Shown: positions 1-64,000 of the stretch, in pieces
Layout: each line of letters opens with the position of its first letter
How positions within the stretch are numbered: the stretch's first letter is position 1
DNA from: Takakia lepidozioides
Lineage: Eukaryota > Plantae > Bryophyta
Assembly: GCA_030704615.1 (NCBI GenBank)
Contig: CM060731.1
Coordinates: 9,672,001 to 9,736,000 of the forward strand
DNA length: 64,000 nucleotides
Reading direction: 5' to 3'
Notes under the pieces: model-generated
The model's input: only the letters and a program-made list of their open reading frames with translations
Databases searched by the model: none
Told to the model about the DNA's origin: nothing
Position numbers and translations under genes: made by a program

Positions 1-2720
1 AAACTCCCGGTAACTTGGTAATTTATGATAAATCATGGTAGATCATGATAGATCACGGTAACTTTCAATAACATGATAATTTGGTAATTTTTGGTATTTA
101 CCCCTGATAAGTTCCTCTGGGCTATGTCTGTGACATCACCCCCTCCTCTAGCGTCGAGTTCATCGAGGAGCGGTAAAATCTTAAACTTGCTTAAAATTGG
201 AGAACCTCCCTCTTTATTGTATATCAGATATACTGAATGTGAAGTCTTCATCTTGAAACTAACTTGGCTGACATCATCGTTGTGACGTGTAGCTCGGGGC
301 TTAGCTGAATATCGTTGATGAAACTCTTGGACTTTGTCAGATGCATTAGCAAGGTTGGATGAAGGGTCCCACGATCGTTCGCTGATGTCGTATTCTTTCC
401 AATATACGAAATACTCAAGACGTTTATACTGATGCGAGAGTCTAGGACTTCGTCGACTTCATACTCGATTTCCTGATTGACTTCGATTGATGGAGGTGGT
501 GTATGGAGACTCTCCCTGGAATATTCGATGGACGATACAACTCCAATAATAAAACATGAAAAACTGGATGGATACGCATACTTCGTGGGAGTTCAAGCCG
601 AAAACTAACCGGATTTATTTGTCGAATAATTTTGAATAGTCCCAGACGTTGATAATCCAACTTCCTTGATGGTCGCGAGGTTTGTATGTCCCATCAAAGA
701 AGCCACACACGATCTCCGACCTTGAACTGGGGTTGGAGTTGACGATGTTGATCTGCATACTCATTGTATTATTTTTGAGCTTCTACGAGGTGGAATGTAA
801 GCTCCTTGTGAATCGTAGCAAGATGAATAGCAAGATGAATAGCAAGATTTTCTGCAGCAGGGCTTCCAACAGTCTTCGTGTGGAAAGGGTTTGCTCGAGG
901 ATGATGACCATAATTGGAGAAAAATGATGTTTGTTTGGTCGAAGAAAGTATAGTGTTGTTGTAGGCAAACTCAGCCAATGACAGAAGGTCCGTCCAATTA
1001 TTTTGGTGATAATTTATCGTACAGTGAAAATACTGCTCCAAAATCTGGTTTATGCATTCGGTTTGACCATCAGTTTGTGGATGATTAGTTGTAGAGAGAT
1101 TGATCTTAGTATCTAATATGTGAAATAATCCCCTCCAAAAATTTGATATGAACTGTGGTCTTCGATCAGATACGATGTCCTTCGGGAGTCCCTGAATGCG
1201 GTATATATTATTGAGGAAGAGTCTTGCAGTTTTCTCACCGGTAACCGTCTTATTACATGGAATGAAATGTGTCATCTTTGTAAAACGATCTATAATAACA
1301 AGGATTGAATCGGTGGTCTTGGAAATTGAAAGGTCTGTAATAAAGTCCATAGACACGGACGACCATGGACCATTGGGAATGGGTAATGGTTGAAGAAGGC
1401 CGTAAGGTCGATGTCGTGGTCCCTTTGTTATAGCACACGTGTCGCAAGATTTTATAAATTCTTTCACGAGTTTCCACATCTGCGGCCACCAATAGTCCCT
1501 GGATATCAATTCCATTGTTTTGTTGAAGCCGAAATGTCCTGCAGTCGGAGGATCATGACATGTTTGAAGAATTTGCAGTCGTGTAGGTCCTGGAGGTACA
1601 TAGAGAAGTCATTTGAAATAAAGTAAGCCATCTTTGAATTCGAAGTCGTTTGTAACATGTGGGTTGTCTCGAGGTCGATTTAGTTCACTTCGTAGTGTCA
1701 TAGCAAATTGGTCGCTCTTCAGTGCTTCCTGAATCTCTTTTATGATCTCTGCATCGTCATAGGTGGACATTGATAGCATATTCAATTGGAGATTTGTTGG
1801 TTTCAGATGATGGATTTCTATTGGTCAAAAGCTATCTCCCCTTTTTTCGGCGCAAGATACAATCGTCGAGAAAGAGCATCGGGTTTCCCTTGAAGATGTC
1901 CGGGGCGATAGGTAATAACAAAATCAAACCTTGTTAGTGACATACCCCATCTTGCTTGACGTTGATTCAAAACACGAGCACTCATAAATATTCGAGGTTT
2001 TTGTGATCGGTGTCGACAGTGACCTAATGTTTAGCTCCCTCCAATAGGTGACGCCACCCTCTCAAAAGCATCGATGATCCTTATAAGTTATTTGTCATGG
2101 ATTTCATAATTGATCTCTGCAGCGGAAAATTTGCGAGAACGAAAACCAACAGGATGAAGTCGGTCATCCGTACCGTATTGAGAAAGTATAGCGCCAAGTG
2201 CAAAGTCCGATGCATCTGCTTCCAAAAAGAATGATTTAGATGGGTCTGCATGTACATCAGTATTGGGGCCGTTGTAAATGCCTGCTTCAGCCTTTCAAAT
2301 GCCTAATCAGCCTTCTCGTCCCATACAAATTTGTCCTTCCCTGTTAGTCGTGTCAATGGTGCAGCAATTTTGGTAGTAGTCATTGATGAAGATTCTATAA
2401 AATTGCAAATCCCAGAAAACATTGTACATCTCGGACCGAAGTTGGTTTAATCCACTCGATGATGGTTTGTATTTTCTTCTGATCCATAAAGACGTCTTTG
2501 TCGGAAATAATGTAGCCCAGAAATTCGACCTCAGATTGAAGGAAAAATATATTTTTCCAACTTGGCATATAGTCCTCTTTCTCTTAATTATAAAGGACCA
2601 GGCGTACATGGCGGCCATGTTCTTCTTCATTATGTGAAAATATCAAAATGTCATCCCAAATAGATGACTCCAAATTCATCTTAAAATTCTCGAAAGATAT
2701 CATCATCATATGTTGGAAAA
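1..2720 (-). mobile_element. Ty3/gypsy chromovirus (Tcn1-like) 3' half: RT-RNaseH-integrase-chromodomain, PPT and start of 3' LTR; degenerate
   Basis: Minus strand: RT (FQHMM.DIFREF..VIYL.DILIF near 2640-2720), RNaseH ([15 protein letters not shown]), integrase ORF 769-1515 (PWSSVSMDFITDL, IVSDR..QF, HPQTDGQTE), GPY/F module (IHPVFHV), chromodomain ([18 protein letters not shown]), polypurine tract AGAGGAGGGGGTGA, then LTR starting TGTCACAGAC at 135 and running out of the window. Several stops and frameshifts. Confidence 0.93.
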
Positions 2721-5700
2721 TATGGCAGAACCAGAAATGGTCTTCAACTTTGTGGCGGGACTGGCCCCATGGGCCAGGTGGAAGTTGGAGGAGAAGCCAC
2801 CTAAGACTTTGAACGAGGCAATTGAAAGGGCTAAATGTTTATCGGATGTCCCTAGGTGCGAAAGACAAGGCCGTACAGAGCTGAACCACAAGAAGACCCG
2901 GCGGGAGGGTGACTCCTTCTGACCGGAAAAGAAGTGGGATAGGCCATGTAGCAACAATGACACATGGAAATCGAGGGGAGGGCCTTCACACGTCAAGGCG
3001 GCACCGGTGCTCCAAAAGGAAAATCAGGTGCGGCGGTTTGTGGCGGACAGAAGGCGACCTTCGATGGAGTGTGCTTTAATTGCGGGGAGCCCGGGCACAT
3101 GGCTTAGAAGTGCGTGAAACCCCGACAATAAACATGACTCGGGCACCACGGAGCTGTCCGAAGATTCCATCAGCCGCTTGGTGGAAGCGGTGGTCGCCAA
3201 GACTTGCAAGGTAGACAACTACTCTTTGTGAGTTGTACCAGGAGACTGGCCCTTGCGTAAAGGGCGTCAGTTAATGTTCGTGAGTGGGATAATTTCCTGA
3301 ACTAACGTGTTGTTGGTGGACACAGGAGCGTCGCACTTCATGACACCGGCAACGGCACGGAAGCTGGGGCTCCCGACAAGTAATGTGGGGGGCCTCCATT
3401 GAAATGCGTTCGGCCAAAGGAGAACACAATGGCACAACGAGGTTGGCGTTCGATGTTCCTCTTCAGCTTGGGAGTTGGGAGGGATGTGAGAACTTCACCA
3501 TTTGCGAGATCGATGGAGTGGATCTCATTTTGGGGATGACCTTTTGAGCAAATCCAGAGCGGTCATAGATGGCCGCAAGAGATAGTCACGCTACGTGTGT
3601 GGGGATGGTGGCGAAGTTTTACGAGTGTCGAAAACGTCAACGAGTGGGAGGGCAAATAAACCTGCTGACAGCAAAGGAGTAGGTCGTGGAGGAGCCACAC
3701 GAGCCCCAGTTTTGCTTTACGTAAGACAAGAGGAAAGAGAAGGCGATAGGGAGGCGAGCCCAGATTGGACCAAGGGGATCTTGGAGAAATACCAAGATGA
3801 GATGCGGGAGGATTTCCAAGCGCTTACCACCGCGAAGAGGAGTAGACCACAAGATAAGGTGATACCAGGATCAAAGCCGCCTGCCAAGGCGCCTACCGGT
3901 TTGAGCCACAGGAGTTGGTCGAGCTAAAGGCTCAGCTCAAAGATCTAATGTGAAAGGGGTACATCCGGCCGAATAAGTCACCTTACGGAGCCCCGGTGCT
4001 ATTCGCAGACAAAAAAGGATGGGACGCTGCGAATGTGTGTCGATTACAGGGCTTTGAATAAGGTGACTATCAAAAACCGGTACCCTGCCAAGGATCAACG
4101 ACCTCTTCGATCGGTTGGCAGGAGCGAAGTATTTCAGCCGGATCAATTGCGCTTCGGCTACCATAAAATACGAGTGGCAGAAGGAGATGAGGAGAAGACC
4201 GCGTGCAGGACAAGATATGGTTCATATGAGTTCTTGGAATGCCTTTTGGGCTCACCAATGTACCCGCAACCTTTAGCACGCTAATGACTAGCCTTTTCCA
4301 GGAGTGGTTGGATGACTTTGTGATCGTGTACATTGATGACATCTTGATGTACTCGAAAACGAAGGAAGAAGAGCACTTGGAGCATCTCAAAGGGTGTTCT
4401 AGAAATTGCGGGAGGGAAGTTGTATGCCAAAGCTTCAAAGTGCGAATTCGGGGTCACAAAAGTGGAGTTCCTAGGGCATGTGATTACACAGGATGGGATC
4501 AAAATGGATGACAGAAAGGTGAGGGCAATATTGGACTGGGAGCCTCCGACTTCGGTCCCGGAGGAGTGCGATCCTTCCTAGGACTCGCCTCCATTAACGA
4601 AAGTATGTGAGAAATTTTGCCAAGATTGCGGGGCCGCTGTCAGACCTTTTGTGTAAGTCCAAGGTATGGGTATGGAACACCTTAATGGCCAAGCTTTTGT
4701 CGAGTTGAAGCAGCGGATGGCGGGGAAGCTCCACTCCTGAAAATCCCGGGGTTCGACCATCCATTGGAGATTCATACAGATGCGTCGGACTCGCAATTGG
4801 GGGTGTACTCATGCAGGATGGACTCCAGTGGCTTACGAAAGTAAGAAACTGTATGAAGTGGAGGCGACGGTGGCCTACGCACGAGAAAGAAATGAAGGCG
4901 GTGATGCATTGCCTTGAGCTGCGCCACTATGTTGGTTCCAAACCAGTGAAGGTGTTCACGAAACATGTCACGGTGAAGTATTTTTGCCACGCAGCCTAAG
5001 TTGTCCCCAAAATAACTTAGGTAGCAAGACACTTTGGCGGTGTCGACATGGATATCTAGTACAAACCGGGACGAGACAATGTGGTGGCCGATGCTTTAAG
5101 TAGAAAACAACAGCTCATGTTGGTGTACAGGGGCGAGGCGGTGCTCCAAAAGAAGATCCGGAAGGCTTACCGGAAGGATGAGATGACGAAGTCCGTGATG
5201 CGGGACTTGGGATGGGGTTTTAAATCGCAGTTTCACTTGCATAATGACTGCTCCGGTACAAGCAAAAGCGCCTCTACGTGCCCGAAGGGAGGGATCAGAG
5301 ATAGTCTCCTGAGAGAATGCCACGATGGCCCGCTTGCGGCACACGGCGGAGCCAGGCCCGCGCGGCACTCTTGCAAAAAAAGTATTTCTGGCCCAAACTG
5401 AGGGAGGGAGGCCAAAGGAGTATGTCAAGACATGCCACCACATACCAAAAACTAGGTGAGTACAAAAAGCAGCGGGGCTGTTTGTTACAACCCTTGCCGA
5501 TTCCAGAGGGGGTCTTGGAAAGTGTCTCGATGGATTGCATGACCTATGCCGCCTTTCTGTCAAAAGGATTGATGCAATCATGGTGGTGGTGGATAGTGTT
5601 CAGTAAGATGGGCCATTTTCATTCCCCACCAATTAATTGCCTTCCAGGTTGTTCATAGGTACATCTACACCAAGACCAAGGAAGTATCTAGTATTGTCAT

Positions 5701-6717
5701 GGCTGTGGATTATACTATGTTTGGATGTTTCATGCGCGTTATCACATGAGCAGCAGAGATGCAATCATGATTTCTGAGTTATTCCAGGGGGATCATGGGT
5801 CTTACCTTCATTCCACCCCATATGTATCTGTATGATGCGAAAGTCATGATGCAGAAGGATTCCTAGCCTTCGTTCATGGTTTAACTTGCTTGGAACAACT
5901 GGCCACAGAGAAATTGGGCCCTGATGAATTTTTCTATAAGGGACATGAAGCCTGGAAATACTTATACTGTTCCAAAGTCATTGGCACACCTTTATCTATA
6001 CGGCCAAGGAGTTCAGGAGTTCACTCATTTTGCTTGTAAGCGATTAAGTAAGTAGTACAGTTTAAGATTCCTGACATGGTTGGGCGAACACTGTATGTCA
6101 CCGCAGGATCCTGAGGAGCAACTTAAAGTTCGGCCAGTGAAACACCTCAGGGGGGAAGATGATTCTGATGATATACGGAGTTCAGTGGAGGGCGATTTGG
6201 ACATGGCGGAGGAGTGATGAATTAGCAATGGCGGACAAAAGACGACGGGGATCTCCTATACCACACATTTACCCTTTTTCTCAAACTAACACAGGGTTGC
6301 AGTTCCCGCTAGTCCGCATTCATCTCCATCAGCCAGATGACAGGGCTCGAGCTCGCACACAGAGACCTTCAAGGAGACTCTCACCGACCAACAAAAGGGT
6401 GCCGCTCACAAAGGTTTGCTGATCCTAAAAATAATAAAACCGTGAGGACACGACTTTTTGAGAGGGAGGAGTAATGTTAGAGGGCTGTCTGGGACTTAGA
6501 CACTTTTATGGGTTCTGGGGGACCCTTAATTTTTGCGCAGACTTACGGATGTAGGACTTAGACCAACAGAGGCCTTAGGGGTGACAAACACATGTTTAGG
6601 GGGTGGTAGAACAGGCTCACACTCAGTCACGGTCTACAACAAACAAAGGGTTCGTACACAGCCTATCATAGTCTATCACAAAACCATACACAGACTACAC
6701 AGTCCGACACAGCCTTA
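2721..6717 (+). mobile_element. Second Ty3/gypsy element, degenerate (gag-PR-RT-RH-partial IN), with PPT and 3' LTR running into the gap
   Basis: Zn knuckle CFNCGEPGHMA*KC (~3070), protease LVDTGASH (~3315), [14 protein letters not shown] and [10 protein letters not shown] (4030-4355), RNaseH HTDASD, integrase CHDGPLAAHGG and LLQPLPIPE..ESVSMD (5320-5540). Integrase breaks off at ~5630. PPT GAGAGGGAGGAGTAA (6460-6474) precedes LTR start TGTTAG at 6475. Confidence 0.9.
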
Positions 6718-7217
6718 NNNNNNNNNNNNNNNNNNNNNNNNNNNNNNNNNNNNNNNNNNNNNNNNNNNNNNNNNNNNNNNNNNNNNNNNNNNNNNNNNNN
6801 NNNNNNNNNNNNNNNNNNNNNNNNNNNNNNNNNNNNNNNNNNNNNNNNNNNNNNNNNNNNNNNNNNNNNNNNNNNNNNNNNNNNNNNNNNNNNNNNNNNN
6901 NNNNNNNNNNNNNNNNNNNNNNNNNNNNNNNNNNNNNNNNNNNNNNNNNNNNNNNNNNNNNNNNNNNNNNNNNNNNNNNNNNNNNNNNNNNNNNNNNNNN
7001 NNNNNNNNNNNNNNNNNNNNNNNNNNNNNNNNNNNNNNNNNNNNNNNNNNNNNNNNNNNNNNNNNNNNNNNNNNNNNNNNNNNNNNNNNNNNNNNNNNNN
7101 NNNNNNNNNNNNNNNNNNNNNNNNNNNNNNNNNNNNNNNNNNNNNNNNNNNNNNNNNNNNNNNNNNNNNNNNNNNNNNNNNNNNNNNNNNNNNNNNNNNN
7201 NNNNNNNNNNNNNNNNN
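6718..7217. other. Assembly gap (500 N)
   Basis: Run of N. Confidence 1.
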
Positions 7218-9126
7218 ACTCACATCAATGTCATTGGTCAAGTTCTTAATTAGTTTTATTTTCTAACATTACACCCATATTTCATTCAACAGAGTCATAT
7301 TTTCTGAAAAAATTTGAACTTATATGGCACTGGGCGTTTAACCCTTAAAGTCTTCCTACAGATAGAGTTTTGGGCCCTTAAAATTTCCTACTCTTGGACA
7401 GTATAAGCAAGCTACCTACTTGCTATAGTACATCCAAAATATGAACCTAATTATAAATCAGTTGCTACCTACCACATACATCCATCTACCAATTACAAAG
7501 AATTCCACCACAAGAATCTTAAGATTATAGTGCTTTGGTAGGGGTTGTTTATTTTGGAGAAATTTGAGAAACCTGCAATGTTAGGTTTGACCAAGAAATG
7601 GCAGTATGGGGTTGATTTTTGCTGGCCCCCCCATACCTATGGCCATATCCTATTCCAAGGTATGCAATCACGCACAAAATTCATGCTAAAATGCGATGCT
7701 ACATGCTCCTTTGTATATATTCTTGGGGGGGGGTTCAAAACACCTACGTAGCTGAAAGCTTGAAAATGGAGACCTCCATGCACACAAAACACATAAAATT
7801 TGTGAGTTTTGGAAATTCCTTTGGTGAGACTTATGCAATGTGGCATAGAAAGTGATTTGCCAAGAAATTTATGAAGTTCAAGCAAAAAACAAGTGTAGCT
7901 AGATCATCATTTATGTTGAAAATAAAACTTGCCTGAAGCCGGTGGATTTTTTGCCACCTCAGGCAAGACTTTCCAGCTAGGTTGGAAGGGTCATGTCACC
8001 CACACACCTCAACAATTCATGGGTGTCCCTCATCGGTGTGTGCAATGTGAACCCCTAAGGTAGAAGAAACCTAAAATGGAGCACATCCCGAAATGGACCC
8101 CTAGAAAAATACATAAAACTAACCATATGCGATCTCTAAAAGGTGCTTTTGATCACAAGTGGTCCACATTAGGTTGTGTGGTGGGCCAGAATGGAAATGC
8201 AATGAACCCTTTTAACTCATACATGATCATGATGACACCACTAATGGACAAATTAATAACCACCGGCGCGCACTTTGAGAGAAGTATCAAGTCATGAATG
8301 AGTGGAGACATGAAGAATGAATCCAAACATGCATGAGAGGGGATCACATTCCGTGATCAATGATCCCGATTGAGTTTAATCTAGATCAACGATCCAGGAT
8401 TGAGTTTCATCGAGATGGACCTTGAGCTCAGTTTCCTTAAGGTGGGAGGTTATTTTAGGTTAGTAAATGGTTATGTTAATTGAATGACCATGTTACTATG
8501 TTGTTTAATCAATAAAGTGAAAGATGACACATAATTTTTGGGCACATGTGGCTCCAGACACAGTGTTGTTCAAAATAGTACCCCCTACTGGTCCATTCAA
8601 GGATTTTATGATTTCACATTGAATATTCACCAATATTGCAAAATAATTCGGATATTATTTTTTTCTTCTTATTTTGCATAAATTTCATTTCTTTGTGCCC
8701 ACATCAGAAAAAAATATATACGAGGACATTGCCCACACCTGGTACTGCACACATTTATTAAAGGGTGCATTTTAGGTATTTCTACCTTAATGAGGTAGCC
8801 TACATAGCCCATAGGATAGACTGCCACACAGTCCACCGCAGATTTTGCATTGCAAGGGAGTATGCGACTTGCCACATCGATGGTCAATCAACGGTTGGGG
8901 CCCAAATCTGGGACCCCACCATTTTCTAAAAATCCTACGTGTTGGAGATTTCTTTTTTCTTGGCTGGACAGGATGAATCAGGTTGCAGGCTATAAATTGC
9001 TTTAGGAATGGATGAATTCCATCCACATCCGCAAAAGTTACAAAGTCATCAGGTCGGGTTGTTGCTGGATTGCATATTAAAGGGTGAGTCACAATCCCAT
9101 TTCCCTCCACAACCATTGCTCATAGG

Positions 9127-9720
9127 ATGGAACTGATGATGGACAAGAATGTCCTCCTGGCATTGGTAAAAATTAATCTGGTCCTCATGCAATACATACG
9201 TGATCAATTTCTAGAGTTGTTTGGATTAGGACATTGTCCACCAATTTTGCATATGGAGGCACTGCTTTTGCAAGACCATAATATGGAGGAGGACGAAGAT
9301 GATAGTACCTTTGAGGAATGCATCCAACAACCATTTGAACCTCAACACTCTCTTCATGATCAAATATTTCAAGCCTAAAGGTTCTATTTTGTTTAGGATG
9401 TGGATGAAGCACAGGTCTAGAGCGTGGTTTCAAGCTTTCTCTTGGAGTATGATGACGATCAATGGCTCATAATTATGAAAATGAATTAGAGGACCTTCAA
9501 CTGGCTTTGCAATGTGCTTGCTCCTTGGATTTCTATGCAGGACACTAACTATCGCAAGGCTTTATTTATTCCCATGCGAGTTGGGGTTGTATATTGTACA
9601 AATTAATATGGGCAGCAAATACCGCTGAAATGATAGAGGCATTCGGGATTGGTGCGTCTTCATTATATGACCTTTTAACGTCAAGTTGTACCCGTCATTA
9701 TGTCTGCATTAGGGCACCAC
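9127..9720 (+). pseudogene. PIF/Harbinger transposase N-terminal fragment
   Basis: Translates across stops as RSRAWFQAFLLEYDDDQW..MKMN*RTFNWLCNVL....MQDTNYRKAL..PMRVGV..(fs)..EAFGIGASS, the typical pre-DDE helix-turn-helix region of Harbinger transposases. No DDE core follows. Confidence 0.65.
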
Positions 9721-11329
9721 CTTCACTGGCAAGCTAGCGACACCCTAAGAACATCCAATTTAGTTCATGGATGTGTGAGCTGGGATTTGGATAACCGCTA
9801 GTGCAAGGACTCCAAGTGCTTTTATCAAGATGCTTGGGAGCATCCATTAATCTATTGTCAAGAGGTCATTCTCATGTGCTAGTTAGTAAATTCTCTCCCC
9901 TCTCTGCATATTGGTGGGTTGTCTGACTTGAAGCTCGAGTAGAGTTGTCATGGCAACTGACCACACTGATAACAAAGGCAACTCCTCACGCATGCAGAAA
10001 ATTATGGAGTAAAAGAGCATGTTATATCACAATGTACAGAGTTTCAAAATGTACAAATGTATATGGTAATTGTTTGAAATTCCTTGGAAGTGCCTCTATG
10101 ATGGAGACTACCCATGTTGACAAAATCAACGGATCAAGGCTTCAGGCACGCTATAGTAACAATACAATAAAAAAATAATTTACAGTAAAAAATAGTTCAT
10201 TACTTGGTCAAAACAAACTCATCCAAAGCTTAGGCATCAGTATCAATATTCAAGCTGTTAAGCATTCTGAACTTTGTCAAAAATAATAGAAACTGAACTA
10301 ATGATTGCATCTCTGTCTATCCATTTACTATCTGTTACATCATACTTGAATTTAAGGCACTGCCCTCTAGATTTCGAGAAATAATTAAGAGGATCATTAC
10401 TGTTGTTGTTGGTTTATCGAAACGATCTATTGGCTGCAGAAATATCCTCCACCCTAAACTCAAACTCCCGTGTGAACCAAATGTCATCAATAGTCAAGTC
10501 CCCAAATCCAAATCTAGCCCACCTGATAAACCAATAACTAGACGACATGTGTCCCAAACTTGATCACCTTTCTGTTCAGAGCCAAAGCACCCGCTCTAAC
10601 CTTAAATGAGGAAGAAAAACTCAATGAAGACAAGAAGCGCCGGGGCCTAGATTTTAAAACTGCTTGAGAGTGTATAGAAGTCTTGTGCTGATCTAGTAGT
10701 AATACAACAAACATACATTGACATTGGAAAAATAATAGTTGAGCAGTCTTGTTTAAGAACAACGATGGATATTTCTGCATTTTGCAAACCCTTAGCTAGT
10801 GGAAGCCACAAATGCGGCCCTACAAAGTCAATCAAGCTTGGTTAAGGAATGAGTTAAACCAAATGGATTGCTTACAACTTTACTGCTAATGAGCTTATCC
10901 AAATATTGAGGGGCACATGCAACCATATCCCTTGGAGAAGGGAAAATACGCAGATTTGCAAACCCATTAATAATCCAAGCAAAAAAACAAGAAGCTATTG
11001 TAGTTATGTTTCTGCACTAGAAAAAATCAATGTCCTCTTGCCAAACATGATGCAGAAGCTCGTAAAACTGCCACCTAGGTGTATCACTTGGACCCCCCAG
11101 TCAGGCGTAAGATAGAAATGCAACAAGGCAGAGAGGAGAGTTGAAGAGTGAGTCTCGAAATTGAAAATAAACCGCATGCGTATGCTGCCCGAAGTGACTC
11201 GTGGAGCATTCAAGCATGCTCGCAGATTATGCACAACAAATTCGATACCACAACCTAAGTTAGCTATGGAAGGTAGTAGGCCTTTGCGGGGGTGAAGCGA
11301 CCAGTGACACCATAATTTGGGCTTACTTG

Positions 11330-11490
11330 GGCAAGAGTCTTCCTTGGCTTCTCCTCTCTAGGCAAATCAACCATTGAGCAAGTGCTCTCTTAGGCAAGGG
11401 TCTTCCTTGGCTTCCCCTCTCAAATCAACTATAGATCAAGTGCTCTCTTAGGCCTCTCTTAGGCAAGGGTCTTCCCTGGCTTCTCCTCCC
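11330..11490. repeat. ~60-bp tandem repeat, about 2.5 copies
   Basis: Unit GGCAAG(A/G)GTCTTCC(T/C)TGGCTTC..CTC..CAAATCAAC..CAAGTGCTCTCTTA repeated. Confidence 0.85.
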
Positions 11491-12193
11491 TCAGTAGTCA
11501 ATTCAACCAAATATTGTTTCTGTTGATGGTTACTACAAGTTGACAATCTTGAACAAGGACCCTAAGAGACCCAGAGCAGGAATCACGGTGCACAGGAGGA
11601 TGGCATCGGGAGAGTGCATGTGAGAGAGGGTGGATTGAATATCCACAACACTGCCTTTATTACGTGCTCGTGTGGATTAGGTTCGGGACTCTCAAGCCCG
11701 GATGGTTGCACTTGTTGGCGGTGATTGGTTTTGAAAATTCTGAAACCTGTACAGTGGATGTCGGTAAACAGCTGGCTAACAATCTTGGATTTAGACGGTG
11801 ATGAGTGGTCCACGGAGCTTGTCCTAGAAATAGTCCGGGATGCATGCGGGATGGGCCCAACCTGAGTGAGGTGGCCTGCACCTGCACAGCAGAGGGCAGC
11901 TAGACAGCCGTAAACGTGTATGTATCTCTGCCCTGTCTGGAAGCATCTCCTGAGAGCGTGTGGTTTGTACTTGGGTTGGATAGAGAGGCAGAGCAGACTT
12001 CTGCAGTAAGTTTGCAGCTATTAGGGAGATATCTGAAGATCCCAAGCAGGAATACAAAGTGTTTGCGTTTTCCCTTGGACTTGTTTCCTCAGTGGGCTTG
12101 CACTGTCAGTAGTCAAAAGCAATTGGAAGGAAGTGAGGGAGAGCGGACGAGGACTCAAACTTGTGGTGTATTAGTACATAAGGTGCTGCAAAC

Positions 12194-14584
12194 ATGGCAG
12201 GAAGTGTGACGTTCTACACTTATCCCCTCGCGTTCAATCCTGCGAAGGCAAAGGTGGCATTGGAGGAGAAGCACATCAAAGTAAGAGGAGGGCTTCCCTT
12301 GATTGCTCTATGACACCTGTTAGTAAGATCTGGCACTTCATGGTGAATATGGGTTTCCTGGTCACGGTCTGTTAAGGCTCTTACAGGAATTGAAGTAGGT
12401 TCCACAGAATTTCCGTTATAGTTCTGTGAACAAGGATTCGGGCTGTGCGCTACTCAATACGATCCTTAGGCCTGGTAAAGTAATTGCACATGATGTTGAG
12501 CAAACTGCTAGCATGAAAGTGGTACGCATCTCAGCCTCTACTTCGGGGTGATTAGAAGCTAGCGTAATGCTACCTCAGAAAAAGTGAATTGCACCCTGTT
12601 CAACTGGTGTTGAGGGAATTGTAGGGAAGTTCCGACATAGACCTTCGCCTACACCTGGCAGCACCTACCACGGGGAAGCACCTGTTTTGAGGCATGAACT
12701 CTCAGGGGCAGAAGTCCACAGACCGCTGCTTCTGTGTACATAGTCACTTTCCTTTAAATTGGTCATAAATGAAGTGATTGCCCAGACCCTTAAGCTTAAC
12801 TGTCAATACCCCTTCAATACTCTGTTGTGGACATTCTAAACAAGTTTAAGGTCACCATAAACTTGAACAGGAAGCAGAGGATTTGATGTTATCCCTCACA
12901 GCATCCTTGAAACTCACAAGCATATCATAGATGCACATCAAACACTGCAATTAACCCAACAGAGGAGAGAATGTACTCATAAGACGTTGTTTGCCGTAGC
13001 CTTGTGGCCATTGACCCCCCGCCCAGTTTGAGCGGAACCAACAGAGGAGAGAGACACAGCGAGAGAGAGAATCAACAGGGAACTGACAGTTCTCACATGT
13101 TTGAGTCGGCTAACCTGTAGGTCGGATTTCCTTAGTAAGGCTTGAAACTTACTCCCGCCAGGTGCTTTGTGAGGGGTACATAGGCTAGTATGTATAACAT
13201 GGCTAGGCCACAGGGGCAAGTGTGTTAAGTCATGATGTCTTTCTTGAGCTGTTACTGATTTCTGCTTTAAAGTACGTGAGGTTTAGAAATGCTGATATCA
13301 AAGTTGATGTACTTGAAGAGGATGGTTGCTCTAGATCTCATATTCTGGACATCATGCAGCTTTGACACACAAAAGGAGTCCACTCCTCCCTGGTCATTTT
13401 TGCCCCAGGCATCTCTATGCCAGACTTTCTTTTAGCCGAACCCCACTTGCATATGGAGACCCTCTGGCTTAAACTCTCCGTCCTTGCAGTGTTGACCCCT
13501 TTCCCCTTGTTCTTTATGCATGCCGCAGTATACTGAGAAGAAGATTGACATTTTCAGCGGCCAGTCCCTGGAGCCCTGGTACCTGAAGCTGAACCCCAAT
13601 GCCTCAGCCCCGACACTGGTAGCAGGGGAGCAGGTCATCACAGAATCCATGGAGATTGTCAAGTTAGTGGTTACTTCTCTTCCATCCCTAGGTGGAGCCT
13701 CTTCCAGCTTGGCTGAAGTCAGATTCAGAGTTAGCTTAAATTTTTACTTTGGATTTAGCGGTTTCCTGACCTGCTGGCGAGCGGGCTTCATTTGCATGTA
13801 GGATATCCACTGTTTTTCCAGGACTACTTCACTTGCCCAAATGTTTATCTCTTAGACAGGCGTGTACTACTGCTTAGTTGAGCTGTTGGCAAGACAACAT
13901 TTGCTTGGCAAACGTTTTGTGAACTGCTTTGAGAACTAGTCTTTCTCTTCAGACCCTCTCGTTACTAAGTTTGAACCCCTCCTCCTCCCTTCCAACAGGT
14001 GGGTAGACCAGCAGGGGGAACCTCTTGGGGGCGACAAAGTAGACAGGGCCTTTGTCTCCCAGTGGCTGCCAAAAGTGGATGCCTGGGATGGCAACCTCTT
14101 TGCCTCAGCATTTGGGAGTGCGGGTCCGATCCTGAAACTTACTGCCGAGCATAAAATCAAGGTTGCAGAGGCTGCCATCAAGAGGCACCCCGACTTGGCA
14201 GATATTTACCGCCAGAAAATTAGCTCGCTGAAAGGATCTTCGTCGGCCAAGGACAAGGCAGAGGTGGATTCCAATAAGGCTCAGCTAGTAGCCCTCTTGG
14301 ATGAAGCAGAAGTTCGGCTCAGTAAAACAAAGTTTCTGGCAGGGGATGAGTACACAGTAGCTGATGCCATCTTTACACCCTGCATTTATCGCATACCTCA
14401 AGTTAAGTTGGACAAGGAGCTACTGGATCCCCGGGTACACGTCAAGCGCTATTGGGGAGAGCTAAAGAATAGACCGAGCTACAAGAAGGCATTTGGTGTC
14501 TCTGACAGCGGGCTGGCAACAGCAGGCACCGTGCTCCCTGCCCTGGCACACATTGCCCTCGCAAAGTTAACCCGAAGATACTAG
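12194..14584 (+). CDS. TCHQD: Glutathione S-transferase, TCHQD class (3 exons: 12194-12280, 13529-13662, 13999-14584; 268 aa)
   Basis: GT-AG introns join in frame (87+134+586=807 nt): MAGSVTFYTYPLAFNPAKAKVALEEKHIK|YTEKKIDIFSGQSLEPWYLKLNPNASAPTLV..ITESMEIVK|WVD..WLPKVDAWDGNLF..HPDLADIYRQK..LLDEAEVRLSKTKFLAGDEYTVADA..YWGELKNRPSYKK..LTRRY*. Colinear with plant TCHQD as recalled (ALEEKG, NP..K.P, PDLA..Y..K, LAG.EF..AD, RPSYKK, C-terminal R(K/R)Y). Confidence 0.9.
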
Positions 14585-15337
14585 GTGGAGGAGGCTTTGC
14601 TGAAGGAGATGAGATGCTTGTGTCTATACAAAGTGTTTGGTAGGTTGAGAGAGGAAGCTGCAGTTCAGTCAGGTTTCTCCTCTGCTGCATTTGGTTGTCT
14701 TAGCAACAACTCATTCCCCTCCTGTTTATCTACGAGGGCCCTTCCTCTGCATTTCCCATGATCGAGTGAACTAGAACTCCTTTGAAGTGTATCTGGCGCA
14801 TGTGCCCTGCTTTGTAAGGTGCCTGAAAGTATGATATCACGAGTAAATGTTGGTTCATACTCCTGGACCTTGAGGCCCGCGTGCAAAAATCATTAGACAA
14901 TGGAAGTATTCTAAAATGAAATTTCCTCTGTGATATTGCTTGGTGTATAGCAAGTTGAATTTAGTGACAATTAAGAGGCCAAGGAAAATATTAGGCCAAG
15001 GAGTTAGTTTCCTTGGCCTCAATGTCATCCTTTGTTTCTGATCAGGTCTCTTCATCCTTTGATCTTCTAGGCTTTCCTTGCACCCCCTGTTTGTTTGGTT
15101 TTGTACTTCCTCAGCTCTCTGTTTGTCCACTCCATGATTCCTCACTCCGCTCCTTCGCTCCTCTGTTTATTTGGTCCTGTCTTTACTTCCTCCTCTGTTT
15201 TTGTCTCTATGCTTCCTCGATTGCTACCCTGTCTGTCCAGTCCTGTCTTTACTTGGTCCTCTGTTTGTCCTGTCTATGCTTCCTCAATCCCTGTTTGTTT
15301 GGTCATGTCCTCACTCATTTATCTGTCCTTCCTCACA

Positions 15338-15585
15338 AAACAAAACCATGCAGGGAAGGACTCCTGAAAGAGGAGAGGCAAGGACCAACTCCTGACATCC
15401 ACATTCTCAAAAAAGCAGAAGCACCTATGGTCGACAAAGAGACAGTACACCGACAAATGCAAATTTGAGGTCAATGGGGGGACCTTTAATAGATTCATCT
15501 GCACAGTCTGTGTACATGCGTGCAATCCCAGCTTTCCTATTCCTCAGTCTAGTTATCTCCTTGCAGAGAAAAAAATTGCTATTGC
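15338..15585. repeat. Diverged partial fourth copy of the 3' flank of the BCCP-fusion gene
   Basis: Matches 16320-16642 (GGGAAGGACTCC..GACCAACTCCTGACATCCACATTCTC..ATGGTCGACAAAGAGA..CTAGTTATCTC..GCAGAGAAAAAA) with an internal deletion. Confidence 0.8.
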
Positions 15586-16836
15586 TGGGCAGAGGCAAGG
15601 TACTTTCCAAGTGTTTCCAAGGTAGTTTCAAGTTCTTTGTCAAAAACAGCAATGAAGCAGCACAACGTACCTGCAGATCTGTGTATATTTTGTACTTCCT
15701 CTTACAAAGGTGAGACTGTGTAACAAGGGACCTTGATTATATGCCCTGGGAACTCCATGTACATGTGAAAACTCCGGATGCCGGTTTTATGCTGTATAAT
15801 GCTATGCACATCCTCGTTTCCGGTAGCAGTCAGAAGGACAGTAAGAAAATGTAGACAAGGAGACACAAGTGGACACATACACACATTTTCACTTTCCGAA
15901 ACGCACACTAGGATGTTTAGTTGCAAGCTGCACTCTCTTCCAATTGTGGCCGTGCGTCATCTTTGCCCCAAGCATGGAGAAGGCAGGATGAGCTCTAAGA
16001 AAGAAGAAGAGACAACAGTGTCACTTGCTCCTCGTATTTTGTAGGGAAAAAGTAAAGGTACTTCACTTATGTATGTCCATCCTCCAGTGAGCCCTTCTAA
16101 TGCTATTGACTCCACTTAGCTCTCATCCGTCCCTCCTCATGCCCCCAACGACCTTTCCGTCTCAATTATATGCGGTGCTTGATCTATACAATGGCCGGGA
16201 CAAGCTTGCAAGCTTTATTTCCTTACCATCCCTAAAATAAAACAGGGGAAAAGAAAGGGTAAGAGGTTTCTGCAAAAAGAGGGTCAGAACAAATTGCTGA
16301 CAGAATCCATCTCACAGAACGAAACCATAGGGAAGGACTCCCCAAAGAGGAAAGGCCATCTGGCAGAGAGTCTCTGTTTAAGAGAAGCACTTCGACTGCA
16401 CGTTCTTCAAAAACTTCGTGGATGTTGTGGAGAGAAGAGAAAGACCAACTCCTGACATCCACATTCTCCAAAAAGCAAAGCGATATGGTCGACAAAGAGA
16501 GAGTACACGACAACTGCAAACTTGAGATGAATGGGGGGGACCTTCGATAGATTTCATTTCCACAGTTTGTGCACATGTGTGGAATCACAGCTTTCCTACT
16601 CCTCAACCTAGTTATCTCTTTGCAGAGAAAAAAACTTGCTATCGGTTCTCAGGTATCTAACGAGCCCTGAAGTTGAGTGTATGGGAAAATTGTCAAGCAG
16701 GGACATCGATACTAAGTTCTCCCCGCCAGATCGGCGCCTGTAAGTTTCACAGAAAAATGCATCTATCGTGTTGGGGTAACAATATTGTGCCTGATTAGGG
16801 CCTACTCTACACAGCAGGGTTCGCCCTCTGAGTTGC

Positions 16837-17583
16837 TCATTGCCTGATCACGAACAATGGAGCGTTGACAGAGACGGGCATGCCATCCATCGCCAGTATG
16901 TCTACGACGGTGCCATCGGCATCAGCTTCAATCTCCGTCATCAGCTTCAATGTGTCAACCACGCAGAGTACTTGTCCCTTTCGCACTCGGTCTCCAACTC
17001 TTACATAGAGTGCTTCGAAAGGTGCGGGCGACCGGAAAAAGTTACCTTCCAAAGGACACAAAACCAAGGGGAAATCCACAGCTGGTCTGCCAGAAAAGGT
17101 CTCAAGCATGCTGCCCTGTGTTTGATCAGCTTCGCAACTTCTTTGCCACTCCAAGTCCTCGTTATCTGAATGCCCAGAATTGACGAGGTTGGCAAACTCT
17201 GACATCAAGCTCACCAGCTCACCCTGCCTACTGTTTGTGGCAGCGCCGTTCACTTCAGACAAGTCCGACAATTTTCTGTTCAGATCATCAAAGGGGAGAG
17301 GCAAGGTGTTTCCACATGCACAAGCCCAAACAGCCAACTTCAACACCTGCCCCTCTGCTGAAACTGAGAGAGAAAGGGAGCCATTCTTGCCACTCTTTAC
17401 TGGCACCACGAACTGAGAACCGCTAGGGCAGTGACCAGCCTTGAATCCATTCTTCAACAAGTGGATCGCACACCCACAGTTTTTATGGTACGGGTGCTTG
17501 GAGGTGGACGACGAAGCGCAAGCTCCAGTCATCAGTCTGGAGGACACGAACGGACTAACTGCCATGTAGCTGCTAGCTTCCAT
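16837..17583 (-). CDS. Chimeric protein: plant PYHKNCGC Cys/His module fused to BCCP-like biotinyl domain (copy 1, DTLKL)
   Basis: Intact single-exon 248-aa ORF. C-terminal ~75 aa CPLEGNFFRSPAP.EA.YVRVGDRVRKGQVLCVVDTLKLMTEIEAD..GTVVDILAMDGMPVSVNAPLFVI align to plant BCCP (SPMAGTFYRSPAPGEP.FVKVGD.V.KGQV.CIIEAMKLMNEIEAD.SGT..EI...DG..VS.D.PLF.I). N-terminal HPYHKNCGCAIH. Confidence 0.85.
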   Translation of the reverse strand: MEASSYMAVSPFVSSRLMTGACASSSTSKHPYHKNCGCAIHLLKNGFKAGHCPSGSQFVVPVKSGKNGSLSLSVSAEGQVLKLAVWACACGNTLPLPFDDLNRKLSDLSEVNGAATNSRQGELVSLMSEFANLVNSGHSDNEDLEWQRSCEADQTQGSMLETFSGRPAVDFPLVLCPLEGNFFRSPAPFEALYVRVGDRVRKGQVLCVVDTLKLMTEIEADADGTVVDILAMDGMPVSVNAPLFVIRQ

Positions 17584-18439
17584 GGCTTCTCTCTAACCCT
17601 GATCAATCCCACACTCCTCCAAGCGCTCAAACTGCACAACCTCACTTCAGCGAACTTCTCTCGACTCTCTTGGCTTTCCCGGTGCTCTAAGTAAGCTCCG
17701 GTATCTTGTGGGTTCTCTTGCTGTATCTTGCCCTCCGAGATCATTTTCTGTGTTTGCGACATGAGATTATGGGCTGTGAGCTGCAGAGGAGTTGAAGATC
17801 TACGGGGTGAGGGGGCATTAAAAGCAAGGCGAGGGAGGAGCAGGGCCAACGGGGCACATAGAGAGGCCCGCCTGGAGCATTAAAAGCAGGCGAGGTAACA
17901 GGCAGATTCCGAGAGTAAGTTAGTCATTTTGACGGTAGCCTACGCCATATTACCGTGCTTCAACTCAGACAAGGAACTCTCACGGCCCTAGAAATCTTGA
18001 CAATTTTGTCCTTTCGTGTGGGTTAGCAATATGCATGTTCGTCGTTTTCGTTACTTCAAACTACTTATTCGAAGAGAACTATGAATACCGACGGTCCCTG
18101 GACAACCACTTAGGCATTTTTGCGCCTAATAATAAATTCAATCAATCAGCAAATTAGGCACGTTTTGAAAACCATTTCTCACATTAGGCATCTGCATGCA
18201 TAATTTTTTAGAATTAGGAACATGAGAAGAGAAAACATTTATTTTCTTAAGAATAAAATTACGAAATAGACACCCAGTGCCATCATTTGGGTGGGCCCTT
18301 CCAGGCTCCAGCTACCTTTCATTTCCTTTGAAACCCTAATATGATGACATTGTGGAGTCCATGTAATGGCCTTTCGAAGTTACATGAAGCTCTCGCAAAT
18401 AGATTGCGATTTGTAGGAAGTTATTCCCGCACGCATATA

Positions 18440-20548
18440 TCAATATATGAAGCGAGACGTTTGTTTTGTTTGTTTTGTTTTGTTTTGTTTTGTCACGTTG
18501 AGATGTCCCAAACCGCGAGGCCCCGGCGCTCATGCTTGGTAACGTTGGAAAGGCCTCGACGAGGAGGGGTGCACGGGCTTGGTCTCATGATTTTTGGACA
18601 TGTGGTGTGGGAGATGTGGAATTCCAAGTACTTTTGTTCGCTGAAAATTCACAAGAAAATAGCAAAAATGGCAAAGTGGGCATTCCTGGACAATGGTTGG
18701 AGCCTCGTCGGGAGAGATATCAAGGGAAAGGTCTCCGGTTCAAATCTGGTCGTAGGCTCTGTGGGAAAAAAATGCATTTGGACTTAGATGACATTGGACC
18801 CTTGGGCCAACGGCAAAGGCTACGCTAGAGGTCGCACTTGGGTCTCGACATAGGAGACGCACTTGCATACATAGGAGATTGCACTTGGGCTTAGATGACA
18901 CTTGACACTTGGGCCAACGGCACAGGCTACCCTAGAGGTCGCATTTGGGCCTCGCGTAGGAAATGCATTGGATACATAGGAAATTGCACTTTGTCTTAGA
19001 TTTTCAATTCTTCACACATGGGCCAAATGTACAGGCTATCTTAGAGGTCGTTTGGGCCTCGACATAGGAGACGCACTGGGATACATAGAAGATCTTACAC
19101 TTGGATTTAGATGACACTTGACAGTTGGGACCACGACACATGTTACGCTAGAGGTCGCATTTGGGCCTCGACACTTGGATACAGAGACGATTGCACTTGA
19201 ACTTAGATGACATTGGACACTTGGGCCAACGGCAAAGGCTACTAGAGGTTGCATTTGGGCCTCGACATAGGAGACGCACTTTGATACATAGGGGATTGCA
19301 CTTGGGCTTAGATGACACTGGACACTTGGGCCAATGGCACATACTACCCTAGAGGTCGCATTTGGGCCTCGACATAGGAGACCCACTTGGATACATATGG
19401 GATTGCACTTGGGCTTAGATGACATTGGACACTGGAGGTCGCACTTGGGCCTCTACATGGGAGAAGTACTTGGATACATAGGACATTGCAATTGGGTGTT
19501 AGGGGGCTGTCTGGGACTTAGACAGTTTTACGGGTTCTGTGGGGTACCCTTAATTTTGCGCAGATCTACGGGTAGTAAACTCTGATAGATACAGGCCTTA
19601 AGGGTGGCAGACAGGCTCACACAGTCAATAGTCACAGCCTAACACAGCGTGATACAGCGTGATACAACGTGACACAGTCAGACACAGCCTGACACAACCT
19701 AACACAGCGTGACAGGGCCTTAAGGGTGGCAGACAGACTCACACAGTTAACAGTCACAGTCTGTCACAGCTTGACACAGCGTGACACAACCTAACATAGC
19801 GTGATACAGCGTGACACAGTTAGTCACAGCCCGACACAACCTGTCACAGCCAGACACAACCTAACACAGTGTGACACAGTCAGTCACTAGAAGAGGTAGA
19901 GTAGCGACATGGAAGGAATCACTTCTTGGACATCACTTACGGAGGATCGCTTCTAGCATCACGGCGGATAGCACGATCTTGGAACACAGGGATGAAGATT
20001 ACACAGAGGAGGAGATACGACGAGATGATGCTTGATACTCACATGATGTAGAGAGATATGAGTGAAGTTGTGGACTGAATGCTTGAGTAGATGGAACATG
20101 GTAGATTGCAGAAGCAATCTGATACTTAATCATAGACAGTAAGGTAACTTGCTAACGTGAATGCGAGAAGGAATACAAATAGGAAAACACCCCCATGATA
20201 CATTAGTTGTAGGTCATGACTGATTGTTCTGAGCGGGAGAAGTACTTAGAGATATCCAACTCTTCTATCTTGGATTTCCACCTCAGATAGCGAAGGGATG
20301 GGTGAGTAAAAGCTGCTCGACATAGGGCTTAGATTTCAATTCTTCACACATGGGTCTCAACATAGGAGACACACTTGGATACATAAGGATTGCACTTGCA
20401 CAAGTGCTGGATACTTGGGCCAACGGCACAGACCACCCTGGTGGTCACACTTGGGCCTAGACATAGGAGACATATTTGAATGCATAAGAGATTGCACTCG
20501 GGCTTAGATGACCTTGGACACTTGGGCCAACGACACAAGCTACCCTAG
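18440..20548 (+). mobile_element. Non-autonomous Helitron with internal ~100-bp tandem repeats
   Basis: A|TCAATATATGAAGCGAGACG start and GGGCCAACGACACAAGCTACCCTAG|T end (5' TC, 3' CTAG, A/T insertion, no TSD). Same family at 58419-60804. Confidence 0.75.
19497..20322 (+). mobile_element. Solo LTR (same family as the gypsy LTR at 6475)
   Basis: TG..CA ends; 5-bp TSD TTGGG/TAGGG within a Helitron repeat unit; first ~75 bp match 6475 onward; internal (GTGACACA)-like microrepeats. Confidence 0.88.
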
Positions 20549-20759
20549 TTTGTATTGATTTTTATTCAATATTACAAACAATATGAGAAGCCATGAAAAG
20601 AGGTTTGCAAGTTTTTTGCTGGAATATTTGGGCATTAGGCACTTTGGCCCCATAGTTTCCGAACAATTAGGCCAAAATCTGAAAAATTCATAGAATTGGT
20701 TAGGCACTTTCATTTTGAATTAATTATTGCCTAAACGGTTGTCCAGGGACGGTATACCT

Positions 20760-21050
20760 CTACTGACGCAAGACCCCCTTCCTCCGGCCTCAGACTTTGT
20801 CTCCTCTTTTAGGACTCGTCAATCTCCTCTCTTGTACAAAGACTTTAACGTTTGTTGTACTCCATTTTTCACTCTTTCTTTCTTTTTTCATTTTTTTGAT
20901 CAATTCCCCGCCAAAGGTAAGGTGGTCTTATTGAGTGACTTCAATGCCCCGGTGGGCATTTTGGTGAGGATGAGCTGAATTCTATGGTAGACGGTTAATA
21001 AACTGTCCGGAAGAACTTCAGTTTTTGACCTTGAATAATAGGTCAAAAGG
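20760..21050 (+). pseudogene. LINE AP-endonuclease fragment (also tandemly duplicated at 31320-31930)
   Basis: KGKVVLLSDFNA.VG motif (cf. GDFNA of LINE endonucleases), followed by IG.F.EDELN in the unit B copies. Confidence 0.55.
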
Positions 21051-21509
21051 AAACCAAGTGCAGTGGACTCGTGAGAAAGCCGGAACACAAGAAGACTAGA
21101 ACTCTGGTTCAAGTAAGGATTTTTGTCTCAATCGATATACTTTCATATCTCTCTTTCCCTTTGGAGTTCTATGCTGTAACTTCGTCATTTTTTGGGGTGA
21201 TTTTATATGGATCACAGTGAATCTGTACAGTAGAGATTATAGCAAGCCAACATCGCTGCATCGTGTAGGGAATGTTGACTAGACCTAACTTCCTGCTGTC
21301 ATGTCGAGTTCAGGTTGTCCTAGGGTTGTTTGTATGAAAAAACTAAAGAAAAATTTAAATGTCTTGTTAGTAGCAGAGACAGCCTAGGCTTTTTGGGGGG
21401 AGACGGAGGTAGTTCCATATAATGCAAAATTATACTTTACTCTAGTTAATCATGGATATGGAATGGAACAACATTGAATTGTTGGAAATTCTCGGTGTTG
21501 GTCTTAGGA

Positions 21510-24500
21510 GGGATGAAGATTCGCCATCTTCTAGATCCCATGCATATTGAGAAGAATGTCTGCTCGGCCATCTATGGGCCGAACAAAATGGTGTGGACCC
21601 AAAGGGTGGGTGGAAGTATAGGCGCGCACCTTGGCAATGGACAAAGGATGAATACAATAAAGTGATAGCCACCATAAGTGTTGTCCGAACACCAACTGGT
21701 TATGGGTCATCCCTTCGTACACAGTTGAACGAAGAAGACGTGATCCATGGTTTGAAGTCTCATGACTACCACAATCTATTGCAAGACATCTTGTCCATTG
21801 CAGTACGTGGGACATTGACTCCCGAGGTTCGTGAGACAATCTATAGATTGGGAGGCTTGTTCCGGTGGATTTGCTCCAAAGAGTTGGAGGAAGCGGATTT
21901 TTCACGCATGAAGAAGAGGCGGCGGAGGTAATGTGTATGTTGAAGATGCACCTTCCTCCCTCCTTCTTTGACATCCAAGTGCACTTGGTAGTGCACTTAG
22001 TGGAAGAGGCTTCGATTGCCGGCCCCGTTCATTCTCGGTGGATGTACTTCCTTGAGCGTTATATGAAGACTTTGAGGATTTGTAAGACAAATGGCGCACC
22101 CGAAGGGTAGCATGGCGGAGGGGTATATGTTGCAAGAAGCTATGTTCTATTGCATGGAGTCATGGCAAGGGTGGATGAGGAAGCCCCTCGGATGTGGAAG
22201 GAAAAGGAGGATGCACGAACCCAAGGCAGCGTTTTGCCCAAAAAATCAAATAGGGTAAAATTGCCGACCTTGGTGATTGAGCAAGCGCATGACTTCATAC
22301 TGAAAAACACCCCATCCATACATGAGTGGGAAGCAAGATACAATAACCTTGTTCAGCAACGAGAGGATGAGCAGAACCATCCAAGGCCGGTTACTAGACG
22401 CCCACGACGAGGAGCGGGCCGCCGGAATGTTCCTTCATAGAATTTGCCCATGGAATTGCAGCCTCTAAGTTCATTCCAACAGTGGCTTCGGACTTCAGTT
22501 TATGACGTCGTTGCTCAAGGAGAGGTGGTTTCAGATTTGGTGCAAGACATTGCAAGGGGCCCCTCTCAATTCGCGACCTCATACATGGCGGTTTGGGTTC
22601 ACGGTCGTCATTTCCGCACTCGTGCTCTTGACATGAAGCGCAAAAAAACCTTTGATTTTGGCTTGTGTGCCACATATTGGCAAGACTCCGTGTGAGGCAA
22701 GGGAGATACACGACCTGCTATGAACAAACTTGAGTACATTGGAGAGCTTGAGAGCATACTCCAATTTCAGTATACAAGGTACCAGCCTCTTCTTTTCAAG
22801 GGAAGGTGGTTCCGGCCACATCTTGTAGGGCCTTCTGCAACACTAGTGCAAGATGATTGTGGTTTCATGCGCGTCAATGCAAATAGGCTCAACCCTACTC
22901 ATCGTCCCTCCGATGAGTTTTTTTCACGGCCTTTAGACATGGAGCAAGTTTTCTTCTCTGATGACAAAACAAGAGGGGGGAATTAGAAGGTGGTTGTGCA
23001 TGCTCAACCAAAAGGAAGACGTATCTATCATGGTCTCGGATCTCCATGGGGTGAGGCAATTGCGGTGGATAGAGAGACTGGTCATAATGATACTGATGAT
23101 GGAGGTTGGGTAGAGGGGGTAGAAGAGGATGATGACACCCCAGATAATGCATCCCGGACCCTATATGATGAAGCTCCAGAAATTACGGATGTTGGAGAAG
23201 TAGATGAAGACACGACCATTGACAACGAGGTGGAGGATGATTCGGAGGTGTCACGGACATAGCCCAGAGGAACTTACCATACTTATCAAATTACCGGAAG
23301 TTTACCAAATTACCAAGAGTAACTTGGGAAACTGCTCAGGAAGCTTCCTTTGGAGGAAACTTCTCCATCAAGATACTTCATTTGTTTAAGGAAGCTTCTC
23401 CATCAAGAAACCTTTGTTTAATCTTGGAAACTTCTCCAGCAAGAAACCTCCATAGGGGAAGCTTTTTAGGGAAGGTTCTTAGTAGCCAGTATATATAGGA
23501 GGCGAGATTGGACATTCTTCAGTCTTGCCAACACAAGTTCAAGCTACTCTTGTTTCCAGTTCCAGTACTCAAGTCCAGCTTCCAGTACTCTAGTCCAGTT
23601 TCCAGTATCTAGTATTCCAGTCTAGTTTCCAGCATTCCAGTCTAGTTTCCAGCATTCCAGTATCCAAGTCAAGTTCCAGTATCCTGTACTGTTGTTCATT
23701 GTTATAAAGATCGTCTTCATTCCTATTTACTCATCGTGCATACGGCCACGCCGACCTTGACTTCTTGTCTAGTCTTGTACCTCTAGTCTGATCTCTTGTT
23801 TGTGTTCAGTCATGTTCTTGTCCTTGACAGCAGGTGCCTTTTGAGGGCCGAACCATTTATGACGATGACTCCGATGACCAAGACGACTTGCAGCTTGATG
23901 AGGATGAAGAAGCTCCGATGATGATGTTCAAGTTGATTAGACACGAAATCAAAGCTACATAATAATTCTCGCACCGAATTGTACTCATCCCTTCGATTGA
24001 TTGTACATGTACATATATATTGTAGCTTATTACTATGATTGATCAAATATGGCTGTGGCTGGTAGTCTTTTAAGAAAGAAGGCAGATGCATTGAATATGT
24101 TGGAGCAACACATACATATGTGGTATAAAGAGAATTATCAAAATGAGTGTCACAATCTACAAGAAGGTCCACAACAACAAGCTAAACCATAAAGAAAAAT
24201 AAACACCCTACCCCAGTACCATATGGAAAAAAAAAAAAAAACTAAGAACCCCCAAAGGCCTTAAACCTAAACCTAGAAAACCCTGCCATCGCTGCCTGCG
24301 ACCCCCACACGTCGCAAACTGCGACGAGTTTTTAGGATATATGCGGCCGGGGGTTGCAGGATACGACCTGTTTTTTTTTTTTGAAAGAATTGGGCAGCCC
24401 CTGTTTGTGACGCCCGACCGTCGCCAATGCCTTTTGCCATTCATGCCACCATGCGACGGCCTGGCGTCGCCAACAAGGGCTGCGATGAAAGAAAGGACAA

Positions 24501-24752
24501 GAAATGACTGTTTTTTTTTCCGCTGGCGATGGCCGGCTGTCGAAGGGCTGCCTTTTGCCCTTCGTTAGGGGCGACGCTTGGGCGTCGCACGGAAGCACTG
24601 CCTCCTGCCCTTCATCCGCCCGTGCGACGGCCGGGCGTCGCCGCCTGGCCTCGGCGCCAGGTGGCAACCCGCGGTGTCTGTTTGCGACGGCCGGGCGTCG
24701 CAAAAAGACGTTGTGGGGTTGGCGTCGCAAACCCCCTCCATTTGCTGTAGTG
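21510..24752 (+). mobile_element. 5'-truncated CACTA/EnSpm element with degenerate TnpD-type transposase
   Basis: IRHLLDPMHIEKNVC, GLKSHDYH, PPSFFDIQVHLVVHLVEE..GPVHSRWMYFLERYMK (DUF4218-like), LFKGRWF..DDCGFMRVN..QVFF (DUF4216-like); GC-rich subterminal TGCGACG/CGTCGCA repeats at 24290-24730; terminus ..TGTAGTG at 24752. Confidence 0.9.
23249..23829 (+). mobile_element. Solo LTR (family of the chromovirus at 1-2720) inserted in the CACTA transposase tail
   Basis: TGTCACGGACATAGCCCAGAGGAACTTA start nearly identical to the LTR start at 135 (minus strand); ends TTGACA; TSD GGAGG/GCAGG; TATA-like TATATATAGG; TTCCAG microrepeats. Confidence 0.88.
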
Positions 24753-24869
24753 GGGGGGGGAAGCAGTGCAGAAAGATAAATATCCAATGCAGTGAGGGAT
24801 CTGGTACAACAATTCAGCCAGAGCTTGGAGAGAGAGATCCAATCATCAAAAAGTCTGAATCTACATACT

Positions 24870-26400
24870 ACCCATTTTTCTCTTTGGGGCCTCAAAAGTA
24901 AGTTGTGCCTTAGTTTTCCCTTTCCTAGTACCACTACGTTTGTGCCTCCAATTTATTTCCACATCCTCGGCCTCCACGAGAGTATGCTTAGTGCTGGTTG
25001 AGTTGCCAACAGGCAGGGAGGGAGTCTTCCCACACAATCCAAGTGTGTCTGCAATTCTTCTGCAAAAAACGAAGTCTTTCCCCCAGGATTTGTTGAAGGC
25101 GGCAAAGAGGTGGGTTGCTGTGACATGCAACCAAAACAGACCATGCTTTGCGAGCCTCAGACCTAAGGTCTGAATGAGCCAGATATAGCACTTTCTGCAC
25201 ACAAGGCCTCTCTTTCCGATACACCACACAACATCTCATTTTCCATATTTGCCATAGAACAATCCCCCTGATGGACTCCTATACTGGGCAAGAGCAATGC
25301 AATCTCCCACTCTTGACATATTTCAGCAACAAGACAAATGGAGATGAGTCCGAATCAGATGACCAAAAAGAGTAAAATAGGAGGGCATTGTCCCAAACAG
25401 CCCGGGCAAAAGGACAAAGCACCAGGCTATGTTCCAAGTCTTCGGCTGCAGTAAGATTGCAAGAGACACATTTTGAGGGAGCATCTACGTAGTTTGAAGC
25501 CACCGGCAGGATCTTGTTTGCAACCTTCCACAATAAAACCATCACTTTGGAGGCTCTATGCTTTTTCCAAATATCATTCCACACCAGCTTCCAAGGAATA
25601 GCAGGGCCAGGTAGATGTTGTCACTTTTGAGTCCATTTACGATGAAAATCTCTCTTTGGCATCAACAACTTATACCCAAGCTTAACTGAATAATTGAAAA
25701 TTGGGTCGTGGCTCTTATTCATCCTTACCCGTTCATCTGGGTCAAATTGGAGTAGCTTAAGAGGAGCAGATAAAAACCAGCAGAAGCTATTCTTACACTG
25801 CTTCAATTCCAAGGGAGGCAAGGGATTGGGAAAGCACACAGAAAACTCTTATTTCAAAGTAGTTAGAGCATTCCGGAATACTCCCTTACATTGAAGAAAC
25901 AAGTCTGCCGTCTTTGCTTACAGCAAAACCAAAGCCGTGAATGGAAGAACTGTCCCTGACAACAGCATACAAAGCTCTGGGTTGCGAGTCAACAAAATAC
26001 CCGTAGCATCCAAGAACTTTGAACAGGAAAGGAGTCTTGTCCAGCTTTCAGGAAGGTCCCCCATGACCTCATTCCATCCGAGATTAACTCTTCTTACGGA
26101 AAGCTGCTGCGCAGCAGTGTCAGATAAGATAAGACACTTTGAGGGATCATCCCAAAAATGTAAGAGGTGAGCCAATCCTACAGCTTCCCATTCCGCCCAT
26201 CGTTTAGTACAAGGAATTAAAACTTATTTATCCCGGTTATAATTCCCAAAGAGGGGTCGCCTCAATACTTGGCTGAAGGTAGAAGGACTTAGCTGAACCA
26301 GGAAGGGCCTCAGCTTGCACCAAGCCCCCTAGATTGATTGCCAAGTTGGGATCCCATATGAAGGTTTTCATTAAGCTTCCTACATTGCATAATCCATCTC
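24870..26400 (-). mobile_element. LINE (L1-like) 3' fragment with zf-RVT region
   Basis: VWNDIWKKHRASKVMVLLWKVANKILPV..CVSC....EDLEHSLVLCPFARAVW and VVWCI.K.R, typical of the plant L1 ORF2 C-terminus; interrupted. Confidence 0.8.
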
Positions 26401-29400
26401 AGCGAATGAGCCTATCTGTCGCTGGTGCGAGGCGTTGCAGCCAGAAGATGTTGTCTTACCAAACGGCTCCATGGACTGGAGAGATGAATCAGAGTTCGCG
26501 GCACCCACTTAGCGAGCAATGAGAGATAGACGATCGGACAAGTTGAGGATCGAGAAAAGAGGGAACAGTTTATCAAAACGACTCGACAAATAAGGGAAAC
26601 AAGGAGCTACATTTGATTGAATTAAACATCAATAACATACAATTAATACATTGTCAAGATTGTATCAAAGGATCGCAGGAGTGACACTATTAGTTTCAAC
26701 ACAACAAGATTGAAGCAAACGACAATGACAACAAGATCGAAGCAAAAGAGAATGATATAGGTTTGGACATGTAGAGGTCAATTGACTCGGAACAAAAAGA
26801 GGTTTGACATGACCAATAGGGGAGCAGGAAAAGAGTAGAGCGAGGACTAGAGCTGCATTGTTGCGGCCCTTTGCTTTGAGGGCAAAGGGTCGAGACACAA
26901 GAGGGGATGCCCCTGTGGTGGGGGCAGTGGCAGCGAATAGATATGGGGGACTGAAGCATCCTTGAGTGCCTTCGACACTCAAGGAGGCGGAGGCACTCAC
27001 TAGGTGGAGTGGGGGCTCCACGTGGGGTGGTGGTAGCGCAGGGAGTCGTAGTGGGGGTGACATAGGACTGACCATGAGGCTGAGGCTTTGTGGTGGGAGT
27101 CGTGGGGAGTCTTGGGACTCACCACGGTCCATTGGGACCGTGGTGAGTGGGCCAAGACTCACCGCGGCTCACCACTGGGACGATCGAGGGTCTAAGTGGT
27201 GGTGCACCAGATTTGGACTGGGCTACTTGTGGAACCCCCGCGGACACCTACAGAAGTATATATAGGGAGTAGTATCCCCGAGAACGGTGCAAGCCCGTTG
27301 GTGACCAAAAGCTAGTGAGTAAGCGTGCGAGCCGGAAAGCGACCAAGGTGTATTGGGGGAGCTATTCCGGACTACCAACTACCAAAGGGAATTTCCACTA
27401 GGTCCCAAGTGGTGGAGGGTCTCGTGGAGGAGTGAGGGGGACCGTTATGCCCCGGTGAGTAGCCGAAGCTCCGAGTTGGCCCGGCGGCTGGTTTGGGAGT
27501 TAGGCGCGCGCATCAAAGCGAGTAACTATAACTTAAAGGGGGAGTTACCAAAGTGAGGTGCGCGACATGCATGGACCACACAAACGAATAGTCAAGAAAT
27601 ATAGACTGGACAAATGGAAGAACAAGTAAAAGAGGGGACCGAACAAACATTGGAATGAGAAGCATAGACTGGAAAACATGGGAGTAAATAAGACATGACC
27701 AACAAATAGGGGAGCGAAGAAGGAGCGGAGCAATAAATCATGGAGTGGATAATAGTATGAAGGAGTGAGGAAAAACTAGTGGATCAAAGGATGAAGGGAC
27801 TGAATCACAAACAAAAGAAATTTACAAAGAGCAAGGAAAGAAGACCGAACATATATGAGAGTGAGGATGGAATGGAAAAATAAAAAAAACCAAACAACTG
27901 AGAAAGCGAGCTAAAAGATCGAACAAATAGGAGAGCAAGGAATTAAGGGATATATTTTTACAGGATCAGACAAACATAGGATTGAAAAATAAAATTGCAA
28001 GCTCTTTGCAGATGTTCTGAAGGAAAACGGACCAAGTTACTTCAAGATTTTCGATTCCTCGTGGGGCTGGAGAGACATCATATGTACTAGAAGCGGAGAT
28101 AAATGCAATTCCGACCCTGCGATCCCCGACACATGAAGGCCCCTCTAGCCCCTGGCCTTTGCCCCTGGAGGTTGAAAGTGATATCAATTGGAAGCACAAA
28201 AAGAACATGAACTCTAAGATTAAAGCGCAAGTGAACTTTGAGGCCCTTAGATCTAAGCTTTAGGCTCCTGTCTCTTTCTACGTTTTCTTCGGGTTTCAAA
28301 TCGACTCTGCTACTTTGCTCTGCAGGTTTGCCTTTTGCCGGTTTGGCATAGATGGTAGAATTTCATTCTCAGATTTATGCCCTGGTGGTAGTTTTGGAGG
28401 TCTAAATTTAACCATGACTGGTTGTTCTGCCTCATGGTCCCCCACGAGGTTATTTTTCCTCGTTCTGTAATTTGATTAACAAGGCTTCGATCCCTTTTAT
28501 GAAAATAAAATAAAATAAAATAAATTGTTGGAAGTAATTAATCATATCTAAGGCCAAAGGTCTAGAAGACTAAGAGACTACCATGTTTAACTCACCATTG
28601 GAAGGTGAATGGTCACCATAGTAGGAAGTGGAAGTGACCAAGTAGATCATAGAAGAGCTTCTCGTGTATGCTCGGGCCAAATGCTTGAAAATGAAGACCA
28701 CCTTGCACACAACCCACATGAAGTTTGGATATTCCTTGGGTCAAACGGTTGCAATGAAGTGTAGAAAGCCATGTGCTAAGGAATTTTGAAGTTCAAGGAG
28801 AAAACATGATAATGATCAAGGATGCTGTTGAAGAACGGTTTGGATGTGTGGGTGGCCTTGACAATGTTAACCAGGCACCCACACCACCACTCCAAAGGAT
28901 CCACCTGGACAGCTTTGTCGTGTCACCCCTAATTAGTAACAGGAATGGGGTCCAGAGGTCTCTTCGGTCAGCAGCACATTGACTAAGAGGTCCATTCAAG
29001 GTCAGGCACACATTTAGGTGTTTGCACCTTAGATAATTCCATGATTCTAGTTTCAAGTTCCTTGTCAAGTTCCGCAAAAACAGCAATGAAGCAGCACAAC
29101 CAACGTACCTGCAGATCTGTGTATATTTTGTACTTCCTCTTAGAAAGGTGAGACTTTGTCATAAGGGACCTTCATTATATGCCCTGGGAACCCCATGTTC
29201 CTGTGAAAACTCCGGATGCCGGTTTTATGCTGTGTAATGCTATGCACATCCTCGTTTCAGGTAGCACTCGGAAGGACAGTCAGAAGGACAGTCAGAAAAT
29301 GTAGACAAAGACACATTTTCACTTTCCGAAACGCACACTAGGATGTTTAGTTGCAAGCTGCACTCTCTTCAATCAATTCTGGCCGTGCATCATCTTTTGC

Positions 29401-30049
29401 CCCGAGCATGGAGAAGGCAGGATGAGCTCGATTTCCTTACCATCCCTAAAACAAAACAGGGGAAAAGAAAGGGTAAGAGGTTTCTGCAGAAAGAGGGTCA
29501 GAACAAATTGCTGACATAATCCATCTCACAGAACAAAACCATAGAGAAGGACTCCCCAAAGAGGAAAGGCCATCTGGCAGAGAGTATCTCTTTAAGAGAA
29601 GCACTTCGACTGCACATTCTTCAAAAACTTCGTGGATGTTGTGGAGAGAAGAGAAAGACCAACTCCTGACATCCACATTCTCTAAAAAGCAAAGCGATAT
29701 GGTCGACAAAGAGAGAGTACACGACAACTGCAAACTTGAGATGAGACCTTTGATAGATTTCATTGCACAGTTTGTGCACATGTGTGGAATCACAGCTTTC
29801 CTACTCCCCAACCTAGTTATCTCTTTCCCCAGAAAAAAATTGCTATCGGTATCCGGTATCTAATGAACCCTGAAGTTGAGTGTATGGGAAAATTGTCAAG
29901 AAGGGACATAGATACTAAGTTCTCCCCGCCAGATCGGCGCCTGTATGAGGGAGTTTCACAGAAAAATGCATCTGTCGTGTTGGGGTAACAATATTGTGCC
30001 TGATTAGGGCCTAGTCTACACAGCAGGGGTCGCCCTGTTTCTGAGTTGC

Positions 30050-30796
30050 TCATTGCCTGATCACGAACAATGGTGCGTTGACAGAGACGGGCATGCCATC
30101 CATCGCCAGTATGTCTACGACGGTGCCATCGGCATCAGCTTCAATCTCCGTCATCAGCTTCAATGTTTCAACCACGCACAGTACTTGCCCCTTTCGCACT
30201 CGGTCTCCAACTCTAACATAGGGTGCTTCGAGAGGTGCGGGCGACCGGAAAAAGTTACCTTCCAAAGGACACAAAACCAAGGGGAAATCCACAGCTGGTC
30301 TGCCAGATACGGTCTCAAGCATGCTGCCCTGTGTTTGATCAGCTTCGCAACTTCTTTGCCACTCCAAGTCCTCGTTATCTGAATGCACAGAATCGACAAG
30401 GTTCGCAAACTCTGACAGCAAGCTCACCAGCTCACCCTGCCTACTGTTTGTGGCAGCGCCGTTCACTTCAGACAAGTCCGACAATTTTCTGTTCAGATCA
30501 TCAAATGGCAGAGGCAAGGTGTTTCCACATGCACAAGCCCAAACAGCCAACTTTGACACCTGCCTCTCTGCTGAAACTGAGAGAGAAAGGGAGCCATTCT
30601 TGCCACTCTTTACTGGCACCACGAACTGAGAACCGCTAGGGCAGTGACCAGCCTTGAATCCATTCTTCAACAGGTGGATCGCACACCCACAGTTTTTATG
30701 GTACGGGTGCTTGGAGGTGGACGACGAAGCGCAAGCTCCAGTCATCAGTCTGGAGGACACGAACGGACTAACTGCCATGTAGCTGCTAGCTTCCAT
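30050..30796 (-). CDS. Chimeric PYHKNCGC-module/BCCP-like protein (copy 2, ETLKL)
   Basis: Intact 248-aa ORF with 9 amino-acid differences from copy 1. Confidence 0.85.
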   Translation of the reverse strand: MEASSYMAVSPFVSSRLMTGACASSSTSKHPYHKNCGCAIHLLKNGFKAGHCPSGSQFVVPVKSGKNGSLSLSVSAERQVSKLAVWACACGNTLPLPFDDLNRKLSDLSEVNGAATNSRQGELVSLLSEFANLVDSVHSDNEDLEWQRSCEADQTQGSMLETVSGRPAVDFPLVLCPLEGNFFRSPAPLEAPYVRVGDRVRKGQVLCVVETLKLMTEIEADADGTVVDILAMDGMPVSVNAPLFVIRQ

Positions 30797-31319
30797 GGCT
30801 TCTCTCTAACCCTGATCAATCCCACACTCCTCCAAGCGCTCAAACTGCACAACCTCACTTCAGCGAACTTCTCTCGACTCTCTTGGCTTTCCCGGTGCTC
30901 TAAGTAAGCTCCGGTATCTTGTGGGTTCTCTTGCTGTATCTTGCCCTCCGAGATCATTTTCTGTGTTTGCGACATGAGAGTGTGGGCTGTGAGCTGCAGA
31001 GGAGTTGAAGATCTAAGGGGGGAGGGGGCATTAAAAGCAAGGCGAGGGAGGAGCAGGGCCAACGGGGCACATAGAGAGGCCCGCCTGGAGCATTAAAAGC
31101 AGGCGAGGTAACAGGCAGATTCCGAGAGTAAGTTAACGAGAGAGTTATAGTCATTTTGACGGTAGCCTACGCCATATTACCGTGCTTCAACTCAGACAAG
31201 GAACTCTTTGTCTTCAGCCTCGGTTGCATTCATCCGTGCCCTAGCAATCTTGACAATTTGTGGTTAGCAATATATTTGTCTTGTTAGTTCAAACTAAGCG
31301 AGGGAACTATGAATACACC

Positions 31320-31930
31320 TCTACGGACACCTCTACGGACGTCGCAAGACCCCTTCCCTCCGGCCTCAAAGTGTGTCCTCTTTTAGGACTTGTCAATCTC
31401 CTCTCTTGTACAAAGACTTAAACTTAGAGTTTGATGTGCTCCATCTTTCTTTCTCTCTCTCTGCTAAGTTCCTCGCCAAAGGTCAGGTGGTCTTATTGAG
31501 TGACTTCAATGCCTGGGTGGGCAAAGGTCTCACCATCGGACCTTTTGATGAGGATGAGCTGAATTCTATGGTAGACAATTAATAAACTGTCTTGAAGATC
31601 TTCAGCTTTTGACCTTGAATATTCACCTCTATAGACGTCGCAAGACCCCTTCCCTCCAGCCTCATACTGTCTCCTCTTTTAGGACTTGTCAATCTCCTCT
31701 CTTGTACAAAGACTTAAACTTAGAGTTTGTTGTGCTCCATTTTTCTTTCTCTCTCTCTGCTAAGTTCCTCGCCAAAGGTCAGGTGGTCTTATTGAGTGAC
31801 TTCAATGCCTGGGTGGGGCAAAGGTCTCCATTAGGATGATACCATCGGGCTTTGTGATGAGGACGAGCTGAATTCTATGGTAGACGGTTAATAAACTGTC
31901 TGGAAGAACTTCAGCTTTTGACCTTGAATA
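31320..31930. repeat. ~305-bp tandem duplication specific to unit B
   Basis: CACCTCTA..GACGTCGCAAGACCCCTTCCCTCC...CTTCAGCTTTTGACCTTGAATA occurs twice here and once in unit A. Confidence 0.9.
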
Positions 31931-32264
31931 AGGTCAAAAGGAGACGAGGTGCACTTGACTCGTGAGAAGCCGGAACACAAAAAGACTGAAACTCTCTAGT
32001 TCAAGTGAGGATTTTTGTCTCAATCGATATACTTCCAGATCTTCTTTTCCGTTTGGAGTTCCATGCTGCGACATCTCGTGGTGATAATGCATGGCCTTGC
32101 GACTATTCTTGTTGCTTGAGTGCATCGACCACCCGTGCTCCAATGCAGACATCTTCGTCATTTTTGGGGTTGATTTTATATGGATCACAGTGATATTGTA
32201 CAGTAGAGATTATAGCAAGGAAGCTAACGAATAATTTAAATGTCTTGTTAGTAGTAGAGACAGC

Positions 32265-33793
32265 TGTTAGAGAGTTTGTTCACTTCAATGTAACTGATGC
32301 TCCTGAATAACAAGTTGGATATTATTAGATACTTTTGCTATTCATGTCATGACAGACAGAGAAAAGGCAGAGGAGTGCAGATAGGAATAGCACTAGGACT
32401 TCAAATAGAAATATCTAAAGTTGAGGTTTGTGTATTTAAGTAGGCACTTCAGGCCATTGAATCAATCTCTTTCAATCTCTCTTTGGAATAAAGTGTATCT
32501 CTCGAGTATGATGCAGAAACATATATTTGTCTCTGTTTCTATATAGTTAGCATGATTGTATGCTAAAGTACTCATCGTCTTTCCTCCTGTGAAACTTCTG
32601 TATTTAAGTCACCATGACTTCTAGTGCAACCACCAGCTCTAAGAAGAATTCAGGTCAACAGGTTATGGGCCCACTAGGTTCAGATGAGTTAGTGTCAAAG
32701 CTCCTACAGACGTCACCACCAAATTGAACTTTCATCTATGGAAGTTCAAGATGTCCAAGGTGTTGAAAGAGAGGAACCTTTGGAACATAGTGAAGGGCAC
32801 TGAGCATAGACCTTCAGAAAGTGATACTTCAAATAGGTTGCAGTATGATGAGAGGGATCAGAGAGCACATGCTCTAGATTCTAAGTTTACAGGAATCTGA
32901 ATTGATGCATGTGCGTACAGCTATAATTGCTAAAGAGACATGGGATAAGTTGGAGGCTCAATATGAGCAGAACGCATTAGCAAACAAACCATACCTTCTA
33001 AGACAGCTGATGAACATACAGATGCAGCCAGGAGACACCATGACAAGTCACATCAATAAGCTTAGAGAATTGTCACTACAGCTAGATGCCGTGGGAGAGT
33101 CAGTGAGTGATGGCATGTTAGTAATGATTTTGTTATTAAGCTTGCTAGAGGAGTGCGAGAGAACTATCACAACCTCATTACTGCTCTAGAAACTAGGACA
33201 AATGCTCTGAAGTTGGAACTTGTAAGTGGGAGGTTGCTACATGAGGAGTTGGAGATGGAGATGAAGACAGAATGGACATCTTCAAGTGATGAAAAAGCTT
33301 TTCATATGTACAGAATCTGAAGGGGAAACCCAAACAAGAGTCATATGGACAGAAAAAGCAACAACCGTAGAAAAAGTTTAAGTGGAGAGGCAATTGTAAC
33401 AATTGCCATGAGCCCCGCCACTAGGCACGAGACCCGCATCCAAAGAGGTTCACAGAAGAAGGGGCAAGCACATACAGTTGAGAATGCCTTTGTTACAGGT
33501 CCAGAAGCTTCGAAATCAGGGAGTTGGTATGTTGCCTCTGGTGCCTCACAACATATGTCTTTTCAGAGAGAATCATTCTCAGATTTGATACTTTTGCTAT
33601 TCATGTCATGACATACAGAAAAAAAGGCAGAGGAGTGCAGATAGGAATAGCACTAAGACTTCAAATAGAAATATCTAAAGTTGAGGTTTGTATATTTAAA
33701 TAGGCAGTTGAGGCCGTTGAATCAATCTCTTTCAATCTCTATCTGGAATAAAGTGTCTCTCTTTGTCTCTGTTTCTATATAGTTAGCATGATT
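32265..33793 (+). mobile_element. Internally deleted Ty1/copia element (5' LTR 32265-32660, PBS, gag-protease remnant, partial 3' LTR 33585-33793)
   Basis: TGTT..AACA LTR; PBS GGTTATGGGCCCA; gag NFHLWKFKM...L.ERNLWNIV.G and TA..AKETWDKLEAQYE..YLLRQLMNIQM..M.SHINKLREL..QLDAVG; protease SWYVASGASQHMS; 33585-33793 repeats 32327-32558. Confidence 0.9.
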
Positions 33794-34004
33794 GGAGGTT
33801 GAGTTTTCCATGAGCAGTGAGCAGGTTTTGCCGAACAGTGCCAAACTTAAGGGAATATTCATGGAATATATCAGTGCCGAGCCTATGTGGAGGAATATTC
33901 TTCCGAACCTGTGCCGAGCCTATGCCGAACCAGTTTGGACCACTTTCGAACCTATGGCACTGTTCGGCACCGAACAGTGCCGGCACCTACGTTTTCTAAA
34001 AAAC

Positions 34005-34041
<37 letters not shown>

Positions 34042-36730
34042 GTTTGTTCCCTTAAATATTTTTTTAGTGTGTGAAATGGTGTTCGGTGCCGAACCTTCAA
34101 CATTTGAGGGGTTATATGCAATATAAATTTAGTAAAAATCTCATTTGGAATCCAAAATGGGAATATTCTATAAACCGAACCTATTCCGTACAAGATTTTA
34201 TAGGTGGCTGGGAAGCGAAGGATTAAATAGGGGTGACGGGCGATCATGGGGCTTAGTCCAAACATTGTAACAAGTGTTAGGCCAATGGATGCTAGTTGTG
34301 AAGACATTGAGGTGTGCAATATCCCTCAACATGATGATGAATTCAATGTTTTCTGAGTTTATGTGATGTGATTAAACATCATCTGCCACTTCGAAAGAAG
34401 ACCGAACATATATGAGAGTAAGGATGGAATGGATGGAGAAAAGAAAGGACCAAACAACTAAGAGAGCGATGATATCAAGGGAGCACAAAAGTATTGGTTC
34501 CAACATGACAGAGAAGCGGAACAGAGACGGATAGGGGTCAATCGACGAGGAGCGTAGGGATCGATTGAGATAGAGGATCGAACAAATTGAGGATCAAGAA
34601 AAGAGGGGACAGTTCTTGTTGGTCACGTTTGGTTGTTGTGATCTAATCCCCGCATTGATCATGATCTCTACACATGTACTTTTGGTGTTCATTGTACATT
34701 GATCACCCAATATGGTAATGATTGCCTGCAGACATGAGCAAAAAACCAATTGTGTTAGTTAGAATACATTGCTTGGATGCCCTCATCCTCCCTTGGATGT
34801 ATTCTCTCCCAAGGTTATTTTGCTTGGCCTCTTAATCGATTTCTGCCCCACCAAGATTTCATTTTAACCCTTAAGTGCCTAGGTTCAAAAAAATATCACA
34901 CTCTACCTTCACTACCCCAACCCACTACGTGAAATTTCTACCTATCAACATTCATCCATGTGGATATACCTTACCTTGTGATGTAGATCTGCCACCTGCA
35001 CCCCCACACAAAACATGGGAGGAATCCATTGTAAATTTTACAAGATTATAATGATTTTAGTGGGACGAATTCATTTTCACCTCGAACTAAAATCACAATT
35101 TTCCGCTTTGATCATGCAATGGAACAAGCAATTTCATTTTGCTTTGTAGTGTGAAACTTCACTATTCCTACTCTATCATGGTAGGTGATCCATGAACCCA
35201 CCAAATTTCAGCAAAAACTAAGCTATATGCAACACACCTCCAAAGCCAGATGCTTGAAAATGGAGACCACCTTGCACACAAAACACATAAACTTTGTGAA
35301 TTTTGGATATTCCTTTTGACAAAGCCACGTGGCAAGGAAATTTGAAGTTCAAATGTCCTACCTCCTCAGGCCAAGCTTTGCTTTCATAGATAGAATGTCT
35401 TCAGTGCTATGCTAAGGCCCGTTGATACCTTCCACTTGGCCCCTCTTGGGCTGTCCTTTCTCTTTCGCCATCTCCAGTTGCCTGCCCTCTCACCTTCTCT
35501 CATCTGCTCTCCTTCTAGTCTTGGAAGCATAAGCATCTTCATTCTGGTTCTCAACCAGGTTAATTTTCATGATATGCCAGTTCAATGGTAGGAATGCTCT
35601 TGTTGTGTGAGAGAGGTTATTTTCAGGGGTCTGTAATGTACCTAGTATTGCGTTCATTGATCGAGAGTTATCCAGCACGACCAACCGTGAGATCAGCCTT
35701 ATGGCAGACTACGGGCACTTAAAGGGTTTAATTTTTCCCTTCAATAATCTTATCAATAAAAGTTCTATCAGGGCCTCTGTCCCCTGTTCGGGTAAAAATA
35801 AAAATAAAATAAAAAATAAAGTCTACAATCTACGATCGATGATGTTGTTGAAGAACGGTTTGGTTGTGTGGGTGGACCTTGACAATGTTAACCAGGCACC
35901 CACACCATCACTCCCCAGGATCCACCTGGACAGCTTTGTTGTGTCACCCCTAATTAGTAATAGGAATGGGATCCAGGGGTCTCTTGGGTGAGCAACACAT
36001 TGATTAAGGGGTCCATTCAAGGTCACGCACACATTTAGGTGTTTGCACCTTAGATTATTTCATGATTCTAGTTTTAAGTTCCTTGTCAAGTTCCGCAAAA
36101 ACAGCAATGAAGCAGCACAACCAACGTACCCGCAGATCTGTGTATATTTTGTACTTACCTCTTAGGCCCCGGCCGCACCTGCCGGTTAGCTAACCGACGG
36201 CTAACCGGCCAGTTAAGTGACCGGCCCGATAGTTAATTAAGGACCCAACCGCACCTGCCATCTAGTTAACTGGGCACGTCGCGGTTAACAAACCGTGCTA
36301 CTGCCCGGTTTTCTTTCTTGCCCGCGCGAACCACTTTCTCTCTCCCCGTGTTTAGCCTCCAGGGTCGTCCCTGAAATCCTGTTTCTTCACTGGTACTTCT
36401 CTACTTGGCCACTAGCATGGACGCTTCTCACTGCGCCGCACAACTGCATTCCAAAATGGTGTCTTTTTTTTTCCCACAGAGTTACGAAGCTTCCCCGCTC
36501 AGGAAAAAGGTTGTTTTCTCTTGGATCAAAGGCTGATACATGTGTTGTATGCTTCAGTTTCAAGTCTGTGGCACAAATAGACACCGAATGCCGTGAACAT
36601 ATGTAGGTCTTTAGCTGAGGGTTGGTTGTGTGGTACATGCATATGTGCAGTAGCTTGAATTAAGTTGCATCAAGTTGAATAAACTTGAGCAAGAAGTAGC
36701 TTAAGTTTAGGGGGTTGGATGTCATGGCAG

Positions 36731-37039
36731 TGGGCCCAGTCAGGTAAAGGACGTGCACATCAAGAGGAGGTTGTGCGGACTCTCACTAATACGCTGGAAA
36801 CTGGAAATGTGCGTTTCTCTTTTACATTAATGAAGCTGTTGTGATAATCACAATGTTAATGCTCCTGCTTGAAGCTAATTTTATGGTCTGGCTTGTGGAA
36901 GTTGAGGGGGCTTGACAAGGAGGGAGAATACTGAGTTGGGTAATGGGGAAAGGCATGCAGTTACCACATCTACTGTTTTATGGGATCCTGGTACTGGCAA
37001 AACATCCACTACACCAGCAATTGTTCATCAACTTTTTAG
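36731..37039 (+). pseudogene. Captured fragment of a replication factor C small subunit (two exons plus intron)
   Basis: Exon 36731-36808 (PSQVKDV/HQEEVVRTLTNTLETGN), GT..AG intron 36809-36960, exon 36961-37039 (LPHLLFYG/PGTGKTSTTPAIVHQLF), then GTGAG. One frameshift in each exon. Matches RFC boxes II-III and Walker A. Confidence 0.85.
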
Positions 37040-37580
37040 GTGAGATGCCTCTCTTGCCCTCTGATTGTAGTAAGCGTAAGAGGTGATTAATCAGACAAAT
37101 GATTTATTGTTCGCTGAATTACTTGTTTGAATCTGAATTACTGTTCCAGCCCGCAAACAGATCCTCAGTTTTCCAGCATCATGAAAAATGTTCAAAAATT
37201 GTGGGGTTTGATATCCATGAAGCAAGGTTTTCAACACACAGCACTCATGTGCGCTCATTGTGTATAGTTACGAAGCCAAATCACCACCTGTGATGCGCAC
37301 AAGAACTCACAACCACTAACGTAACCGCAGTACACCATGTGGCATATTACTTTGAGCATAAGACGCAGAATTCTCTACCCACCCAACGTCTTAAAACATG
37401 CAGCCAGTTCATCTATTATAGCATGTTCTCTGCAGCACAAAGCAATGGCTGCGAGGACCGCAGTCAGCAAACATCGAACACACCGTGCAGAATCGGCAGT
37501 GTAGATATAACACATAAACCAATGTTGTATGATGGTAGCAGTATGACGCAGCTTGGTACTAGTGGTAATTTCATAGTGCC

Positions 37581-37634
37581 TCAATGTGGGGGGCCTTGAT
37601 TGGTGCTTGTAGAATCCATGGCAATGTGGAGCTA
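37581..37634 (+). pseudogene. PLS-class PPR E-domain fragment
   Basis: SMWGALIGACRIHGNVEL versus the consensus VWGALLGACRIHGNVEL. Confidence 0.75.
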
Positions 37635-40471
37635 AATTTCTATGTGGGAGGGGCTGGTTGTTGAAAGGTCCAATATCCATCCACTTAGTTCTCACAAGCA
37701 TATCTGAAAACCATCTATGCAGGTATCTACCCCAGGGATTACCAGTGAGGTGAACATGCAAGTAGAGCTGTCACCCACCATTTCGGTTCCTGCCAGGGTG
37801 TGTAGGGCATAGCCATCCAGTCTTCCTGCAAATGCACTACTATAGTTTTCCATCTATCGTCAGTTATGTTGTTTGCCCTTTATGGTTGACTTGCTGGAGG
37901 CCTACTGATTCCCTTTTCATTGCAATGTGAGATAAGGAAGGGTTTTTATGTTCTGCTTGTTTCCTGCCAGTAATGGTGGGTTGTATGTGTTACAACCATG
38001 TCATTTATTGAAAACAGGGTGACGACGTGACTGTTGGTACTGTGTCATCTTGGATGGCAGGCCTTCCAGTGAAAACCGACTTTGCCAAGGCAGATCCCAA
38101 CTTGCAGTTGGCTCAGCCGGTAATGTTTACTACATCCAGCTGCTACGTATTCCCGTGCACAAATCAACTTCTGGGGAGCGCTGTCCAGTTGGGGCATGCT
38201 GGAGATTCTGAGGAGACACACCAAACGTGCGGAAACATTTGTATTAATATAAAACAACACAGATGTGCTCATTTGGCCAGTGCTATGACATGGACCACAA
38301 ACCCAACCTGACCTCCAAAGATTTTTTCTGAGACATGAGTATCTGCTGCCTCTGGCTCTCACGTTTATGTCATGCTTCTTTAAATACTGTGGAACCTGCA
38401 TGTTCACCTTATGTTATATCACTACCACAGATACATCAAGTCGACAACTTATCGTGTTGCCACATGGGTTGGGATTCTGTCATGAACTATGCACAACGTT
38501 ACATCGAGCTCCAAGGAGGCTGATCACGTAGGTCTCTTTGAATGTGAATCAACCAGAAATTGGTGGTACATTCACAAAGAGTTCAGTGCAATCTGAAGTT
38601 TGATGGACAACACACCAAGAGGCTTGGGCTGAGATAGCAAGTGCGAGGCCATCCAATGTATAGGTCTGAATTCAAAGCATGTGATCTGGGGGCATGTGAT
38701 TTTGTGTTGGCGTCTTTCCACATGGGCTGTGATTCTGAAGATCCAAGGAGGGTGATTATGAAGACTGCTTGTCACCCATTTTCTGGTCGGGAGTATGTAA
38801 CCTTGAAATGACACCACCACAGTCATTTTGATGAGTGCACGTCAAATTCTAACATAGTCCCAGTCAAGGACTCCCAAGGGTAAACGTGGTTATTCCTACC
38901 TTGAGCTAATGCCATCAACTGCTTCCCACTGATCCTACTATCTGGTGATTGCAGCATGATATACTTTCCAGACCAGGCCTACCACTATGCTAGCAAAATC
39001 AGAAACATACAGGGCTTGACCTGGGCAAACTCAGGCTCTGGCCATGAACTCCACTGCCCCATTAATGGACCCACCACGCCACTACAAGATACAATATGCA
39101 AACACCGCCTCCCACTTAGGCCTGACATCAAGCAATCGTGTACCCATCACAATCTAACATCTCCACCATCAACCCATATCTCGAGTTTTACCCAGATCTG
39201 TTTCAAACCCAAAATCAACCCCCCAGATAGCAGCATACATCCACCTGCCCCCTCCAAGGGCTGACATGCCCGCACATAGCACTTCAACACTCCAGACTTC
39301 GTGAATAATTTGCTCCACTCTGACACACCATTGCCAATTACTGCTATGATCGAAGGCAAAAAATTACTCTTGCATTGTATGGCGCTACAACCATCTCATA
39401 TGCTACTGAGGAGCTTTCAATCAATTATCATGCTGCTATATCCAAATCCTGCAACAATCAAAATTCAAAAAATGTTGTTTTACAGAACAACTATACACTG
39501 GGACAAGCATACCAGGAAACAAAATTGTCATCACATTAACAAGTTGTCCTCTGGCACATCACACTAGTAGAAAATCCGGCTTTTACGTCTGCTATTTTCC
39601 AGTCGTATCAGCCTTTTATGACTGCATGACTGCCCAGTTAGATAAACCCAGTCAGTTGTGACAAATGAGTCGTAAGCGCCATAGAGTCGTATCTGCCAGT
39701 CGTGGAGCTCACTGTTGACGTGGCAACAGGGACGCCTAATCATAGTCATTGATAAGACCGTAGTAAATGACTGCGAATCCATGTCAGCGTCATGTGGATA
39801 TGCCACGTGTCACAACAAAGGGAAGGCGACAGGGTCTTCACTACTGGCATATACGCCTTTCGCGGATTAACCCCATGACAACACGTGGACAATACCGGGC
39901 ATGACACGTGGCACGACAGGATGAAGAGAGGGGGTCTTCCAAGACTGGCATGTATGACTTCCGCAGTTTAACCCCAGGACAACACGTGACATCAATTTAT
40001 GCATAATGGGAGTGGTCGTTATGACTGGAACATATGACTTCGAGGGACGGACTCTGGATACCGCACGTGGCGCGGGTATGGGCAAACACGTGGGGTTACA
40101 ATGAAAGTGCCACATGGAGAGGGTCTTTGGATGGGAGGCAGTCGTATACATGACTGTGTCGAGGCTGCCAAGGTAAACTTACATAATACTCGAATACTAT
40201 AAGGAAAAAAATAAAATACAAACTAATACACCAAGCAAGGCAACAAGTTGTGTGGTAGTAGACAAACAATGAAACATGACAGCACCATTGAAATTGGAAC
40301 ATCGATTCAAACACAACGTAACTTAATGTTTCATTGATCCGTTCCAACAGAGGAACACACTCATGAATTCCGGCTTGGATTACTGCATAGAGTACCCAAA
40401 ATCTAAGCACTGCCAAGTGTACACCACCTACCACCCGGTGGTGCTACAAAAAAACCACAAAGCTGCAAAGT

Positions 40472-40678
40472 CTAACATGCAAAGTCATACATGTTGACAA
40501 GGGTGTTGAATAGAAAAACATTTGGCGTGAATCCACTTTGGATAATGTGAGTGTGCGCCTGCTTTCCAGCTTCCAGACCTTCCATCTTGATGCACTCAAG
40601 CAAGAGACAGACATGTATCTGAATCTGCTGAAATGCCTCTGTGGAAGCCTTCTTTTCATCTGCCTGACCACATTTCAC
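40472..40678 (-). pseudogene. PLS-class PPR fragment inside the CACTA
   Basis: EAFQQ..HVCLLLECIKMEGLEAGKQAHTHIIQSGFTPNVFLFNTLVNMY resembles the L/S motif consensus (LL.AC.....LE.GKQ.H..II..GF..DVF..N.LV.MY). Confidence 0.8.
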
Positions 40679-42539
40679 AAAAGATGGAACTCAGGCATGA
40701 GATGCTGAATTGCAAACAGTCAATACCACTCAGAGAGATCCTTACAAACTGATGGGATACTTGAACTGAAGCTCATACTATAGCTTCAATTTTATCGGTG
40801 TGGTTGGACAGCACGGATCCATATCTCAGCTCAATTTGTCTAGCTATCTCATACAGCCTGGATCAAGTACTTATGACCAGTGTCCCCAAAAAGATAATGT
40901 GACAAATTGGTTGAAAAGGACAACGAGTGTCTGCAATAAAATGGAAATTGTTCGGCTGAATGAAGGAGGCCTAACACAGGGTTGTCACATGGTGCACCTC
41001 AATAGTTGTTGTGTTGTCCGCAACCAATGCCACACCATTTTCTGCCTTGACCTCCTTTTCCCCATTGCTACCTACTGCTGGAATTAGCATGGCTCATGTT
41101 CTTGGGCTGTCTTTCGAAGATTCCAATTTTCCATACTATGATGAAGACTCCATTGGCTGTGTTGAAGAAGCTTCATCCATGCAGCTTCAGCAGCGCTAGA
41201 AAATATGAACAATGTCATAAGCAAATCTGAGTAATGTCAAGGGCACAGCTGTAGGCCAGGGTCATCACACATGCATGTCTCGCTGAAGAAGTTACTCTAG
41301 TTTACTCCTTCAGAAGCCAAAGTATTGTCAATGACAAAGGTACAGACATGCAGCAAAACAGAGCCAGACATCCACCAGCATAACCTAGAATTGCCAGGAC
41401 CATTATTTTGGTAGGATACGTCCAGAATAGTACGAAGGACTGTCCAACCAGCCCCCACACACAAGTTCAGTGCATCAATCAGTACAAGGTGCTGAGCATA
41501 CATGCTATACATGCTTTTCCTACCTTCACCTCCTTCAACACAGCAAACAGATGAAGAACTCTGCACCTAGGTGCCCCTAAAAACCTTTCATCTATAAGGA
41601 TCTTCACCAATCTTGCAAAAACTCAACTCAACCAGATACTTTCATGGCAGAGAGGCGTCATTCACTCATTCCGCTACCCATTTCAGCCATGAAACATAGG
41701 CAAGTGCATGTCCTCGAAAAATATGAGGAATAGCCTAAGAGCGCCACTGGTAAAGATACGGAGGGTCAAAAGAAGGAAGTGGAACACACCATAAACCCTT
41801 GAGTGATGCCATCAAAGGTAATCCGCTGCCATGAATCAAAGTAAGAGAAGATGTTGAACTTGGTTTTGGCTGCAATGCCTGCTGATGCTAGTATCATGAT
41901 CACAAAATAGCAAAGAAAGAAGGAAGAACTTGTAGTTACGAGCTCCAACACAGTTGACCACCCAAACACAGTGGTGCATGGTCCATCTTCAAAATGCATC
42001 GCCCACCTGTCCATTGCTATTCCATCCCATCCATCACTTGTCCACTTGATCTCTTACTACATTGGACACAAATGCAACAGTTACTACAACATGTAGCATG
42101 CCTACAGTGGCATGGTTATTCTCATACCATAGACAGGCTTGCTTGTTCGGTTATTCCTCAAGGGATTTTGGGACCAGTGGGGCTCTGGACAAGTGCTTGT
42201 GGAGTGGAAACTATAAGGACTCAACAATAATGGGCTGCTTACAAAGAGCATTGGTCACATAGGAGTGACAGGACTTCCGGGAGTTCACAACGTACTCAGA
42301 ATGCTAAATCAACCACAGCACTTTGAGGCAAATGGAGCAAACACATCTAGTAGAATAAATAAGCTGTCAAGTATACAATACCCATTTCTCGATTCTGTTG
42401 CAACAACATAACCTTCAACAATAACATTAGTGAAGACTTGCATTACTCTCCTGAAAGTATTTACAGAACAGAAGGAACCTCTTAGGGTCCCACCCGTGGT
42501 ACCATTGACTGGGGTCAGAAAGTATTCATTCCACAGCTT

Positions 42540-44430
42540 CTCGTCTCTGTTACCTGTTTGTGGATACTTTCCTGTTGTCACAGTGGCAGTACCATGTGAA
42601 AGTCACTCCAAACTATCAAAGAATTCAACATGAAAATTTAGGGCCGATTCTGATAAGAGGGAAAAACAGGGTGAATTGTGTTGAAGAAGGTGCCTTGATT
42701 ACCAGAGCCTGGTTTTATCAATTGTGCCGCTGCTACCAGTTGACCATCTACCCCCATGCAGGTTTCTTGTACCTATCCTTCCACATCGAATCATAGGTAA
42801 TCTGGAGCTTCAGATCTGGCCCTCTTGGATGAATCTGGACCCACACTCTATCCCTGCTCCTCCAGGTCGGAAAAGCGTTCATTCCAAAGCTTCTCTTCAT
42901 CTCTGTTATCTGTTTTTGGGTACTTTCCTGCTGCCATATCGGCAATAACTTGTGAAAGTCACTTCAAACCACCACAGATCCACCCAACGAGCTAACTTAC
43001 AGAATTTAATATGCAAATCCAGGGCTGAGCAGAATGAGAGGGAAAAACAAGCTGAAATAGGTCGAAGAAGAAGGTATCTTTACCACATTGTCCTCGTCCT
43101 TGTGTCATGACCCATGGAGGATTTGACTGATCATGAACCCAAGAGGACCTCTTGTGTGTGCTGCTTGTGTCTGTAATCAGGTAATGTCGGATTGGTCCGT
43201 GAGAACCACCACTGTGCAACTGAGCGGGCAGAGATTGAAACACGACAAGGGTGAGATGTGTTGAAGAAGCAATGCCTTGTTCTACCAATTGTGTTGCTGC
43301 CCTTGCTGTTTCCAGTTGACCATCCACCCACGCAGATACTTTCCTGCTGCCACATCAGCAGAGACTTGTCAAAGTCACCCCAAACCACCAGAGATCCATC
43401 CAACGAGCTAACTTCCAGAATTCAATATGCATGTCAGGGCCAAGTCTGTCCAAAGCTTCTCCTCATCTCTGTTATCTGTTTTTCGACACTTTCCTGCAGT
43501 CACATCGGCATTAACTTGTCAAAGTCACTCTAAACGGCCACCACACATCCACCCCAACGAGCTCACTTACAGAATTCAATATGCATCTCGGGGCCAAGTC
43601 TGATGAGAGGGAAAACAAGCTGAAGAACTCCAGCCATGAACCTGTTACATGTCAAAATCACTCGAAAACCACCAGAGATCCATCAAGGAGCTAACTTGCA
43701 GAATTCAACATGGAAAATTGAGGGACGACTCTGATGACAGAGAAAAACAGGCTGAAATGTGTTGAAGAAGGTGCCTTCATTAGCAGTGCTAGTTGATACT
43801 GCACTAGCAGTGCCACTGCCAGTTGACCATCTGTTTCTTGTAGCTAACCTCCACAGGGAAGAGCTTGAAATCCGGGAATCTTGGATGAATCTGGAACCAC
43901 AATCTATCCCTGCACTCCTTCAGCTATCCATGCCTGTGTACAAATCGTGAATACATCCTCAGCCTTGCTGCAGCTAGCAGCTGAAGCAGCTGACACTGAC
44001 GCCCTAACCCTACCTACAGCAACATGTCAAAATCACTCCAAAACCACCATCGATGCACCAACGAGCTTCTCCTCATCTATGTTATCTGTTTTTGGATACC
44101 TTTACCTTCCTGCTGCCACATCGGCAGTAGCTTGTCAAAGTCACTCCTAACCACCACAGATCCACCCAACCAGCTAACTTACAGAATGAAATATGCATCT
44201 CGGGGCCGAGTCTGATGAGAGGGTAAAACAGGCAGAAATAGGTTGAAGAAGAAGGTGCCCTCATCACATTGTCCTCGACCTTGTGTCTTGACCAATGGAG
44301 GATTGGACTGACCATGAAACCGAGAGGACCTCTTGTGTGTGCTGTTTGTGTCTATAGTCAGGTAATGTCGGATCGGTCTGTGAGAGCGGCCACGGTGCAT
44401 TCGAGCAGGTAGAGATTGAAACACGGCGTG
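42540..44430. repeat. Complex internal repeat array within the CACTA
   Basis: About 6 degenerate copies of GTCAAAGTCACTC.AAACCACCA.AGATCCA.CCAACGAGCTAACTTACAGAATTCAA.ATG, and two copies of a ~200-bp block (43050-43245, 44225-44425). Confidence 0.8.
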
Positions 44431-45970
44431 CTATCGCGATGCTTTGGCACTAGGAAGACGCAGCCGCAAAAATCACCAAGTCCCCTGCACTCTCTCTGCG
44501 ACCTAGCAACCCTAAATTCGAGCCAATCTTTTGAATTTTTTGAACGTTTTGCACCCTAACAATATATAAAATGATTATATATTCCATGTCATTATATAAA
44601 GGTATTTTTAACTTTATATATTTGTATATATATATTCATAGTCATTAAATGAGTCACAGTTAAATCGACTGTATATTTTATTTAATTACTAATATATATC
44701 TCAAATAATATGAATTGAAAATATAATTGTGGAGTTGCTAGTGAAGTTATTGAAACCACTTACAATTTAAAATAAATCACCTATAAGTTGACATCACCCG
44801 AAGTCGTATCATTTGCAATCGTTAGATGCACTTGCATCCAATACACCACAATATTTCAACCACGCGAGCAATGATATGTAGACACGTTGTCATTTGCAGT
44901 CACATCCTCGTTCTATTTCATCCATTTATCTTTGCATTTTCCACATAGACATTCCTTGGGCAACCAACGATCGCCACGTGCAGTAGTGAATACTAGGACG
45001 TGGAAAACAAATGAGCTGTCATTGTGAAACTTGTTCAGGTGCCGGATCCGCAAGTCTTGACCCTGCTGGATAAATCTTACTAGCAGGCATACTTTGCAAT
45101 GTCCATGTCATCATAGTGTAGTTTTGTCCATGACTCGTAGTCGTATCTACCATCTCAATCTATCTGGTCAAATGTGTTTGACCACAGATCCTGACGTGGC
45201 GGAGGCACACAGTGGCATATACGTCTTCTGGTGGTCACAATTGGCATCCAGGACTGCCCCCTTGCATTTTGTAGACAAATATGCTACGACTGGGCAAATG
45301 TGGCAGACGTTAAAGCCAGGATCTGTTGTAGTGTCAATATGTGAAGCAGTTGCCTTCACAGCGAGAAACCACACCTAAATGTTGAATGCATATGTTGTAC
45401 CCATCCTTGAAACTACTAACTACTGCTATGCTCAAAAGTTTTATCCACTACTACACAATACACTAGAATTGTCATGGCTGCCACTAAAGGCCACACACTT
45501 ACACCACCACTACAAAAGCAACCTACTTTGCTCAATAGGTGCCTTGTGGTCAGAGATGTTGTGTGGAATTCCCTGCAGGACTTAGCTGCAATCAAAGGAG
45601 GACTACCAAAACCTCTAATCAGCAGCTAAAATGCTTCTTGAGAGAAACTGACTTGGAGCTCATTCAAGCTGAGCTGAAGGAGAAACTAGGAGAAACTAGG
45701 GAACTTGTAATAATCATGGCTATGCCCTTAAGTTGCACCATCTTTTTTTTCTACCATTTTCCCAAAGTGCTCAACCAGTTTTCCAAAATGGGAAACCATG
45801 GCGCTTTGATTGCTAGAAGCTACATGTTGTGCTTCAAATGCCAACCTTGTTGTGCTTCTTGCCGGTTGAGTTGTTGAATGGGCTAGGGGAAGAATTGGTG
45901 TACTTCTTCCGCCCTGGCATGGGAGGTCGACCCCGAGGAGGAACAGGTGGCTCATCTTGGCTTTCTGAGG

Positions 45971-46534
45971 CTAGACTTGCTGAACCCAAATTGTTGCTAC
46001 TAAAGGGCCAGCATTGACATCATCAATTGGGTTGATATCTACATGCTGCTGATTTGGTACCAGTGGTACCCTCATGCTTGATGAGGTCACCTTTGGAGCA
46101 TTGCAAGCTCGCTCTGATAGAAAAGACATGTCCTCAAAAAGATCCTTTCCACGTTCTTCAGTGGTCATAGTGAAGTAGTCTTCATTACTTATGCTATGAA
46201 GCTGGTGGCCCTGAATATCCTTGAAATGCTTACAGAGGTTCTGCCACTTGTTGCTGCAACTTGTTGCATGCCTTCCAAGCACACCCTGTCTCTCCAATGA
46301 CAACACAATCCTCTCCCACTTGACTTTATCGCAATTCATGTTGCCGCGTGCATTAGAACCCTTCCACTCCTCCCATTCCTGCCGCTTAGTGGTAGCTAGG
46401 ATGCGCACTTCTGTCTCACTCCAATTTCTATCTCTAGCTCTTTTTCTAGGAGTCTTGGAGCTTTGCAATTCAACCTCACCAGCCCTAAAGCCATCACCAC
46501 TGCCTGTGGTGCCTGTGGTGTCTGTGGAAGACAT
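45971..46534 (-). CDS. Harbinger Myb/SANT-like (trihelix) DNA-binding protein, probably frameshifted at the C-terminus
   Basis: RNWSETEVRIL...K.....KWERIVLSL...G..R.ATSCSNKWQNL.K.FK.I three-tryptophan pattern, located inside Harbinger TIRs. Confidence 0.75.
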   Translation of the reverse strand: MSSTDTTGTTGSGDGFRAGEVELQSSKTPRKRARDRNWSETEVRILATTKRQEWEEWKGSNARGNMNCDKVKWERIVLSLERQGVLGRHATSCSNKWQNLCKHFKDIQGHQLHSISNEDYFTMTTEERGKDLFEDMSFLSERACNAPKVTSSSMRVPLVPNQQHVDINPIDDVNAGPLVATIWVQQV

Positions 46535-48059
46535 GCTACACTCTCTCCTACACTCTCCCTTGCAATCTCTGGATTAAAAAATTGAGACACACACTGCCTG
46601 CAAAAGCCTCTCCCCTCTGCACTCTACGCCATCACGAGCGCATGCCCTGCAAGAACCATTCCACTCTCCCCTCTGCACTCTATGCCATCGCGAGCCCCTG
46701 CCCTGCAAGAACCTCTCTACTCTCCCCGCCATCGCGAGCGTATGGCACCTGCAAAACCTCTCGGCCGCTGCCTGATTTTTAATTGTTGACCGAGATTTAA
46801 CACCTCCATGGAGGAGGTGTTAAATCTCGCCCTCTCCCCGTTACAACGTTTAGCAGCTGTTAATCGGCCGGTTATCTAACCGGCTTTTTAATTGGCGTGT
46901 GCGGCCGTCTCCCTACCGCTAACGTCAATTACCTAACTTGATTGACGTACTAATTGGCAGTGCGGCCGGGGCCTTAGAAAGGTGAGACTGTGTAATAAGG
47001 GACCTTTATTATATGCCCTGGGAACTCCATGTTCCTGTGAAAACTCCGGATGCCTTTTTCACTTTCCGAAACGCACACTAGGATGTTTAGTTGCAAGCTG
47101 CATTCTCTTCAACCAATTCTGGCCGTGCATCAGCTTTTGCCCCAAGCAGGGAGAAGGCAGGATGAGCTCTAAGAAAGAAGAAGGGACAACAGTGTCACGT
47201 ACTCCTCGTATTTTGCAGGTGAAAATTAAAGGTACTTTACTTATGTATGTCCATCCTCCAGTGAGCCCTTCTAATGCTATTGTCTCCACTTTGCTCTCAC
47301 CCGTCCCTCCTCATGCCCCCAATGACCTTTCCGTCTCAATCATATGCGGTGCTTGATCTATACAATGGCTAGGACAAAGTTGCAAGCATTGATCTCCTTA
47401 CCATCCCTAAAACAAAACAGGGGAAAAGAAAGGGTAAGAGGTTTCTGCAAACAGAGGGTCAAAACAAATTGCTGACAGAATCCATCTCACAGAACAAAAC
47501 CATACGGGGAAGGACTCCCCAAAGAGGAAAGGCCTTCTGGTAGAGAGTATCTCTATAAGAGAAGCACTTCGACTGCACATTCTTCAAAAACTTCGTGGAT
47601 GTTGTGGAGAGAAGAGAAAGACCAACTCCTGACATCCACATTCTCTAAAAAGCAAAGCAAAATGGTCGACAAAGAGAGAGTACACGACAACTGCAAACTT
47701 GAGATGAATGGGGGGACCTTGATATATTTCATTTGCACAGTTTATGCACATGTGTGGAATCACAGCTTTCCTATTCCTCAATCTAGTTATCTCATTGCAG
47801 AGAAAAAAATTGCTATCGGTGATCCGGTATCTAATGAGCCCTGAAGTTGAGTGAGTGTATGGGAAAATTCTCAAGAAGGGACATCGATACTAAGTTCTCC
47901 CCGCCAGATCGGCGCCTGTATGAGGGAGTTCTGTCGTGTTGGGGTAACAATGTTTTGCCTGATTACTCTATACGGCAGGGGTCGCCCTGTTGGGGTAACA
48001 ATATTGTGCCTGATTAGGGCCTACTCTACACAGCAGGGTTCGCCCTGTTTCTGAGTTGC

Positions 48060-48809
48060 TCATTGCCTGATCACGAACAATGGTGCGTTGACAGAGACGG
48101 GCATGCCATCCATCGCCAGTATGTCTACGACGGTGCCATCGGCATCAGCTTCAATCTCCGTCATCAGCTTCAATGTGTCAACCACGCAGAGTACTTGCCC
48201 CTTTCGCACTCGGTCTCCAACTCTAACATAGGGTGCTTCGAGAGGTGCGGGCGACCGGAAAAAATTACCTTCCAACGGACACAAAACCAAGGGAAAATCC
48301 ACAGCTGGTCTGCCAGAAACGGTCTCAAGCATGCTGCCCCGTGTTTGATCAGCTTCACAACTTCTTTGCCACTCCAAGTCCTCGTTATCTGAATGCACAG
48401 AATCGACAAGGTTCGCAAACTCTGACATCAAGCTCACCAGCTCACCCTGCCTACTGTTTGTGGCAGCGCCGTTCACTTCAGACAAGTCCGACAATTTTCT
48501 GTTCAGATCATCAAATGGCACAGGCAAGGTGTTTCCACATGCACAAGCCCAAACAGCCAACTTCGACACCTGCCTCGCTGCTGAAACTGAGAGAGAAAGG
48601 GAACCATTCTTGCCACTCTTTACCGGCACCACGAACGGAGAACCGCTAGGGCAGTGACCAGCCTTGAATCCATTCTTCAAGAGGTGGATCGCACAACCAC
48701 AGTTTTTATGGTACGGATGCTTGGAGTTGGACGACGAAGCGCAAGCTCCAGTCATCAGTCTGGAGGACACGAATGGACTTACACCTGCCATAAAGCTGCT
48801 AGCTTCCAT
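48060..48809 (-). CDS. Chimeric PYHKNCGC-module/BCCP-like protein (copy 3, DTLKL)
   Basis: Intact 249-aa ORF with one extra codon near the N-terminus; its 5' UTR is the most diverged of the three copies. Confidence 0.85.
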   Translation of the reverse strand: MEASSFMAGVSPFVSSRLMTGACASSSNSKHPYHKNCGCAIHLLKNGFKAGHCPSGSPFVVPVKSGKNGSLSLSVSAARQVSKLAVWACACGNTLPVPFDDLNRKLSDLSEVNGAATNSRQGELVSLMSEFANLVDSVHSDNEDLEWQRSCEADQTRGSMLETVSGRPAVDFPLVLCPLEGNFFRSPAPLEAPYVRVGDRVRKGQVLCVVDTLKLMTEIEADADGTVVDILAMDGMPVSVNAPLFVIRQ

Positions 48810-49075
48810 TGATCAGTCCCACACTTCTCAAAGTCCTCAAACTGCACAAACTCTTCAGCGAACTTCTCTCGACTTTCTTGGCTTTCCCGGTGCTCTAAGT
48901 AAGCTCCGGTATTTTGTGAGTCTACTTCACGACTTGCCCCCCGAGATCTTTTTTCTCTCTTTGCGAGATGAGAGTGTGGGCTGTGAGCTGAAGAGGAGGT
49001 GAAGATCTACGGGGTGGGGGCATTAAAAGCAAGCAGCGGGGCCAACGGGGCACATAGAGAGGCCCGCCTGGAGCA

Positions 49076-49410
49076 GTGAAGGAGCCGCTAGACGCCAAGC
49101 AGCGCACAGGCCCCGACCTTCGCGGTCAACGGGGACCGACCACGCGGCGCTCCCTGCCGCCACTTTCACAACTGCGCGGTCATTCGCCCTCACCGCGCGG
49201 CTGCCCGCGCCCCTGTCCGAACGCGTGGCAATCGCTTTACCTCCTCCAACTTACGCTAACCGCGCCACAAGTGACCGTTAACCGTATGGGTCAAAGCAGG
49301 TCGCCGCCGTCTGTACACAAGTCCAACCGCGCGGGCATTTATGGTACACGGCGTACCGTAGTCGGGGTTGTTGCTGCGGTTGGTGGATTGCGCGGGTCCC
49401 CGCCAACTAC
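49076..49410 (-). promoter_or_regulatory. CpG-rich putative proximal promoter of fusion gene copy 3
   Basis: Dense CGCG/ACCGCG motifs immediately upstream of the 5' UTR; absent from copies 1 and 2. Function is inferred only. Confidence 0.4.
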
Positions 49411-49557
49411 TCACGACTTTTCCAGCTATTTTCATATTTCCGTTACCGTTTTATCTAATTTTGCTGCTCCAAGAAATTGAATCCTGAGCCACCGTAGCCG
49501 ACTACTGGCCCGCCTTGAGAATATTTGTAGATTATAATATTTTCAGCTGTTCACAAG

Positions 49558-49782
49558 TTTTTTTTGTTTTTTTTGTAAAGAGAAACACCTGGGAGCGATA
49601 GCTCACAAATCAGGGCCCGTTTGTAGTGCTAGAGGAGAAAATAACCTCTTTCATTTATGCGCCATGGAGGCGAATGAGTGGGACACCGCCCAGGACCCAT
49701 ACCACACCCGTCAGTAGCAAGATTTGACCCCAGAATCATCTGGGTGGCACCCAGTGCACTTAACCAATTGAGCTACTGACTG
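49558..49782 (-). mobile_element. tRNA-derived SINE (tRNA-Gly(GCC)-like head)
   Basis: Minus strand CAGTCAGTAGCTCAATTGGTTAAGTGCACTGGGTGCCACCCAGATGATTCTGGGGTCAAATCTTGCTACTGAC: A box, GCC stem-loop, degenerate B box, ~135-nt body and A-rich tail. Confidence 0.55.
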
Positions 49783-51134
49783 TTGGTATTTGTTTTTATT
49801 TTTTATTTCTTTAAAAAAAAATCAAAGAGGGGAAGAAGCCCTCGGTGAAATTTTATTAAGAACTGGGGAAAAATAAACCCCATAGGGCCATAAGCAAACA
49901 CACCATCAGGGTGCGGGACGAACCCAGAATCATTGATCGGCATTCTACTTACACTCGTAATGCTCGCCTCCTTTGGAACAATAAAATTCATGAATAAAAG
50001 TTATTTGTTTTAAGAAATGGAGACAGAAACCCATAAAACTTTTATTTTTTATTTTTTATTTTTAACTTCAATTCTCTTTCTTCCTTCGGAAATTGGAATT
50101 CTCCTGAGAGACCAAAAACTAGAACAATTGTTATTTCGAAAGAACAAATCCCCCAATCAATAAAATGCCAATGGGGCTTCATCCCCTTGCATAAAAAATA
50201 AAATAAAAACCCAAAACAAAAATAAATGAATACATTTCTTGTGGGGATGGCGTGCAAGGGCAGAGTAGGAAATAGCGTATAGTGTACAGTACGTAAGTAC
50301 CAAACTACCGTCTGATATATCTTCCATATTTCATGGGCAAACATTATGGGATATATGGGGCCGAATTAGTGCATTTTCAGTGGTACTGATAATTCGTTGG
50401 TCTTTGGCGGGTCTGAGAACCCAATGTTACTGTTCAAATTGGGTGCATGACGGCTTGTCCAAAAGAGGGATATGACAATCTCACCATGAGCAAGAGGTGG
50501 CTGTATGTGGATCTATGGCGATTTCGAGCGCTGTAAGTCCGATAAAAATAAGAAAATTACTTAATAAGGGCCCGGTCTACACAATATTTGCACATTGTGC
50601 TTGTCCGATAATGCGGCGACGATCAACGGCAACTTGAAACACTGATTGTAAAATATTGTGACGGCCAACTCTAGGCGCAGCCAAAGCGGACAACAACTTG
50701 TTTAGCTTTCAAGTATGGTGCTAATATTGTGGAGAGGTTGGCATTATTTCAAACGACAGTCTTCTACAAAACCAAGATTTGTTTTGTTCTTTCCATAGCG
50801 TGGGAGCAACCAACTGCCTTCAACTTCGTGTCGTCGCTTGTGTGTCAATGTTTCTCAATTTTGGCTCTACATTCATTTTTGCAGCACCATGATGGACTCC
50901 CTGGCAGTTCTACATTCACAAAAATATTTTTTTGCACGGAAGTTTTTGTCGCATTCAGAAACGTAACAACTTCACCATGCACTTTCAGTCCATCATTTTC
51001 ATCTCTGAAAAATAAAATAAAATAAAATCTGTCATTTCCTAAAATTAACAAAAATTGTCAGATTTTGCAGGGAGTCACTGTCGGGAAGCTAAGGATTTCT
51101 TTTTGTCATGGCAACAAGTAGCAAAGTCCACCTA

Positions 51135-51625
51135 GTCCCTACCTAGTCCTCTATGACACTATTGTCATTCATTTGAAAAAAAAAAGGTCAACTGAACCAT
51201 TCAAGTTGGTTGTAGACATTGATGGAGTCTCCCATCCCTAGCGGAGAAATTAGCTTTATTCCAAAGTCCATACCAAGGAAAAACTCAAGCAAGTAATCTG
51301 CAACTCAATTAGCGTCTTTTGTGTATGGGTCTTGGCTTTCAAAGCCCTTTGGATCATGGGTTGATGCCAACATAACTCTCACCTTGTGTCCCTACCTAGT
51401 TCTCTACGACACTGACACTATTGTCATTCATTTGAGAAAAAAGGCAAACTGAACCATTCAAATTGGTTGTAGACATCGATGGAGTCTCCCATCCCCGGCG
51501 GAGAAATTAGCTTTATTCAAACTCCATACCAAGGAACAACTCAAGCGAGTAATCTGCTACTCAATTAGCATCTTTTGTGTACCAGTCTTGGCTTTCAAAG
51601 CCCTTTGGAACATGGGTTGATGCCA
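51135..51625. repeat. ~250-bp tandem duplication
   Basis: CCTACCTAGT..GACACTATTGTCATTCATTTGA..GGGTTGATGCCA occurs twice. Confidence 0.9.
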
Positions 51626-53557
51626 CCTTGTGCGGGAGTCAATACATTGTTCTCACAAGAAATGGCGAATGTAACATAGATTAATGGGAGCATTGCCATT
51701 CAATCGCGACCGGCCCAGGTTCCAAGTTGGTGTGAAGATTAGAGGGTGGTCCAGGAGTGTCGTCACATGGGAAGACCCTTCCTAGTCTACACCTAACTCA
51801 ATGTTGTTGGGGCTGGAAGTTCCACAACACCCTTAAAACCAGGGCCGCACTTTTAGACAATCCGTTGATTTTTTAACTCATTCTTAAGGGGAAAAACGAC
51901 TATTCTCACAATGTGTTTTTTTTTTTTTCACTTTTCCAAAGTCGCCACAAGGCCCACATGTAAATTCTACCCAGCATCCATGTGGCAGGTGACTGGGTTA
52001 GAAAAGTGGCTATATAACAGGTGTCACATTTTACGGGTCCATGTGGGAAAAATCTGGCTCCTGATATCTGACCATTGGCGCTTTCTGGCGATTTTCTGTA
52101 TTTTTACTCCCATAATTCCCTTATAAAAGTAACTGACCCATCTTCCAGGTCAAAATCTGGCAATTTTTCGCCCAATTTAAGAACACTGTTCAAACATAAT
52201 GCATACACTGAAACCATTATGTTAATAACCCCAATATTTTAGAGTATAGACTAGACCCCTTCAAGCGAGGTGAAAATTTGTTTTCAAACCAGCACAGGTC
52301 AATAAAGGCCAACAGCCATGATTTTGTCAATCTGCAAAAATCCAAAAAACTTGTTGTAAATTGAATACAACAAGTTAAAATTTGAGGTTAATGTCCCTTT
52401 GCAGCTCCGTCGTCATACCAATATATTGAGCACCAACATAGTTAAAATTTGACTTCAAACATTTTTTATTTTTCCTTTTCTCCCATGCACTCGCCAGGAA
52501 AAAAAAATGAATTGTTGGCTCCTCTTTATTCTAAGGAGGTGACTAGTAACTACGCAATACCTAAACTGATTAAAGTACTATAGAAACGTTGCAGTGTGTG
52601 ACCTAACTGACCGATGTCGTTTGTACTCTAGTGCCGAAATAGGTGCCAAGGTCCGAGGAAGACGGTCTCTGGGGACCGTCCAAGCGAGGGAGAAAGAGGA
52701 GCACCAAAACAGGGAGACCATCCAAGCTGGTGTCATGTGTCAGTGCTCCCGCATAGATCTTAACGCGCACTGCACACACGTTTGGCTCACAGAGAGGCAC
52801 TCCCCTCCAGCAGATGTGCCTCGTAAACACTCACTCGCTCACAGCCTTCCAATGCTCGCTCCTTGTTGTGAGGAAGGGGGTCGGCTGCTTCAATGCTGTG
52901 CTCTTCTTTATTGCCGGGAACATGCAGGACCCCGGAGTAAGTTAAGAGAGTTATAGTCACTATATCTCATACTTACTGTCCTCCAAGTCAAACATAATCT
53001 ACATGTCACCTCAGACAAGGATGCAGTCAACTTTTTGTCTTCACTCTCGATTGCATTCATCCGTGCCCTAGAAATCTTGACAATTTTGTCCTTTCGTGTG
53101 GTTAGCAATATGCAAGTTCGTCATTTTCGTCACTTCAAACTAAGCGAAGGGAACTGTGAGTTTAGGTAAGTTACCTCTACTGACGCAAGACCCGGGATTG
53201 TCAATCTCCTCTCCTGTACAAAGACTTTAGAGTTTGTTGTGCTCTCTCTCTCTCCTGTCTTAAGATCTTCTCAGATCTTTCTGTAGTTGCAGCCAAAATG
53301 CTGCCTGTCAATGTCTATGCCCCGCCTTCGTGTTGCATTCACTGCTGAATCTGTACAGTAGAGGTTAGGACTTAGAACAAGCTGGCACGAGCACGGGCAA
53401 CATCGGTGCATTGTCCAGGGAAGGTCGACCAGAACTAACTTTCTGCTGTCATTCCGAGTTCAGGTTGTCCCACACCACAATTACCTTCCGGAGGATTGTT
53501 TATGGAAGAACCAACGAATAATTTAACAAAGGCGTTTTGGGGGGGGAGAAAGGGCTA

Positions 53558-56500
53558 TATGGACTAAGTAACCGGCGAAAAGCCCCTGGTTACTTATGAA
53601 GGGTTTAGACCGATTCAGCCGGTAATCCAGGCGGTAGCTAGTTGCACGGTAGGTAGGTCTTGCAAGGGTTCTAAGGTTGCAGGACGTTTTGAGTTTCTTT
53701 ATGATTTTCTACAATGTTGGCTCATTCTTTAGCGGTGTTTTTCTACGACGTTCAGAACCATGATGGTACTCCTATGTCTGCCACGAAATTGTTCCTTAAA
53801 GTGGTTCACTATTGTCCAGACATTTTTGTTGTATGTGTAGTTGTTGCGTATGATTTGTGTAGTTTCCAGTGTTTTTTATTTTCTATAACTAAGTCAATTT
53901 CGTTGAAGTTTTGCATTATGTTTTTGGTATGTTTGGAGAGTTCTCTTTTGCACTATTGATGGTGATAGGGACTTGGCGACCAAGAACTTCAAGACTGAAG
54001 AATGAGGAAGCACAATCTGCATTGGAGAATGCTTTACTAGAGAGACCTAGCTTCGAGCTGTTGCCGCCGTCTCAACGGACTCCTCCTGTGTCCTCTGTCG
54101 AGAAATCCAGAGTGAAGAAGAAGCGTTGTATCAGAAAGAGTTAGCAGAGTGTTATGTATCGGTTCTCCATTGAAGCCAGTTCATCAGAGGAGTGATAATA
54201 CCGATCCCGTCTATGAAGCAATGGCTCAGGATCATGTATTGGTTGATACGTCCAACGTTGCTCACAATCCAGAGATTACTCGGATTGAGGTTCCTTCTGT
54301 GGTGGAAATTGTCATTCCTACGATAGCTCCAGATGTCGTAGATGGACATGTAGTCGAAGCCAATGATGTTTCAGTTGAGTTGTGCACTGTGCCTACAGAG
54401 GAGTCAAAGGAGTGCAACAATTTGCATGTTATCTCTGAGAGCGAAGTCCTTTACGTTAATGAAGGCAATAATACGTTGATCCGTCCAGATTGGGCGGTAT
54501 CTGTGGAATCTCCTGATCAGTCTTGTAAGGGCGATTACAGTGCTTTTAAGCATTGCGAACCTGATCATGATGTAGTTGATCATGTACTGTCTGCTGCCAA
54601 TCAAATTGAAGAGGAGGTTCATCACGTAGAGCCGGCTATGAATCATATTGACGAGGAACAGGTTGTTTGTAATGTGGAGCAAGTTGCTATGTCGAGTGAT
54701 CATGCTCAGAGTCAACAAATTGTTGGGAGTGAGATGGTCATTGATTCAACGGAGACATTGGTTCTACCTAGTGGAACTCCAGGTGGTCAAAGTGATTTAG
54801 TTGTTCAAAGTGGAAGTGATGTGATTGCTTGCACACAATGTTGAGCAGTGGAATAAGCTCTTGAAGCATTATACTAAGCCCAGTGAGAAAAACGAATCAT
54901 GGGCGAGAAATAAATTTCAGAAGTGGAGGATTATGATTGGATACTTTGTTGAGAAGTCTGTTGAAGAGCTTCCTCTCTTAGAGCACGCTGACCTACTTAG
55001 TCTGTTCTTTGGGATGGTCTGTAAGAAAGATGGATCATGTTACCCTACTTCATCCTCATGAATATCTATATGAGCTTCAACAGATGATCGTTCGGGAACA
55101 AGAGAATCGGGTGTGTCGTACTGGTGTTCATGAGCCAAAATTTAAAATCATCGAGCATCAGTTTTTTAATAAAATCGACTCGTGCCGTTAGCAAGGCCAT
55201 GGAGATGAGCAGAGACGCTGGTGCTAATGTTGAGAGGCGAAAAGTTGAGGGCATTACTTACAAGGAGGAGCGGTTAACCTTGAGGGCATCACTTACAAGG
55301 AGAAGCGGTTGATTTTAGACTATCCCGAGAACCAAGAAAATTATGCCAGAGGTGTTCAAAAGCGAATGGCGTTTTATTGTTTCACTATTTTTCTGATCAA
55401 GGGTAATAGTGAATTGCATAAACTGATGGTTCGCCATTTCACCTGTGGTGTCAACGCTGAGGGCAGAGGTTTTTTGCGGTATGTACCTTACCTGTTTTTG
55501 TATCTGTTGCAAATGTATCATATCTGTTTTTGTGCCTATTGGTTCCGACTTGTGTTTTTGGTTAAGTTTCTAATGATATTCAAATACTATTTATGTATGT
55601 TGTTTGTAGATACGACGAGACAACATCGAAGAAGTATAAAGTGTGAAAGTGAAACGTTTTCAGAATGAGCATATGCGTCGGCCTATATATTGTTACGATC
55701 CGGACGTTCTACGGACATATTCAATTCTGCTAAGTCGTATGCCGCCTGGCAGCGAGAACGGACACTTGCAAATATAATTCTCGTGATCAATTTTGGTTTA
55801 AAAGGGGATTCAATTGTGGAGAGGGTATAATGAGAAATTGGATGCAAACGGCTCGATCTGTGGGGATAACGACGGGATATTACAAACAAATCTGGGAGGG
55901 TGACCTCAATCACCAGGATGGCGATTGCCCAAGTTCCTGAAGAAATAATTGCTTTGACCACAGGACACAGGAATTTGAAGACTCTTGCAAGGTACGACAA
56001 AAGCCTTTTCATTAAGCATTTTGTTGCTCAGGCCTTACTACGGAGACCCTACGATGAAGAGACTGGTCAGTTACTACATTTCGAGTTTCATTATCGAGAA
56101 CAGTTGGAGCTTTGGAATGGTAAGGAGATCCCAGCAATGAGAGCCCATCTTGAGGACATGGCAGCTAATGGGAACATTCTTCCGTGCATGTCGCTTGTAG
56201 CTCCGAAGGTTCATTCAGATTTTTTGTGGCTACCAATAATTGGATCCGCAGCTAATAGTCAATTAGTTCTGCACAAGTCGGTTGCTGTTAAAGCTATGGG
56301 TTCTTCATCAGGTAGTGGAGCTGTTCGGAGTAATAATGATGGCTGCCATCCTACGAGTCGTGAAGATGGACAGTTGATGTTCATATTGGTTGTGCAACCA
56401 AAGATCTTGGTGTGCCTAATCGTCAAGCTCGCTCCAAGACTAAATTCGTTATGGTGTTTCATGGTACGTCTGAGAACGTTCCACCTTCTTAGTCTGTTCA

Positions 56501-57581
56501 ATCGACAGTTGGACATGGAGTGGTCCAGTGCCCTGTTCCAATTCGGGAACAACCTATACATTCAGTATCTGGTTGTGTTAAACAACCTGTATCGACTGGT
56601 TCTCGACCTCCTTTACGTGAAGTTCCTGTGAATCCTGTGAATCCCGTGAATCAGCCGGCTGGGGTCTCTGTTCATCGAGAGAGACAGTTGATGTTTTGTG
56701 TGCCCCTCGTAGTAAGCCAGATTCTTTTGATCACAACCTGATGTCAGCTGAAGCTGAGTTTGAGCCTGAAGCTTTACGTTATGTTGCTGAGGCTGAAAGG
56801 GAAAGACAGAAAGCATTAATCAAAGCGAAGAGATTGAAGGCTTTGGAAATTAAGAAAAATAAAGAAGTGGAACGTTTGAAGGCAATTGAACATGAGAAAA
56901 GAAGAATTCTTGAAGAAGCTAGACTGAAAGCTGCTGAGGAGGAGAAGATGAAGATTCTTGAGTTTGAAAGGATGAAGGCGTATGAGCTTGACAGATTGAA
57001 GTATGCCGAAGCTGAGAAACAGAGGGCAGCGGAACTGGAATCGTTGAGAAAGACTAGAGCATCTATTGAATCTCCGAGGGCTTTTGTAGATGTTAGTAAT
57101 CCGTCTACAGAGTCTGAATCTGCTCTACTGGCACCGTTTACACCAGAGTTTGTTGGTGGTGGAGTTGGGCAGCACGTTATCGATCCTGGGGAGCAGATTA
57201 GATCAGATAATCGTGGCAGTTTATTTCTTCCGCAGCCATTAGCTTTCAGGAAGATGAGGGCTTTCCTTTCTGATCTAGTAATCCTTTTCAAGGTTTCATA
57301 TCTGGAAGCAATAATTTCAGTGGAGGCACGTTGAATCTGTTTCACTTCTCTGCTGTGGATCCAGTCGCTGTTGCGAGAGATGTTTTACGCTCTGGCGATG
57401 CTGCCAAAGGCCACTGATCTTCCATTGTGACTACGGACCGAGTAGGTACGAAACTGAAAAGTAGGTAGATGGTTACGGGAAGTAACTCGAGAGTGGAGAA
57501 CCAATGAGAATGTAGGAAAGTAGCGAGCCATTCCCTACAGCTGGTTATGATTCGAAATACCTTCTACAAGTAGTCCTTTGG
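53558..57581 (+). mobile_element. Crypton-like tyrosine-recombinase DNA transposon, degenerate (boundaries tentative)
   Basis: A chain of same-strand ORFs (53960-57334) encodes an acidic N-terminus, a YR domain and a coiled-coil tail. It begins where homology to unit A ends. No LTR, RT or long TIR is visible. Confidence 0.7.
54825..56100 (+). pseudogene. Tyrosine recombinase (DUF3504/Crypton type) with one spliceosomal intron (55479-55609)
   Basis: WARNKFQKWR..LLSLFFGMVCKKDGSCYPTSS (N-terminal core-binding region); FLIKGNSELHKL (catalytic-Arg position, here K); GFLR|YDETTSKKYK across a GT-AG intron; ITNKSGRVTSITRM...VPEEIIALTTGHRNLKTLARYD (HxxR-like, GH, catalytic Tyr). Several frameshifts. 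Confidence 0.82.
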
Positions 57582-58418
57582 CTCACCTCAATCGTCTATC
57601 CGTACACAACAAGCTTGGAGATCAACCTCGATGGTGGAGTCTTAATTTCACATCTAATTTTGCATGAACGGGACCTCATATTCAAGCGCATGAAAGCTTG
57701 CAAAGACGATCAAGTGGATTCTCAAAAACTTAGCGGTGATGACTCCCTTCTCTCCCACATTGTCAAGCTATTATTTACTATGTTGTTTCCGTGTGTGCTT
57801 ATGTGTTATGTATATACATGGTTCTTTTTCTTTGTCGGTTTGTTCACAAGTTGTATCATGTGCAAGGCTTTTGTTATGTAGAAGCAGACATCTGCGCAAA
57901 TCTCGCAACCTCCAAAACCACAATGTCCACCTGGGAAAATAACGAGTTTTATAGGTCTTCCCAAAGATTTAAACGGGGGTAACAAAGGACGAGTGCAAGA
58001 CAAGAACAAAGTTAAGATGGTATCAAAGGAGCACAAAAGTGTTAGTTTCAACAGGATATGGGAGTGGGACAGAGACAGAGTTAACATAGGACTGGACAGA
58101 TAGGGATCGATCGACAAGCAAAGGGATTGAGGAGACAGAGGATCGGACAAACAGAGGATCGAAGAAAGAGAGGACAATAACAATGCTTCACTTGTTGACT
58201 CAATTCCAGCAACCCAAAGTACTTGAAATTCCATATCTCCCACATCGTGGGTCCAAAAATCATGAGACCAAGCCAGTGCACCCCTCCTCATCGAGGGTTT
58301 CTTGAAAAATAGCAAAATGTACTTTCCTAGAGCAATGATTGGCCCTTCAGGTGGGAGATTTGGAATTTCAATTACTTTTGGTGGCTGGAAATTCACGAAA
58401 AATAGTAAAGTGTATATA

Positions 58419-60804
58419 TCAATATATGAAACCTCCACATGGGAGATTGCAAAAATAGCAAAGTGGGCTTTGTTGGAACAATGACGTGGAGATCTCCCAA
58501 ACTGCAGGGTCTCTAGATGCATAGGGGATTGCACTTGGACTAATTAGATGACATCGGACACTGGAGGTCGCACTTAGGCCTCTACATGGGAGAAGCACTT
58601 GGATACATAGGAGATTGCACTAAGGCTTAGATTTCAATTCTTCACACATGGGCCAGCGGCACAGGCTGCCCTAGAGGTCGCCGAAATAGGAGACACACTT
58701 GGATTCATAGGGGATTGCACTTGGACTTAGATGACATTGGACACTAGAGGTCGCACGTGGGCCTCTACATGGGAGACGCACTTGGATACATAGGAGATTG
58801 CACCTGGGTTTAGATTTCAATTCTTCACACATGTGCCAATGGCATAAGCTACCCTAGGTCTCCCAAACTGCAGGGTCTCTGGATACATAGGGGATTGCAC
58901 TTGGACATAGATGACTTTGGACACTTGGGCCAACGTCACATGGTAGGCCCAGGCTACCATAGAGGTTGCACTTGGACCTCGACATAGGAGACACTCTTGG
59001 ATACATAGGGGGCTGCCGTGAAACTGGACACTTGGGCCTCTACACGGGAGATGCATTTGGATACATAGAAGATTGCACTTGGGCTTAGATGGGCCAAGGA
59101 CACAGGCTGCCCTAGAGGTCGCACTTGGGCCTCGACAATATAGGAGACGCACTTGGATACATATAGGGAAAAATATAATTTGGTTTTGTCAATATATGGA
59201 TGCATAAGTAAATTTCATATAAACTTCTATCTCTTTCATCAAATTCCGATCTCTGAATCATGTTGTTCACGTTTATAATATTCTTTAAACATTAGTTCAT
59301 TCATGTACCACGCATTCTTTGTAACTAAACAAACATCCAAGTGGGCTTTCCTACAACAATGATTGGCCTTGGGCTTAGATGGGCCTTGACATAGGAGACG
59401 CACTTGGATACATAGGAAATTCCACTTGGTCTTAGATTTCAATTTTTCACACATGGGCCAACGGCATAGGCTACACTAGAGGTTGTACTTGGTCCTCAAC
59501 ATAGGAGACGCACTGGAATACATAGGAAATTGCACTTGGGACCTCAGATTTCAGTTCTTCACACATGGGCCAAAGGTACAGGCTGCCCCAGGTCGCACTT
59601 GGGCCTCGACATAGGCGACGCACTGGGATACATAGGGGATTGCACTTGGACTTAGATGACACTGGACATTTGGGCCAACGGCACAGGCTACCCTAGTCAA
59701 TATATGAAGCGAGACGACTTGTTTGTTTTGTTTTGTGTTATTTTGTAGCATTGAGATGTCTCAAACCGCGAGGCCCCGGCGCTGGTGCTTGGTACCATTG
59801 GAAAGCCCTCGATAAGGGCGGGTGCACCAGCTTGGTCTCATGATTTTTGGACATGCGGTGTGGGAGATGTCGAATTCCAAGTACTATTGATCGCTGGAAA
59901 TTCCCGAAAAATAGCAAAGTGGGATTTCTTGGAACAATGATTGGAGCCTGGACGGGAGATATAGATATATTACTACTCAATAAATTCATGGAAAAAAATA
60001 AATTGGGCCATGACATGGGAGACGTACTTGGATACATAGGAGATTGCACTTGGGCTTTGATGACACAAGACACTTGGGCCTCTATATGGGAGATGCACTC
60101 GGATACATGAGTAGAAGATTGCACTTGGGCTTAGATGGGCCTCAACATAGGAGACGCAATACATAGGAAATTGCACTTGGTCTTAGATTTTAGTTCTTCA
60201 CACATGGGCTAACAACATAGGCTACACTAGAGGTCGCACTTGGACCTCAACACAGGAGACGCACTGGGATACATAGGAAATTGCACTTGGTCTTAGATTT
60301 TCAATTCTTCACACATGGACCAAAGGTACAAGCTATCCTAGAGGTTGCACTTGGGCCTCTACATAGGAGACACATTGGCATACATAGAAGATCTTACATT
60401 TGGACTTTAGATGACACTTGACACTTGGGCCAATGACACATGCTACCCTAGAGGTCGCATTTGGGCCTCGACATAGGAGACCTACTTGGATACATAGAGG
60501 ATTGCACATGGACTTAGATGATACTGGACACTTGGGCCAACGGCATAGGCAACCTTAGAGCAATGATTGCCCCTTCATGTGGGAGATTTGGAATTTCAAG
60601 TACTTTTGGTCGCTGGAAATTCGTGAAAAAATCGCGAAAAATAGCAAAGCAATATATGAAAAATAGCAAAGTGGGCTTTGTTGGAACAATGACGTGGAGA
60701 TCTCCCAAATTGCAGGGTCTTTGGATGCAAAGGGGATTGCCGTTGTTAGATGGACACTGGAGGTCACACTTGGGCCTCGACATGAGAGAAACATGCTACC
60801 CTAG
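58419..60804 (+). mobile_element. Two head-to-tail non-autonomous Helitrons forming a ~100-bp satellite-like array
   Basis: A|TCAATATATGAA at 58419; junction GGCTACCCTAG|TCAATATATGAAGCGAGACG at 59696/59697; final GCTACCCTAG|T at 60804. An inverted fragment of the same family lies at ~58195-58300. Confidence 0.75.
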
Positions 60805-63205
60805 TTCTTGTAGTGAAAGAGAGTAACATCACTAAGACAATAATCAGAACAGACAAGGATCCTTACCTTACAAACTAGGGGTTTAAAAATAATAATAATA
60901 ATAATAATAACAACAAATAGGGATAGTAGTCTCAGAACTTTATAGATTGTGGACATAAATCGTCCGAGATTACACAGAGGAAAAAATAACTTCTTACAAG
61001 AGTGCCATGAAGGCTGATAGAGGAAGGCCCTGCTTCGTGACCACACATACAAAAGGAAGAGGGAGAAAGAGTGGAGTCTGCCTATCTAAAAGCAGAGAAG
61101 AGCATTGCATTGCATTTTAAACATTGCATGACTCCTCAACACTCCTAGTAATAGAACAATCCATTTGGCATATCGTATCACTTCGATACCTCCCAGTGCA
61201 AATTCCCACTATATGTTTGTCTCCATTTTCACTTCCCTGCATCTCCCCTGCTTTTTCTACACAAAAACTGTTGCGGATACTACAAGATGATCTGCGAGCA
61301 ATGTACTTAGAACACACTCACTAGTGACTAGTGGACAGCCGTACAGAGAAATACAATCTCTCCGGTCATAGTCTTCACAAGTATCTGCATCTTGTCTCCA
61401 ACTTACAGACTCCAACCCCAATCTGAGAGAAACACCCTTGAGCGTAAACACTAGCAGAGAAAGCTATGAGAGCATACAGAGATTTTCTCCAATTCAACTT
61501 TGATGATGTCAGAATGCAACTCTTATGCCATCACCACATAGTGCTTGACCTTTGAAGCATGGTAGCTAGCATAGCTTTCACCCACGGAGGGTTGCGACCC
61601 AAAGGTCGTCCTTTTTGAGTTTATCTCTGAAGTCTGGTGATCTGGGACTTCTCTGTAGAAACAACAAGTGGAAGCTAGTAGTAGCCATAGCTTCAACTAT
61701 AGCCTCACACAAACCAAGCTACAACCAGGAAAGCTCCAAGCATCTTTCAAATAACAAGGAAAACCTTGAGCGACCCACTTTCATTGCTTGCAGCAAGGAA
61801 GAACAACCACCCCACTGCAACAGTAGGAACCTTGCTTTTTCTGCTTTTCTGAAAAAGAGCAACAATGTCCTCATTTTAATGAACTGGAAACAATCCTATC
61901 AATCATGCCAGTTTCAGTGGTGATAAGCCTTCACTCGACAATGAAGATAGCCTGACCATTCACATTTATTGTCCCGCCACACTCACACAACTCATGCCAG
62001 AGCGGATCCCTGCTCGTGTTTTCACCTCCTAACAATAGCCTGAACTTACCACATTTGATGTCACACCTGTGGAAGATCAGTGCAGAGCTCCTGCAAAGCT
62101 AATCTTTGCTCATTGTTTTGTCTCCATGCAAACACTACCTTATAGAATGCACTCATAAGACGTTGTTTGCCTCAGCCTTGTGGCCATTGACCCGCGCTCA
62201 GTTTGGGCGGAACACAAAGGGACAGAAACTACCTTTGTCAGGGGCTGACGCCGGTAGTATGACTTACCTTGGAACAAACAATTAATCCAAGTTTTCCAGA
62301 TATCCTCTAGAAATCCCTTCACACAAGCATCAATCTGTTGTCTGTGGTTGGCCCAGTAACTAGGGCCTGGGCTTTTGGCTCATCCTGGAGACTTTCAAAG
62401 TTGGTAAACAGACATTCAGGCACAATTCCCTTGATGGATTTGAAGAGGGGCTCTCGTGAGAGAGTACCCAGGACAATGAATCAAACACAACCTTATAGAC
62501 ATAGATCTTGAGTACGTATATCTGAGGTTTACTGCAGAAGTACTAACACGGGTTTTCCGAAAAAACTCTTTGAATAGTATTTGGTTGGGGGTGGGGCTCG
62601 TTGTTGGAGACCCAAGTAAGTATTTGATTCCATCCTTCTTTGTGTTTTCTTTTGTCCCATAAGGTGTCTGAGCTTTCCAAGGAAGTTGTGATGTTCTTTC
62701 TATTGTTTTTCATTCTCTACTGTTTTGATCTTCAGCCACCCATTGGAGTTTCTGTGCATTTTGCTGACTTACAAGGTTCCATGCCCTGGAGGGTAGAAAC
62801 CCACAACTGGCTGGACAGCTATGGTATGTGATAACCAGCGTTCGCCGAGAGCCGTCAATGAGGACATCCCTCACTGCCATTGTCCATCCCTCAGTGTGAC
62901 TGGGAATTATTGCCCTACACTATACAGAGGGACAACAGGACTGTTTCATATCTGTGGTAACCGCCCCTCCACATTGAGGGGTGCACTCAAAATGCTTGCA
63001 CCTCCCGCAGACAATTAGTTTCCTTCCAATGATCTTATCAGCCCCAGAGGAGACGAAACTCTCCCAAGAATCCACAGCTCTTTTGCCTTCACTGTTGCAT
63101 CACCTAAGCAAGAGGGAAGGTCTTGGAGCAATTGGATAAAAGTATGGGACAACCTCTTTCACAGCCTGGACATAGTCTGAATTGACCTCTTCAATCTGGA
63201 AATTT

Positions 63206-63400
63206 CTATGCATCCACTTTTGAATTGAATGTTTCACAGATATCTCGGTGTTGGGGATACACCTTTGGATCTAAGTCAGTGGTCAGTATCAATATCGGTT
63301 CTATCAACCAACACTTAACACACTGAGGAAACAAATCCTTATCCGCTATGATATAATCCACAATGGACCATTTCCCAATTTGGACTTTTTCACGATCCAT
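63206..63400 (-). pseudogene. Possible LINE endonuclease remnant
   Basis: GKWSIVDYIIADKDLF resembles the S.IDYI motif; the surrounding sequence is too decayed to extend the call. Confidence 0.3.
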
Positions 63401-64000
63401 TGCAAAGGGTCTTCTTTAGACCTATTGTTCAAGGTCCAAAACTGAAGTTCTTCCTGGCAATCAAAGAACCTCTTGCCGTTGGATTTTTGCTTATCCTTGC
63501 CAAAAAGCCCAATGACATCGTCTTGTTGTAGACCCTTATACCAAGTCTCGAGATAGTGCCATCACATAATCCAAGCCTAAACTTGAGCCAAGTAATTTTA
63601 AATGACAAGTTGTCCATCCTGGGATTCACCCCAAAAACTACACATGAAGTTCTAGGTTTGGCATAAGTGACCAGTCCCAGGAATCACCCCGGGGATTATG
63701 AACCTTTTCAAGAGTTTTTCATTTTTTGCAGGCAATAGATTTAAGCAAAATGGCATACCCTAGCCCAAGTGCCGAGCATGCAAGACACATCATGCAGCTG
63801 CCACTTTGAGCAGAGGGGCCACTGCGGTAGGGGTCCACTTGATAACATTCAAAGATCATCACTCCATAGGAGCAGCAGGGAACGGCCTGCGTAGACATAT
63901 TCGTAGACATAATCTAAAGAGGGAGAGGTCCCTTCTGTCCAACTAACGCCAATGTACTAACTTACCCGAAGCAGAATGCTTCAAGTCAAAACAAACATAG

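What the first reader, a model, noticed from the sequence alone, without database searches (positions are those of the whole stretch)
16837..48809. Triplicated chimeric gene: Cys/His 'PYHKNCGCAIH' module fused to an intronless BCCP
Seen: three open, single-exon 248-249-aa ORFs. Residues ~1-75 carry HPYHKNCGCAIH...GHC...FVVPVK..SLSLS. Residues ~120-150 (ELVSLMSEFANLV..D.EDLE....CE) resemble the conserved mid-helix of plastid BCCP. The last ~75 aa are a BCCP biotinyl domain including the RSPAP 'thumb', and the Pro/Ala-rich linker is largely missing. Knowledge: RPYH(K/R)NCGCALH defines small, uncharacterised stand-alone plant proteins (At2g46490-like, recalled from memory), and plant BCCP genes normally have several introns. 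Inference: a BCCP retrocopy fused in frame behind a putative metal-binding protein gene, and the new gene was then amplified. All three ORFs remain open although their flanks carry many indels and insertions, which suggests selection. It could be a lineage-specific regulator linking a Cys/His sensor to acetyl-CoA carboxylase or biotin metabolism.
Basis: partly seen in the sequence, partly recalled or inferred. Interest (0 to 1): 0.88.

Follow-up and report, generated by a model that had tools for sequence, protein, structure and literature searches.

The report
Moss gene fusing ASR-like and BCCP parts
A moss genome carries three tandem, intact and apparently transcribed copies of a new gene that joins the conserved Cys/His core of a small ABA-linked repressor family (ASR1/ASR2 type) to the biotin-carrying domain of the fatty-acid enzyme subunit BCCP; the combination was seen in no other organism searched, and its function is unknown.

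Summary

- **ORFs:** three minus-strand ORFs of 248, 248 and 249 aa are 95-97% identical.
- **N-terminal part:** residues about 1-75 are homologous to the ASR1/ASR2 (At5g35110/At2g46490) family. The motif PYHKNCGCA(I/L)H sits at the same distance from Met1. Family HMM gives 35.8 bits with 0 of 3000 shuffles reaching it; hhalign gives E 1e-8.
- **C-terminal part:** residues 165-248 are a streptophyte BCCP biotinyl domain with thumb and lysine (Pfam E 1e-16; TM 0.94 and 61% identity to Arabidopsis BCCP1).
- **Departures from BCCP:** the Pro/Ala linker is gone, AMKLM has become TLKLM, and the domain sits on a very long branch.
- **Uniqueness:** no protein among 1.84 billion representatives shares the N-terminal half.
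- **Selection:** dN/dS between copies is 0.15-0.26 in both halves. The coding sequence has one in-frame indel, whereas the flanks have 16-19.
- **Expression:** contigs from three public runs, probably RNA, cover only a colinear stretch of about 1.4 kb and represent all three copies.

Not shown: a retrocopy origin (a liverwort canonical BCCP is also single-exon), localisation, biotinylation and function. My best guess is a non-catalytic, biotinylatable BCCP derivative tethered to an ASR-type module. The scan had no earlier follow-up of this locus.

The parts
30050..30796 (-). Copy 2 (c2): complete single-exon ORF of 248 aa plus stop
   Evidence: contigs colinear with the genome across the ORF, with no joints
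16837..17583 (-). Copy 1 (c1): complete ORF of 248 aa; most private amino-acid changes, including thumb P192L
   Evidence: a 3' UTR contig carrying c1's 6-nt deletion was seen in run X1
48060..48809 (-). Copy 3 (c3): complete ORF of 249 aa (one extra Gly codon); the best-represented copy in the run contigs
   Evidence: the 786-nt and 967-nt contigs match 21 of 21 c3-specific sites and c3's 16-nt deletion and 3-nt insertion
30572..30796 (-). c2 aa 1-75: ASR-like N-terminal module (same module in c1 at 17359-17583 and c3 at 48582-48809)
   Evidence: Family HMM 35.8 bits, E 4e-13, 0 of 3000 shuffles; hhalign Prob 95.7, E 9.8e-9, aa 27-74; alignment A5
30674..30706 (-). c2 codons 31-41, PYHKNCGCAIH Cys/His motif (c1 17461-17493; c3 48684-48716)
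   Evidence: three exact matches in the window, 0 expected; the same motif is invariant in the ASR family
30305..30571 (-). c2 aa 76-164: acidic, helical middle region. aa about 115-152 may be a remnant of the BCCP N-domain helix; the fusion junction lies somewhere in aa about 75-115
   Evidence: AF2 helices at 74-89, 98-109 and 118-137; weak colinear matches to the BCCP N-domain
30053..30304 (-). c2 aa 165-248: BCCP-type biotinyl domain with thumb (c1 16840-17091; c3 48063-48314)
   Evidence: PF00364 E 6.6e-17; hhalign against plant BCCPs E 1.6e-31; pLDDT above 95; 9a87 TM 0.94, 1bdo TM 0.96
30158..30160 (-). c2 codon 213: candidate biotinyl lysine in V(E/D)TLKLMTEIEA (canonical form is EAMKLMNEIEA)
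   Evidence: alignment A4: K213 invariant. Of the 111 top hits in which the motif scan found a match, every one aligned at the biotinyl lysine reads AMK or SMK, apart from one ETMK; none reads TLK
29763..31165 (-). Approximate extent of the c2 transcript: 5' UTR of at least 370 nt, the ORF, and a 3' UTR of about 290-370 nt. The strand is inferred from the ORF
   Evidence: contig pieces from runs X1-X3; none at 28700-29762 or 31166-31461
29075..31207 (-). Duplicated unit around c2 (c1 unit about 15369-17980; c3 unit about 47056-49075)
   Evidence: self-BLAST and alignment A2

Best explanation
This is a lineage-restricted chimeric protein-coding gene of a moss, present as three tandem paralogues.

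Shown here:
- The first ~75 codons, from the start codon, are the conserved core of an ASR-type small Ser-rich protein: the H-x2-C-x-C-x2-H motif PYHKNCGCA(I/L)H followed by a P-x-K...G-S-L-S-L box.
- The last ~84 codons are the thumb-bearing biotinyl domain of a streptophyte plastid-type BCCP, with the acceptor lysine kept.
- The gene is intact in all three copies. It is under purifying selection in both halves.
- It is very probably transcribed as an unspliced mRNA of about 1.4 kb.

Inferred:
- The BCCP-derived part probably begins near aa 115, or even at the mature N-terminus near aa 77. If so, the ASR-like module replaced the BCCP transit peptide.
- The fusion predates the triplication by a long time. 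The BCCP stem branch is about 1.1 substitutions per site, whereas dS among the copies is 0.06-0.12.

Proposed mechanism (inference):
- The domain still folds as a BCCP domain and is probably biotinylated by holocarboxylase synthetase.
- It has lost the flexible Pro/Ala linker and the KLVDSRD...IRKKEA N-domain signature, and the near-universal AMK has become TLK. It is therefore unlikely to shuttle carboxybiotin in acetyl-CoA carboxylase.
- It most likely acts as a non-catalytic BCCP derivative, comparable in logic to BADC proteins, that couples a biotin-bearing or BC/BADC-binding domain to whatever the ASR-type Cys/His module binds.
- The compartment is open. The make-up of the N-terminus resembles a plastid transit peptide, but ASR proteins are nuclear.
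For: ORFs and their identity. ASR homology: File S1 of PMC9959101; 43 stand-alone ASR-like loci fetched with the motif pattern; HMM 35.8 bits, 0 of 3000 shuffles, and p = 0.02 with the motif removed; hhalign E 9.8e-9; motif at aa 31 against 28-30 in the family. BCCP homology; the tree places the copies inside the streptophyte BCCP clade (SH-aLRT 91-94) on a 1.12 branch; structure. Uniqueness of the architecture: of 11,893 hits, none reaches E below 1e-30, and none of the 150 best listed extends into the first ~95 residues; word-based searches with the N-terminus were blank. Selection: omega 0.15-0.26 in aa 1-164 as well as aa 165-248; Fisher p = 0.007, 1.3e-5 and 1.7e-5, and one in-frame indel in 747 nt against 16-19 events in about 1.1-1.3 kb of flank. 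Transcription: contigs of three runs from three studies cover only 29763-31165, colinear with the genome, and all three copies can be told apart in them. Loss of BCCP features. Transit-peptide-like make-up: 1 acidic, 7 basic and 18 Ser/Thr in aa 1-75.
Against: The runs are only guessed to be RNA and are contigs, so strand, ends and expression level are not shown. No parent ASR-like gene or canonical BCCP of this moss could be examined, and no orthologue was found in another species, so the age and mode of the fusion are inferred. Homology of aa 76-164 to BCCP is only marginal (p 0.05-0.07). Selection is measured only among three young paralogues, and gene conversion could blur it. Copy 1 carries a Pro-to-Leu change in the thumb and may be drifting. 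Biotinylation, localisation and partners are untested. TLK in place of AMK might prevent function altogether.
Confidence: 0.6

Rival explanations
1. It is a plastid BCCP isoform. On this reading the ASR-derived N-terminus now serves simply as a chloroplast transit peptide, and the protein still works as a biotin carrier, or as a structural subunit, of heteromeric acetyl-CoA carboxylase.
For: aa 1-75 have 1 acidic, 7 basic and 18 Ser/Thr residues, like the first 60 aa of plant BCCPs and unlike ASR proteins, which have at least 4 acidic residues. The lysine and thumb are kept and the fold is excellent. Weak colinear matches run from the BCCP mature N-terminus onward.
Against: The 11-residue Cys/His motif is 10 of 11 identical to angiosperm ASRs although the BCCP domain itself diverged by about 40%. 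That implies constraint on the motif beyond targeting. The linker is lost, AMK has become TLK, and the N-domain signature has eroded. TIGR00531 scores 76.7 bits against a cut-off of 115.2.
Confidence: 0.2
2. It is not a functional gene. On this reading it is a young, segmentally duplicated chimeric pseudogene or transposon cargo whose ORFs are open only because the copies are recent, and the transcripts are noise.
For: The copies differ by only 3-4% and lie in TE-rich DNA. There is no orthologue elsewhere. The same genome is reported to hold chimeric retrocopies and Pack-type transposons (unchecked notes).
Against: Synonymous changes clearly exceed nonsynonymous ones per site (omega 0.15-0.26, p down to 1e-5), and indels are depleted about tenfold relative to the flanks. 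There are no terminal inverted repeats at the unit ends. The deep divergence of the BCCP part together with a preserved fold and lysine implies long survival as an ORF before the triplication.
Confidence: 0.1
3. It is not a chimera. On this reading the whole ORF is a diverged BCCP paralogue and the PYHKNCGCAIH match is a coincidence inside a variable presequence.
For: This was my own first reading. Pfam and two word-based protein searches found nothing for the N-terminus, and its make-up is transit-peptide-like.
Against: Profile matches to the ASR family are far beyond chance and extend past the motif. The distance from Met1 is the same. The BCCPs of Marchantia, Ginkgo, Psilotum, lycophytes and charophytes lack the motif.
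Confidence: 0.05

Closest known systems
Plastid BCCP (accB-type biotin carboxyl carrier protein of heteromeric acetyl-CoA carboxylase; Arabidopsis BCCP1/2, PDB 9a87; E. coli 1BDO)
   Same: The C-terminal 80 aa: 57-63% identity to plant BCCPs, the same fold (TM 0.94-0.96), the thumb, and the lysine at the hairpin. The copies nest in the streptophyte BCCP clade.
   Different: There is no Pro/Ala linker. The N-domain signature KLVDSRD...IRKKEA is barely recognisable. AMKLM is replaced by TLKLM. The score is below the TIGR00531 cut-off. The N-terminus comes from another family. The branch is very long.
ASR1/ASR2 family (At5g35110, At2g46490; ABA-induced serine-rich repressors, PMC9959101)
   Same: The motif PYH(K/R)NCxCA(L/I)H lies about 30 aa from Met1, followed by a Cys/His pair and a P-x-(K/R)...G-S-L-x-L box. 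The match is colinear over aa 25-82.
   Different: ASR proteins are stand-alone, 78-138 aa, with an acidic N-terminal box (GLFRxIYEGCIS..D..ERR) and a Ser-rich tail, and are nuclear. Here the pre-motif segment is Ser/Thr-rich and almost free of acidic residues, RR is KH, and a BCCP part replaces the tail.
BADC proteins (BADC1-3; non-biotinylated BCCP-like subunits or regulators of plant acetyl-CoA carboxylase)
   Same: These are BCCP-derived proteins that have departed from the canonical AMKL motif and probably do not carry carboxybiotin. They offer a functional analogy for a non-catalytic BCCP derivative (PMC11926652).
   Different: BADCs lack the lysine and share only 25-30% identity with BCCP. 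This protein keeps the lysine and 57-63% identity, so it is an independent and much younger derivative.
Chimeric new genes of plants formed by retroposition or exon capture
   Same: Two unrelated coding parts are joined in frame in an intronless gene, with later tandem amplification and purifying selection.
   Different: No poly(A) tract, target-site duplication or intron-bearing parent could be shown. A bryophyte canonical BCCP is itself single-exon, so a DNA-level fusion is equally possible.

Membership tests
BCCP (accB / TIGR00531) | Biotin_lipoyl fold at the C-terminus | tested here: met
   PF00364 E 6e-17; AF2 pLDDT above 95; 9a87 TM 0.94 and 1bdo TM 0.96
BCCP (accB / TIGR00531) | Thumb protrusion specific to acetyl-CoA carboxylase BCCPs | tested here: met
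   FFRSPAPLEAPYV aligns with FYRSPAPGEPPFV; the model aligns with 1bdo over 79 columns against its 80 residues; c1 carries P192L
BCCP (accB / TIGR00531) | Acceptor lysine within (A/V/S)MK(L/M) | tested here: not met
   The lysine is present and invariant, but the tetrapeptide is TLKL. No listed hit with a scanned motif reads TLK; those aligned at the lysine read AMK or SMK, with one ETMK
BCCP (accB / TIGR00531) | Flexible Pro/Ala-rich linker | tested here: not met
   A gap of about 60 columns against plant BCCPs in alignment A4
BCCP (accB / TIGR00531) | N-terminal domain (plant signature LVKLVDSRD..L.LKQ..CE..IRKKEA) | tested here: inconclusive
   hhalign E 0.05; 19 of 300 and 209 of 3000 shuffles reach the score; weak matches are consistently colinear
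BCCP (accB / TIGR00531) | Whole-protein score above the curated cut-off | tested here: not met
   76.7 bits against 115.2
ASR1/ASR2-type small Ser-rich proteins | (R)RPYH(K/R)NCxCALH motif about 28-30 aa from Met1 | tested here: met
   KHPYHKNCGCAIH at aa 29-41; P, Y, H, N, C, C, A and H are invariant in the joint alignment A5
ASR1/ASR2-type small Ser-rich proteins | Downstream box (V/I)S(Y/F)P.(R/K)..WSEG.L.L and overall profile match | tested here: met
   FVVPVK-SGKNGSLSL; HMM 35.8 bits; hhalign E 9.8e-9; p = 0.02 with the motif removed
ASR1/ASR2-type small Ser-rich proteins | Small stand-alone protein (about 80-140 aa) with an acidic N-terminal box | tested here: not met
   248 aa, fused to BCCP; the pre-motif segment has 1 acidic residue against 2-6 in the family
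ASR1/ASR2-type small Ser-rich proteins | Nuclear localisation and repressor activity | not testable with these tools
   Reported for Arabidopsis ASR1/2 in PMC9959101
BADC | BCCP-like domain without the biotinyl lysine, about 25-30% identity to BCCP | tested here: not met
   Lysine kept; 57-63% identity
Processed retrogene | Intronless copy of an intron-bearing parent, with poly(A) remnant and target-site duplication | tested here: inconclusive
   The gene is intronless. Angiosperm BCCP genes are reported to have 5-7 introns, and the lycophyte gene spans exceed their coding length, but the BCCP of M. paleacea is single-exon. No poly(A) tract was seen by eye in alignment A2; no dedicated search for a poly(A) remnant or target-site duplication was run.

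The most novel reading that the evidence does not exclude
The protein may be a biotin-status or acetyl-CoA-carboxylase-status sensor. On this reading an ASR-type Cys/His regulatory module, nuclear repressor-like in Arabidopsis, has its activity, partners or location gated by whether the attached BCCP domain is biotinylated or bound by biotin carboxylase/BADC. That would link lipid or biotin metabolism to ABA/stress-type gene regulation in a moss.
Probability: 0.1. Interest if true: 0.8.

Novelty: new variant of a known kind. Interest (0 to 1): 0.55.

Why it matters
- It is a clean example of new-gene birth by domain fusion in a bryophyte. Both parents can be recognised, both halves are constrained, there are three expressed paralogues, and no counterpart was found in a very large protein library.
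- It takes the ASR-type PYHxNCxCALH motif, which has no Pfam family and has so far been described only for angiosperms, back to mosses with 10 of 11 residues kept. That argues the motif is a functional, probably metal-binding, unit.
- It is an independent, lysine-retaining BCCP derivative alongside the BADC proteins. It could be used to ask what a biotinyl domain does outside the catalytic cycle of acetyl-CoA carboxylase.
- Mosses allow targeted knockouts, so the function can be tested directly.

Tried and rejected
1. I first read aa 1-75 as an ordinary BCCP transit peptide. Pfam, NCBIfam and two word-based searches with the N-terminus were blank. In a database of 5.8 billion sequences an 11-residue motif cannot reach E below 10, so those blanks were uninformative. 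File S1 of the ASR paper overturned this reading.
2. Bacterial origin of the BCCP part: rejected, because the tree places it inside the streptophyte clade. The two best-scoring library hits are bacterial TIR proteins that rank first only because each has two biotinyl domains.
3. BADC membership: rejected, because the lysine is kept and identity is high.
4. Pack-type transposon cargo: no terminal inverted repeats at the unit boundaries.
5. A fourth 248-aa ORF at 769-1515 is a Gypsy integrase; the equal length is a coincidence. tblastn found no further copies or fragments in the window.
6. Exact look-up of the c3 protein in public assemblies: not on record.
7. The Protein Atlas searches gave only weak leads.
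8. Literature searches for the motif string found nothing.
9. Significance tests for the mid-helix stayed marginal.
No spliced model was needed.
Full report
**1. The observation**

The window holds three minus-strand ORFs at 16837-17583 (c1, 248 aa), 30050-30796 (c2, 248 aa) and 48060-48809 (c3, 249 aa). They are 95-97% identical in protein. Self-BLAST and a three-way DNA alignment show that only about 2.2-2.5 kb around each ORF is shared: c1 about 15369-17980, c2 29075-31207, c3 47056-49075. The 10-16 kb spacers are unrelated and rich in transposon remains. Notes from other windows of this scan describe the genome as a moss; I did not check that.

**2. The C-terminal part is BCCP**

- Pfam Biotin_lipoyl matches aa 177-246 (E 6e-17 to 6e-16). 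The NCBIfam BCCP equivalog matches only aa 169-247, at 76.7 bits against a cut-off of 115.2.
- An exhaustive HMMER search of 1.84 billion representatives gave 11,893 hits. None has E below 1e-30. In nearly all of the 150 best listed, the best-scoring stretch starts at or after about aa 126, and none extends into the first ~95 residues. The best single-domain hits are plant BCCPs at 57-63% identity. These include Ginkgo, Marchantia paleacea, Psilotum, Diphasiastrum, Selaginella, Chara and Coleochaete.
- Profile comparison with 20 plant BCCPs aligns aa 165-247 (E 1.6e-31).
- A maximum-likelihood tree of the domain puts the three copies inside the streptophyte BCCP clade (SH-aLRT 91-94), among non-seed plants. 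Their stem branch is 1.12 substitutions per site, against 0.1-0.3 for typical plant BCCPs.
- AlphaFold models aa 170-248 at pLDDT above 95. The best structural match is the Arabidopsis BCCP1 C-terminal domain (9a87: TM 0.94, rmsd 1.0 Å, 61% identity), then E. coli BCCP (1bdo: TM 0.96).
- The thumb and the lysine are present. However, the tetrapeptide is TLKL where canonical BCCPs have AMKL. No listed hit in which my motif scan found a match reads TLK; those aligned at the lysine read AMK or SMK, with one ETMK.
- The Pro/Ala linker is missing, seen as a gap of about 60 columns in alignment A4.

**3. The middle part**

aa 76-164 is acidic and predicted helical (helices 74-89, 98-109, 118-137; pLDDT 50-76). 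One of these runs from aa 64 to 152, starting at the BCCP mature N-terminus. It is only marginal statistically: E 0.05, with 19 of 300 and 209 of 3000 shuffles reaching the score. I treat BCCP ancestry from about aa 115 as likely but not shown.

**4. The N-terminal part is ASR-like**

My first reading was a transit peptide, because Pfam and two word-based searches were blank. That paper's File S1 shows that ASR1, ASR2 and 17 angiosperm homologues share (R)RPYH(K/R)NCxCALH about 29 aa from Met1. This is followed by a Cys/His pair, a (V/I)S(Y/F)P.(R/K)R.WSEG.L.L box and a Ser-rich tail.

A degenerate DNA pattern for the motif found 43 metagenome loci. Nearly all are angiosperm-like, stand-alone, single-ORF genes whose family-type products are 78-138 aa. 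One locus (L007) is a chance match and two (L016, L032) are aberrant. None is fused to a biotinyl domain.

- An HMM of 27 of them scores the moss aa 1-100 at 35.8 bits (E 4e-13; 0 of 3000 shuffles reach it, best decoy 9.9), aligned over aa 25-82.
- With the motif columns removed, 60 of 3000 shuffles still reach the score (p = 0.02).
- hhalign of the three copies against 14 family members gives Prob 95.7 and E 9.8e-9 over aa 27-74.
- The family has no Pfam model.

The loci were retrieved with a pattern that includes the moss motif, so the motif match to them is partly by construction. The family itself and its motif are documented independently in the paper.

**5. A difference inside the ASR-like module**

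The moss aa 1-75 hold 1 acidic, 7 basic and 16-18 Ser/Thr residues. ASR proteins have at least 4 acidic residues there. The first 60 aa of plant BCCPs have 0-4 acidic and 8-21 Ser/Thr residues. The module therefore has a transit-peptide-like make-up, yet its Cys/His motif is 10 of 11 identical to that of angiosperms.

**6. Selection**

- Pairwise Nei-Gojobori omega is 0.15-0.26 overall: 0.17-0.28 for aa 1-164 and 0.08-0.24 for aa 165-248. dS is 0.06-0.12.
- Fisher tests give p = 0.007, 1.3e-5 and 1.7e-5. The pairs are not independent.
- Between c3 and the other two copies, the shared flanks carry 16-19 indel events in about 1.1-1.3 kb. The 747-nt coding sequence carries one event, 3 nt and in frame.
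- Private changes number 23 synonymous and 15 nonsynonymous. c1 has the most amino-acid changes, including P192L in the thumb.

**7. Transcription**

Three runs of the same organism, from three studies, hold part of the stretch. Laid on 28700-31700, their contigs cover only 29763-31165, colinear with the genome and without joints. Nothing covers the rest of the duplicated unit, although that part is equally three-copy. This pattern fits RNA and not DNA, but the tool only guesses RNA, and contigs give neither strand nor ends.

- The main contigs match c3 at 21 of 21 diagnostic sites and carry c3's 16-nt deletion and 3-nt insertion.
- Other contigs match c2 exactly.
- One contig carries c1's 6-nt deletion.

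**8. Origin**

- Angiosperm BCCP genes are reported to have 5-7 introns (PMC9578262). Two lycophyte genes span more DNA than their coding length, so they have introns too.
- The canonical-looking BCCP of Marchantia paleacea is a single exon (L044 1001-1900). Intronlessness therefore does not prove retroposition here.
- No terminal inverted repeats lie at the unit ends.
- No poly(A) tract was evident by eye in the 3' flank of alignment A2. I ran no dedicated search for a poly(A) remnant or target-site duplications.
- ASR-like genes are themselves single-ORF.
- The fusion may have arisen by insertion of a 5'-truncated BCCP cDNA into an ASR-like gene. Alternatives are template switching between two mRNAs and a DNA-level rearrangement. 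An unchecked note of this scan reports a chimeric retrocopy elsewhere in this genome.

**9. Verdict**

A real, new chimeric gene: ASR-like core plus BCCP biotinyl domain, tandemly triplicated, constrained and very probably expressed. It is not a canonical BCCP, since four defining features fail or are doubtful. It is not a BADC, and it is not an ordinary ASR protein.

Its function is unknown. My committed guess is a non-catalytic, biotinylatable BCCP derivative tethered to an ASR-type Cys/His module. Plastid and nuclear localisation are both open.

Noticed in passing
P0010 and P0011 (library hits): The two best-scoring library hits are bacterial-looking proteins of about 350 aa. Each has an N-terminal segment that looks by eye like a TIR domain, followed by two tandem BCCP-type biotinyl domains, each with thumb and AMK/SMK lysine. 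It is an unusual architecture that might belong to a defence or signalling system.
   Followed up: no
L044:1001-1900 (Marchantia paleacea, GCA_014180765.2): The canonical-looking plastid BCCP of this liverwort is encoded by a single uninterrupted ORF. The lycophyte BCCP genes (L045, L046) span more DNA than their coding length, and angiosperm BCCP genes are reported to have 5-7 introns.
   Followed up: partly
window 769-1515 (-): A 248-aa ORF, the same length as the finding's ORFs by coincidence, is a Gypsy-type integrase fragment (Integrase_H2C2 plus rve).
   Followed up: yes
window 45971-46534 (-): A 187-aa ORF with a Myb/SANT-like DNA-binding domain (PF13837) lies between copies 2 and 3. 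It may be a transposon-associated or trihelix-type gene.
   Followed up: partly
window 15369-15582: A second, 83-87% identical copy of a 215-bp piece of the gene's 3' UTR lies about 1 kb downstream of copy 1. It may be a relic of an older partial duplication of the unit.
   Followed up: no
window 18773-19500 and 58300-60800: Arrays of related repeats of roughly 105-110 bp (76-89% identity) sit upstream of copy 1 and near the window's end.
   Followed up: no
window 31462-31621: A short segment just upstream of copy 2 is covered at much higher depth (up to about 540) by contigs that run on into unlike sequence. This suggests an abundant or expressed repeat.
   Followed up: no
L026 (1823-3996) and L043 (4562-6677): Poplar-like metagenome contigs carry two ASR-like genes in tandem about 1.8 kb apart, so the family also expands by local duplication in angiosperms.
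   Followed up: no
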